64,000 nucleotides of DNA from Eledone cirrhosa (lineage: Eukaryota): positions 393,018,001 through 393,082,000 of the forward strand of contig OZ024741.1 in NCBI GenBank assembly GCA_964016885.1, read 5' to 3'. Below the pieces are notes generated by a model. It saw only the letters and a program-made list of their open reading frames with translations. It was not told the origin of the DNA and made no database searches. Below, in pieces: positions 1 to 64,000 of the stretch. The number at the start of each line of letters is the position of its first letter. The stretch's first letter is position 1. A program made the position numbers and the translations under genes.

Positions 1-400
1 ATATACCGAAGAAAGGGGAATTTACTTTTTCTCGAGCACTCAAGGAGAGTGGGCAGACCCAAGTGCTCCGAGCGTAACATGGAAAAAACCAAGAGATAAA
101 AATAAGCGATAGAGGTGTAGTTAGGAGAGTGTCTATCGTTAATAGTCATGGAAAAAACTATATCTACACATATATATATCTATCTAATGTTCTGGTGACT
201 AAGCTTGGTAGAGCTTACACTCAGCACTATATTTTTGTTTATAAAGGCTCTGATGATTCCTGCCCCATGGTATGGGGCAGGAATGAGTACATCAAAGAAT
301 GAGTTTTACAGTAGATTGGAAGCACTCTACATAAAAATATTTTCCAGAGTTATTAATATTAAAATACAAATATTAATAAAATAGATGTTCTTTTGATCAA

Positions 401-454
401 TTAAATTTTATTATACATATTTCAGAGGTACAACAGTACATCCTCATCAGACAA
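401..454 (-). ncRNA. Minimal type I hammerhead ribozyme (family A, stem I truncated)
   Basis: Minus strand reads CUGAUGA-GGAUGUAC UGUU GUACCUCU-GAAA-UAUGUAUA. Confidence 0.6.
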
Positions 455-2231
455 TGTTTTGGACAAAACTTCGGAATAATGGAGTTTACCGCAACTCAAG
501 TATATCAAGTAGCTGCGCGCTTTGTACAATGGAGACCCTGTTGGTTATTAATAATTATGAGACCTTAATTAACAAAAAAAGTGAATTATTCTCTAATTGC
601 CTTCATAAAGCTTTGTCTACATTTCAAGCCTCCCATAAGACCAGGAAAAAACACTAGGACACTAAACTTGGTCTTTAGACCTACATAATCAACAGTTGAA
701 CATCTTCATGGCCTGTAATATTGCTTTATCTTATAACTATCTATACAAGAAATAACGTTTGATTGAATGACACTTGTTTAATAACATGCTGACACGTTGA
801 TATACATAACATAATATTATTAACTTTGATCCATACCGTTATTTCTCTACCTTTATTTTTCTATCTATGTTTTAAATATAGTTCAAATATCCAACCTGTA
901 ATTTTTTATGGAACTTATTTCAAACTGTGAATCATTCATGCGTTTACACTCCTTTATTTATTTATATATATGTATGTATTCAACTTTTGCATGTTTTTAA
1001 ATATACCTACCTTTATTTTTCTATCTATGTTTTAAATATAGTTCAAATATCCAACCTGTAAATTTTTACGGACCTTATTTAGAACTGTGAATCATTCATG
1101 CGTTTAGACTCTTTTATATATATGTATGTATTTAACTTTCGCATGTTTGAATCTATTATATAAGATTATAATCGTTATCATTGACCAAAAGTATGCTGTC
1201 TCATTAATACTTAGTATATCTCTCTATACCAAATTTTGTTTGCAATTATCTATATATTGTATAACATAATCTTATTATTAGTCACGTATATCTCAGCTTT
1301 TGGTTTTTTGCATCTATATCTATAGTGTACAATAACTTAATCATAATTACCGTTTCGGTTTAACGCTATATATAGTTTGTGCAAATATAGATATATTGTA
1401 GAATAACACATTTATTATTTAGAGTTCTTTCCTCCCATGAAGGTAGAACTAATATAGTGATTTAATATAATATAATAAATATTAATTTATTACGATAATT
1501 GCACACATATATATATATAAATATATGGCTGAAAACTATGCGTTAATCATTACACTTTAAACACTGTATCTACTTGACAATAAATTTTTCGAAATTTCTA
1601 ACAATAAGTACTTCATAAGCTTTACATACCGAAAATGTTGACACTCTTACAGGTAATTTTTGTTAAAGATTACATTTCAGGTGAATATTCAACAGTGTAA
1701 ATTTTCCTTTCGCGGGCCAAGTAAATCCTTTAATTTTGTTTTCATTAAATTCAGAATTTTAGAAATGTAACACTTTTAAAAAATGTTATTAAATTTATAA
1801 AATTAATAAATATAAATAACCATCAACTTTTAAAAACTCAAAATTTTTATTCTTCACCCTTAAATAACATAAATTAAATATTTTGAAACTTAACCGTTTA
1901 ATCCTTAAGGGGAAAAAAATGTTCTGCATATTATTACTCCCCTTTATCTCTCCCTCTCTTTAAGTATCTATCAGTTGCCTTCATAAACTGTGATAAAATT
2001 ATAATCCCAGAGATGTCTTCCTCGATAACCATAATTTGTAGTATCCCACATTTTAAAATCTCTATAACTGTTACATTAAGCAACGTTTTTCTTACTCATA
2101 CATTCTCTATTGAATTTATTACGTTTTCGCATTTTCTCATTATTAGGGTATAAATATAGAGTTTTCTCATAGGTTAATCACTACCTTGATTAAATCTTAA
2201 CCATTTAACATCTCAGGGTATGTCATGTATC

Positions 2232-2294
2232 ATTATATTTTGTCTGATGAGGACGTACTGTTGTACCTCTGAAATATGTATAATAAAATTTAAT
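2232..2294 (+). ncRNA. Minimal type I hammerhead ribozyme (family A)
   Basis: Stem I attatattttgt/ataaaatttaat; CUGAUGA at 2244; stem II GGACGUAC..GUACCUCU; GAAA at 2271; AUA cleavage triplet at 2280-2282. Confidence 0.75.
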
Positions 2295-2329
2295 TGATCA
2301 AAAGAACATCTATTTTATTAATATTTGTA

Positions 2330-3107
<778 letters not shown>

Positions 3108-3148
3108 TATTGGATTGGACACTACCGTAAACTCTTGGTAGATTTATC

Positions 3149-3205
<57 letters not shown>

Positions 3206-3300
3206 CGTTTCTGAATTTGTTTAGCAAGATTCTTTATCTGAAAATGTGTGTTGAAACCGATATTGTTATACTTATTGGCAACATGACCCTCCCAAAGTAT

Positions 3301-3342
<42 letters not shown>

Positions 3343-3499
3343 AACAAATGGTTTATCGCTCTACATGGCTGAATACAATAAATGTAATCTGAGTTTTTCG
3401 AATATTAATAATAATATTCGATTCGTTTGCAATTATGCAAACAGCCTCTTTATAGCCATGTCAGTAGAATGACCCAGTCATGACCCAGTCATATATATA

Positions 3500-3540
<41 letters not shown>

Positions 3541-3638
3541 ATACTATGGTGAACTAACTGTTGTGGAACTACTTCTACCAAACTCGTCCCACGGATTGAG
3601 TGCTCTACTACTACGGATATAACCCTCCAGTGTTCTAC

Positions 3639-3729
<91 letters not shown>

Positions 3730-3833
3730 TATATATAATAGTAGAACACTGGAGGGTTATATCCGTAGTAGTAGAGCACTCAATCCGTGGGACGAGTTTG
3801 GTAGAAGTAGTTCCACAACAGTTAGTTCACCAT

Positions 3834-3876
3834 ACCGAGAACAAATGTTTCACCTTATTCGGATCCTCAGCTCTGT
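3834..3876 (-). ncRNA. Minimal hammerhead ribozyme (family B)
   Basis: acagag-CUGAGGA-UCC GAAUAA GGU-GAAAC AUUU GUU|cucggu. Confidence 0.65.
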
Positions 3877-5417
3877 CTAAATGAAGTTGTTCGGAAAAGG
3901 AAAAACAACCGTACGAATATGCATGTGCAGAAACAGTCACTTCTCCTGGGGAAGGTAAACCCACAATAAATCGATGTGGATGCCCGGAATAAATTATTCA
4001 TGTTATTCAGAATATTATAGATTGTTGATGTTAGTCAATCTCGAGCTTTGTAATTATGTAATAGGTATTTCCAGACGTGTGGACAACCGGAGAAAAGTTC
4101 ATTCCTTGAATTTAGGTAATCGTTATTACGTAAACTTCTCAGGATGTTAATCCTTTCTTCAATGCACAGCCCACAAGACTGATTCCCCCTTGCGTATGGC
4201 TTAGACTTAGTGATAGCCTTCCATTGAATGGAGTAATCTACACCCGAGTCTTTGAGGGACCATACGTGGCTCGCGAGTATCGTGGATGATCGTTTGTCCG
4301 GGTAGCTAAAGGTCGACTGATGGTTCAGAAAGCGTTCCTTAAACCGGCCATCTGCCATACCAGCATAGGATTTAACCTCTTGTCGTTGATTTGGTCGGTT
4401 GGAAGTGACCACAGCTTCGTAGATTACAGCGGGTGTGTTGAATTGTTGTTGAAGGGGACAAGCTTCAGGCTTTCGGCAAGAGCATCCTGGTGGGGTGCTG
4501 CTCTTAGGGCAGTTAGTGATGTGGGCCTTCACATTCTTAGCACAGGAGTATCCTAGCTTCACCCTGTGTCTGTTAAAGATTGCTTTATTAGAGGAGAGGT
4601 TAGAGATTCTAGTACCGATATTATTCACGAAGTTTCTAAAAGCTGTAGGAGGGTGGCATGAGTCCTTGTGTATGTAATTAAGTTTTTCATTTAGTTTATG
4701 GAAGGGTCTAAAGGTGTGTGTGTGAAGATCTAAATTTATGTCTAAGTTATCTACGCTAGTGAGTTTGGTAGCTACAGTTATCCTAAGTCCTAACTCATTA
4801 AAAGTAGTAATTAAATCTTTTTTTAAACGTTCCAGGTCATGACCACTTTTATGGCTCGGTAGGGTCAGACCATCGTCGCGTATAATCCCGTATGGAAGAC
4901 CGGGAATCTAGTACGTAATATATCTAAAATAAATAAGCCAACCAAGTCGCATACATCAGCACTATTAAATGATCCCATTGATATGTCGAATAGTTCTTTG
5001 TCCAGGCTACTCCATTGTTGAAGATGAGGGTTTTCCGCCAATGTGCAATGATCTCCCTGTCTAAATTATGGACGGCGGTGTAAGTGGTAGCAAAGTCAAA
5101 CGCTTTGTTCAAAAGGGTCGCCGAGATCGAAGGGTAAAAATCTACAATGTCGAATTGAGTGAACTTCGCTTTTTTTTTAACTGAAAACCCTCCTATTCAA
5201 CAAAGGAGTATTACATTGGAGTATTACACCTATTACATAATTACAAAGTTCCAAATTGCCTAACACCAACAATCTATAATATTCTGAATAACATGAATAA
5301 TTTATTCCAGGCATCCACAGTTATCTCCCTCACATCGATCTATTGTGGGTTTACCTCGCCCAATGCGCATGCGTATTCGTACGGTTGTTTTTTCCTTTTC
5401 CGTACAACTTCATTTAG

Positions 5418-5451
5418 ACAGAGCTGAGGATCCGAAACATTTGTTCTCGGT
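5418..5451 (+). ncRNA. Hammerhead ribozyme family B copy with stem II deleted
   Basis: acagag-CTGAGGA-TCC-GAAACATTTGTT-ctcggt; lacks 9 nt present in the 3834-3876 copy. Confidence 0.5.
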
Positions 5452-5463
5452 ATGGTGGAACTA

Positions 5464-5502
<39 letters not shown>

Positions 5503-6185
5503 CTTTTGCGAGGTTTTTGATATGAAATCGTGTGTCGAAACAGATATTGTTATGCTTGGGGAGGGTCATATTGTTGTAATAATATTGCCAGAAATAATAA
5601 CAGAACACACTCACTGTTTGGTTGGTTTTCGCTTCTGTATCTTTTATATCTTTACCTATTTATCATATATATTTTATTATTGATGTTATTGTTTTGATTA
5701 TACGCTATTTCTCTCTATATATTTTGCCATATATGAATTATTTTGTATTCCGAGGATTTGATCAGAGGTAAATAATGTAATGGAGATCGAGTGATGCAAC
5801 TTCGAGCGATTAGCGGCCTATAGACTCACCTGATCAATGAAGCAATTGTTAATACCTGAAATAAAGCCCCTTGTTGTACAGCCAACAATGTTACTCTTCA
5901 TTCTTTCACTATTATTACTCCAAGTATAACCTACATAGGAATTCCCGCGAACTCGCTGTCTAACTATGGACTATCCTCGAGGCAGAGTACTCACAACCTA
6001 TAACGATAACTTGTTATCCCAGATATATATATGGTATGGTGGAACTACTTATATATATATATATATAAAATTATCTATATATAAAAAAAAAAAAAGATAA
6101 AGTAATAACAGTGCAGATAAATAAAGGGTAGGCAGTAAAATAATACCTATATAAACATTTGTTCTCGGTATGGTGGAAATAACTC

Positions 6186-6242
<57 letters not shown>

Positions 6243-6296
6243 GTAGTTCCACCATACCGAGAACAAATGTTTATATAGGTATTATTTTACTGCCTA

Positions 6297-6484
6297 GGGC
6301 GGTGAATTGGAAGTATCGGTAGAGGGTTGGACGCCATGCTTTCTAGCATAGTTACGTCCCTTTACGGTTTGAGTTCAAATCCCGCTGTGGTTAACTTTGC
6401 CTTTCATCCTTACGGGGTCGATAAAATAAAGTACCAGTAATGTACTGGATAATTGCTGGCCTTGTGCCTAAAGTAGAAAAAATT
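6297..6484 (+). mobile_element. tRNA-derived SINE (family 1) with about 16-bp target-site duplication
   Basis: Head with B-box GAGTTCAAATCCC; flanked by attattttactgccta (6281) and attatgttactgccta (6482). Confidence 0.85.
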
Positions 6485-7557
6485 ATGTTACTGCCTACCC
6501 TTTATTTATCTGCACTGTTATTACATAATTTATGTGCTAAATTTCGTGGCTGTTGATTAAATATAATTTATAGCTTATTTTAAGACCTTTAAAATTCACT
6601 TCTTTAAAAGTTTCAAATGTCAACACTTCCGGTTAGCGGCCGTTATATTATAACACTTATAAAAATATCGCATATATTTCCGTCGCTAATTTTCTCCTAA
6701 TGCCGTTTATATATAATATCGTCTTTTTAAATGTATCGTGGATTACGTTACTGATTACAGAAGACAGTGTAACATAGACTTCGTTCAATTTCTGTGTATA
6801 TTGTCAATTACGATTTTATTTGATGTATCATATCTACATGCATATATATTTGTGTATAATATCATTATACACACTACACATGCTAGCAGAAAACCACTCG
6901 TAAGCTGGTTTTTCTGCTAGTATAAGTAATAAAAATGGATTCAATACAAGTTTAGGAACCATCATTTAGAAAGAGTTTAGAATATTGAATGTAGCCTGGG
7001 AAGTAGAGATGAGTTACAGATAGAAAATAAGAGATGTGTGTCTCTGTGAGGAATAAATTATGCAAATTTTGCGTCATGGAAAGTCCACGAATATTTACGG
7101 AGAAATGTGTTCAAGTTGTTCGATGAACATTTTAGCCTATTTGTGAAATTAACATGCAAGTTATTTGTATCTTTAACATAATTCACATTGCGATTCAGTG
7201 TGACAAGGTTAAGATCTTTGAATTACAGGTACAAGCCTTTCAACGAGCTTCCAAATAATTTTTGAATATCTAATTGTACTCACAAATCTTGGGTCAGACC
7301 AAATGACATTTGTGCAAGAGTGTGATCAAACTCGAAACCTCTTGATTTCAGAACAATTTGACTATGCTGCGCCCACAGAAGAGGAATAAACACCAAATGC
7401 ATTGATTCTTTTTCTACTATTATGGTTGTCTTTCTTAAGACAGTTTATTTTAAATGTTCTAGAGCGTAGTTTATTTTGGTTATTAGGTAGAATGAGCTCG
7501 ATAATATCATAATTATTTCATTTCAATCCGTATAGCTTCCTCATCTCTAACTACCTC

Positions 7558-7768
7558 ATGAAATATTTACTGCATTATGACGTTTTAAAAGTCTTCAGTT
7601 CTTTATTCAAATTTACACCAGTTAACATGTTTTTAATTTATCTGTTAACTTTAAAATATCTAGATTAAATATTTACTGCATTATGACGTTTTAAAAGTCT
7701 TCAGTTCTTTATTCAAATTTACACCAGTTAACATGTTTTTAATTTATCTGTTAACTTTAAAATATCTA
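7558..7768. repeat. About 107-bp tandem duplication
   Basis: aaatatttactgcattatgacg...ttaaaatatcta occurs twice in tandem. Confidence 0.85.
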
Positions 7769-9442
7769 TATAATCTAGATATCATTCTAAGAAGACTCGG
7801 TATACACCATCTGCTTGATTTTCAAAATTAGTAACTTTTACCTAAACATATGTACATAATTACATTAAGACATAATTGACTGACTTCTCAATTTAAAGCC
7901 ATGTACTTTTTGAACATTTGTGTTACACATTTGTGATAACAAGTTTAATTATTGATACGCAGGACCGATCCACATTATTCTTAAACATATCGAATCAATC
8001 TGTCCCTATTTTCATGAACAGAAACATCGAAAACATCCTTTAATGCAATCGTGACAACCTAGTCAACAATACAAAGAATTAACCACTATAAACCCAAAGG
8101 AAAAAGTCATTTACTTCATCCTCTCTAATATGAACAGCAGTCAATTATTACTCTCAATGTCTCTACAGATGTTAAGCCTCACAATCTCGGGTGATCTCTC
8201 ATGAGGACTTCACGAATATAATATTGCATACACTTCATCCAAACACTAGGCTTCTTTTAGATCAGAAAATTCGTTCCAAAGTAGTAGCTCATGTTCAGCA
8301 AAGCCGAGATGCGGCTTGAGTACCACTCAAACATTGAATAGTGACACTAGTGCTATTCATTTAAACGTTCTCAACTTTATCAATGGTCAAGTCAGGCTTT
8401 TGCCTGCTATTGGTACCATGTAACCCAGTATAACCTGCTTCATTGTCGAATAGTCGGTGACCCTGACTCCCCACTAGACCCTGATCTTATAAGAAGGGTA
8501 CGGGGAACCCCAGCAGCGCAAAGACAAGATCTGTTAAAAGAGCGGGTGAACTCCTCACTCAGCGGCTCACAATGCCAACTACAGGTTAAATAGCCTCACC
8601 AACCCGCTATTGGCCAAGTGTGGTGAGTACGGCTACTCACCTGACATAACCAAAGCCAAACAGAAAGTGGTGGAGGTCAACCTGAGAGAGAATTCACCGG
8701 CATGAGTGAGAAGGTCCGGAATTGGATTGGATTGAAAACCTCATCAAAAAAAGGACATTCATTTACCAACATAATTCAACCGTTGTTTCCCAGATGTTCT
8801 GTTTCTTCGATCTTCCTTTTCTATCGGACATCTAGCAAGTTTCATACCACATCTGCATCTTCGTTGCATTTACTGTTTCTTCCCTCACCAAGAGACTGTA
8901 CTAAACACTTTTTCCTAATACTTCTTCCACAAAATGTGTATTTCTAGAATTGTCTTTCCTTCCACAGAAGTCGGTCTACACATGTCATAATTAAACATCA
9001 AACTGAGCCGTTCTCATTAGTCTAGAATGATCTACAAAGGTCTGAAGCACCGCCTCTTCATCTACAGTTGATCGATAGATGTATAACAATTTCAAGTGAT
9101 TCATTATTGTAAAAATACTTGTTTATGATTTTAGGATTAAAATGAAATATTGTTCACAAAACCAGATATAAAGATAAAAGTTTTATAGATCATATTCCAT
9201 ATTCAAACAAGAAGAAAAATAATGATATTCCCCAATTGCGCAAATAAATTGAAATAACAAACAGGGTGAAATAAAGTTAGTACATTAACAAACGGTTGCC
9301 TGTTAGGTATATTAAATGGTATGAAGAATTGTTACCTTTCAAATGAAAATAGCCAATAGCATAAGTACAATAATAACAAATACATATAAACACGTGTACA
9401 TACTTTTAGACAAAACATCTGTACTAAGCTGTAGTCCAGGGT

Positions 9443-9730
9443 TCAGTTTGGGTGAAAAACTGGAGAACTGTGTCCGATATAAACGTGATGTTTACTGTAA
9501 TTTCCTCGCACTGGTTCCCATAAAAACACATAATAAATACCGAGAAAGAATGCTAGGCCAAATTCGAATCCAACATATAAGGAAATAAGAAGAAATTTTA
9601 TGGACATAATCTGGAAAAACGATGGTGGGACATGATCGCTGACACCAACTAATTTAGGTTGTGATGATAACTTCCTTCTGGGTTGATCTGGTGGTGTTGG
9701 AACGTCAAGGGTAACATCAGAAGGTGCCAT
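9443..9730 (-). CDS. Small single-pass membrane protein, InaF-motif-like (paralogue 1), 95 aa
   Basis: ATG-to-TGA ORF in non-repetitive sequence with a hydrophobic stretch KFLLISLYVGFEFGLAFFLGIYYVFLWEP. It is 20/34 identical, ungapped, to the ORF at 39324-39557. The LAxxLxxYYxxxWxP pattern matches my recollection of the InaF motif (human INAFM2 ...SLAAIVLAVYYSLIWQPV). Confidence 0.8.
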   Translation of the reverse strand: MAPSDVTLDVPTPPDQPRRKLSSQPKLVGVSDHVPPSFFQIMSIKFLLISLYVGFEFGLAFFLGIYYVFLWEPVRGNYSKHHVYIGHSSPVFHPN

Positions 9731-10514
9731 TCTCTAGTTGCGGTTTTATGATATAAAAGTTGGCTTCTAATACTGTTGCTGGCGTAGCAGTGTTTTTTTA
9801 ACGTCAGTAGAAACTGAGAAAGAATTGAATCAATGTAATTACGAAATTGAATCAAGATAATACTACCACGGATATTTATCAGAACATTATAATGGAATTT
9901 TCAGAAAAGAAGATTAGGAAACAGCCCAATTAAACACCCTGTGGTTTAAGTATCAAAAGCAAATTACAAGCTAATTAATATGATGGTAATAAATAGTTAA
10001 TAAATAAGTATTATTACTAATATACTCCTCCGTGTGTCGACGACTAATTCCCTGCATCGTAATCTAATAATTTATATTCACACCCTTGTTGTGTCATCCT
10101 TAATTATAAGCTTGTTTTGTCTAATAGATTTCGATTTTAGTTTACTTGTTCATAAACAATACGACAGTTTGAAACAAAGATATATTGTGAATATATATCA
10201 GCAAGTATGTGTACGTACGTACGGGTGCATGTATGTATGTATGTCGACGACTAAACCGTTAACCCACCAAATTTACTTGGTGAGGAGGGTAATTTGGGAC
10301 ACCCTGCAGTACAAAAAACAAAACCTGACAAAGGGCGGAAGAACTCATAAGAGTCAACGGCCATCCAAAAGTGTGTAAATATGTATATACACATGTACAT
10401 ATGTATGTATATGTATATGTGTATATACATGGATACATGTGTATGTATATGTGCGGGGCTATAGAAATAGTCGGGCTGGACACCCGATCGCGCGGTTAAA
10501 CCACTGGGAGTGAA

Positions 10515-10730
10515 GGACCCCTAGCCTTTGTCAGGGCATTCTTCTAGGAGAATGCAACTCAGGAAACTGGGATAATTCCGACATAAAACCTGCGGCTCAG
10601 TAGTTACCGATGATGTTGATCTTTTCTTCTTTTGGGGTTATAGCTACTGTCGCTCAGAGAGTGGGATTGGCTCAGTACACAGTCTTTCCTCACTTTAAAA
10701 AATATCTTCACACACAGGCATTGCACGATA
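10515..10730 (+). repeat. Dispersed repeat of unknown class (also at about 25695-25885 and 36230-36400)
   Basis: Shared core cccctagcctttgtcag...ctaggaga...aaacctgc...gatgttga...agagtggga...cactttaaaa in three diverged copies. Confidence 0.6.
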
Positions 10731-10929
10731 GAATTAATTAATAATTATTAATAATGGTATATCGTGCAATGGCCATACTTGATAACGAAGGGGCAGCCAT
10801 CATCATCATGTATGTATGTATGTATTTTCTATGTATGTATGTAATTATGTATTTATGTATATGCTTGTGCGTGTTACTTATTTGTAGAACAAAAACATTA
10901 CTTTCCTCCTGACCATTCCTAACCTAAAG

Positions 10930-13043
10930 AGTAAAGTGGGAAGCGTTTGTGGATAAGGAACTCGGGACTAGGTATGGAGATACTATTGCATCCAATTCAG
11001 AGAACTCCCTGAGAAAACTGAAGACGTTGAGACGGAGTGGAGACTGTTCAGTGAGGCAGTTTCTGTTTCAGCTGTTGAATGCTGCAGACGAAAGAGGCTT
11101 GGTGTGGCGCCGGACGGCAGGAAGACTCCTTGGTTCAATCAAGAGGTCAAAGATACCATCTGAGCAAAGAAGGAAGCTTACAAATCTTGGCTTGGAAATA
11201 AGTCCTCCTTCTTGCACTTGCACTACAAGCAGGCAAGAAGAATCGCTGCAGAGACAGTAAAAGCGTCCAAAGTTAAAATATGGGAGGAATTTGGAGTTAA
11301 ATTGGAATCCGCCTTCAGATCAGCAAATAAAGTGTTCTGGTAGACTATCCGCCGACTTCGTAATAAGAAGTCCTCCTCCACACCTGCTATCAGGAACGCG
11401 TCTGGGGTTCTCCTCTCTTCAGAGAGGTGCATCCTTGCGAGGTGGAAAGAATACTTTGCTGATCTCCTAAACCCGATTACAACAATATTTTCTGATGTAC
11501 ACGAGGTGCATCTGGGAGCAATGACTAATCTCTCAGAAGTTGAGGTCACAAGAGTAGTTAAAGAGCTCAAATATGGCATGGCCGCTGGGGAAGATGAAAT
11601 CCGGCCCGAGCTGTTAAAAGCCTTAAATGGAGAAGGTATTCTCTGGCTGACTCGTGTGTGCCAGGTGGCCTGGATCCCTGGGAAGGCACCTATGCAATGG
11701 CAATCAAGAGTGATAATCCCAATTTTCAAAAAGGGAGTCAAGAGAGATTGCTCCAATTACTCCCCTTTTTAAGCTTCCCTGGTAAAGTCTATGCTAAGTG
11801 CCTGGCAAAGAGATGCAGGGAGATTGTCGAGTCCAAGCTAGCTGTGTCGTTTTCGCCTCAGACGTAGCACAGCTGACCAAATGTTCACATTGTGGCAGGT
11901 ATTCAAGAAATAGTGGGAGTATTGCCAAGAAGTATATTCTTGTTTTGTCGACCTTGAGAAGACATATGAGTGCGTCCCTCATGAATTACTGTGGAAGGTT
12001 CTAAAGGAGTATGGGATCAATGTTCAGCTTCTTGTTGCCCCGATGTCTCTATTTGAATGCCTGAATAATTTTTTTTCGGATAAATGGTGCTAAATCGGAA
12101 CCATTCAAAAATATTTTTCTTGTCTATAATGTATTTCAATTGGTCTATTATGTTATATGCTGCTTAATCGAATTCATTCAATGTGGGAGTCTGTCTCCTC
12201 TCCTGTTCATTATGTTCATGAACAGGATTTACATGAGGAGCCAGGCTGGAAGTGGTATTACGAGTGACAGGTGTAAAATCAGTCGACTGGAATTCGCAAA
12301 TTACATGGTGTTACTTAACTCGACAGAAGGTGATCTCCACTCGCACTTGATAGGTTTGATGCCGAGTGCTACATGCCTGGAATGAAAATAAGTACTGCAA
12401 AAATTGATACACTCGTCCTCTCATGGAAGCCTACGTAGTGCACTCTTTTTGTGAATGGAGTTCCATTGAAGCAGGTAGAGAAGTTCAAGTATCTCGGGAC
12501 CGTGTTCTCGAGTGATGGAAAGCAGGAGGCTGAATTATGTGCAAGAATTGCAGGAGCTGGTGCAGTAATGTGCCAGTATTCATGCCAACCCTTACCTATG
12601 GTCATGAATCTTGGGTAATGACCAAAGGAATACAATCGAAATACAAGCGACCGAAATGAGGTTCCTTGGAGTAACGTTACTCGGAGTTCAGAGAGTCACT
12701 CCAAGTAGAGTCGCTCTTTCTTCTAATTGAGAGATCACAGCTCTGATACTATGGGCATGTGGTTAGAAGGCCTCAGGAAGAATCCCCGGAGAGATTTTAC
12801 GGGAAAAACAAACCGGCAGGAGACCCAGAGGTAGACTCTGAGCATGATGGTTGGATAACATCCATGAGCTTGGCTGGTCTCGCTTGGAGCTCCAGCCATT
12901 TCAGATGGAGACGATTGTTGCCGACAGAACCCGCTGGAAGGAGTGTTTGAGGACTCTGCCCTCTCAAAGAAGAAGAAGAAGAAGAAGAAGAAGAAGAAGA
13001 AGAAGAAGAAGAAGAAGAAGAAGAAGAAGAAGAAGAAGAAGAA
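10930..13043 (+). mobile_element. Degenerate RTE-clade LINE (RT) ending in a (GAA)n tail
   Basis: AAGEDEIRPELLKAL, IIPIFKKG..RDCSNY, VDLEKTYE, LSPLLFIMFM, FKYLG; tail at 12967-13043. Confidence 0.85.
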
Positions 13044-13482
13044 GGGCAGGAGAGCACTTTCACAAGCCCTTTCTAAAACACTCCTTAAACACCCCCAACA
13101 CCTCCCAACACCACTCTCAATCAATTAGCTCTCTTTTACCATTCACTATTTTCTTTCACCTCTTGTGTATATATATGCTTTAATTCCTTTAAATCTTCAT
13201 CAACACTCCTTCACTCCCACCCTCATTAACCCCCCCCCCCCCCCCCGATCAGGTTGACAATCGCCACCGACGAATGCGAGAAAGTTCTCCAGGAAATTTA
13301 ACCAGGAATCTTTAAAAAAATCTCCCCACCAAAGTTAACAAAGAACTTACTAGATCTACAAAACCAAATTGTAAAATTATAATATAAAATTAAATTGTTT
13401 AGAACTACAAGTGAAGTTATTCTTTTGCTTTTTTCAAATAACTGTACCAAGGATTTCACACATAAACCTAACTGTACCAAGG

Positions 13483-13605
<123 letters not shown>

Positions 13606-14859
13606 ATATTAAATAAATGGAAACTATATTTATAAAACCATATTTATTCTATTATATATATTTAAAGGGTACCAAAACTTTGTTACGCTTTCATCAGATA
13701 AAATACAAAGTTTGTTTTATAAATTTTGACATAACCAAGAAAAGATACCTTAAGGGTTCAAGTTTTTCTTGGATAGTGAAGGAAAAGAGAAGAAAAGTCA
13801 GATATTTCAAATTATTTAGATGTGTATGCAAATGCGGTTGAGGTAAAGGGCTGAAAAAACGTTATTTTAGACGCTCTGCAGAATTTAAATAATTAGGATA
13901 TATGTAGGAATTAACAATTTGCGGGAATGGTGGAATATGATTCCAGAATTTAAATTTATTTAGCTATATTATGAGTTATAATATTGTATATATAATCAAT
14001 TAGGTTATATGAAGAATTATGGTTGTAAGTAGATTTTATCTTATAGGTTGTAAGTATATAAATATCTATATAAATTAATAATTGTGCATGTTTAAGTATT
14101 ATAGAAATAGAAATAATTTACAATTATTAGTTGTTTACATTTCTAATATGAGTTACGGAGGATGTTGATTTTGCATTTTACATTAAAAAAAACACGTAGT
14201 TCAAGTTGTAAGAGAACAATTTGTAGATTCAAATATTTTGTTCCAGCATTGAAAATGTTTTCAGAATATTGTTAATTTAGCGAAGTTATATAGTTTATCA
14301 TACATATTATATTATAATATAATGTTTATGTTTGCACGATTGAAAAGGGAAAGATAACTCCAATCTTGTTTGTTAAGCGTTAAATTTGATGAATGATTTA
14401 CTCAGAAAATATATAGAGAAAATTATATATTATTTTGTGTGAGATTAATTTCAATTATATATTATTTTAGTCGAAAGATGTGTGAAAGTTTGAAAATCAA
14501 AAGAAGAGGGAAAAAGTAATGTGCATTTCGAAGAACTATCGTAAAGAGGATAAACTTTCAGAATGTCAATTAAAGATTATCAATCTACATCTAAAAAAAT
14601 ATATTTAGAAGGGTATCATTAAGAAAATAATGTCAAAAGCTAAAAATAGTAAAAAAATATATTAAAAAATTAAAAAATTAAAAAATTAATGTCAACTAGT
14701 AAAAATAGTAGAAATATAAAAAAAATTAAGAAGGAAGATCATTTAAAATAATTTAAATTTAAATTTAAATTTTTAAAGAAAATAGGATCATTTTGAAGGT
14801 GTATAAGATATAGTCAAGTGTAATGAATATCATAAATTAAAAATACTTCTGAAAGTGGA

Positions 14860-15500
14860 ATTTTGGCGATGTCTCCAACTAGAAAATAATTCTGTTTTAA
14901 GATTAATAGAGTTTTGACAGTTAATTATATAAAACATTTCCTCCATACACAAGTTACAGAATCTTGAGAAAGCCATATTTCGGTATGCAGGTGCTTTCGA
15001 AATCGTTCCCCAAGATATTGAATAGTCTATATTGTTGTCTTTTAAGTTCCAAATTAAATGTGAAAGTAAACTGGAAGATTTTTTATCGGATCTATTAAAT
15101 GTGTGTTTATGGTTATACCAGCGTTCTTTGAATTTTGTAGAAGTGGCACCAATATAGTTAAATACTTTGTCTCTAGTTTAAACTGTGCATTTATAAATTA
15201 TGTTTTTGTCTAAGCAATTATTTTGTAAAGGACAGTTGGATTTAATTCTACAGTTACAATTTCTGGAGTTGTTGTTCGGAACGGTACTATTATTCTGAAT
15301 ATTGTTGTTAGAAATATTATTATTGATATCTTGGTTAGTTTGGTTAGGGTTTAAATTTAAGTTGCTATTATTAATTCTATTTATATTTTGAGCTATGTTC
15401 ATAGTAGTAGAGTAGGATAGTTTTATAGTGTGTCTGTTAAAAATAGAGTGGTATCTGAAGTAATCTCTATTATACAAAACATTAAATTCAAAAGAAACCA
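14860..15500 (-). mobile_element. Penelope GIY-YIG endonuclease half
   Basis: IFNRHTIKLSYS...CNCRIKSNCPLQNNCL...YIGATSTKFKERWYNH...CNLCMEE. Confidence 0.85.
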
Positions 15501-15559
15501 ATTTATCGGCCAGGAGTACCTTAAAGGCCTCAAGAATAAAATCTAGAAAAAAACAAAGC

Positions 15560-16400
15560 GGATCCTGGTAAAATCTGACAAAACTTATATGGTATGGAAA
15601 AGGACGAATATAATAACCTTATATTGAAAGAACTCAGGAAAAACTACAAAATAACATCAAATGAAGATCTTTCAACGTTAAATAGGGAAGGTTCGGAAAT
15701 TATTTATAAATTAGGCATTCAAAATAGGACCGAACCCTTTATACCTAGAAAACCGGAGATTAACCTGAAGGACCACAAAAGAAATTTTGAAATTGAACTA
15801 CCAGTCAGACTCATAGTACCATCTAAATCGGACTTAGGCATAATTAGCAAGCATATATTAGATAGAATTATACCTCTACTTAAAGAAAAATCACACCTTA
15901 AACTATGGAACGGTACTAATGAAGTTATAGATTGGTTTAATAACATAAAATTAAAACATAACAAAAAATTCATTCAAATGGATATTGCAAATTACTACTC
16001 CTCTATTACCCCTAGCTTACTTAATAAGGCTCTTATCTACGCTTCTAAACATACAGACTTATCTAGTGAAGAAATGAATATAATTCTAACAGCACGTAAA
16101 ACCCTAATAGAATTTAATAAGCATCTCTGGACAAGAGCCGATAGAAAAACAATTTTGATATGACTATGGGATCATCTGACTCGGTGCAAGTAACGGACCT
16201 TGTTGGATTATTTATTAATAATGTACTGCATAGGAAAATGCCAGAGATGACCGGAGGTTTATATCGCGACGATATGTTACTTTTAATTGAAAACCATAGC
16301 AATAGTGAAATTAGTAGGAAAAGGAAATCCATAATACAATTTTTCAACAATTACAAACTTAATTTAGAAATCGAGAATAATTACAAAATCGTTATATATA
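15560..16400 (+). mobile_element. Penelope reverse transcriptase half
   Basis: LKDHKRNF...PVRLIVPSKSDLG...QMDIANYYSSI...MGSSDS...GLYRDDML. Confidence 0.9.
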
Positions 16401-16789
16401 TAAAATAAACATATGAAAGAATCACAGGGAAAAAAATAATACCAAATGCCGGGAATTTGTGTTAAGTTAGAAATTCAAAGAAATCAAATTCCTTCAAATT
16501 CAAATTAGTTAGTAATCCAAAGAAAATATATTCCTTCAAATTCAAATTAGTTAGTCTGGTCTATACCATTTTATCAGAATGAATATCGCTTCGTGTGGAC
16601 AGCGACTGAAGCAGTCAAGACGTGTGTTTCTTTGAAGCTAGATGTGAGAGTATATTCCACTTTTCTGCGTTACATAATCGGGATAATTTCCCCCATTAAT
16701 ATATGGGGTAGATTTTTCTAATATACTCCATTTAATGGAAAAAGGGTGTGCCTTTATTTTTTAAGGATACATACATGGTTTGCGAGCTG

Positions 16790-17540
16790 TGTGGCATGTT
16801 TTTTGTCATGATGTCTCATGGTTGTTCCATGGTTCAGGTACCGACTTTTGAACCGGATCCGACATGAGTTGAGGCTTCAGTTTGGTGGTCCTGGTTGGTG
16901 GAGGTCACTTCTGCTTGATATATCACCACCGGCGTGTTGCACTGGTGGTCAAATGGACATGTCTCTCGCTTTCTGCATGAGCACCAGTAAGGTGGGGTGA
17001 TTTTGCGTTTGCCGGTGATGTGGGTTTTAACGTTATTGGTACACGAGTAGCTTATTTTCACTGTATGGCGATTGAATAGCTGTCGGTATTTATGACCAAC
17101 ATGGAAATGGAGGACTAGGAGGGCTACGAATGTTCTACCTACATTGGTTTGCACATTAAATGCGAAAGGTAGCGTGAAACATATGACGTCTTTATGTCCA
17201 GGGTTTTTTTTTCTTTCTAGAACGGGGATCTGGAGAGTAAGTGATTTTTTTTCAGAGAAGACGCTGTTGTTTAGTGCTGAATTATAGTAGGGTGCTGCCA
17301 TATCAAAGATAGGGATACCCCCTTACTAATGTTATTGATAAGATTTTAAAAAATTATAGTAGTGTGGCTAGAGTCCTTATGAGTGTACCTAAGTGTCTCA
17401 GTGGGTTTGTGAAATGGTCTGTATGTGCATGTATGTAGGTCTAAATTAACGTCTAGGAAGTTAACATTGGTGAGGTTGGTGGATATAGTAATTATTAAGC
17501 CTAGGCTGTTGAAGGAAGTGATCAGGTTTTCTCGGAGTCA
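16790..17540 (-). mobile_element. Penelope RT/EN junction fragment
   Basis: AAPYYNSAL...LFNRHTVKISYSC...CSCRKRETCPF. Confidence 0.8.
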
Positions 17541-17667
17541 TATGGTTCGCACCACCTTTTGCACTTAATATGAAAAGCAATGTAGGTTAAAAAGATTCCA
17601 AGCTCTCCTATATATATATAAATATATAAGTATATATATATATATATATATAGTTTTAATATAGATG

Positions 17668-17718
17668 AGATTCTACAGGACTAGAACTGTTTCATTCTTT
17701 AGAAATCATCAGGAATCT
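17668..17718 (-). ncRNA. Type I hammerhead ribozyme (family C)
   Basis: Exact reverse complement of the motif at 27099-27149. Confidence 0.75.
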
Positions 17719-17974
17719 GGCTTTCCAAAATAAATAATCGTCTCTTTCTCCCTGTTTTCATATATATATATATATATTGAAGAGTTAAACAAAATTCAAT
17801 GAGAATATCAAAGAATGAGTTTTGCAGTAGATTGGAAGCACTCTACGAAAAATAATTTTCCAGAGTTATTAATATTAGAATATAAATATTAATAAAATAG
17901 ATGTTCTTTTGATTAAATCTTAACCATTTAACATCTCAGGGTATGTCATGTATCATTATATTTTGTCTGATGAG

Positions 17975-18164
17975 GGCGGTGAATTGGCAGTATCGGTAGA
18001 GGGTTGGACGCCATGCTTTGATGCATAGAGTTACGGCCCTAGCCATTCTGAGTTCAAATCCCGCCTAGGTTAACTTTGCCTTTCATCCTTACGGGGTCGA
18101 TAAAATAAAGTACCAGTAATGCACTGGGAAAATTGCCGGCCTTGTGCCAAAAGTAGAAACAATT
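17975..18164 (+). mobile_element. SINE family 1 inserted into a hammerhead-bearing pseudo-LTR
   Basis: Target-site duplication attatattttgtctgatgagggcg at 17955 and 18162. Confidence 0.9.
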
Positions 18165-18224
18165 ATATTTTGTCTGATGAGGGCGTACTGTTGTACATCC
18201 GAAATATGTATAATAAAATGTAAT
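18162..18224 (+). ncRNA. Hammerhead ribozyme (family A)
   Basis: attatattttgt-CTGATGA-GGGCGTAC TGTT GTACATCC-GAAA-TATGTATA-ataaaatgtaat. Confidence 0.75.
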
Positions 18225-18264
18225 TGATCAAAAGAACATCTATTTTATTAATATTTATATTCTA

Positions 18265-18527
18265 AAACTTGTTCATATGTAACCCATTTGCAACGCCGCA
18301 GCTCCCTTATTATCATATTTACACATATATTTTTTCCTCTGCTGCTACCTGTCTGTTTCGTTCTTTGTATCTTTACCCTTTCTAGCAGTCTCTCTCTCTC
18401 TCTCTGTTAGCCTCTTCCTCACCTTTCACTCACTCATTCTCTGTCACTACCTCTCCTCCTCCCCTTTCTTCCCGTTTGACCTGTCCGTAATCCTTTTCTC
18501 GCGCGCTCTTGGCCAAGCCGGTATGAA

Positions 18528-18618
<91 letters not shown>

Positions 18619-19045
18619 TCTCTCTCTCTCTCTCGCTCTCTCTCTCGTCTGCGACTTCACAGAACTTATGTTTACCGAATTCGCAGACCAGACCCCTTCT
18701 TCCTCCCGTTAGACCTGTGCGAAATTCCTTCCTTGCTCACATTTCAACCAGGTTTGATGGTCTTTATTCTCTCGTTCACGATTCCACCGAATTTATATTC
18801 ATAGAAATCTGGGACTTGTTTCTTTCTTCTTCGTCACTTTCTGTTGCTTAAACCATTTTGTTTGTTTACCCTAGCGTCCCCTTTATTTACGTGTCCCAAC
18901 GACTTTTTTTAGCCGTTGCTCGCACCAACCTGAGGTATATGGCCTTTAAAGCGAGGAAATGCCTACGACGGTTGGAAGGCCACTGATAAAGGACAAACTT
19001 TTTCATATGTAACCCATTTGCAACGCCGCAGCTCCCTTATTATCA

Positions 19046-19050
<5 letters not shown>
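18265..19050. mobile_element. Non-coding element with about 55-bp terminal direct repeat, related to 2437-3057
   Basis: aaactt.ttcatatgtaacccatttgcaacgccgcagctcccttattatcatattt at both ends; internal (CT)n. Confidence 0.6.
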
Positions 19051-19083
<33 letters not shown>

Positions 19084-19206
19084 AAATTAAGATAAATCAA
19101 AGTGAATTTAATCTAAATCAAAATTATGGGTGTCATGCCAGAAAGGCATGCGCCATATCACCCGTAAAATAAGCTCCAAGATTCTAAGGAATAGTTCCGA
19201 GCATTT

Positions 19207-19503
19207 TATAACAACTAGAAATTGATTAACATATAAATAAACATATGAAACAATCACAGGAGATAATTTTTACAAGTGTGTAAGCACATATAGCTAGGTA
19301 GGTAACTAAATAAAGTTAACTAGAACATCAAAAATAGATACCTTAAAATATGATAAATCATATTATAAGGTATCTATTTTTGAAGTTCCAGTTAACTTTA
19401 TTTAGTTACCTACCTAGCTATCTGTGCTTACACACTTGTAAAAATTATCTCCTGTGATTGTTTCATATGTTTATTTATATGTTAATCAATTTCTAGTTGT
19501 TAT
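19207..19503. repeat. About 300-bp near-perfect palindrome
   Basis: Arms 19207-19350 and 19360-19503 are reverse complements with few mismatches. Confidence 0.9.
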
Positions 19504-19519
19504 ATATATATATATATAT

Positions 19520-20203
19520 GGCATACGTTAAGACGGGCGTTCTGGAAAGTGAAAGTAAATTTATTTTCATTTTCGAACGTCGTGTTTACATTTTGTGTGT
19601 GTGTTTAGGTCTAAATGAGTGTCGTTTTAACTGATTATATATATATGTATATGTGTGTGAGTGTGTAGTTGACGGTTGAGAGAAGAGTACTCAATACCGA
19701 AGTAATGTTGTAATGAGGCTTGCAGAATGGTGAGTCCGCCATTCTAGACGCTGCTGCCTTGCAGAAGTCCCAAATCGAAGCTCTGACACTCTCGTCCCCA
19801 TCATTCAGCAGGGATTTTGCCAGGCAGCCGCATCATCTCCGATGGTTGGGCTTCCTATTTGGAAATTGAAGGTGGGATTTACGTTCATGATCTTGTGGTG
19901 CACGAACGGAACTTTGCAGATCCTGCGAACCTTGATGTGCACACACAGATCATAAAGAACACATGGAGCCGTGCAAAAAAGAAGCTTCGTCGCTAGCATG
20001 TGCAAGCCTCATTACAAGATTACTTCGGTATTGAGTACTCTTCTCTCAACCGTCAACTACACACACACACACATATACATATATATATAATCAGTTAAAA
20101 CGACACTCATTTAGATCTAAACACACACAGAAAATGTAAACACGACGTTTGAAAATGAAAATAAATTTACTTTCACTTTCCCGAACGCCCGTCTTAACGT
20201 ATG

Positions 20204-20205
<2 letters not shown>
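19520..20205 (+). mobile_element. Merlin-superfamily (IS1595/ISXO2-like) DNA transposon, internally deleted, with about 205-bp TIRs
   Basis: TIRs GGCATACGTTAAGACGGGCG...(19520-19724 / 20001-20205). Internal frames give EVPNRSSDTLVPIIQQ / ILPGSRIISDGWASY...HDLVVHERNFADPANLDVHTQIIKNTW. Sits in (TA)n. Confidence 0.88.
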
Positions 20206-20251
<46 letters not shown>

Positions 20252-20276
20252 TGTAATAAACAACATAAGGCAATTA

Positions 20277-20337
20277 TTTCATTTACCAGTGGTTTCTTAA
20301 AAGCAAACAAATTTTGTTTTCAATCATCAGAATGAAA
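20277..20337 (-). ncRNA. Type I hammerhead ribozyme (family D)
   Basis: Reverse complement of 24284-24343, with one extra nucleotide. Confidence 0.75.
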
Positions 20338-20444
20338 AAATCCCGGTGTATTTATTGCCATTGGATTTTAAAAACAAAAATATAATCTATATGAAAATGA
20401 GGCTTGAAAAGGAAGATGGAAAGGAAAAATAAACACACATGCAA

Positions 20445-22545
<2,101 letters not shown>

Positions 22546-24283
22546 TAAATATATAAAAATAAAAAAATTGGGTATGTGAAGGGTAAGGCAGAAAGTAGGG
22601 GGGAAAAAGGGAAATAAATGACATAGGAAAAGGTTTAAATATAAGGGGAGATAAGGGAGAAAGTTAATACGAGAGTACAGAACGTGGATTCAGCAGGTAA
22701 AAAAAAACTAAAAAAAAACTGTAGTGGAAGTAAAGAGCAGGAAAGGAGTTCAAGGTGATTCAGTTATCGTAGGAATGTCAATCCAGTTACAGATCAGATG
22801 TGATTTCAAGTGAGGACAACATCTGAAGATCTCGGTCTTTGAGTTCAGGCAAGCAGAAGTGGCTTTCAAGTTTTGTAAAATCCTATATTTTTCCGTGGTA
22901 CACAAAGAACAATTCTTTGTGCCCCTTTAGTACTCCCTCAAATGGTCTAAAATAGACCAATCGATAGAGTACGGGATGTTTTTATCCTTGAATTTCCACA
23001 CCTTACTTGCGAGGGCCGTTGCTGTTCTTTTATCGGAGTGCTTAAAAGAAGCGACATGTACATAAAACCTGGTTTTAAACCTGTCCTGGGTCATGCCAAC
23101 ATATCGCTCACTTTGGCTGGCTGGTTGTTGATTAAAGGTGTTACTTTGGCCTCATAAACAACGGATTTGGTGTTACATTTGCCCTGTAATGGGCATTCAT
23201 CCGGCTTCCTGCAACTGCATCCTGGATTTGTTCTCGTACGATTTTAATTAGTGATCTTAGACTTCATTGATGGGCAACAAGAGTAACTGATCTTAACTAC
23301 ATCTTATAATATCTATGATTAGGAGGAAAATGTTTATCTAAGAGGTCAAGGAATTTCCTTCCTACATTAGTTTTGACAGTTAGAGAGAAGGGGGGTGTAA
23401 ACCAAATAATTTTCCTTTTCCTATTATTGTGGTTAGTTTTAGGGGGGGGGGGGTAGGTAAATAATTAATTTGTTCTGTAAATCCGCTGTTATTAAGGGCT
23501 TTATTATAATAAGGGACGGCTTTATTAAAAATGTCTAGAGACGAAGATAAGGTAGAAATCCTACGGCTAATGTTGGGAATAAGATTTTTTAAAACTATAG
23601 GGGGATGGCAAGACTCTTTGTGTATATATCTAAGATTTTCATTAGGTTTATGATAAGGTTTAAAAGAGGCGGTAAGTAGATCAAGATTAATGTCAAGAAA
23701 GTTAGCATTGGTAAGGTTCATATCTATAGTAATTTTAAGGTTAAGATTAGCAAAAGTATTGATTAAATCTTTACGGAATTTATCAAGGTTATGGCCGTTG
23801 GTGGTATGAGAAACTGCCAATCCGTCATCACGGTAGAAACCGATATTATGGGAAGGAAATTTCTCTTTGAGGCTGTGGAGAAGGAATAATCCTACTAAGT
23901 CACACACATCCGCACTGTCATATGAACCCATTGCAACATCAACAGAGTTTTCAGGGTTTGACTTTTTAACCCAAATACTTTCATTAGTAAAGAGTAAAGT
24001 TTTTCTAGCATGAAAGATAATGTCTTCTTCTAATTTAGAAATATTAATGAAAGGTCTTGCAAACTCTAAGGCATTAGTTAATAATGAAACAGTAATAGAG
24101 GGGTAAAAAACAACAATATCAAATTGGGTAAATCTACACTTATTTTTACCTTGTATATAATTGTGTGTGTGTGTGTTTTCATGTGTGTTTATTTTTCCTT
24201 TCCTTCTTCCTTTTCCAGCCTCACTTTCATATAGATTATATTTTTGTTTTTAAAATCCAATGCCAATAAATACACCGGGATTT

Positions 24284-24343
24284 TTTCATTCTGATGATTG
24301 AAACAAAATTTGTTTGCTTTTAAGAAACCACTGGTAAATGAAA
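24284..24343 (+). ncRNA. Type I hammerhead ribozyme (family D)
   Basis: tttcatt-CTGATGA-TTGAAA...TTTTAA-GAAA-CC act GG TA|aatgaaa: 7-bp stem I, GUA triplet. Confidence 0.8.
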
Positions 24344-24439
24344 TAATTGCCTTATGTTGTTTATTACATAACTATTAAGCTCTGTTACCTACATAGAGCA
24401 CTCTTTTTTCCTGGACTTTTCCGACTGAATTACTTCATT

Positions 24440-24527
<88 letters not shown>

Positions 24528-24629
24528 TATATATTAAATTGTTAAACAATATTCAATAATTATGTCAAAGAATGAGTTTTACAGTAGATTGGAAGCACTC
24601 AACGGCTAAATAATTTTCTGGAGTTATTA

Positions 24630-24940
24630 ATATTAAAATATAAGTATTAATAAAATAGATGTTCTTTTGATCAATTACATTTTATTATACATATTTCGGA
24701 TGTACAACAGTACGTCCTCATCAGACAAAATATAATGATACATGACATACCCTGAGATGTTAAATGGTTAATTGATTAAATGGTTAATTGATTAAATCTT
24801 AACCATTTAACATCTCAGGGTATGCCATGTATCATTATATTTTGTCTGATGAGGACGTACTGTTGTACATCCGAAATATGTATAATAAAATGTAATTGAT
24901 CAAAAGAACATCTATCTTATTAATACTTATATTTTAATAT
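24630..24940. repeat. Inverted pseudo-LTR pair carrying two family A hammerheads (24674-24736 minus, 24834-24896 plus)
   Basis: Arms are reverse complements and both contain intact CTGATGA...GAAA cores. Confidence 0.85.
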
Positions 24941-24984
24941 TATATGCATATATATGTGTATGTATATGTATATATATATATATA

Positions 24985-25083
<99 letters not shown>

Positions 25084-25146
25084 GTATATATGTGTATATA
25101 TATATATATATGTGTGTGTATGTATGTATATATATATATATATGCG

Positions 25147-25191
<45 letters not shown>

Positions 25192-25194
25192 ATA

Positions 25195-25269
<75 letters not shown>

Positions 25270-25500
25270 AATATATATATATATATGTATATATGTGTAT
25301 ATATATATGTATGTATTTGTGTATGTTTGTATATGTATATATATATATATATGTGTGTATGTGTATATATGTATATATATATGTACACATGTATGTATGT
25401 GTGTATGTATATGTATGTATATCTGTGTGTATATGTATGTGTGTATGTATGTGTGTGTGTATGTATGTATATAAATATATATGTGTGTATGTGTGTGTAC

Positions 25501-25564
<64 letters not shown>

Positions 25565-25621
25565 GTATATATGTGTATATGTGTGTATATTTATATATAT
25601 ATATATTTATATATATATATA

Positions 25622-25675
<54 letters not shown>

Positions 25676-26087
25676 CATATACCGGGAGAGATGACCCCTT
25701 AGCCTTTGTCAAGGCAAAATTCTAGGAGAAGGAAAACTCTGATATAACACCTGCAACCCTGATGGTATCCAATGATGTTGACTTGTTCTTCTTTTTGGTA
25801 AATATCATCTTGGTTAAGAGAGTGGGACTGGCTTTGTGCAGTGCCTTTGCTCACTATAAAAGCTTCACGGCACAGGCATTGCTTTATATCTGGAGATCTC
25901 TCTACACTTGTCACATGGTACCATGGGCCCAGCACTATGTGTCGATAATTGTCACATGTGTAGTGTTTGTACCAGAGTTTTCAAGTCGCTGGCTGGACTA
26001 AAAAGTCACACTTGTTCAGCACATCGGTAGGGGTTCTCCTACACGGATATAAAGTAGTGGCCGTACTTGAAAACGAGTTGGCAGCCA

Positions 26088-26154
<67 letters not shown>

Positions 26155-26170
26155 CGTATATATATGTGTG

Positions 26171-26256
<86 letters not shown>

Positions 26257-26514
26257 GTGAGGTTTTTTTTACAAAATGAAAAATAACCGAGGTGCCCTAC
26301 ACGAGTGGAAGTATAAAGAAAAAGGGATGAAATCGAAAATGCAACTGAAGTCTTATTTAAAAAAAAATAAGACTTCAGTTGCATTTTCGATTTCATCCCT
26401 TTTTCTTTATATATATATATATATATTTGTGTATGTGTATTTATGTATTTTGTATATGTGTATATATGTGTATATCTGTAGATGTGTTTGTATATGTTTG
26501 TATATGTGTATATT

Positions 26515-26666
<152 letters not shown>

Positions 26667-27098
26667 TGTCTGTTAACACCTGGAATATAGCTTAAGAGAA
26701 ATATGACAATAATGATAGACACCCAATATTTTGAACTGGTCTATAGAATTCTCTTGGCCTTTGTCACTCGAAGTAGAGCTTTAAAGAATTAGCTTTTAAA
26801 GAATTTCCCTTTTCTTTAAGTCCATCAACCATGACCGACCCCCGACCATCTTATAGACACCTGAAATATAGGCATTGTTAGCTTAAGAGAAACTTAAAAA
26901 TAAGGAGTAGCACCCCATTCTGAACCTGTTTATAGAATTCTTTCTGCCTTTGTCACTCTAAATATAAATTATAGCCTTAAAGAATTAGCTTTTAATGAAT
27001 TCCCTTTTCTTTCAACCAATGACCTCCACCCATCCCACTCTCCACCCTCTCCTACCACCTGAAAAGATATAATACCACAACATTTATTTTGGAAAGCC

Positions 27099-27149
27099 AG
27101 ATTCCTGATGATTTCTAAAGAATGAAACAGTTCTAGTCCTGTAGAATCT
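27099..27149 (+). ncRNA. Type I hammerhead ribozyme (family C)
   Basis: AGATTC-CTGATGA-TTTC TAAA GAAT-GAAA-CAG ttctagtc CTG TA|GAATCT; stems I and III pair perfectly; GUA triplet. Confidence 0.8.
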
Positions 27150-27237
27150 CATCTATATTAAAACTTTTATACTCTGCTATGATATTGAGTACCTTACTTA
27201 CTGTGGTTACTTCCGATTCAACCCGGAATAACTTACC

Positions 27238-27268
<31 letters not shown>

Positions 27269-27313
27269 ATGGTTGAGTGAGATTAGGCAGTGTGCCCTGT
27301 AGATTTTGTATAT

Positions 27314-28130
<817 letters not shown>

Positions 28131-28139
28131 AATAAAAAA

Positions 28140-28228
28140 AAAGATAGATGGCATGACAGGTTTTGACTATTGGGGTCGACTAGAAAAGCTCAAACTTTAT
28201 TTTCTCCAAAGTCGTCGTGAGCGCTACG
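28140..28228 (+). mobile_element. CR1-clade LINE C-terminal fragment
   Basis: IDGMTGFDYWGRLEKLKLYFLQSRRERY. Confidence 0.65.
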
Positions 28229-28293
28229 CCAGGTGGTGCTATTAAGTTAGACGTGGCCTGGGCCAATGCTGGCCGAAACCTATAAAAGTTATG

Positions 28294-28355
<62 letters not shown>

Positions 28356-28363
28356 CATATATA

Positions 28364-28660
28364 TTATAAAGAACGAGGATTCAGTGCTGCATCATATCAT
28401 ATTTATTAACAATGTTTCTCTATCGATCAGCTCGAGGCAAGATCTATAACAGATCGAACCTGATTCTGTAATCAAAAGTTCTTCAGATATATTTGGCATA
28501 TGAGATCGTCTCCGATTTTGTTTGTTCAAACACGTCAGCTGTTATTTATCTACAGCACATATTAGCATCCTGTTACTTCGAGCTGATCGCCAGAGAAACA
28601 TATGTAACATGTTAATAAATATGATATGATACAACACTGAATCCTCGTTCTTTATAATAT
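28364..28660. repeat. Inverted repeat with arms of about 75 bp
   Basis: tattataaagaacgaggattcagtg... / ...cactgaatcctcgttctttataata. Confidence 0.8.
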
Positions 28661-28729
28661 TATACTCTGCTCTGCACGAGCATCGAGTGCATACCGCCTA
28701 CGGACGCATTTATCTTGCAACCTTACAAC

Positions 28730-28803
<74 letters not shown>

Positions 28804-28810
28804 TGTGTGT

Positions 28811-28867
<57 letters not shown>

Positions 28868-29124
28868 AACATCTCTGTCTGATGACCGACCCAGACGTAT
28901 AATATTTTTGTCTGGCCTTTCACTCCCAGGTTTTTAAAAATATTGAAAAAATATCGTTAACTCTGCTGAGTCCCTCCGCCCTTTGCCGGGTCCTGTATTT
29001 CATCCAGCAGGGTGTCCAAATATCACCCACCTCACCAAGCTAGGTTTGTGGGGTTGCCGGTTTAGTCACCGACGATCCGACCATGAGAGGGGTTGTACTG
29101 GGTTACATGTTACCAGTAAAATTT

Positions 29125-29625
29125 AAAAAAACAGTAGAAAATGCTAGAGGGATTTTCTCTCAGAATAACATCAAAACATTTATTTACAAAATAGAAATTT
29201 CCGCATTTAATTGTACCGGTTTCAGCTTATACGTTTTTTCAACGACGGAAGTGTATAATGCAATTAAATTGCATATTAATAAGAATAATAAGAATGTGGG
29301 GGAAAAAAGTTCATTTAAAGCTGTTGGCCAACAGATTAGACTGCTGCCACCACTGTTGGTAAGGCTAAGGTCAACACTAAGAGAAAAAGAAAGAAAAATG
29401 TGGACTCTTCTCCCTAAATATGTATGTAAAAACAAACATTTTTTCCCTTATATTCTTATTATTCTTATTAATATGCAATTTAATTGCATTATACACTTCC
29501 GCCGTTGAAAAAGCATATAAAGCTGAAACCGGTACAATTAAATGCGGAAATTCCTATTTTGTAAATAAATGTTTTGATGTTATTCTGACAGAAAGTCCCT
29601 CTAGCATTTTCTACTGTTTTTTTTC
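29125..29625. repeat. Inverted repeat with arms of about 170 bp and a degenerate hammerhead-like core
   Basis: 29125-29295 versus 29452-29622; gTTGAAAA-AGC..GCT-GAAACCGGTA. Confidence 0.8.
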
Positions 29626-30738
29626 TTTTTTACTATTTTATGTATATATATCAACTGGCGTGTCACTTCTCTACATTCCATATATACAGAGAGAGAGAGA
29701 ATATATATAGAGAGCGAATATATATATAGAGAGAGAATATATAGAGAGAGAGAGAATGTTTAAACAGGTAATTAAAATCCTAGTCTTCAGAACATAGATA
29801 CACAACTATTGCCAGTGTCAGTGACATCATATAGAAAATCAGGAGTTACAAAAGGATGTTATACTACAGAAAACGCAGTATAAGGAGCAATAGTGAAAAG
29901 TGAAAAATTGAGCATATTATGTATAAAAAGATATTGTTTAAGGTACATGTGCAAAAGATACAATAAAAAAAGATGTAAGATAAGATAGATAAAAGATATC
30001 ATAGCATTGGAAATCAGGTAATGTTAAGGGTAGATAATGCAAAAGTTAATAAAATTAATAAAAGCATGCATGAGGTAAGAGTTGTATAATAAATAAAACA
30101 AACATATTTCATATAGAATGTAAAAGCATGTTAAAAGTGTTAGAAATGTTTAAAAAAATGTTTAATGGCATGCAATATGGTAGAGAGATATATGGGGATA
30201 AAATGGATAGATGTTATGTGAAATATAATGCAAAAAAACGTGATTAAATTAGATATGTTATTGTCATTCAAGAATTTTTATATTGGAGTTCGTATATAGA
30301 TGTATATATTGGGTGTAACACACATGTATTATCCATGGAAATCTCTTAATTTTAGATGTAATATTTTTGAGATGTTTATAGTTTTAAAATATGTGTTTGG
30401 TAAAGATAAATTCCACTGTATTACTGGTCATGTTATTATAGGAAATATATTATACAATGCATTCCTATCTTTAAATTTTCTATTAAGAAATACTAGAGTT
30501 TGTTTTATGTGCGAGTTCTATTAATAGTTATTAGGCAGAGTCGGAAGGTTGAGAAGTCGTTAAATTGTTTTAACGTTATGAATTAAAAAAATAAAGGAAA
30601 CGATATTCTCAAGAGGAGTTAATAACAAGGGGGGGGGGGGTTAATTAAGGAAGTAATTACAGTTGATAATAAAATAAGGGTTGTTTTATTATTGTAAATA
30701 AATTTTATTATCTATTGAAAGTTATCTTTCATTAAATA

Positions 30739-31100
30739 GTGATATATCTTGACTTTGCGAAGGCCTTTGACAAGGTCGACCACGGAATGATATGTCACAA
30801 ACTACACAAACTCAGCATAACTGGAAAAGTAGGTGAGTGGCTGCATGATTTCTTAAAAGACAGAAACAAGACAGTTGCAGCCAATGGGGGCCTCTCAAAG
30901 GAAACTTCAATAACAAGTGGGGTGCCCCAGGGCACAGTCTAGTGATTACTACTGTTTTTGGTGGATCTCTCAGACATGCCATCTGTAGTACTTACAACAT
31001 CCCTCACTAGCTATGCTGATGACACTAAGATAGCACAGGCAATCAAAAACCTAGCTGATGCTGCTCTTTTACAACAAGATCTGGATGCCATATACAAATG
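30739..31100 (+). mobile_element. CR1-clade RT fragment
   Basis: IYLDFAKAFDKVDH, SGVPQG, YADDTK, LQQDLDAIYKW. Confidence 0.88.
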
Positions 31101-31104
31101 GGAT

Positions 31105-31291
31105 AGGTTATTGGCAGTATTGGTAGAGGGTCGGACGCCATGCTTTGATGCATAGAGTTACGGCCCTTGCCATTCTGAGTTCAAATCCCGCCGAGGTTAA
31201 CTTTGCCTTTCATCCTTACGAGGTCGATAAAATAAAGTACCAGTAATACACTGAGTAATTTCTGGCCTTGTGCCTAACGTAGAAACAATTA
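31105..31291 (+). mobile_element. SINE family 1
   Basis: Same sequence as 6297-6484. Confidence 0.85.
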
Positions 31292-32221
31292 TATGGGATT
31301 AATAAATCTGTGCTACTCGATTGAACCGTTGAAAATATATAGTATTTTCTGCAGAAAACATCGGCTGATTAAGCTCATTTGCATACCGAGCGATTTTATG
31401 GCTGGCCTTGCCGAAAATTAGAATTTCATTTCTCGCTCTAACATAGCAGACTACATAAATGTAAGTAGAAAAACTATATCAGAATCTCAAAGGGGAGTAG
31501 AGACAGATTTATAAGATTAAATGCCAGGCGTGAAAGCAAAGTGTAGCTCAATGCTTATTCATGCGATTTTAATAAGCTTAGCGAAAGGCAGAGTTAGTGC
31601 TTAAGAAGAGTTAGAGTTCAATTAGGATATAAGCAAAGCATTTATAATCATACTTTCAAATAGGAGAATCAAGTTACACATATAAAATATGCTTATTTAT
31701 TTACAATTGTTTCATATGCCAAATATTTTAATGGTGCAATTTGAAAATGGAGGGATCACTCTAAACATTTAACATGAAATCACCGATATATTTATATTTG
31801 TACATACTCGTCAGAAGTAAACAAATATTAACAAGAATATCAGTTTAGAAATAACCATTACTTCAAGAATGAGGAAGAACAAAATGCATATATAAAACAC
31901 ATTCTAATATTGAAACTAAAGATATTATAATTCGAAATAAAAGATAGTACACACAGCTAATTATAACATTTAAAATATTATATATTTATTTTACTGCAAA
32001 GTCTAATACCATTAGGTGAGACTATTGCAATAACTGAAATTATAATCAAATATCTGCATAATAATATATTACTTTTAATTTTAAGCTAACAAAAAGAAAA
32101 ACACAGATCTATATAAATAGTACAAGAGAATTATGTTCAATTTAAATCGAATAATAATACACAACCATTAAATACATCTAACCAAAACAACCAAAATAAC
32201 ATTTCAAATAATAATATCAAT

Positions 32222-32590
32222 ATTTCAGCGCATCAGCCTCGCCATCACCCGAGGCAACGCTGCGAGTGTGCTGGCTTGCCTCAAAAATCATTATAGAGGT
32301 TGCCCAGTACTCCTCGCGACGTTGCTGTCTTTTGCTCTGGTGTTGACTCCGTTATTCATCCCTTCCTTTACATTTTCTTTAATATTGTAACATTAAAAGA
32401 ATATATCTTTCTGAAAGAATCGCGAGCTATTTATAATGTTGTCTAAGCATTTGTAATGTTATTTATGTATATATTTAAAACATATTTGTTATGTTATTCT
32501 ACTGTAATTTTATTTATATGCTCTCTTTATATTTTCATTCTGAAAGAATTGCAAACGATTTGTAATGTATTTATGAAATAAATAACTTTA
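32222..32590 (+). mobile_element. CRE-clade non-LTR element 3' end
   Basis: FQRISLAITRGNAASVLACL (end of the restriction-like endonuclease) followed by an AT-rich UTR. Confidence 0.7.
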
Positions 32591-32676
32591 TATATCAATA
32601 AGCCGCTACTTGTCACTATTAATAACCAAAACATTACTTTATATTAACACACACAATATTATGATATTGCATTTTA

Positions 32677-32815
32677 TAATTGTTTCTACTTTTGGCACAA
32701 GGCCAGCAATTATCCCAGCGTATTACTGGTACTTTATTTTATCGACCCCGTAAGGATGAAAGGCAAAGTTAACCTCGGCGGGATTTAAACTCAGACCATG
32801 AAAGGCCGTAACTTG
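32677..32815 (-). mobile_element. SINE family 1, 5'-truncated
   Basis: Reverse complement of the SINE body. Confidence 0.8.
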
Positions 32816-32879
32816 CTGCAATATTATTTAATATTATTAAATATTGCATTTAATAATATTAATCCTTCATATTAACTCT

Positions 32880-33280
32880 ATAATTAATCCAAATTGTAAC
32901 TGTAGAAATAAAACATTATGCCCACTTGACTGTAATTGTTTAACTGATAATATAGTATATGGTTGCACAGTTAATACATCTCGATGTTCTAAACTATACA
33001 TAGTTTCAAAAGAAAATTTAATTCTCATCATTCTTTTAGAAAACCCAAAACATTAGCTAGCGCTATCTGGGAATGGAAAAACTAAGAATTTACCCTACAC
33101 ATTGAATTAGAATATATTAGGTAGATCCTCAGCCTATAAACCAAGTAATAGAATTTGTCGATTATGTCTCCTTGAATCTCAGCTCATCATTAAATCCAAA
33201 TCTAACCTCTTAAATAGGAAATCTGAAATCTCCACTTGCCTACATAAAGACCTACAACCGTTCATTATCATAAACTCAAT
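32880..33280 (+). mobile_element. Penelope GIY-YIG fragment
   Basis: CNCRNKTLCPLDCNCLTDNIVY...ICRLCLLES...LLNRKSEI. Confidence 0.8.
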
Positions 33281-33366
33281 ACTGGATAATTAACAACAAT
33301 ATGCTTCAACTATTGCTTAATTCTATATTGAATTCATAATAATGTAATAATCGATCAATATTTTTT

Positions 33367-33723
33367 CGCGGTGGATTAGGAGTATCGGTAGAGAGTCGGA
33401 CGCCATGCTTTGACGCATAGAGTTACGGCCCTTGCCATTCTGAGTTCAAATCCCGCCGAGGTTAACTTTGCCTTTCATCCTTACGGGGTCGATAAAATAA
33501 AGTACCAGTAATGCGCTGGGATAATTGCTGGCTTTGTGCCAAACAGTAGAAACAATTATTTTTTCGAGCGTCGGACGCCATGCTTTGCAGCATAGTTACG
33601 TCCCTTTACGGTCTGAGTTCAAATCCCGTCGAGGTTAACTTTGCCTTTCATCCTTACGGAGTCGATAAAATAAATTACCAGTAATGCACTGGAATAATTG
33701 CTGGCCTCGTGTAGAAACAATTA
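33367..33723 (+). mobile_element. Two tandem SINE family 1 copies (second is 5'-truncated)
   Basis: 33367-33556 and 33566-33723. Confidence 0.85.
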
Positions 33724-33830
33724 TTTTTTCTGATTTAAATAGGATATCTGATACATATATATACTTAACAGAATATATTTATTTATTTAATACAGTATAT
33801 TATCGTATCTGAAAATCTGGTCGGGGGTGA

Positions 33831-34133
33831 TGTAGTGACCTACATTCCGCAGGCTCACATACATTCTCTGTGCGTGATTTGGCTCAGTTCAGCCAATCAG
33901 CGCCAGTAGAAGAGGATGTATCCCTACGCGCCCTGAGGAAGAAATTCCCCGCGAAGATTTGAAGAATCTCTCTCTTGTACCGGAAGCTTCAAGCCAGCAA
34001 CACGCATAATGTAACGGTGAGATCTTGCACCCTAGCCTCGCCGGCTTAACGGCGCAATGGCACATTCCCTTTTGTAACCTCTTTTTATCCGTAACTTCAA
34101 CCATATAAGTTAACAAACATTGTTTGTACTACA
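33831..34133 (+). mobile_element. LTR of an LTR retrotransposon (probably a 3' LTR)
   Basis: TGTAGT...ACTACA termini (inversion extends to TGATGTAGT/ACTACATCA), preceded by a G-rich PPT-like tract ggtcgggggtga; internal CCAAT box; no target-site duplication seen. Confidence 0.65.
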
Positions 34134-34429
34134 TCAAAAAATAAACATACATTTCATCTCTAATTACTGCTGTTGAAATCATTATTATGTTACTCGTGTC
34201 TCAATAACATCTATAACTAATACTGCTAAATACTCTATAATTTTAACACCGGTATACTCCCGTGGATTCCTTACCCTGAGGTAAATTTGAAAATATATTA
34301 TATTTATATTATTATATTTTCCTTATTCCTTTTTACATCTAATTAAATATTATTGATTATTTAATAATCATTATAGTCTAGATATCTCTTTAATAATATA
34401 TACATATTTTCTATGTTAATTCTGCAGTC

Positions 34430-36000
34430 TGCCTCCTGGCAACATATCCATGCATGATTTTTTTTTGCTGAATTCACTGCAGTTTCCCTGTGTGTGAGTT
34501 TTTGATTATCATGCAGGGAGTGTCTTTTAAGGCGTTCCTTGATTAGGTCGGTAGTTTTCTGCCAAGTGTGTATCTTTGTTCTTGGGACCAATATTGATTG
34601 TGCTAGTGTCAACCACCCTGGTATATGTGCATCTACCTTGAAAACTTGTTGGTAGAGGTCGATAAGATACAATATAAGTTTTTTACTAGTAGCCGTCAAT
34701 CAACTCTCTTCCTGGTGTTTTCTTATCTTAGAGTTTTCCTATCACAGTCTCAAGGGTATCATCATTTATTCTATCTTTTTGTTGTAGTGGAGGAGCAATA
34801 GTTCTTTTGGATTTCCTTTAGCCATACTGCATCTTCTTTTCACTCCATACTCTTCTTTTCACTCCATAGTTTTCTCCAGAAGGAATCTATGTCTTTCTGG
34901 GATGGGACCTCAGTGACATATATTACTTTGCCCTTCATATCTCTATAGACTGGTATTTGGTTTCGTCTGAATCTTTTATTAAGTACTTTTCTTTAATCTA
35001 CGTTTCTCGCTGACAGCTCTCAATTCTTTGATGAGAATGATCAGCTTATATTGAAGAGTTCTAGTTGTACTGTCACCAAACACGTTTCTATTTTATTTTT
35101 CACTCTTTGTTGGTGAGGAGTGAAGTTTTTTTTTGTTTTTGTTTGCATGTAATGAACATTGTCACATATCCTATAGTTTTTCGTAGGTTAGTAATCTTTT
35201 TTCTACTTTTGTAATATATGGTGGTATTTTTAGTGATGTTTTGTTTTGTTATCACCAAGATAATGCTTCACTGTCGTTGCCAGGCATATAAACAAGCGTT
35301 GATTTGCCAAAATGTAAGGGTTTGAATTTGTTGTAAATATTCACCCGCAATTTCATCAATAGCATGCAGGGTTCCATTATTTGTTTTCATTTTGTTTAGT
35401 ACTGTTGTTATATTACGTTCCACCAGAGAAATGTTTATAGTATAAATTTCTCTCTGGAAAGTTTCGCTGAGAATATATTTCAATTGTTTATACCCTTGAT
35501 TGACCAAGCTAATGGCAGATGTATTATTATTAACAGTGTTTTTCACAACAGTCGAGGTAGAATCAGTTGATACACGTGGTTTCAAATTTCTTACCGGCAT
35601 AGTTATTTCATGGGACTGTTCAAGTATTTCTGTTGTTTGTTGATGTTCTGCCTGGCTGCTAGAAAGTCTAGTAGAGTGGCAGCCTGTAGCACGTGTTGTT
35701 GACTGCATGTTTGTTCTGGGGGACTTACAATTAATAATGTTCATGTTATTTTTATGTTCAACAAATGTCGCTTGTTGGTGTAATTGTTTGGTTGTGAAGT
35801 GGCTGAGCTTTGGGTGTATTTCGTCCCAGTATAGCTTCATTCTGTTCAAATAGCCAACAGAAGGGTCTTTGTTTTGCCATTTTATAACAATAAATCATTA
35901 TTAAGTTCGTAACTCCAAGAAAAATGTGATTTTTCTTGTTGTTGTTTTTTTCCTCGGTTTTTCACTAATGTTGTTTTTATCTTCATCCATGCTGCTTGTA
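34430..36000 (-). mobile_element. Degenerate R4/Dong-like non-LTR retrotransposon 5' part
   Basis: GYLNRMKLYWDEIHPKLSHFTTKQL and IPGWLTLAQSILVP resemble the R4/Dong ORF; many stops and frameshifts. Confidence 0.6.
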
Positions 36001-36562
36001 GCAAATCCTTGTAGTTAGTATTTAGTCAGATATCTCTACAAATTCGAATAAAATGTGCCTTCAGTGGGTATAGTTAGAAGAATACCCAGTGTGGGAGATA
36101 GTATTCATCTCAAATTTAATTAATAGTCTCCCACACCAAAATGTACGACTGGTCGCGTTGATTGTATGTATGTATGTATGGAAATACTCGGTTTGTTGCC
36201 CGAGCACTCGGTTAGCCCACAGGGCGGGAGAGACCCCTAATTCATCTTAGGAAATCGTTCTAGGAAAAAGAAAACTCTGACGTAAAACCTGCGACTTGAT
36301 CGCAACCAATGATGTTGACCTGTTTGGATACCTGTCACCGTTGTTCAGCGGAGAGTAGGATTAGTCCAGTGCAAGACCTTTCTTCACTTAAAAGAGTTTC
36401 AAGTACAGACACCACTTGATCTAAACAACTTTCACGTGTTGTGTGAACATGGCCTTTTCTTTTTTCTTTCACTGCAGCATATACAACAAGGAATCTAAGT
36501 CCTTGCAAGGGCTAAAAGGTCATGCTCGGGCCACACATCTATAAGAAACCGAGATGCAACCA

Positions 36563-36593
<31 letters not shown>

Positions 36594-37199
36594 TGTATGT
36601 ATGTATGTATGTATGTATGTTATCTCTTTCTCTTAATTTCGAGTATATTTTTTTTGACCGGCCACCTTCCTGGTGGCAAGGTTGTAAAAGAAAAGAAATT
36701 GTCATCCCTTGAATCGCAAGAATGTTTTGCAAATTTTGAAGGTGCCAGCTATCGCAGCCATTTGTAGACTATGAATTAGGGAGCTGCGCTTTTTGTCCGC
36801 AAATCCAAGTTCAGTCATACTTTGGTCCAAGTGGGTTGGTATATAACCCGTAGCTCCAATAATGATGGGTATGAAGCTAAAGTTGTATCTTGGATACTGG
36901 ATTTGTAAACTCCTATGTATGTATGTATGTATGTATGTATGTATGTATGTATGTGTGTGTGTATGTATGTATACATGTAGTGACTAACGGTAACAGCATG
37001 AATCAACTAATGAAAAATTGTCGTACTCTTTCGTTTGATCGTTCTATCTCTCTGAAAAATCTCAGATGGATGTTGCTTCTTGGTCCCAGAATTGCAAAGA
37101 TGTTATTCCGGAAGATAGCAAGGGTGATCGGAAACGTTACAAGTAAAAAACAGTGGAACTGTAGTACGTTAAGTAGTTTAATAGTCTAGAAAACAAATA

Positions 37200-37680
37200 A
37201 TTCTATAGATTCCTCGATTCGATATACTTAACTTCTATCCCTTCCCTGGAATTTCCTAAAACATTCACCAATATTAACGATTTCAAAACCAAGATTATAG
37301 TGAACACCGGGAAAACACCGTTATATAATAGTACTTTCTATTGAGATTAAATAGAGAGCGACTTCTTATTCGGCTTTCTGTGGGAATCTAAGACGCTGTA
37401 GAAATATTTGATCTCGGAGAACTTTTTATTTTAAATATTTTCAACAGACGAAACACTTCCATATCTCCAGAGAGTTTATCAATTTCGTACAACATAAATG
37501 ACCAGATAGATAGACTTAAAAGAGAGCTGATACGAATAGGTAAAGAATTCAATTCTAACATCACTATTATCTTTTCATATATTAGTTTATATCTGAGTAT
37601 TACAGACAAACACGACCCCTATAAAAAGCCACCCTATAACTCCAATCATAATAAAGAACATCACAGAGGGCAAAAGTAAA
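37200..37680 (+). mobile_element. Highly degraded Penelope RT fragment
   Basis: FDILNFYPS...DAVEIFDLGELFILN...IDRLKRELIRIGKEFN.NITI...PYKKP aligns by eye with the 23380-23931 RT. Confidence 0.6.
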
Positions 37681-38059
37681 TCATTTCCTCCCTATTAACA
37701 GTGCAAGATGTTAATGGAATTAATATAGGTGGCGAAATTTTATAAAAGATTTTATTTAAAAAATCATGTCATTCCGAAAGAAGAACACTTTCAACAGTTT
37801 AAGCGTAACATTAATGACATCGGTCTCTCCGATCTCAGAATATTTGTGGAGGCAATGAAAACTGACTCTGTCTTCCTCCTCCAGACATACCAAATAATAT
37901 TTCATTAATTTTTTTGACTGGCTTCAGTCATCAGACTGCGGTTATGCTGGGGCGACACCTCGAGTAAATGGATCAAATCGCCCAAGTACATTTTTTTAAA
38001 GTCAGGTACTAATTTTATCGATAGTTTGCTGACAATTCCTGGTATTTTAGAATTTTATT

Positions 38060-38430
38060 CCGTTCGGCTACGAGTGCAATGACCTTCAACTTCGCCGCAA
38101 CATCTAGAAATGGAAATGAGCAAAAGAGACGCTAACTGTGAGACAAAAAGTTAAACCACCAGTCCTCTTCTCATTAAATTTAGACAATCCGTCTGATTCT
38201 AGAATTGGGAGTATGCTGAATATAGCCAAGGCCCTCATGATTCAACTTGGTATGACGAGCGACGTGACTTGCATTCAGATAGCAAGACAATCCATGAAGA
38301 TTCGTGAAGTCAACGGGCCTGCCATAACATTTATAACCACCATATAGATCGGCTCCGATTCTGGATGCAGTAGCGATGTGGAGCTCATCAAGACTGAGTA
38401 GGTCACCGTGCAAAGTATCGACCCACTCTC
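38060..38430 (-). mobile_element. CRE-clade fragment (zinc knuckle and restriction-like endonuclease region)
   Basis: GDLLSLDELHIATASRIGADL...C...LHGLSC...ARHTKLN. Confidence 0.7.
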
Positions 38431-39323
38431 CGAAAATTTAACACTGGTTTTAAATAAAACACAAATATGCTATGAAGCTGTTTTATGGTGTCATCAACAA
38501 TGTTTACGGTTAACAATTAATATGGAAGAGTGATAGAAAAAACATAGAAACTCTTGCTTATGATATTATCGATATCATCGCACATTGATATATCAACTGG
38601 CTAAGGCCATGGGGATTATTTCTGTAATTATTTATCTTTTTGCTTCAAGCATTTCTCCGTGTTTTGTGTGTGTTTCTAGTGTCTTCTTTTAGTTAAACCC
38701 TTTACCATAAACCTTGCTTCAGGTTTTGTCTTTCTTGTAGTCATTTCGTAACACTGACTTCTTTTGTGGTAATTTTCGTTCCTCTATCACTGAGAACGTT
38801 TATTTTACTTTAAAAAATACATGTATAATCTAAAACACCAAATGACATACTACCATTCTCTCACCTTATCCACTTCTCTCTTCCCTTATTTCTAACTCTT
38901 TCACGTCTTCTCTCTCTTTCATTATTCTTACTCATTCATTCGCATACGTCATTATTCTTCTCTTCCTCTCCTTTTTCTCTCTCTTTCTCACTCTTTATCT
39001 AAATATATACAGTTCCTTTTCTTTTTTTATCCCAATCAAAATCTACCTCCACATTTTCTTTTCTTTTTCCAACGTCTTCCCATCCCCCTTTACCTTTCAA
39101 TATCATATGCGAATCTCTCTCTCTCTCTCTCTCTCTCTCTTTACCTCTCGACCACCCTATATATCTGTTATTTTAATACGTTACTTCTCTGTGGTTTAAA
39201 GAATATTACATTTCATTTCTGACTAATCCACTGACAAAACTTGAACATTAATTAATCTATGAATGTTTGACCTAACGAAGACTATCTAAACTATGTTGAA
39301 AAATGTTAAACATTCATCTTACC

Positions 39324-39557
39324 TTATAAAGGATGTGTCATAGAAGGTAAATTACTTGTGTAGATTCGGTGCTGACTGTAATTACCACGAACTGGTTGCC
39401 AAAAGAAAATATAATAGCCAGTCAAAACAACAGCCAGTGATAGTACAAAACCCATATATAACCCGACCAAAGTTAACTTTTGCATTAAGTTAGAAACATC
39501 TGAAACAGTTTTTCTTTCTTCTGAAATTCCAACACCTATAGCTTTCTTACCCGGCAT
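39324..39557 (-). CDS. Small single-pass membrane protein, InaF-motif-like (paralogue 2), 77 aa
   Basis: ATG in an AAAATATG context, TAA stop. KLTLVGLYMGFVLSLAVVLTGYYIFFWQPV closely resembles the InaF motif. Differences from paralogue 1 in the VRG codons are synonymous (GTG/GTT, CGA/CGT, GGA/GGT). Confidence 0.82.
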   Translation of the reverse strand: MPGKKAIGVGISEERKTVSDVSNLMQKLTLVGLYMGFVLSLAVVLTGYYIFFWQPVRGNYSQHRIYTSNLPSMTHPL

Positions 39558-40454
39558 ATTTTATTTGAGCGTGTACTCAGACTGACACAATTACGACGGC
39601 ATAGAAATATATTTAAAAATAATTTTCACCGTCTTGGCAACTGGCTCATGATGTTTGGATTTATCCCAAGAAATTCGTAATCAGCTTTGAATTATCATTA
39701 TAATCTCTTTACCAATGAATATAAAAGAGTTATTAAATATTGCATTATTGAAACAATTCCAAATATAGAAGAAAATTCATATCATAAAACTATTACATAC
39801 TATATGGGCTTATATTCTTGAATACCTGTAACGCATACGACAATCTATACCTTCTTTATCATTTACAACAAGACATTTCTATATGAAAAAGCTTTGTCAA
39901 TAATTAATTGCATTAAACCGGCTACCAAGCTACCTCAATCAACTGAAATATATCAATGAAGGTACCACAATAAAGTAGCTGAAGCTGCTATAAATAATAA
40001 TTAAATCACCATCAAATAACATGCTTTAAAAATGGAAGAGCTCATTACATAATATAGTCCAAGATACCCATAAAAGACAGAATAGTTATGTTTACAATGT
40101 CTTTACTCGTAGGACTCTTAAATTAAAATTTACCTGGAGGAAACAACAACGACCCTTAATGTAATATTTGCTCAAATTAAAGGAATGGAGGATTCAGGGA
40201 TAAATTTGACAGTGCGAACTGTGGAGGAGAATAGAGAATAAGTTTTGGGTTATAGGATGGTCTTGGATGGAAGGATAGAAAGAATGAGCAGCATTTGGCA
40301 GCACAATGAAGCTGAATTCACTTTGGGGTAGGACAGGGCAGAGTCAGGGATGTGAATGGTGGTAGACTCATTGGGTGTGGGAAATATTATGGTAGGAAAT
40401 ATTATGGTAGGGAGTAACAAATAGATGGAAGAGCCAGCCTAAGTGTTATTACAA

Positions 40455-41520
40455 CTTTCTGCTTTTTTACGGCCATCTTCTCCATGTTTGTCTCATCACA
40501 AGTGTAGGCATATCCCCAATCATTTTGATCCTTTGATATCTTCTCTGTGAAGTCCAACTTTTTTAGGTCAGCCTTTACAACTTCACCCCATGTTAGGTCT
40601 TTCTCTTCCACAGCTTCCCTCGGTTTCGAGTGCCCTGCTCTTTTTTATGCAGTTCATCTTTCATACACATCATGGGCCATACCAACACAGTCTTTTCTCT
40701 TGTACAATGCATTCAATCCCTCTAATGCCCCGTTTTTCTCTCAGTCCATTAATGCTTTGTCGTTGCACATCCATCAGAACATGCTTGCCTCATTGCTTTC
40801 TAATCTTCATAAATCCTCTGTGTTCAATACCCAAATCTCTCTTCCATACAACATTGCAGCTTGCTCACAAGTATCATATAATCTGCCTTTCACTCTGACA
40901 GAAAAACCCTTTGAGGCCAACAGAGATAGTAGCTCCCTCAACTTTTTCTAGCCTGTTCTCACCCAGGCTACTGTACTTTCCGAACATCCATCTCCATTAC
41001 TAATTTGGTCACCCAGGTAGCAAAATCTGCTAATTATTTCTAGGGAGCCATCTGAACATTTAACAGCCTATTTCATGTGCGCTGTTGCTTGCTATAGCTC
41101 CTGTACATCTGTTACATTTAAAGTATACATTCTTTGTTAGCCTGCTTGAGATCCCACTACATCTCTTGTGTACACATAAGTTACATTTAGTACAGATTGT
41201 AGAATTCCTATCAGCTCATTCTGCATACAGAGCATGGCCATTTTCCTGGTAGAATCAGTGCTCTGTCTTCCTTTTTACTTACTAAATTTCAGTCTAAGCT
41301 GCATTTATGCTGAGGCCTTTTGATTCCAGGTTTTACTTCTGTCTGGAATTTCTACTCTAATTTTGCCATGAATTCAGATGAGAACTAAGTCATCTGTATA
41401 TAAGAGCTCTCACAGGCAGCCAGTTTTAAACTCCTTAGTTATGATCTGAAGGATTATAATAAACAGGAGAGGACTGAGAATTGAGCCTTGGTGTATCCCC
41501 ACTTACACGCTAAATTTGCT
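40455..41520 (-). mobile_element. Degenerate RTE-clade LINE, PHD-insert family
   Basis: VGIHQGSILSPLLF, ELLYTDDL, FCYLGD, LTWGEVVKADL. Confidence 0.85.
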
Positions 41521-41833
41521 GACTGCATCTTTTTAATATTAAATGCTGAATCTTATATACAGTTTATAACAATGGAATTATATTAATCATTGTTAATCTC
41601 ATCTTCTTAGACATAACCATCCATCGTCAACAAATCCGAGAGATTCCATTGCGTGGACATATCGACAAGTGTACCTGGGGAAAGTTTCCCAGTTTTAGAT
41701 TTTTCCAAGTTGTCAATATGCAGATGACATTACAGAACAACAAAGAATAAATAAGGAGAAATTACAAATTAACAGATATTAATCGTATCTAGATGTCTAG
41801 AAATAATATTCCACCAAAAATTTCACGTACCAA

Positions 41834-41843
41834 GTCACGTGAC
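41834..41843. promoter_or_regulatory. Palindromic extended E-box GTCACGTGAC (USF/MiT-TFE/CLEAR type)
   Basis: Perfect 10-bp motif in unique sequence, with a second partial site (TCACGTA) about 12 bp upstream. Confidence 0.35.
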
Positions 41844-41939
41844 TATCATAGTAAAAAATTAAATGAGGTTTATTTACATCAAAAACCTTTGAAGAACGAC
41901 ATGCAGAAAACCAGTGAAAGCTATTACTGTTGATAATTT

Positions 41940-42120
41940 AATACATTTTGGGGGTGGGGAAAGTCGATTAAATTGACTCCAGTGCATGACTGGTACTTTA
42001 TGTTATCGGCCCCGTAAGGAGGAAAGGCAAAGCTAACCTTGGCTAACCTAATTTGAACGCAGGTCGTAAAGGGCCGTAACTCTATGCCACGAAGAATGTT
42101 GTCCGCCGCTCTGCCGATAC
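41940..42120 (-). mobile_element. Older SINE related to family 1
   Basis: tggtactttatgttatcggccccgtaaggaggaaaggcaaag...ttgaac. Confidence 0.7.
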
Positions 42121-42169
42121 TATAATCACATACATGTAAGAACAGAAGAAACAATATAGAAAAGTTAAT

Positions 42170-42520
42170 GTGGTGTGGTAAACAAATATATATATACACC
42201 AGATCCGAACACAATGGAACCAACCTCCCACTGTCACTGCCTCCGTCTCTCCCACTCTCCCCATCTCTCACTATTGTGAGCAAATGGGGCCACACCCATT
42301 GGCCACCCGGCGGTCTCGGCATGCAGAATAGAGAAGGCGTTCCCCCGAACGATGGTGAGGGACACGCGCTGGAAGTGCCATGCCAGTCGAAAAAAGTGGA
42401 GCCAGGCACCGCTGTGGGGTTGTGAGGCTGAGCCGAAACATGCGAGGCGGTGCTGGTCGAGCTGGCGCACTAGCCTATCTAAGGCCATGTCGCACTAGAT
42501 GGCATCCCAATGCTCTGGGA
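42170..42520 (-). mobile_element. CRE-clade element 3' end with internal deletion
   Basis: RLACFGSASQPHSGAWLH joined almost directly to FQRVSLTIVRGNAFSIL. Confidence 0.7.
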
Positions 42521-42749
42521 TTATTATAATTCGTTTGTAAAATTAACATTTGATACTGTTATAAACTTTGGAACTTTAATATTATAGTTATAAACTGATA
42601 TTAGATATACTGTGTTATTTTCGTCTTTATTTTTTCTTTATTATCTTACTTGTGTGGACAGTCACCACTTATTTTTCAATATATATGTGTGTGTGTGTGA
42701 GTGAGCGTGGAAAATGGACGTAAAAACGATGATGATGATGATGATGATG

Positions 42750-43180
42750 ATGATGATATACAGCAAGCGTTTTAAGACTATCTTCCATGTGGGCTTTGTG
42801 ACAAGTTTCCCCAGTTTTCTCTGTTGTCTACATCTCTCATTAATACACTGGCTTTCATTTCCTCTTCCAGCATTTTTAACCAGGTTTTTCTTGGTCATCT
42901 CTTTCCTTTACCTTCTTCCACATTTATTTCCATCACTCTTCTCATTTGTTTCGTGTCATCCTTCCTCAACACATGGCCCAGCCATTTCATTCCATTTCTT
43001 TTCACAGCATTCGTCACTGGATCTATTGTCACCATCCTCTGCAATTCATTGTTTGTCTTCCTCTCACACAGCGATATTCTACTTATTCACTGAAACATTC
43101 TTTCCAGCCTTCTCTGATACTCTGCTTTCATCACCCATGTCTTGCTCCCATAAACCATACATATTCCCCATCAGTTTCAG
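42750..43180 (-). mobile_element. RTE-like LINE 3' fragment
   Basis: Minus strand gives WLGHVLRKDD and RGKGKR..KKNL-like motifs. Confidence 0.55.
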
Positions 43181-43184
43181 TGAC

Positions 43185-43650
43185 CTTCCCGCTCCACACC
43201 TTCCCGCCCACACCTTCCCGCTCCACACCTTCCCGCCTCACACCTTCCCGCCCACACCTTCCCGCTCCACACCTTCCCGCCCACACCTTCCCGCTCCACA
43301 CCTTCCCGCCCACACCTTCCCGCTCCACACCTTCCCGCCCACACCTTCCCGCCTCACACCTTCCCGCCCACACCTTCCCGCTCCACACCTTCCCGCCCAC
43401 ACCTTCCCGCCCACACCTTCCCGCCCACACCTTCCCGCTCCACACCTTCCCGCCCACACCTTCCCGCCCACACCTTCCCGCTCCACACCTTCCCGCTCCA
43501 CACCTTCCCGCCTCACACCTTCCCGCCTCACACCTTCCCGCCCACACCTTCCCGCTCCACACCCTCCACACCTTCCCGCTCCACACCCTCCACACCTTCC
43601 CGCCCACACCTTCCCGCTCCACACCCTCCACACCTTCCCGCTCCACACCA
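43185..43650. repeat. C-rich minisatellite of 13/15-nt units (CACACCTTCCCGC[C/TC/CT])
   Basis: About 30 interspersed unit variants. Confidence 0.9.
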
Positions 43651-44229
43651 TTCCCAAGATCTAGCTCAACTACCTCCGTACATAATTTGCATTTAAATGT
43701 AGCTGCCACATTACGTAATAAAACGTTAATACCGGTACATTTTCAATGCCCCCACCCAATGCATTGTGTACATTTAATGGAGTTCCAACCAACACCCCTT
43801 CTACCCACTGCACCCGACCACTAGGGTGTTTCATATTTGTAGGGAACATTTTATTTTGTTGGAATCACCTCATGTCGATTGCGCCCTGAATTCAGTTCAC
43901 ATAAAAGCTTCACAGGCGAAAACATGAGAAGATGCAAATACATTTAGAGGTTACACTTCAACACTTGTTGATTGTAGCCAGGTACCTCTACACAACCACC
44001 ACTACTACCATTCTAATACCCCCGCCACCGCTAGAATTATAACACCACCACCAGCACTACCATTATAACACTGCCAATGCCATTATTACTCCATCACCTG
44101 TAACACCACCGCCGTCACCTACAACTACATCACCATCACTACAATCGCTCTTGTGTTTTCTCTACTATCATGTCGAATTCGGCGACACAATTTCAGTTGC
44201 TGCAAACAACACTAGCTAGAAAATCTAGG

Positions 44230-44650
44230 CAGTGTTGGGTAAAGCAAATATCCCTAACAAAATGAAAAAAAAAACATCGGCACTTCAATCGAGAAATTAA
44301 ATCTGGAGTGTCAAGGACTGAATAAGAAAAATCAAAGATGACAGATATAGTAAATGCAAAGTGTGAGATTTGTAAAGGTGATCTCGAGGAAATGTTTCAA
44401 ATTTCAAGCCAGGATATTCTCGACTGAAAAGATGCCCCATTTGAAGACAAAGCTTTCCTTGAGACACAGTGAGAAAATCAGATGTCTTCCTTCATGGATG
44501 GTGTTGATGCAAAACATGTGAGAGTTATTCAGAAGAAGGAAATGAAGGTTCATGATATAAAAGTAAAAGAAGCGAAAACAAGATGAAGAAGTCAAGAAGA
44601 TGTCTGAGAAAGTAGCTCTTGAGAGTTCCTCAGCCAGCTCAGTCACGATG
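44230..44650 (+). mobile_element. Unclassified DNA-transposon-like protein relic
   Basis: WVKA(N)IP...LEEMFQIS...EDKAFLETQ...MDGVDAK resembles the N-terminal region of an invertebrate transposase family; stops present. Confidence 0.35.
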
Positions 44651-44689
44651 ATGATGATGATATATTCACATCACTTTCAATAAGAGAAT

Positions 44690-45008
44690 GTCTGATAAAG
44701 AAGAACATTTCCACTCTTCCACATTCCCCCTACAGCCGAGATGTAGCTCTGTGTGACTTCTACCCCTTCCTTAAGTTGTAAATGAAGTTGAAGGGTCTGT
44801 GGGAAACATACAAAAAATTGTAACAGATGAGCTAATGTCACTCATAGAAAATGGCTTCTGGTTCTGCTGTGAACAATGAAAGAAATGTTGGAACTAAGGT
44901 GGGATTTCCCAAGAGTCATATTTTGAAAGGAATAACTTGTGATTTCATGTACGCCTAATATACATTTAAATAAGATATCAGTACCCTTACTTTTGGGATA
45001 AACCTCTA
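44690..45008 (+). mobile_element. Mariner transposase 3' fragment with right TIR remnant
   Basis: LPHSPYSRDVALCDFYPFLKL*MKLKG (YSPDLAPxD motif)...SYFE. Confidence 0.75.
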
Positions 45009-45079
45009 TCCCGTCACCTACGACTAACTCTCTCATCGCCCCCACCTCCACTTCTCTCCCCATCACTGATACCGCACCT

Positions 45080-47934
45080 AACCACAACATCCCCTCCGCC
45101 TCCACCCGTTTCTCTCCCTCACGTACCTCCCATACTGTTGTGAACCTACCTCTAACCTACCACTATCCGAAGCTGAGTGCTCCCACCTCACCAGGGGCTT
45201 GCCCGTCTTACCTACCACATCCACCTGCGACGAGTTCCCAAATTGTACTGAGGTTGAACGCTTCTTACGTCGCCCAAAATTACAAGCATTCTTCTACAAC
45301 ATACCGTCATCAGCCCAAACAGACTGTTTCACAAGTTTCAACCGCCGACAATCACTGAGCTCTGGGCAGTTCAGCACCCTTGACACATTTGTAGAGACTT
45401 GCCGAAGTACAGCGTTCATTTCCAAAAGCACTATCATCGTATCAACCTCATTCAGGCTGAACTCTCTGCTCTGCGCAACCTACGGCGCCGCGATGACATT
45501 GCATCAAACCTGTTGATAACAGTTGGGTCGTGGGTGTGAAGCGCGAACCTCTACAGGACTAAGGCCCTCCGCCAGCTTCACAATATCCAATTTTGCCGGC
45601 CTTTATCCTTTGATCTCACGCTAGGCTACCAAGAGCTCGTTCCACCAACGTTCGCCAACTTTCCTACCACCTACTGCTACTAATCATACAGCACGCACCC
45701 GTCGTACACCTACCATCTACTTCTTCCCCAAGAAATATACAACCGATAATTCCGGCCGCCCTCTCGTTTCTGCCTGTAACCGCCCTACCGAAATAATATC
45801 CTAATACCATGACATCCTCCTCGCCCCCTTAGTAACCAACCTCCCCTCCCATATCCTCGACACTAATAATTCCCTTCTACTTTAACACATTTTCCTTCTC
45901 TTCTGGGCCCCTCTCGCATTCTCTTTACCACGGACATTAACTCTCTCTCTACACCATCATCCCTACATGCTCGGCCTCCACGCTCTCCAGCATTTTTTAG
46001 ACACGCCCAACACTACCCGAACACTTATACTCTTTTCCGTTTTGCTGAGCTCTTTCTCACTCTCAATAGTTTTTCCTTTTCCGGAGAGTTTTACCAACAG
46101 CTCTCTGGAGTAGCCATGGGCACCAGAATGGACCCTAACTACATCAACTTGTTCGTTAGCTACGTCGAGGCCTTGATATTCTCCCAGTACACTGGTCCGG
46201 CCCCTGAGCTATACAGTCATTACGTCGACGATTGTATCAGCGCCACCGCTCTCTCCTGTGAACAGCTCAACCCCTTTCTTTCTTTCACCCAGTATTTTCC
46301 TCCTGCTGTACCTTCACCCCCTACCTCCAACTCCTCAGTCCATTTTCGCGACATCTCTCCCTCTCTCTCTTTCTCTTTATCGACCACACACACCACATAC
46401 CCTCTACTTCCATCTTCTATAAGCCCACTGATTCCCACTTCTACATTCACTTCACCCCCTCCTATCCCACCTACACCAAACTCTCCATACCCTATTCCTA
46501 ATTCCCCCACCTTCGTCGGCTCTGTAGCCAGGACCACGATTTCGAGGCCCAGTACAACGTATGACCTCCCGCTTCATCCAGCGTGGATATCCCCTGCTCT
46601 GATCCAAGCTGCCCTCATGAAACCGACCGTATCAAGCCCTCCCTCTCACCCCTACACCCACCTTCCTTTCCACCTCATCTACCACTTCACCACCCTACTT
46701 CTCCAGTGACATATCTTCCCATATGACCCCGCCACTTCTCGCTTCATTCCAAATCCACCCATCAGCGCCTTTAAGCGTGCCCGTAATCTCCGCGAATTCC
46801 TGATACACAGTTTCTTCCCTTCCTTTCCTAGGACTCACCCAGCTCCCATCCCTATTCTCGTCCTCGCTGTAATACCTGTCCCTTCATTTCTAACCTCACC
46901 ACTCTCACAGTCACTAACGGTTCTTTCCGTATCCACCACTACTTCACCTGCACATCCACTTATGTAATCTAAGCCCTCCGGCTTTCCCTTTGCGAGACTT
47001 TATACACCAGACAAACAGGCCGCCGCTTGGCAGACCGTTTCGCTGAACACTTGAGGGACATACGACTCGGTATAGATACCCCGTGGCTTGTCATTTCCGT
47101 TTTCCAAGCCACTCTTTCCTACATGTCTCAGTCATTGGTGTCCTTTTACATCACGGATCGCTGGCCTTGTACTCCAGAACTGATCAGGGTTTGATTTTCT
47201 GCCTTGGGTCTAGTTTCCCTAATGGACTCAACTCCCCTCCCCGATTTAATTAATCTTGCAACATACGCTTGCCCTTACTTCTATATTCCTAAACACTCTC
47301 ACCCCTACTTCGTCCGCTGTCACACATGCACGCGCACATTCACCCTAGGTTCCTTCTAATGGCTGTATTATGAGTAGAAATACATACTCTTACAGCATGT
47401 AATGACCAACAACAACACGTACGGACCAACAACAACCACACAAACGCACACCCTCATAAACTTATAAACACACACATATCCTCACAGCTTCGTACTTACA
47501 ACAAAACATACACGCGCACACACTCTCTTAAACTTATATATACACACACTTATTCCCATAGCTTTGCAAGGACAAATAACAAACATGTACACACACACAC
47601 GCGCGTACACGCTCTATATACAAAACGATGTTTCCTTTTCAGCTAGACGCATTCGATCAACACCTTTTAAAACAAGCTCAACTTATATAACAACGCCAGA
47701 ATCAACAGTTTTCCAAGAGATAGCGACTTGAACTAACCTGATTTTTCGTTTCTGCCACTGCCCACACTCCTCTATCTCTCTATTTTTTTTTTCTTTGATT
47801 TATCATTCTATTTTCTGATGAAGGTCTAGCGTCCGAAACGTATAGACTCTTTTCCTATTGTATCAAGCGTAAAACTAATAATATATTTATTCATTGTACT
47901 GTGACATTCACTTTGTTATTTCTGTTTACCTTTT

Positions 47935-47935
<1 letters not shown>
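45080..47935 (+). mobile_element. Near full-length degenerate Penelope element (Poseidon-like) with 3' pseudo-LTR
   Basis: IYFFPK, GRPLVSACN, GVAMGTRM.PNY.NLFV, YVDDC, CNTCPFI, FTCTS, QTGRRLADRFAEHLRDI. Confidence 0.88.
47807..47846 (+). ncRNA. Minimal hammerhead ribozyme (family E)
   Basis: CTGATGA-AGGTCTAGCGTCC-GAAAC GTA|taga; palindromic ACGT stem III; stem I imperfect. Confidence 0.55.
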
Positions 47936-47983
<48 letters not shown>

Positions 47984-48285
47984 GAACAGCCGTTAAAACA
48001 GCTAAATGATGTCAAAGACAACAATGGGAAAAAATGCCTCAGAGGACAGAGACCAGTGGTCAGTGACAATCCACAAGGTGGGTGACAGGCAGAGGAAATA
48101 TAGAAAAGATTGAAAGAGGAGGAGGACAAGCAGTGTGTTGGTGCACAGAAGTGACTGGAAGAGGAAATAAAGGAAGGCGATGTACAAGACATCTTCATCC
48201 TCATCAGCAAATGATTTTGCACGCTTTAACTGGTAGTACCATTTTAAAATGCTGGATCGTGCAACAGAAAAATAAATCTTTCTGC

Positions 48286-48925
48286 TGATGTGTTTACTAT
48301 ACATATACTACCCAATGATGTGTTTACTATACATATACTACCCAATGATGTGTTTACTATACATATACTACCCAATGATGTGTTTACTATACATATACTA
48401 CCCAATGATGTGTTTACTATACATATACTACCCAATGATGTGTTTACTATACATATACTACCCAATGATGTGTTTACTATACATATACTACCCAATGATG
48501 TGTTTACTATACATATACTACCCAATGATGTGTTTACTATACATATACTACCCAATGATGTGTTTACTATACATATACTACCCAATGATGTGTTTACTAT
48601 ACATATACTACCCAATGATGTGTTTACTATACATATACTACCCAATGATGTGTTTACTATACATATACTACCCAATGATGTGTTTACTATACATATACTA
48701 CCCAATGATGTGTTTACTATACATATACTACCCAATGATGTGTTTACTATACATATACTACCCCATGATGTGTTTACTATACATATACTACCCAATGATG
48801 TGTTTACTATACATATACTACCCAATGATGTGTTTACTATACATATACTACCCCATGATGTGTTTACTATACATATACTACCCAATGATGTGTTTACTAT
48901 ACATATACTACCCAATGATGTGTTT
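48286..48925. repeat. 30-bp tandem satellite, about 21 copies
   Basis: Unit TGATGTGTTTACTATACATATACTACCCAA; only two variant units. Confidence 0.97.
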
Positions 48926-49077
48926 GTGTGATAAAACAAACAGCATAAATAGAAGGACGAAAGAAAGCAAAGAAAATAAAATAATAGGATAGTGGACCTC
49001 AAGCTGAGGTGTCTGTCCTAAATAGAAATCTAATCATAGCCATGATAAAGTTAAATAAAAAATGAAACAGACATATA

Positions 49078-49982
49078 TATATACAGTAGACAGCTTCTGT
49101 TACCTAGGTGACCGAATTAGCAGCGGAGGTGGGTGTTCAGAAAGTACAATAACTAGGGTAAGAACGGGATGGAAGAAGTTCAGGGAGCTACTGCCACTGC
49201 TAGCTGCAAAAGGCTTTTCCCTCAAAATGAAAGGCAGACTGTATGATGCGTGTATACGAACAGCAATGTTATATGGCAGTGAGACCTGGGCGCTGAAGGT
49301 GGAAGACTTACGTAGATTAGAAAGAAACAAAGCCTGCATGCTCCGATGGATGTGTAATAGTAATATACGTGAACGGCAAAGCATAAATGAATTGAGAGAG
49401 AGACTGAGCATAAGAGGAATCAAATGTTGTGTGCAGGAGAGATGGTTGTGTTGGTATGGACATGTGATGCGTATGAAGGATGACAGCTGCATAAAAAGAG
49501 GCAGAGCAGTAGAAGTTGATAGAAACCGCGGAGTGGGGAGACCCAAGATGACCTGGAATGAGGTGATAAAAGCCGACCTAACCCAATTACACCTCTCAAA
49601 GGCAATGACACACTACCGTGACCTCTGGCGTCACGCAGTAATACAGAAGACCCGACCCCCCACGAGTACAAGCCGAAGCTGAAGCATATAGACAATATGT
49701 CTCCACACCCTCCCACTGCAAGGTGGTCATGGAGGTGCCATGGCAAAAAAGCATCCAGCCCACACTGTAATGTGGACGTGTAGGCGCCACGGAAAAAAGC
49801 ACCCAGCACTCACTGTAAATGAGGTTGGTGTTAGGAAGGGCATCCAACTGTAGAAATCAAGCCAGAATCAGTTCCCGTATGAACAAGACAAGGTCAGCCG
49901 ACTGGACAGTGCCCACAACAGGACAACCCATCTAACCCATGCTAGCGTGGAAGAACAGACGTAAAACAGTGATGATGATGAT
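49078..49982 (+). mobile_element. RTE LINE 3' end with UTR and (GAT)n tail
   Basis: VDSFCYLGD...LYGSETW...WYGHVMR...GRPKMTW. Confidence 0.9.
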
Positions 49983-50098
49983 ATATATATATGTATATAA
50001 AGATGAGGATCCAATTAGATTCGAAAATTAATTAAAGCCATTCATCATTTTTCAATTTACAAGGAAATTCCTATATTCTTGGATTCAAACAGATTTTG

Positions 50099-50138
<40 letters not shown>

Positions 50139-51708
50139 GAAAAGTATAGAAATTATTGGGGCAAGATGCCAACAGTATTCCATAATAATATATATATTAT
50201 ATATATTCGTAAAATTGGAGCATTCTCAGTGCAAATGGTAGCAGTATACAGCTGGGTAGTATATGTATAGTAAACATTCGGGTTAAGATATAACCTCAAA
50301 TCGAATAGACAGTGGGAGAGAGAGGAAGAAAGAGAGTCTAAAGTGTGAGATGAGAAATAAGAGGGTTATAGAGTCAGAGAGAAGGGAAGAGGAGAGGAGA
50401 GGAGAAAAAAGAGGACGAAAACGATGGAGTAGGGCTTATGGAGAAAAATGAAGAGATGGATAGAAAGATGGAGAGAGTAAACTAACAAGAAAATGGAAAA
50501 TTGGGCAGGCTAGCACAAATTCAATTTGTCTAGTTTGTTATACCTATATATATATATACATATATACTAGAGAGGTCAGCAACCCTGTTTCAGTTCTAAC
50601 TTGGTTTGTGTAAACGAATAAAACCCTTGCAAGCAAGGAAAGTAGATGTTAGAATGATAATGATGATGATGATGATAATGATGATGATGATGATGACAAT
50701 GCAAACCTCACGGTTATCTCTTATTGTTATCAAAGCCATATTTACAAGACCAATCACAATCAGTGAGGATATAACAAAATCTAGTTAAGCTCTTATCAAT
50801 AAATAATCCTCTTAAAGCCTGTCTAACTGTCTGCATTAATCTGAATAATAATCATTGTCTTGAATTTTAGTAATGTGACACTATCATTTCAGCTTACAAA
50901 ATGATGTTAAACTTGATAAACCATTGATAGAAGCTCTCAGCTAGGTTGGGCCACAACACTTTACAACATTGGTTTCTTGCCATATCTGTTATACCAAAAG
51001 GTGTCTGTGAATATCTTTGGGCCTCTTACCACCAAAAAAAGAGAAAAGGTCTTCCACATCCTATAGGAACTTGCACATTAGTAGTTCAAAGATTATTCAA
51101 CTCATTGCAGTTTCATTTAACAGTTCTATCAGTCTCTTATTTGTTTGACAAAGAACTGCGAACTTAATTTTACATGGAGAGTAATCAGCTTATCATAATC
51201 TTTGCTTACTATCTATCTGTCCACCTTTCACTGCTCTTATTGAACCTTAGTGCACCCAAACACATCCATAGTCATTCTTTTAGTTTGGATGGGGCATGAG
51301 ACATTCCATATCCTCTGGAATTCACTAGTCTTATGTAATCATTGTTTGCTACTTTGGTCTTCACCAATACTCTATCTTTTGAATATTTATTGACTTCCTA
51401 TGGTTCTATTTCTACCTCTAATATACAGCATCATTTTGCTAGAGTTCTTCCATTAGTTCCATAAAGAAAGCATTGGTGTTTTATTAAACTATAAAAAACA
51501 TGTCTTGGTGAAGACCCCCTCCCCTTCACATGTTTTACTTGCTTTCACTTGGGGTACGATTTTCTTTTCAGGATATCGTTTGCTTTCTTTTTTTCTGTCT
51601 ATTGTCACAAAATTCCTATGAAAGAGCCTTGTTCCTGTATTAGAAACCAGCTCTCTTTCTCTATTAGTGAGAAATTAAAAAAAAAGAACACACACGCACG
51701 CACACACT

Positions 51709-51753
<45 letters not shown>

Positions 51754-52060
51754 GAACACACAATTTCTACCAAATATGGGAGTGTTAGTGACCAGGCTGC
51801 AAGATGTACGACAAAAATGTTTGAAACTCCATTGCATACAATCTATTTCATGCTAAAGATATTCAGTGTGACTGCCATGGTCACATCATATAATACAAGA
51901 TGTCACATATCATATTTGAGTTATCTACCTTGGCTAATTTGTACTAACAAGATGTTTCCCATTATATGATGGATAATGTTGGAAATAGACTTTTGTCACT
52001 GTAGGTAATATTAGATAATGTTACATAGGTACCATAACTATTTTTTTTCAAATTTCACAG

Positions 52061-52131
52061 TGTTTATATAAAAATGGAGTCTTCTTCGATATATGGCGAA
52101 CAGTGTAGAGAATGTAATTGTGCCACTGTGG
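52061..52131 (+). CDS. Putative exon containing a start codon (MESSSIYGEQCRECNCATV...) of an unidentified host gene
   Basis: Acceptor ttttttttcaaatttcacAG, AAAATGG start context at 52074, donor G|GTAATA at 52132. Only one frame is open. Lies in unique, CpG-poor sequence. Confidence 0.4.
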
Positions 52132-52550
52132 GTAATATGAAGTAATCTTATATATGTTCAAAGAATATCTGGAATGTTTCTTCCAGAATGGCACTCAGCT
52201 TTGCTCTCATAGTCAACATTATTTCCTCTTGGCTTTCTTTAGCTAGAAACCTTGGTACGGCTGAGATAAATGAGCCAGAACATTGTCATAAGTAAAATGT
52301 TGAGGTCTTCCTCTGTTGTTACACTGAGTTTCCTGTGTCTGCTGTTGAAAAAAATGCAGAGTAGTAAAGGAGGGATGGCAGTTTCGTGAAACTGAATACA
52401 TGTGTGTTTATTTTTGTGTGTGTATGTGTGTTTGTCTGTGTGTGAGTGTGTGTGTCTGTGTGTGTCTGTGTGTGTTTGTGTGTGCATGCATGTGTGTGTA
52501 AGTATACATAAATATACTGTTCAAGCCTATGTTGTTTTTATTTATGTCAT

Positions 52551-52799
52551 TAACCATTTCATTGTCATATTACTGATAAAATACACTGCCTCTGTGTTTC
52601 AAAAGATTTCAAAATATTGAACAATTTGGAAGGATTTCATAAAATAACTAACATCTTCAGTATTAAGCTTGAGTTTGGAACATCACTTAACAAAGTTTCT
52701 TCCATAAAATTATGATGGAAAATTTCTGCATAAACAATTTAAAATAGCTTTGTATCATAAACTCAGTGGTTTCAGGAGGATTGGTATCAAGAGGGTCAA
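52551..52799. mobile_element. Degenerate TTAA-type (piggyBac-like) MITE
   Basis: ttaaccatttc...aagagggtcaa imperfect ends. Confidence 0.4.
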
Positions 52800-53537
52800 T
52801 GGTCATCATGGGATGTGGAAGTTGATTGGCCATGGGCTATTTTATTATCCTCATATTCACCATTAACATTTCATGACTGTTTTACCATACTGACATTGGT
52901 TGGGTGTGTTCTCACAATTCAAGTCAGTTCTTATTTGGAATTATTTCATTCTTACATACTTCATGGAACCACACACCCCACTTATATATTCCTTGTTTTT
53001 CAAAGTTTCCTTAACTGAATGCCATTTCTAATGCCAACCAATTTATAGAGAGTACTTGGTGTATTTTACTATGGAACCAACATTAGAGAAGTTGTCATCT
53101 CAACAAGACAAGAGAATCCTTTCTATATTGTCTCTATCTGTTTGCCAACAGAGTACTGGGTATATTTTATTGTGGTCTTGTCCCCAGCAAGACTTAAAAT
53201 GAGAGAGAAGCAAGGAAATAATAAGAGATATGAGTGGCAATAAAGATAGATGTTTGTTAAAGTTTGAGTAATCGATTGCTATAAAGGTGGGTGATGGTAA
53301 GAGAGAGTGAAGGATTCCAATAATGAAAGTTAGAACTAGTAATATGAGTGTGAGAGGGAGGAGACTGCTAGCAATAGAGAAGGGTAATGGTAGAGGGACA
53401 ATCAATGCAGACAGATCCACTATTATCCTATGTTACACAAGCAGTATGACAGGTGAAAGACAGAATGATAGTAGGGAGGTACAGTTATAGAAGAGATGAA
53501 TGATTGATGGGAGAGTAATAAAAGAGATGAGGGAGCC

Positions 53538-53750
53538 TTAACCCTTTAGCATTGAAATCAGCCATATCTTGCCAGAATTCTGTCACCTCTTTCAGTCCAA
53601 ACCAGCTGTATAAGGTATTAAGGTATTGTTCTCAAAATAAATAATATCAAAATCTCATAGATTCGATATTATGTGAGATAATTATGTGAGGTAAGCCTTT
53701 ACCATGAAAATACAATAGTACATATAGTAATGTAAATGCTAAAGAATTAA
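53538..53750. mobile_element. piggyBac-like MITE
   Basis: TTAA-CCCTTTAGCATT ... AATGCTAAAGAA-TTAA. Confidence 0.7.
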
Positions 53751-53871
53751 TTTAATATATACTTTATAGTAGTTGTCAAGGATCAACAATAGAATATTAT
53801 AGTAACTGTTAATGAATCATCCAGAAGATATTGAAATTGTTAATGATAGACATACATAAATTTGCTGAAGA

Positions 53872-54043
<172 letters not shown>

Positions 54044-54185
54044 GCACATGGCTTAGTGGTTAGAGCATTGGCCTTGCAATCGAAAGGTTGTGAGTTCAAT
54101 TCTCAGACCGGGTGATGTGTTGTTTCCTTGAGCAAGACACTTTATTTCACATTGCTCCAGTTTACTTAGCTGTTGAAATGAGATG
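54044..54185 (+). mobile_element. tRNA-derived SINE (family 2)
   Basis: A-box TGGCTTAGTGG, B-box GAGTTCAATTC, followed by ccttgagcaagacacttta. Confidence 0.75.
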
Positions 54186-54685
54186 ATAGAGACTGGTGTC
54201 CCTATCATTCCACTGCAAAGTGGTCGTGGAGGGCCATGGCAAAAAAGCACACAGCACTCACTGTAAATGAGGTTGGTGTTAGGAAGGGTGTTGAAAGGTT
54301 AGTTGGTGTGGAAATCAAGCCAGAATCAGTTCCCGTCCCACCCCTGCAAGCGTACGTAAAATGAAGTGATGATGATGATATATATATATATATATATATT
54401 TTTTTTTTTTTTCCACCAAACCACAGATACCACCAAATATTTAACAAATATACTGTTAAATTCTCATACGCTACATCAAGCAATCTCCAGCAAAAAATAA
54501 GCAACTACAACATTTATAAACTTAAAAATAATATGACTACACCATCATCATCATCATCATCATCATCATCACCGTTTTACGTCCGTTCTTCCATGCTAGC
54601 ATGGGTTAGACGGGTTGTCCTGTTGTGGGCAGTGTCTGGTCAGCTGACCATGCCTTGCTCATACAGGAACTGATTTTGGCATAAT

Positions 54686-55345
54686 TTGAGTAGGACTGCA
54701 CCTTTTAAAAAGGCAAATAATACAACCCTTCAACCTAGAAAACACAACCACCCAAATCACCAAAACAAAAACAACAGAACACAAAATCACAATACAACCC
54801 TAGCACCAAACCACCTACAAAGCAACCTTCATTCTCCTGTTATCATTAATTACAATAGGAATAGCTCAAGGATTAATGAGAATAATATAGGCACCCCCAA
54901 CAACCATCTTACGCATGGCTGTAATTGCAGAAATAGAAGCATTTGCTCCTTAAATGGCAACTGTTTGATTAATAATGTAATATATAAATGCACTGTGTCT
55001 ACTACAGACTCCAACAAAACATATATAGGATCTACATCAAACACATTTAAGAAAAGATTTTACGCACACTCTAGTAGTTTCAACAATACTAAACTAGCTA
55101 ACACCACATCTTTAGCTGAAGCGGTAAATAATTATGAAAAGCAAAAAATAGATTTCAAGTTATCGTGGAACAACATTCTACAAAGAACTCCATATCTTGG
55201 GAACAGGAGGGAATGCAGATTATGTTCAGGGGAGATCTTGGAAATTACTAAATCTAAGGACGATTTATTAAATAAAAGGCAGGAACTGAGCATAGTTTGT
55301 AATCACCGTATACGAAGAACATTTAAATACTATAAACCTAATTAA
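54686..55345 (+). mobile_element. Penelope GIY-YIG endonuclease, open reading frame intact
   Basis: CNCRNRSICSLNGNCL.NNVIYKC...YIGSTSNTFKKRFYAH...CRLCSGE...LLNKRQE...CNH. Confidence 0.9.
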
Positions 55346-55484
55346 ATACTATAAACGTAATTAAATATTCTAAATAGCAACTCACTATAATTCTATATAG
55401 AGTAACATTTATTAGTACCCCTTTCCCCTAATTATATCCATTCATGTGGCAAGTAACAATCTTTTGGTCCTTAGGTTATTTAAC

Positions 55485-55529
<45 letters not shown>

Positions 55530-55538
<9 letters not shown>

Positions 55539-55766
55539 TAAAATAACAGATTAAAGTTTAAGCAAAGAATCGCTGCTTTCACCCTTAACGGGATCTTCTG
55601 AAACTAACAAAGTCAATCTGTAAACGCAGAACTGGATATTTCAAAAAACGTTTTGAAATATCCAGTTCTGCGTTTACAGATTGACTTTGTTAGTTTCAGA
55701 AGATCCCGTTAAGGGTGAAAGCAGCGATTCTTTGCTTAAACTTTAATCTGTTATTTTAATAAATAT
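55530..55766. repeat. Palindrome of pseudo-LTR arms, each with a variant hammerhead (CAGAAGA core)
   Basis: Arms of about 115 bp are reverse complements centred near 55648. Confidence 0.9.
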
Positions 55767-55889
55767 TTGCTCTACGGTTCTTATATATTTGATATATATT
55801 TATCCTTATCGAGCCCTCTTTGGATTTTAGTCTTCAAATTTATTATTATTACTATATATATATATATATACATATCGTCAGATAGATTA

Positions 55890-58660
55890 TATCCTTACCA
55901 GAAGATGTGACAGAGTGTCTGTCGTAAACACTAAATCCCTCCCTCATGAAGATACACCTCCCAACATAGACTCATAGTCAGGACAAGACGTACTCGACAA
56001 CAGAGGAGGACTATCCTCAGGAGAAAAATATGGAAGCTAAAGGACCCCACAACCAGTAATAAATTTAAAAGCATATTACTTGATGCTTTTGACAGTAAGG
56101 AAGAGCAATTAGAGACGTACAATATAGAGGAACAGTGGGAATTCCTGAAAGCTAACCTGCTGAAGGCGGCAGATGACGTCTGTCGCTGGAGCAGGCCTAT
56201 AGGCAGGAGGAGAGTAACGTGGTGGTGGAAAAGTAAGGTGAGAGGGGTCAATTAAGGCCAAAAAGCAGGCTTGGAAAGTATGGCGGGATGGGGGAAGTAG
56301 AGAAGACTATCAAGTGCCCAGGAGGGAAACTAGGAGACAAGTGTACTTCGCAAGAAGGGAAGCAGAGGAAAGAAAGTTCAAGCATGTTGTACAACGCGAG
56401 GACCAAAAACGTGAGGTGTTTAGGATTGCTAGGCAATGTGTCAAGGAAAACCGTGATATTGTCGGGGAGAAGTGCGTCATAAATGATGATGGTGTACTTG
56501 CCATCACTGACGCTGATAAGAAGGTAGCTTGGAAGTGTCACTACGAAAGGCTACTAAATGAGCAGAATAAATGGGAGAAAGACAGTCTCCCCCACATCGA
56601 TCCAATAGAGGGACCAGCAGTGCTAGTTGAAGGTAGTATAATAAGTAAAGCAATCAAAGATATGAAGACGGGTAAGGCGGCTGGGCCTTCGGAAATAGTT
56701 GCTGAAATGCTGAAAGCATCTGGAACGGTGGGACACACTATCGTCACTCGGATAGTAAACCAAGTCATACAGAATGGGGTCGTTCCGAAGGACTGGCGTA
56801 GCAGCATCATCATTAACTGCTACAAGGGTAAATGAGATGCCCTAGATAGGGGTAACTATAGAGGCATTAAATTAATCGACCAGGTCATGAAGGTCACTGA
56901 AAAAGTAATAGCGCAACTAATCAGAGAGCGAATTGATCTAGATGAAATGCGTTCGGGTTTGTGTCAGGCAAAAGTACCACAGACGCTCTTTTCATTGTAC
57001 AACAACTACAGAAGTACCTAGCTAAAAGTAAACCCCTATACTTAGCTTTTGTTGACTTGGAGAAAGCCTTTGACAGAGTCCCCCGCTCGATTATCTGGTG
57101 GGCTCTTAGAAAACTAGGTGTTGACGAATGGCTTGTGAGAGCTCTACAAGCCATGTATAAAGAAACAGTCAGCAAGGTTAGAATTAACAACGAATATAGT
57201 GAAGAGTTTAGCGTAAAGGTTGGTGTTCATCAGGGCTCTGTCCTTAGCCCCCTCCTATTTATTATTGCCCTTCAGGCTATAACAGAGGAGTTCAAGACTG
57301 GCTGCCCATGGGAACTCCTATATGCAGATGATCTAACGCTCATAGCTGAATCAATGGCCGAACTAGAGAAGAAATTCCAAATATGGAAGCATGGCCTAGA
57401 ATCAAAAGGCCTTAAAATTAACCTGGCTAAGACTAAAGTTCTAGTTTGTAGGAAGGAAAATAGGGCACCAGTCCCATCTGGGAAATGGCCCTACTCAGTA
57501 TGTAGGAAAGGAGTAGGCAGAAACTCCATTTTATGTCCCAAATGCAAAGTATGGGTGCATAAAAGATGTAGTGGGATCACAGGTAAGCTAACTAAGAATA
57601 TAGATTTTATATGTGGCCGGTGCTCTGGTGCAATAAGTAGCAGCAATTGCCCACAGAATACTAGCTCATTCCATTGCACAGATGGTTCTATAGAAATAGT
57701 GGACACGTTCCGTTACCTGGGTGACAAAATCAGCAGTGGAGGAGGGTGCTCCGAAAGTACAGTAGCTAGAGTCAGAACGGGATGGAAAAAGTTCAGAGAG
57801 CTTATACCACTATTGGCCGCTAAAGGGTTCTCACTAAAAATGAAAGGCAGGCTGTATGATGCCTGCATTCGTATGCAGGCATCATAATGTTGCATGGCAG
57901 TGAGACCTAGGCATTGTGTGCAGAGGATATACGCAGACTGGAGAGGAACAAAGCTTGCATGCTCCACTGGATGTGTAATAGTAATATACGTGAACGGCAA
58001 AGCATAAACGAACTAAGGGAGAAATTAGGAATAAGAGGGATCAGATGGTGTTTACTCGAGAGAAGACTACGTTGGTACGGTCACGTGATGCGCATGAAAG
58101 ACGACAGCTGTATAAAAAAGTGCAGGGCGATAAAAATAGACGGTAGCCATGGAGTAGGCAGACCCAGAAAAACCTGGGACGACTAACTAAATTCCGACCT
58201 CACACACTTACGCCTCTCCAAGACAATGTCACTGGACCGAGATCTTTGATGATAAACAGTAATACAGAAGACCAGCCTTGCCTAAGTACAAAGCGAAACC
58301 TACAGTCAGTAGGCACCTCTAACAAAAATATACCCCGGCCCCGCCCCACTACCCCCACCCCTTCCAATGTAAAGTTATGCTGGTACCACAACATCCAGTC
58401 CGAAACAAATGGGGCGTGTAGGTGTCACGACAAAAAAACACACAGTCCACGCTGTAATGTGGCCGTGTAGGTAACACGGTAAAAACCTCCCAGTCCACAC
58501 TGTAAACGTGGTTGGTGTTCGGAAGGGCATCCAGCTGTAGAGAACCCGCCAGACAGTCCTATACAAGCAAGACAACCAATCTTGCCTCAAGTGGGAAATT
58601 TCCCGTCCAAACCCATGCTAGCATGGAAGATGGACGTTAAACGATGATGATGATGATGAT
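55890..58660 (+). mobile_element. RTE LINE (5'-truncated, PHD-insert family)
   Basis: KAAGPSEI, NYRGIKL, FVDLEKAFDRV, GVHQGSVLSPLLF, LLYADDL; 3' UTR and (GAT)n tail. Confidence 0.95.
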
Positions 58661-58676
58661 ATATATATGTATATGT

Positions 58677-60442
58677 CATCATCATCATCATCATCATCGT
58701 TTAACATCCATGTTCCACGCTTGCATGGGTTTGGACGGGAGTTTTCCCACTTGAGGCAAGAGTGGTTGTCTTGCTCGCATAGGACTGTCTGGCGGGTTTT
58801 CTACAGCTGGATGCCCTTCCTAACACCAACCACATTTACAGTGTGGGGCTGGGAGGTTTTTACCGTGTTGCCTACATGGCCACGTTACAGCGTGGACTGT
58901 GTGTTTTTTTGTCGTGACACCTACACGATCTCATTTGTTTCGGCCTGGATGTTGTGGTACCAACATAACTTTACATTGAAAGGGGCGGTGTGGATGGGGT
59001 GGGGGTGGTGGGACGGGGGTGTATTTTGTTAGAGATGCCTACTGACTGTAGTAGGTTTTACTTTGTATTTAGGTAAGGCGGGTCTTCTCTATTACTGAGT
59101 ACCGCCAAAGATCTCGGTCCAGTGACATTGTCTTGGAGAGGTGTAAGTGTGTGAGGTCGGAATTTATCAGGTCGTCCCAGGTTTTTCTGGGTCTGCCTAC
59201 TCCGTGGCTACCTTCTATCTTTATTGCCCTGCACTTTGTTATACAGCTGTCGTCTTTCATGCGCCTCACGTAACCGTACCAACGTAGCCTTCTCTCGAGT
59301 AAACAACATCTGATCCCTCTTATTTCTAATTTTTTCCTTAGTTCGTTTATGCTTTGCCGTTCACGTATATTACTATTACACATCCAGCGGAGCATGCAAG
59401 CTTCGTTCCTCTCTAGTCTGCGTATATCCTCTGCACACAATGCCCAAGTCTCACTGCCATGCAACATTGTTGTTCGTATGCAGGCATCATACAACCTGCC
59501 TTTCATTTTTAGGGAGAACCCTTTAGCAGCTAATAGTGGTATAAGCTCTCTGAACTTTTTCCATCCAGTTCTGACTCTAGCTACTGTACTTTCAGAGCAC
59601 CCTCCTCCACTGCTGATTTTGTCACCCAGGTAACGGAAGCTGTCCACTATTTCTATAGAACCCTCTGCGCAATTGAAAGAGCTAGTATTTTGTGGGCACT
59701 TGCTGCTACTTATCGCACCAGAGCACCGGCCACATGTAAAATCTATGTTCTTAGTTAGCTTACCTGTGATCCCACAACATCTTTTATGCACCCATACTTT
59801 GCATTTGGGACATAAAATGGAGTTTCTACCTACGCCTTTCCTACACACTGAGCATGGCCATTTCCCGGAAGGGACCGGCGCCTTATTTTCTTTCCTACAA
59901 ACTAGAATTTTAGTCTTAGCCAGGTTAATTTTAAGGCCTTTTGATTCTAGGCCGTGCTTCCATGTTTGGAATTTCTTCTCTAGCTCGGCCATTGATTCAG
60001 CTATGAGCGTTAGATCATCTGCGTATAGGAGTTCCCATGGGCAGCCGGTCTTGAACTCCACTGTTATAGCTTGAAGGGCAATAATAAATAGTAGGGGGCT
60101 AAGAACAGAGCCCTGATGAACACCAACTTTTACGCTAAATTCTTCACTATATTCGTTGTTAATTCTAACCTTGCTGACTGTTTCTTTATACATAGCTTGT
60201 ATAGCTATCACAAGCCATTCGTCAACACCTAGTTTTCTAAGAGCCCACCAGATAATGGAACGGGGTACTCTGTCAAAGGCTTTCTCCGAGTCGACAAAAG
60301 CTAAGTATAGGGGTTTACTTTTAGCTAGGTACTTCTCCTGTAGTTGTTGTACAATGAAAAGAGCGTCTGTGGTACTTTTGCCTGACACAAACCCGAACTG
60401 CATTTCATCTAGATCAATTCTCTCTCTGATTAGTTGCGCTAA
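58677..60442 (-). mobile_element. RTE LINE (5'-truncated, 444-aa frame open), tail-to-tail with the previous copy
   Basis: ORF 59069-60403 with complete RT core and C-terminus. Confidence 0.95.
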
Positions 60443-60444
60443 TG

Positions 60445-60479
<35 letters not shown>

Positions 60480-61245
60480 ATGTGTATATATGTGGGTATA
60501 GGTGTGTATGTGTAGATATAGATATGTGTGGATATGTGTGTATGTGATTATGTGCATATGTGTAAATGTGTATTTAGGTTTGCATCTATTTGTGCGTATG
60601 TATATTTTGGTTGGATATCAATATAACTGTACCTCTCTATATATAGTGTGGATATATGCACTTTGTAATCTATGAAATTTATGTGTTCTAACTATGCCAA
60701 CATGTATTTATCTGAGTTTGATTATTTATGCATAAACATACTTGATAGTATTTTAGAGCGTATCATATGCTGTATTATACTAAGTGCAATTTACCACACC
60801 ATACTATACTGTGTTTGTTAAGTTGTATATTATCGCATTACTGTATTTCATTATCTTATTATAATTTTCATCTTTTTATATACTATCTTTCCTAGCCATA
60901 ACCTTAATTTATATTCACCTAAAAACTCAATACAACACTAATCACCATTTATTTTGACATTCTTTTTAACTTCACTATACCAGATACATTCAACTATCAG
61001 TTTGACAATCCCTTTCCTCCTAATAGATTTTTATGCCAATTCTATTATTAACACCATTCAACCATTCGTTTCAAAGGGTCGTGACCTCAACTAAAGTGTA
61101 TTACTTTTTATCTTAACACCATATGGAAAAAACAATTTGATTCGTTAGTTCTTCAACAGCCTCCAAATAAGGACATGATACTAACATACTACTAATTCTG
61201 AATAAAATGATTATTGAATAAAATTATTATTGCTTTTGAAAACAG

Positions 61246-61259
61246 CTGGTGATATGCAT
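61246..61259 (+). CDS. Possible 14-nt micro-exon (would continue the 52061 exon in frame as ...V-A-G-D-M-H)
   Basis: tgcttttgaaaacAG|ctggtgatatgcat|GTAAGT; no stop if joined to the phase-1 exon ending at 52131. Confidence 0.2.
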
Positions 61260-61448
61260 GTAAGTAAATATGCTCTCTATCTGATAGTCTGTAACCTTAC
61301 ATAGATCAATAACGGAGTATAGCTACAATGTATTATCACCATCTAGAAACGATCGTAAAGCAGTGAAGTATATCTCTAATGACTTGATTTTTTATTTCAT
61401 TGTTTTAACTTATATATATTATATATATATATATACACACATATATAT

Positions 61449-61501
<53 letters not shown>

Positions 61502-61589
61502 TGTGGGAGAAGTAGGAATCAAAATAGTAACCTGCACGGTAAAAGTAATATAGGATGATGTCATTCACAATGACTGGCACAGTCAAATC

Positions 61590-62856
61590 AGATGAGATGC
61601 AATTAGATTAGATGAGATGCCTGGGAAAAGTACTACAGAAGCTCTCTTTTTAGTGAGGCAACTACTAGCCAAAAATAAGCCACTATACCTAGCTTTCGTT
61701 GATCTAGAAAAGGCATTTGACTATTATCTTATGGTCCCTAAGGAAATTAGGGTAGAAGAATGGCTAGTGAGAGCAGTGTAAGCTATGTACAGAGGAGCTG
61801 TTAGTAAAATGAGAGTAGAAAGTGAGTTTAGTGAGGAATTGGAGGTACAAGTTGGAGTTCATCAGGGTTCTGTTCTTAGCCCACTACTCTTCATTATAAT
61901 TCTCCAGGATATAACAGGAGTTTAAGACTGGCTGTTGATTGGAATTTCTCTATGCAGATGATGTGGTCCTTATAGCTGAATCCATTAAAGAATTAGAAAA
62001 TAAATTCCGACTATGGAAACAGAATTTGGAATCAAAAGGTCTGAGTAAACTTAGCCAAAACTAAAGTGCTAGTGAGTAGGAGAGAAGATAGGACCCTGAT
62101 TCTTTCAGGGAAGTGGCCCTGCTCAATATGTAGAAAGGGAATAGGCATAAACTCGATATTATGTACACAAGAGATGTAGTTGGATAACAGGTAGACTAAT
62201 AGGAAGAGAAGACTTTGCATATAGAAGATGCCCAGGGGTAACTGAAGGACTCATAGATGTGGTTGAAAGCTTCTACTATCTAAGCGATGTAATTAGCGAC
62301 AGAGGAGGATGCTCTGAGAGAATAATAGCTACATTAAGGATAGGATGAAAAAAGTTCAGGGAGCTACTCCACAAAAGGTTTCTCCCTACATACAATAGGA
62401 CACCTGTATGACGCCTGTGTGCAAAGTGCGATGCTGCATGGTAGTGAAACATGGGCTGTGTCTGTGGAGAACTGTAGGCTGGAGAGAAATGAAGCAACCA
62501 TCCTCTGTTGGATGTGCAAAGTAAGTGTGAGAGAAAGGCAGAGCTTGGATGGGTTGAGGTAGAAGCTGGGTTTAAGTAGAATCTAAGGTGGCATGCAGGA
62601 GAGAAGATGGCATTGGTATGGGCATGTGATACACATGGACAGTGATCATTAGGTGAAGAAGTGCCAAGAAATGCTAGGGGAAGGAAGCCACAATAGAGGT
62701 AGACAAAGAAAGAACTGGCCAGATGTTGAGAGAGCTGACCTCAAATTACTGAGACTCACAGAGATGATGAAGAAACACAATAAGTGGAGAGATACCTTGC
62801 CAAGAAGGATCCGCCCAAGCATGGAAAAATGGATATAAGAACGATGATAATGATGA

Positions 62857-62858
<2 letters not shown>
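61590..62858 (+). mobile_element. Degenerate RTE LINE of the same family
   Basis: FVDLEKAFD, GVHQGSVLSPLLF, FLYADDV, many stops. Confidence 0.85.
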
Positions 62859-62894
<36 letters not shown>

Positions 62895-62897
<3 letters not shown>

Positions 62898-63082
62898 TGT
62901 TTCTACTTTTGGCACAAGGCCAGCAATTATCTCAGTGTATTACTGGTACTTTATTTTATCGACCCCGTAAGGATGAAAGGCAAAGTTAACCTCGGCGGGA
63001 TTTGAACTCAGAATGGCAAGGGCCGTAACTCTATGCGTCAAAGCATGGCGTCCGATCCTCTACCGATACTGCCAATCCACCA
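62895..63082 (-). mobile_element. SINE family 1 in an (AAT)n tract
   Basis: Full-length reverse copy; another copy's 3' end starts at about 63988. Confidence 0.9.
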
Positions 63083-63099
63083 TAATAATAATAATAATA

Positions 63100-63960
63100 A
63101 TGCTTTCTTTATTAATCACAAGGGTTGACACAGGACAATACAGGACAATACAAATGGGCATTTCTGCGTGTAAAAAAAACAAAAACAGAGGATGTTACAA
63201 AAAAAGAAACAATGAAAAATTCCCCAATAGGGGGGAGATTTCCGGGGGACATTCGTGGAGAAAGCCCATTAAAAAAGCCACAGTGACCCTGACCACCAGA
63301 GCAAGTGCCCTCTCCCAGTTTTCTACCTTCAATTTACAGGTGCATACTCAGGGCCATGCTTGCCTCTCTCACCCATCTTTCAACAAAATGCTGGGAAGAG
63401 AGTACTTCCCTCTCTATCCTGATTTTTCTTTTCAAATGAAATTTGAAGAAGTTAATCAGGACATCACTGAAGAGGTAAATGCTCGTCTTCAGCCCTTTCA
63501 AAGGCGTCCACCACACTATCTCTTTCGCCATGGCCACCAGACAGATAAAAACTGCCTGCCCTTCCCGGCTAAAGGAAGAGGGTGGGGCAATCCTCACGAT
63601 GGACACAGCTGATAACCGGATCCGTTCTACACGTGACAGCAGGTGATCGACATAAACCCACAAGTCAGTAGAGTTTATCCCGAACTGGCAAAGCTCCTCG
63701 GTAGCACTGCCAGGCCAGGGATTTCTGGAAGTTGTCCATGGGTCCCGGCCCGAAAGTTCTCCTGAAGAGAATGGCTAGTTGATTTTCGTCGACGACCAGA
63801 GTCTCCCCAAGTACGTCGTCGCTCTTCCCTTCCACTAACCCTCTATAGAACGGCAAGGTGGAGTTTCCACCAATCACATTGCCTGACTGGTTGAGAGCTG
63901 TAAGCACCTGAAGACATTCCAGTCTCCAAGCGCTCCCGCTCGGTCTTCGCTTGACCCAGG
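63100..63960 (-). mobile_element. Tx1/L1-like LINE ORF2 C-terminus and 3' UTR
   Basis: FQKSLAWQCYRGALPVRDKLY...AMAKEIVWW...FFKFHLKRKIRIER...FVERW. Confidence 0.7.
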
Positions 63961-64000
63961 ACTAATAATAATAATAATAATAATAATAATTGTTTCTACT

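What the first reader, a model, noticed from the sequence alone, without database searches (positions are those of the whole stretch)
9329..39326. Splice donors just after both stop codons: possible inaF-style alternative coding first exons with a shared 3' exon
Seen: on the minus strand paralogue 2 ends TAA-G|GTAAGA, a consensus donor one base after the stop (GT at 39322-39321). Paralogue 1 has donor-like AAAA|GTATGT about 40 nt and GAAAG|GTAACA about 107 nt after its stop (GT at 9335-9334), and I see no clear AATAAA nearby. Established (as I recall): the Drosophila inaF locus places each small ORF in its own 5' exon spliced to a common 3' exon. Inference: the same architecture may be conserved or convergent here, with either a shared 3' UTR exon further left or paralogue 2 splicing onto paralogue 1 in a bicistronic mRNA.
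Basis: partly seen in the sequence, partly recalled or inferred. Interest (0 to 1): 0.7.

Follow-up and report, generated by a model that had tools for sequence, protein, structure and literature searches.

The report
Tandem octopus InaF genes, splicing unproven
Two neighbouring octopus-type genes encode small membrane proteins of the family that partners the fly's light-sensing TRP channel; one has a strong splice signal right after its stop codon and likely splices on to a non-coding last exon, possibly one shared with the other gene as in flies, but no RNA was available to test this.

Summary
Both ORFs (minus strand, 9730-9443, 95 aa; 39557-39324, 77 aa) are InaF-motif proteins above Pfam's cut-off. 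The named close homologues are from octopods, and no third copy lies in the window. The three donor-like motifs are at the stated coordinates but are unequal. P2's AAG|GTAAGA, one base after the stop, ranks in the top 35 of 7,336 GT sites; only 8 of 3,232 TAA triplets have such a neighbour. P1's two sites are at chance level (P 0.43 and 0.26). The three runs holding P2 behave as genomic DNA and no genome is held, so no junction, shared exon or transcription start was seen. Flies' four inaF genes share a 3' UTR (PMC4528330). In a tree without fly sequences, the cephalopod-type copies group apart from the other InaF rows, so a shared exon here would probably be convergent. Odds: shared 3' exon 0.35; separate genes with P2's own UTR intron 0.30; unspliced 0.25; bicistronic 0.07. 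The scan's index showed no earlier InaF note.

The parts
9443..9730 (-). P1: intact 95-aa InaF-motif ORF, one hydrophobic segment (aa 47-65), TGA stop
   Evidence: PF15018 25.2 bits, cut-off 21.8; 74-75% identity to three 91-aa homologues, two named as octopod
39324..39557 (-). P2: intact 77-aa InaF-motif ORF, one hydrophobic segment (aa 28-46), TAA stop
   Evidence: 26.3 bits; 48% over 50 aa to P1; pairs with P0010, support 84/86
39317..39325 (-). Strong 5' splice-site motif AAG|GTAAGA; the exon would end 1 nt after the P2 stop
   Evidence: use in RNA not shown
9398..9406 (-). Weak donor-like AAA|GTATGT, 39 nt after the P1 stop; chance level
9330..9338 (-). Moderate donor-like AAG|GTAACA, 107 nt after the P1 stop; chance level
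9812..9817 (-). TCAG|TT about 85 nt before the P1 ATG after a pyrimidine tract: candidate acceptor or initiator-like start; no ATG between it and the ORF
39580..39585 (-). TCAG|TC about 26 nt before the P2 ATG: candidate acceptor or initiator-like start; no ATG between it and the ORF
39172..39177 (-). ATTAAA 147 nt after the P2 stop (AATAAA follows at 38804-38799): possible own poly(A) signal, or intronic if the donor is used
8039..8044 (-). First ATTAAA after P1, 1,399 nt downstream (first AATAAA at 7713-7708)

Best explanation
The window holds two same-strand InaF-family reading frames 30 kb apart, each uninterrupted, and the upstream one (P2) likely splices from the strong donor one base after its stop to a non-coding last exon that it would share with P1, as the fly inaF genes do. 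On this reading, old tandem duplication of the coding exon (inferred) gave a menu of single-pass membrane proteins; each is likely chosen by its own start site or acceptor, and each is predicted to act as a TRP-channel auxiliary subunit. Shown: the two ORFs, their family, and the strength of the P2 donor. Inferred: use of the donor, any P1 donor, the shared exon (not located, perhaps outside the window), and TRP binding.
For: P2 donor: top 35 of 7,336 GT sites; 8 of 3,232 TAA triplets have such a neighbour. Both ORFs are intact, same strand and PF15018. In the 50-codon core they differ at codon positions 1/2/3 by 23/10/35, the pattern of old constrained coding sequence. None of 11 ORFs scanned between them hit Pfam. 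P1 has no canonical poly(A) hexamer for 1,398 nt. Both ORFs have TCAG|TY upstream with no intervening ATG (P 0.047 per 100 nt each, post hoc). Fly precedent: shared 3' UTR, ORF in first exon. A junction 1 or 39 nt after a stop fits the 50-55 nt NMD rule (recalled; untested in molluscs).
Against: No spliced read or junction was seen. P1's donors are at chance level. P2 has ATTAAA at +147 and AATAAA at +520. The 29.5 kb between the genes holds 36 acceptor-like sites as strong as P1's, so P2 could have its own last exon. Human INAFM2 is single-exon, so a spliced 3' UTR is not a family rule. The post-stop-like tails of two homologue groups (P0005/6/16 and P0008/17/18) share no DNA in shifted frames (runs of 3-4 codons against a shuffled maximum of 6) and align poorly in frame; their species and molecule type are unknown. 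P1 and P2 flanks are not significantly alike (P 0.08-0.8).
Confidence: 0.35

Rival explanations
1. Two independent tandem genes: P2 uses its donor to reach a private non-coding last exon between the genes, and P1 either has its own or is unspliced.
For: Strong P2 donor but chance-level P1 donors; 36 acceptor-like sites between the genes; old divergence (48% over 50 aa; separate branches); homologue tails share no DNA.
Against: No private exon was identified. The fly genes of this family share their 3' UTR.
Confidence: 0.3
2. Both genes are unspliced after the stop, like single-exon human INAFM2; the donor-like motifs are chance and P2 ends near ATTAAA +147 or AATAAA +520.
For: Poly(A) hexamers near P2; human gene single-exon; P1 motifs at chance; the P2 motif was noticed after the fact and the stop codon supplies two of its bases.
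Against: Only 8 of 3,232 TAA triplets have so good a donor within 5 nt, which already allows for the stop's letters.
Confidence: 0.25
3. P2 splices onto the P1 exon (AG ending at 9814), giving a bicistronic mRNA with 84 nt between the P2 stop and the P1 ATG.
For: P1 has an acceptor-like TCAG after a pyrimidine tract, with no ATG between it and the ORF.
Against: That acceptor is not unusual (180 of 3,249 YAG sites as strong, P 0.13 per 100 nt) and 36 similar sites lie before it. Translation of P1 would need re-initiation (inference).
Confidence: 0.07

Closest known systems
Drosophila melanogaster inaF locus (inaF-A, -B, -C, -D); Cheng and Nash 2007, Chen and Montell 2020 (neither held; known here through passages of PMC4528330, PMC3433705, PMC13012068, PMC4423912)
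   Same: Several small single-pass InaF-motif ORFs close together; INAF-B's ORF lies whole in one exon; the four fly genes share a 3' UTR.
   Different: Two copies in this window, 30 kb apart; cephalopod-type C-terminal WxP[VI][RT]G[NK]YS signature absent from the 4 other InaF rows examined; shared exon, expression and TRP binding not shown.
Octopod InaF proteins: Octopus bimaculoides A0A0L8FRJ6, A0A0L8FQP3, A0A0L8FQV9; Argonauta hians GAB1609648.1
   Same: P1 is 74% identical to A0A0L8FRJ6 and to the Argonauta protein and 63% to A0A0L8FQP3.
   Different: All are named uncharacterised or hypothetical; their gene structures could not be fetched.
Human INAFM2 (ROME) and INAFM1
   Same: InaF-motif single-pass membrane protein with a cytoplasmic N terminus (PMC13012068 passages).
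   Different: INAFM2 is a single-exon gene of 153 aa.
Euprymna berryi EB18067 (PMC12240821, supplementary Table S5)
   Same: Cephalopod PF15018 gene, marker of two adult optic-lobe neuron clusters.
   Different: No sequence seen, so its relation to P1/P2 is unknown.

Membership tests
InaF-motif family (PF15018) | Score above Pfam gathering cut-off | tested here: met
   25.2 and 26.3 bits against 21.8; ESM Atlas nearest clusters InaF, cosine 0.92
InaF-motif family (PF15018) | Small protein with one transmembrane segment | tested here: met
   Best 19-residue hydropathy 2.02 and 2.2; 5 K+R before and 2 after; prediction only
InaF-motif family (PF15018) | Associates with a TRP channel | not tested
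Drosophila-type complex inaF locus | Several clustered InaF ORFs | tested here: met
   Two on one strand; a profile search of 2,601 six-frame segments found no third (next E 0.23)
Drosophila-type complex inaF locus | ORF complete within one exon, followed by a splice donor | tested here: inconclusive
   Both ORFs uninterrupted; donor strong for P2, chance level for P1; use not shown
Drosophila-type complex inaF locus | Common 3' UTR exon | not testable with these tools
   No RNA run; no genome
Drosophila-type complex inaF locus | Coding exon is a first exon with its own promoter | tested here: inconclusive
   TCAG|TY upstream of both fits an acceptor or an arthropod-type initiator (consensus recalled); a paper search for it in molluscs found 0

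The most novel reading that the evidence does not exclude
Octopods independently rebuilt the fly inaF design: a cephalopod-specific family of TRP auxiliary subunits, made by duplicating one small coding exon and splicing each copy onto a shared non-coding last exon.
Probability: 0.3. Interest if true: 0.55.

Novelty: new member of a known kind. Interest (0 to 1): 0.3.

Why it matters
Cephalopod photoreceptors, like the fly's, signal through TRP channels (recalled). The five papers listed for 'inaF' plus 'cephalopod' show no InaF study in their titles or abstract openings. An expanded cephalopod InaF family gives concrete candidates for TRP auxiliary subunits. If the shared-exon layout is confirmed, it would be a case of the same gene architecture arising twice, and it would mean 3'-tag single-cell data merge these genes into one count. 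If not, this is an ordinary tandem pair of unannotated small genes.

Tried and rejected
RNA: no RNA holder listed for the P2 exon. The three runs show single-copy depth of about 5-10 over coding and non-coding DNA alike and one unspliced contig over 39151-40704, so they are DNA and say nothing on splicing. No own genome. The metagenome scan gave 1 locus from 28 pattern matches, L001, a 596-aa frame matching only the short motif; dropped. P0007, P0011 and P0012 (3 of 11 hits) are low-complexity repeats; dropped. A word-index search with P2 alone found no candidate. Homologue tails did not map into the window (best 18.9-24.6 bits against shuffled maxima 23.9-35.0). An apparent alignment of P1's 9335 site with P2's 39209 site was not significant. 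Rfam: 0 matches. Supplements of four cephalopod papers gave no InaF rows (one file unread); those of PMC10700109 were unavailable; file 4 of PMC12240821 was cut when stored, so further rows may exist. The two primary fly papers are not held. No earlier InaF note in the scan index.

Full report
Observation. On the minus strand there are two intact ORFs: P1 at 9730-9443 (95 aa, TGA) and P2 at 39557-39324 (77 aa, TAA). P2's stop is followed by G|GTAAGA. P1's stop is followed after 39 nt by |GTATGT and after 107 nt by |GTAACA.

Chance. I scored all 7,336 GT sites of both strands by pairing to the U1 5' end (motif recalled) and by consensus. The P2 site pairs at -9.5 kcal/mol, and 35 of 7,336 are as strong (P 0.0014 within 5 nt). 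Of 3,232 TAA triplets, 8 have a donor of 8/9 or better within 5 nt. The P1 sites are ordinary: 1,425 and 352 of 7,336 are as strong (P 0.43 in 50 nt; 0.26 in 110 nt), and 73 of 2,124 TGA triplets have two sites of 7/9 or better within 110 nt. P1 has no AATAAA/ATTAAA for 1,398 nt (P 0.039, post hoc, independence assumed). P2 has ATTAAA at +147 and AATAAA at +520.

What the ORFs are. Both pass PF15018 (25.2 and 26.3 bits, cut-off 21.8). They are 48% identical over 50 aa. Each has one hydrophobic segment with more basic residues before it, and an NYS sequon after it. Their 50 aligned codons differ at positions 1/2/3 by 23/10/35. A profile of six sequences over 2,601 six-frame segments found only these two. 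P1's four homologues are two O. bimaculoides proteins, one Argonauta hians protein and one unnamed; a third O. bimaculoides protein came. P0010 (unnamed) pairs with P2 (84/86). Of 12 homologues scanned, 11 hit PF15018 at E up to 0.05, 8 above the cut-off, and P0009 had none. In a 15-row tree of cores, the 11 cephalopod-type rows (7 besides P0001/3/4/9 being window or unnamed rows, grouped by sequence signature) fall on one side of a 98/96 branch against 4 rows from Nilaparvata, Hylaeus (two motifs) and one unnamed protein. Left out of the tree: P0016-18 (near-copies) and P0007/11/12 (repeats). No fly or vertebrate sequence was in it, and the rows were found with a cephalopod profile, so independence from the fly expansion is likely, not shown.

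Surroundings. About a third of the window is repeated within itself. I scanned 20 of the 73 other ORFs of 70 aa or more: 2 hit reverse transcriptase and PHD, 18 hit nothing, including all 11 between P1 and P2. Short exons of another gene would be missed. Upstream of each ATG stands TCAG|TY (9815, 39583) with no ATG between it and the ORF. It fits a splice acceptor or an arthropod-type initiator (recalled), so 'first exon' is open. Left of P1 there are 4 acceptor-like sites in unique sequence and several AATAAA, none singled out; 36 such acceptors lie between the genes.

RNA. The run search listed 3 holders, none on record as RNA, all one sample. Laid on 37000-42700 they gave single-copy depth of about 5-10 over coding and non-coding DNA and one contig over 39151-40704 in 3 of 3 runs, with no difference at the donor. 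They confirm the assembly around P2 and are silent on splicing. Indirectly, six database homologues carry tails beyond the column where the octopod proteins stop, each with a W at or within three residues of it. The tails of P0005/P0016 and P0006 are the same DNA in shifted frames (10 codons against a shuffled maximum of 6), which suggests 3' UTR read through a TGA by the gene caller (inference). The tails of the two homologue groups share nothing (runs of 3-4 codons). That counts mildly against a shared exon near the stop, but species and molecule type are unknown.

Literature. PMC4528330 (passages): inaF-A to -D are an extreme example of genes sharing 3' UTRs. [quoted passage not shown] PMC13012068 (passages): INAF-A to -C associate with TRP; human INAFM2 is single-exon. 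PMC4423912 (passages): the fly genes are co-localised. PMC12240821 (two supplementary rows and main-text passages): one E. berryi InaF gene marks two optic-lobe clusters. Cheng and Nash 2007 and Chen and Montell 2020: citations only. Searches (listings only) showed no paper on cephalopod InaF gene structure; most subscription papers and database annotations are not covered, so RefSeq models may already answer this.

Mechanism. The family and the ORFs are solid. A 3' UTR intron after P2 is likely (about 0.7, my estimate). Where it lands is unknown: a shared exon left of P1 (0.35), a private exon (0.30), or the P1 exon (0.07); no splicing 0.25. The shared reading leads only slightly, and mainly on the fly precedent. 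The proteins work like TRP auxiliary subunits by family inference only. An unchecked scan note reports a TRPC gene with alternative pore exons in the same genome, a lead for the partner.

Verdict. New members of a known family in a tandem pair, with one well-supported post-stop donor and an untested architecture. Interest 0.3; 0.55 if the convergent shared-exon design is confirmed.

Noticed in passing
P0005, P0006, P0016, P0008, P0017, P0018: Database InaF homologues carry 40-60 aa tails with a W at or just after the usual stop column; the tails tolerate frameshifts, so they look like 3' UTR read through TGA by the gene caller.
   Followed up: partly
P0014: A 589-aa Hylaeus anthracinus model holds two InaF motifs; it may fuse two tandem InaF exons, which would hint at clustered InaF ORFs in bees.
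   Followed up: no
P0001, P0004, P0009: O. bimaculoides has at least three InaF-type proteins in UniRef with close accession numbers; more copies may lie outside this window.
   Followed up: no
window 9446-9520 and 39327-39401: All 11 cephalopod-type rows share WxP[VI][RT]G[NK]YS after the membrane segment, mostly with an NYS glycosylation sequon and a terminal HP.
   Followed up: partly
window 57153-57887 (+) and 59069-60403 (-): Two retroelement ORFs with a reverse transcriptase followed by a PHD-like finger.
   Followed up: no
window 48286-48925: Near-perfect 30-nt minisatellite, 21 copies at 99%; a 15/29-nt GC-rich array lies at 43183-43655.
   Followed up: no
window 41900-42350: Very high-copy repeat, summed contig depth up to about 86,000 against 5-10 for unique DNA.
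   Followed up: no
window 4035-4358, 15178-16408, 16834-17301, 23380-23931: Fragments that resemble Penelope-like element proteins (recalled; no Pfam hit).
   Followed up: no

Follow-up and report, generated by a model that had tools for sequence, protein, structure and literature searches.

We analysed a window of 64,000 nucleotides on chromosome C2 (OZ024741.1; C2:393018001-393082000 of a 3.0-Gb assembly). It contains two short open reading frames, ORF A and ORF B, which encode small proteins of the InaF family (Table 1). Both frames are intact where the first-pass annotation had placed them, and both are located on the minus strand, which had been left unspecified. As reported there, the two proteins share 20 of 34 residues, without gaps, in a block extending from LYxGF to the Tyr after HxxY, and the codons of the VRG motif differ synonymously (Val GTG/GTT, Arg CGA/CGT, Gly GGA/GGT). 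Different synonymous codons encode 11 of the 20 identical residues. In tblastn searches within the window, one ORF used as query recovers the other with an E value of 4e-13 (24/50 residues identical), and the next match has an E value of 1.2. The similarity continues to the C-terminal end, with the two stop codons in the same register (HPx followed by the stop). The flanks are unrelated, as initially described, since blastn of 7 kb around each ORF yields only short matches beyond a 144-nt core (77%); these are at most 84 nt long (E 2e-5 or weaker) and lie mostly over a simple-repeat stretch. ORF B is single-copy DNA, with one DNA match in the genome, and three DNA-like sequencing runs from one sample span it without a joint and contain no variant inside the ORF. 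An A is found at position -3 of the ORF A start codon, and all eight InaF ORFs of this genome have an A or G there.

Table 1. Features of the InaF array; positions refer to the window unless marked C2
Feature	Position	Strand	Description
In-window part of array	9443..39557	(-)	Copies I3 (ORF A) and I4 (ORF B)
ORF A, array copy I3	9443..9730	(-)	95 aa InaF-family microprotein, predicted single-pass; PF15018 25.2 bits
InaF motif/predicted membrane helix of ORF A	9512..9601	(-)	Residues 44-73; Pfam, hydropathy, AlphaFold model
Subfamily tail of ORF A	9446..9514	(-)	PVRGNYS, NYS sequon, four His, ends HPx; predicted extracellular
Splice-donor-like site, ORF A	9398..9406	(-)	39 nt past stop, moderate score, predicted
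Second donor-like site, ORF A	9330-9338	(-)	107 nt past stop, predicted
ORF B, array copy I4	39324..39557	(-)	77 aa InaF-family microprotein, predicted single-pass; PF15018 26.3 bits
InaF motif/predicted membrane helix of ORF B	39393..39470	(-)	Residues 30-55; Pfam, hydropathy
Subfamily tail of ORF B	39327..39395	(-)	Alignment with other copies
Strong splice-donor-like site, ORF B	39317..39325	(-)	1 nt past stop, 10.5 bits, predicted
Array copy I1	C2 (OZ024741.1) 392951602-392951865	(-)	87 aa; outside window
Array copy I2	C2 393008663-393008938	(-)	91 aa; outside window
Array copy I5	C2 393085569-393085754	(-)	61 aa; outside window

The first-pass annotation had described two paralogues. The pair is real, but the copy number is five: a genome search with ORF B adds three nearby relatives, and the proposed tandem family comprises five copies, all on the minus strand (5/5), distributed over 134 kb in the order I1, I2, I3 (ORF A), I4 (ORF B) and I5 along C2. 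I5 is independently confirmed as the sole genome match of the database protein P0252 (E 1.4e-8). No sixth copy was found with profiles run over all open frames of at least 20 residues in 364 kb around the array. Three more InaF genes map to C2 at 193.84, 193.92 and 406.68 Mb, so that the 3.0 Gb searched contain eight family-like loci in three places on one chromosome, copy counts that represent lower bounds. The gene at 193.84 Mb is an ordinary INAFM2 orthologue (62 bits), near-identical to Octopus bimaculoides 'InaF motif containing 2'. It is located 79 kb from the divergent 193.92-Mb InaF gene on the same strand (C2:193838287-193917511). In each gene of this pair the stop is followed by a strong donor-like site, at a distance of 69 or 89 nt, and the two may form another small cluster organised in the same way. 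The eighth gene (C2:406677298-406677558; 87 aa, 55.6 bits) immediately follows a long trinucleotide repeat and is 13.6 Mb away from the array, with no neighboring InaF copy within the 100 kb scanned around it. A candidate for a ninth copy, at C2:193.986 Mb (E 0.003), was rejected as a microsatellite frame, with no copy in a further 200 kb, and six weak genome-wide PF15018 matches (E 3.6-8.2) were dropped because no InaF-like ORF is present at these positions.

We compared the array proteins to known families and found that ORF A and ORF B match PF15018 (InaF-motif) and no other Pfam family. With 25.2 and 26.3 bits, they score above the gathering cut-off of 21.8 bits, in line with the initial family assignment. 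I2 passes as well (27.8 bits), whereas I1 and I5 (17.6 and 17.9 bits) remain below the cut-off, which is thus passed by three of the five copies; InaF is still the best Pfam family for I1 and I5 (E 0.003-0.004). InaF clusters are also top-ranked for ORF A in the ESM Atlas (0.91). The array copies are far more divergent in the helix than INAFM2: their scores are 17-28 bits, compared with 62 for the ordinary InaF gene, the genome's true INAFM2 orthologue at C2:193.84 Mb, and their helices are without most of the KWVRLATVLAY stretch that is strongly conserved in ordinary INAFM2. Trees built from about 60 columns separate the array and its counterparts from INAFM2, with a support of 95/93 for the array. 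Its position outside the INAFM2-containing group is supported by 96/93 in one tree and by 95/90 in a second, in which the divergent 193.92-Mb gene is unplaced; the details of these trees are rough, with long branches and unsettled bootstrap. Neither the trees nor the helix, which does not keep KWVRLATVLAY, thus indicates orthology of the array copies to INAFM2.

Each of ORF A and ORF B contains one hydrophobic stretch of 21 residues by hydropathy. In the AlphaFold model of ORF A, a single helix covers residues 38-78, with pLDDT values of about 90-97 over residues 41-70 and a mean of 69. No solved InaF structure was found by sequence search or Foldseek. The N-termini of the array proteins are variable and partly basic. 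Their C-termini share, in I1-I4 and in the same end register, a tail of the form W.P[VI]RGNYS.H..Y.....H (also summarised as PVRGNYSxHH..HP), which carries an NYS sequon about 11 residues past the predicted helix and 2-4 histidines. A sequon at about 11 residues from a membrane helix is marginal for glycosylation. Judged from alignment, the I1-I4 tail appears to be a new conserved feature within the known InaF family. Human INAFM2 is predicted to have its N-terminus inside and its C-terminus outside, and it is N-glycosylated (PMC13012068). From the prediction for this protein, we infer that the array proteins would adopt the same N-in, C-out topology, with the tail outside. They also have in common with INAFM2/ROME and its mollusc orthologues the InaF helix pattern Y..YY..W.P. 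Directly after the helix, the W.PVRG of the array (window 9503-9520 and 39384-39401) resembles amniote INAFM2, which reads WQPVRG, and is unlike mollusc INAFM2 (W.PELK). This likeness to the amniote proteins is either convergence or an old feature.

We investigated whether these genes are under selection. In a 50-codon ungapped core of the four tail-bearing copies I1-I4, dN is 0.19-0.49 and dS is at least 1.4 or saturated, values for which two of four methods mostly failed from saturation. In all six pairs, codon position 2 is more conserved (identity 0.72-0.92) than position 3 (0.30-0.50), and the selection on the protein suspected from the VRG codons is thus seen across the core as purifying selection. 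Clear counterparts in other organisms exist for four of the five copies (I1, I3, I4 and I5). Two of these come from O. bimaculoides, the source of the closest named relatives (74-77% identical), in agreement with the probable cephalopod origin proposed initially: A0A0L8FRJ6 is the counterpart of ORF A (74% identical, tree support 99/93) and A0A0L8FQV9 that of I1 (77% identical, tree support 98/98). By blastp, the counterparts of ORF A are P0004 (O. bimaculoides) and P0003, with 74-75% identity. The ORFs had been called hidden, which does not hold for ORF A insofar as its O. bimaculoides counterpart is already a UniRef entry; it does hold insofar as this entry bears no family name. Both A0A0L8FRJ6 and A0A0L8FQV9 are listed as 'uncharacterized', and no function, array or paralogy was found for them in the papers searched. 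ORF B has a counterpart in P0247, an ENA record (51% over 77 columns), which begins with the same MPGKK.

The counterparts were reached via alignment searches, since a single-sequence homologue search with ORF B gave no candidate and both ORFs are absent from the protein collection by exact sequence. In an alignment search, the array tail occurs in three of the best 120 of 456 proteins, namely A0A0L8FRJ6, A0A0L8FQV9 and a Logan protein that is a counterpart of ORF A. When 1.84 billion representatives were scanned with a profile, 13 matches emerged, among them P0247 and two I2/I3-like proteins, and all five with E <1e-10 carry the tail. The tail-bearing type is likely restricted to cephalopods. 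A single metagenome match proved to be fortuitous, lying in a bacterial permease-like frame. Several database proteins of the subfamily (P0245, P0246, P0256-P0259) seem to be extended by a TGA read as Trp, which masks their small size. In P0245 and P0246, the Trp of the longer C-termini aligns with the TGA of two array copies, and these extensions look like TGA codons taken as Trp by the gene caller.

Retrotransposon pieces and simple repeats are abundant in the window, and chance ORFs, pseudogenes or transposon fragments could be mistaken for genes in such a setting. The first-pass annotation had asked whether many dispersed copies would betray a transposon; instead, the genome contains at least eight family-like loci in 3.0 Gb, in three places on one chromosome, and ORF B has a single DNA match. 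Together with the intact frames, the selection signal and the counterparts elsewhere, this makes an origin as debris exceedingly improbable. Saturated synonymous sites at a dN of 0.19-0.49 and counterparts for four of the five copies identify the array copies as old selected genes rather than transposon remnants.

What might these proteins do? In the fly, INAF-B binds TRP and each protein needs the other for stability; without INAF-B, TRP protein falls to 5-10% while its mRNA is unchanged (PMC3433705). Of the four fly INAFs, three (INAF-A to C) are listed as associated with TRP, and co-precipitation with TRPC1 is described for human INAFM2 (PMC13012068). Loss of human INAFM2 leaves TRPC1 levels unaltered, and this protein (also called ROME) binds beta-catenin and vimentin as well. 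The genome analysed here contains seven TRPC-type genes (TRP_2 domain), none of them on the array chromosome C2. We consider it on balance probable that ORF A and ORF B are selected members of a five-gene InaF subfamily acting as auxiliary subunits of TRPC-type channels, because TRP channels are the sole partner common across the family; the strong divergence of the helix tempers this view. In such a mechanism, each array protein would cross the membrane once, with the N-terminus inside and the tail outside. Its helix would pack on the membrane domain of the channel and, like fly INAF-B, would stabilise or tune the channel post-translationally. A function specific to the subfamily would come from the shared tail, through its sequon and histidines, and the presence of five copies would enable different cells to combine distinct subunits with one of the seven TRPC-type channels.

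The array partner may have changed, as the lack of most of KWVRLATVLAY and the scores of 17-28 versus 62 bits suggest. The subfamily would then regulate another membrane protein, or it would form a small surface glycoprotein or scaffold like human INAFM2/ROME. This alternative, which we regard as plausible but short of even chances, draws on the long branch that separates the array from ordinary INAFM2, on the new conserved tail and on the non-TRP partners of ROME, beta-catenin and vimentin. It has to contend with the position of the residues kept in all eight InaF copies of this genome (Y, YY and P), which lie in the InaF helix, whereas the cytoplasmic parts are not conserved between array copies.

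Within the preferred reading as TRPC-type channel subunits, the first-pass annotation had linked the genes to rhabdomeric eyes. Such a photoreceptor module, in which the copies partner a visual TRP channel of the retina, would follow the fly precedent of INAF-B with TRP (PMC3433705). In the available portion of an Euprymna berryi atlas, a TRPC-group gene indeed marks both photoreceptor types (PMC12240821, supplementary file 4). However, none of the 1,836 retina marker rows seen in this atlas carries an InaF label, and at least one InaF-labelled gene, among the rows listed, marks two neuron clusters of the optic lobe instead, the Dopaminergic_4 and Glutamatergic_3 cells. This represents weak evidence against a role in the eye, because the labelled gene is assigned to the ordinary inaF-D/INAFM orthogroup, and array-type genes could be unlabelled or unannotated in that dataset. 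A photoreceptor promoter motif is not enriched: four of the five copies lack it in the 1 kb upstream, and I5 has two sites there. We think that a dedicated photoreceptor function is unlikely. No InaF entry occurs in the supplements of PMC9839350, PMC9712504 (searchable files), PMC9815951 and PMC9795677.

We next consider the structure of the genes. Donor-like splice sites are located shortly past four of the five stop codons, including those of ORF A and ORF B (Table 1) and sites at 12 nt in I1 and 13 nt in I2. Among random 50-nt windows, 0.6% contain a site that scores as high as that of ORF B. The first 100 nt past the I5 stop contain no good donor; a strong one is present at 197 nt. Compared with random windows of the region, donors after stops are in excess both in the five array copies (Fisher p 0.0096, 0.055, 0.0089 and 0.031 for 50, 100, 200 and 300 nt) and in all eight InaF genes (p 0.078, 0.0069, 0.0023 and 0.014), in a test based on splice frequencies and on windows that were picked after the sites had been seen. 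There is no excess of acceptors before start codons (p 0.29-0.82). From these two patterns, each array ORF is probably a coding first exon that is followed by an intron in the 3' UTR.

In Drosophila, INAF-B is encoded in a first exon (PMC3433705), and inaF-A to D have a common 3' UTR (PMC4528330). By analogy with this precedent, the array could be one complex locus in which five coding first exons are spliced to a single shared non-coding 3' exon. All five copies are co-oriented. Of 145 filtered open frames of at least 75 residues in the array and its surroundings, 99 were compared with Pfam; the 7 with a match are of transposon type or, in one case, a sub-threshold DUF, in a scan that short exons of other genes would escape. 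The donor-like sites 1, 12, 13 and 39 nt past four of the five stops, without an acceptor excess, fit as well. However, donor-like sites also occur in two dispersed InaF genes, 69 and 89 nt past the stop, and a 3' UTR intron may thus characterise the family as a whole, each gene having its own last exon. Good acceptor-like sites lie upstream of two array copies (I1, 11.2 bits at -72) and would instead fit a non-coding exon at the 5' end. For two relatives, the read-through tails reveal no frame-compatible overlap (13/37, 19/40 and 16/40 shuffles were as good), which is a weak test. The P0245/P0246 tails contain no sign of a shared exon, their best regional match (E 0.17) being upstream of the array. 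Taken together, we rate a shared 3' exon as possible but rather unlikely. It concerns gene structure and can be combined with a role as TRPC subunits. Human INAFM2 is a single-exon gene, unlike the layout proposed for the array.

We compared the array to the Drosophila inaF locus, which encodes INAF-A to -D (Cheng and Nash 2007; Chen and Montell 2020; both as represented in PMC3433705, PMC4528330 and PMC13012068). In both cases, small InaF-motif proteins, single-pass in the fly and predicted to be so in the array, lie side by side, each with its ORF in one exon, and the donor-like site past the stop in the array fits a 3' UTR intron. Unlike the four fly genes, the array consists of five copies over 134 kb with a conserved PVRGNYS/His tail. 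An independent origin of the array and the fly cluster is suggested by trees in which the array groups apart from the arthropod rows used, which included no named fly protein. No description of cephalopod InaF genes was found in the non-subscription literature searched, and PMC13537343, PMC4423912 and PMC9776813 provided nothing further. The array is real and, as a tandem subfamily within an established family, apparently undescribed; its conserved tail is new, and its organisation hints at the layout of the fly locus.

The eight InaF genes beside seven TRPC-type genes are named candidates for co-expression with cephalopod TRP channels. Outside the fly eye, TRPC auxiliary subunits are not known in any detail, and there has been little work on the assembly and tuning of TRP channels in cephalopods. 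Should a 3' exon be common to the copies, a rare gene layout would either have arisen twice in the same family or be ancient. It is conceivable, but in our view quite improbable, that cephalopods independently built a fly-like complex inaF locus, in which five first exons with their own promoters and one shared 3' exon would supply cell-type-specific TRPC subunits, and in which a histidine-rich outer tail would tune channels in the eye, brain or skin, for example by proton or metal sensing. If neither the TRPC role nor the shared exon holds, the array would represent an ordinary lineage expansion of a small family that is unnamed in annotation.

Other elements were seen in and around the array. 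The nearest recognisable gene downstream, at about 80 kb, is an uninterrupted p25-alpha (TPPP-like) ORF of 102 bits (L021:2499-3062 (+), C2:392870499), possibly a retrocopy. A 788-codon acidic open frame with no Pfam match (L039:5991-8354 (-), C2:393117991) is found 32 kb upstream of I5 on the same strand and resembles a large exon of a disordered protein. Non-LTR retrotransposon pieces occupy 59069-60403, 57153-57887 and 49062-49682 of the window, with a reverse transcriptase frame that includes a PHD-like finger, and a tandem repeat of about 30 nt at 48288-48992 gives rise to an open frame that is long and repetitive. A Helitron Rep/PIF1 helicase is present in several broken frames at about 100 kb downstream of the array (L082:6682-10000 (-)).
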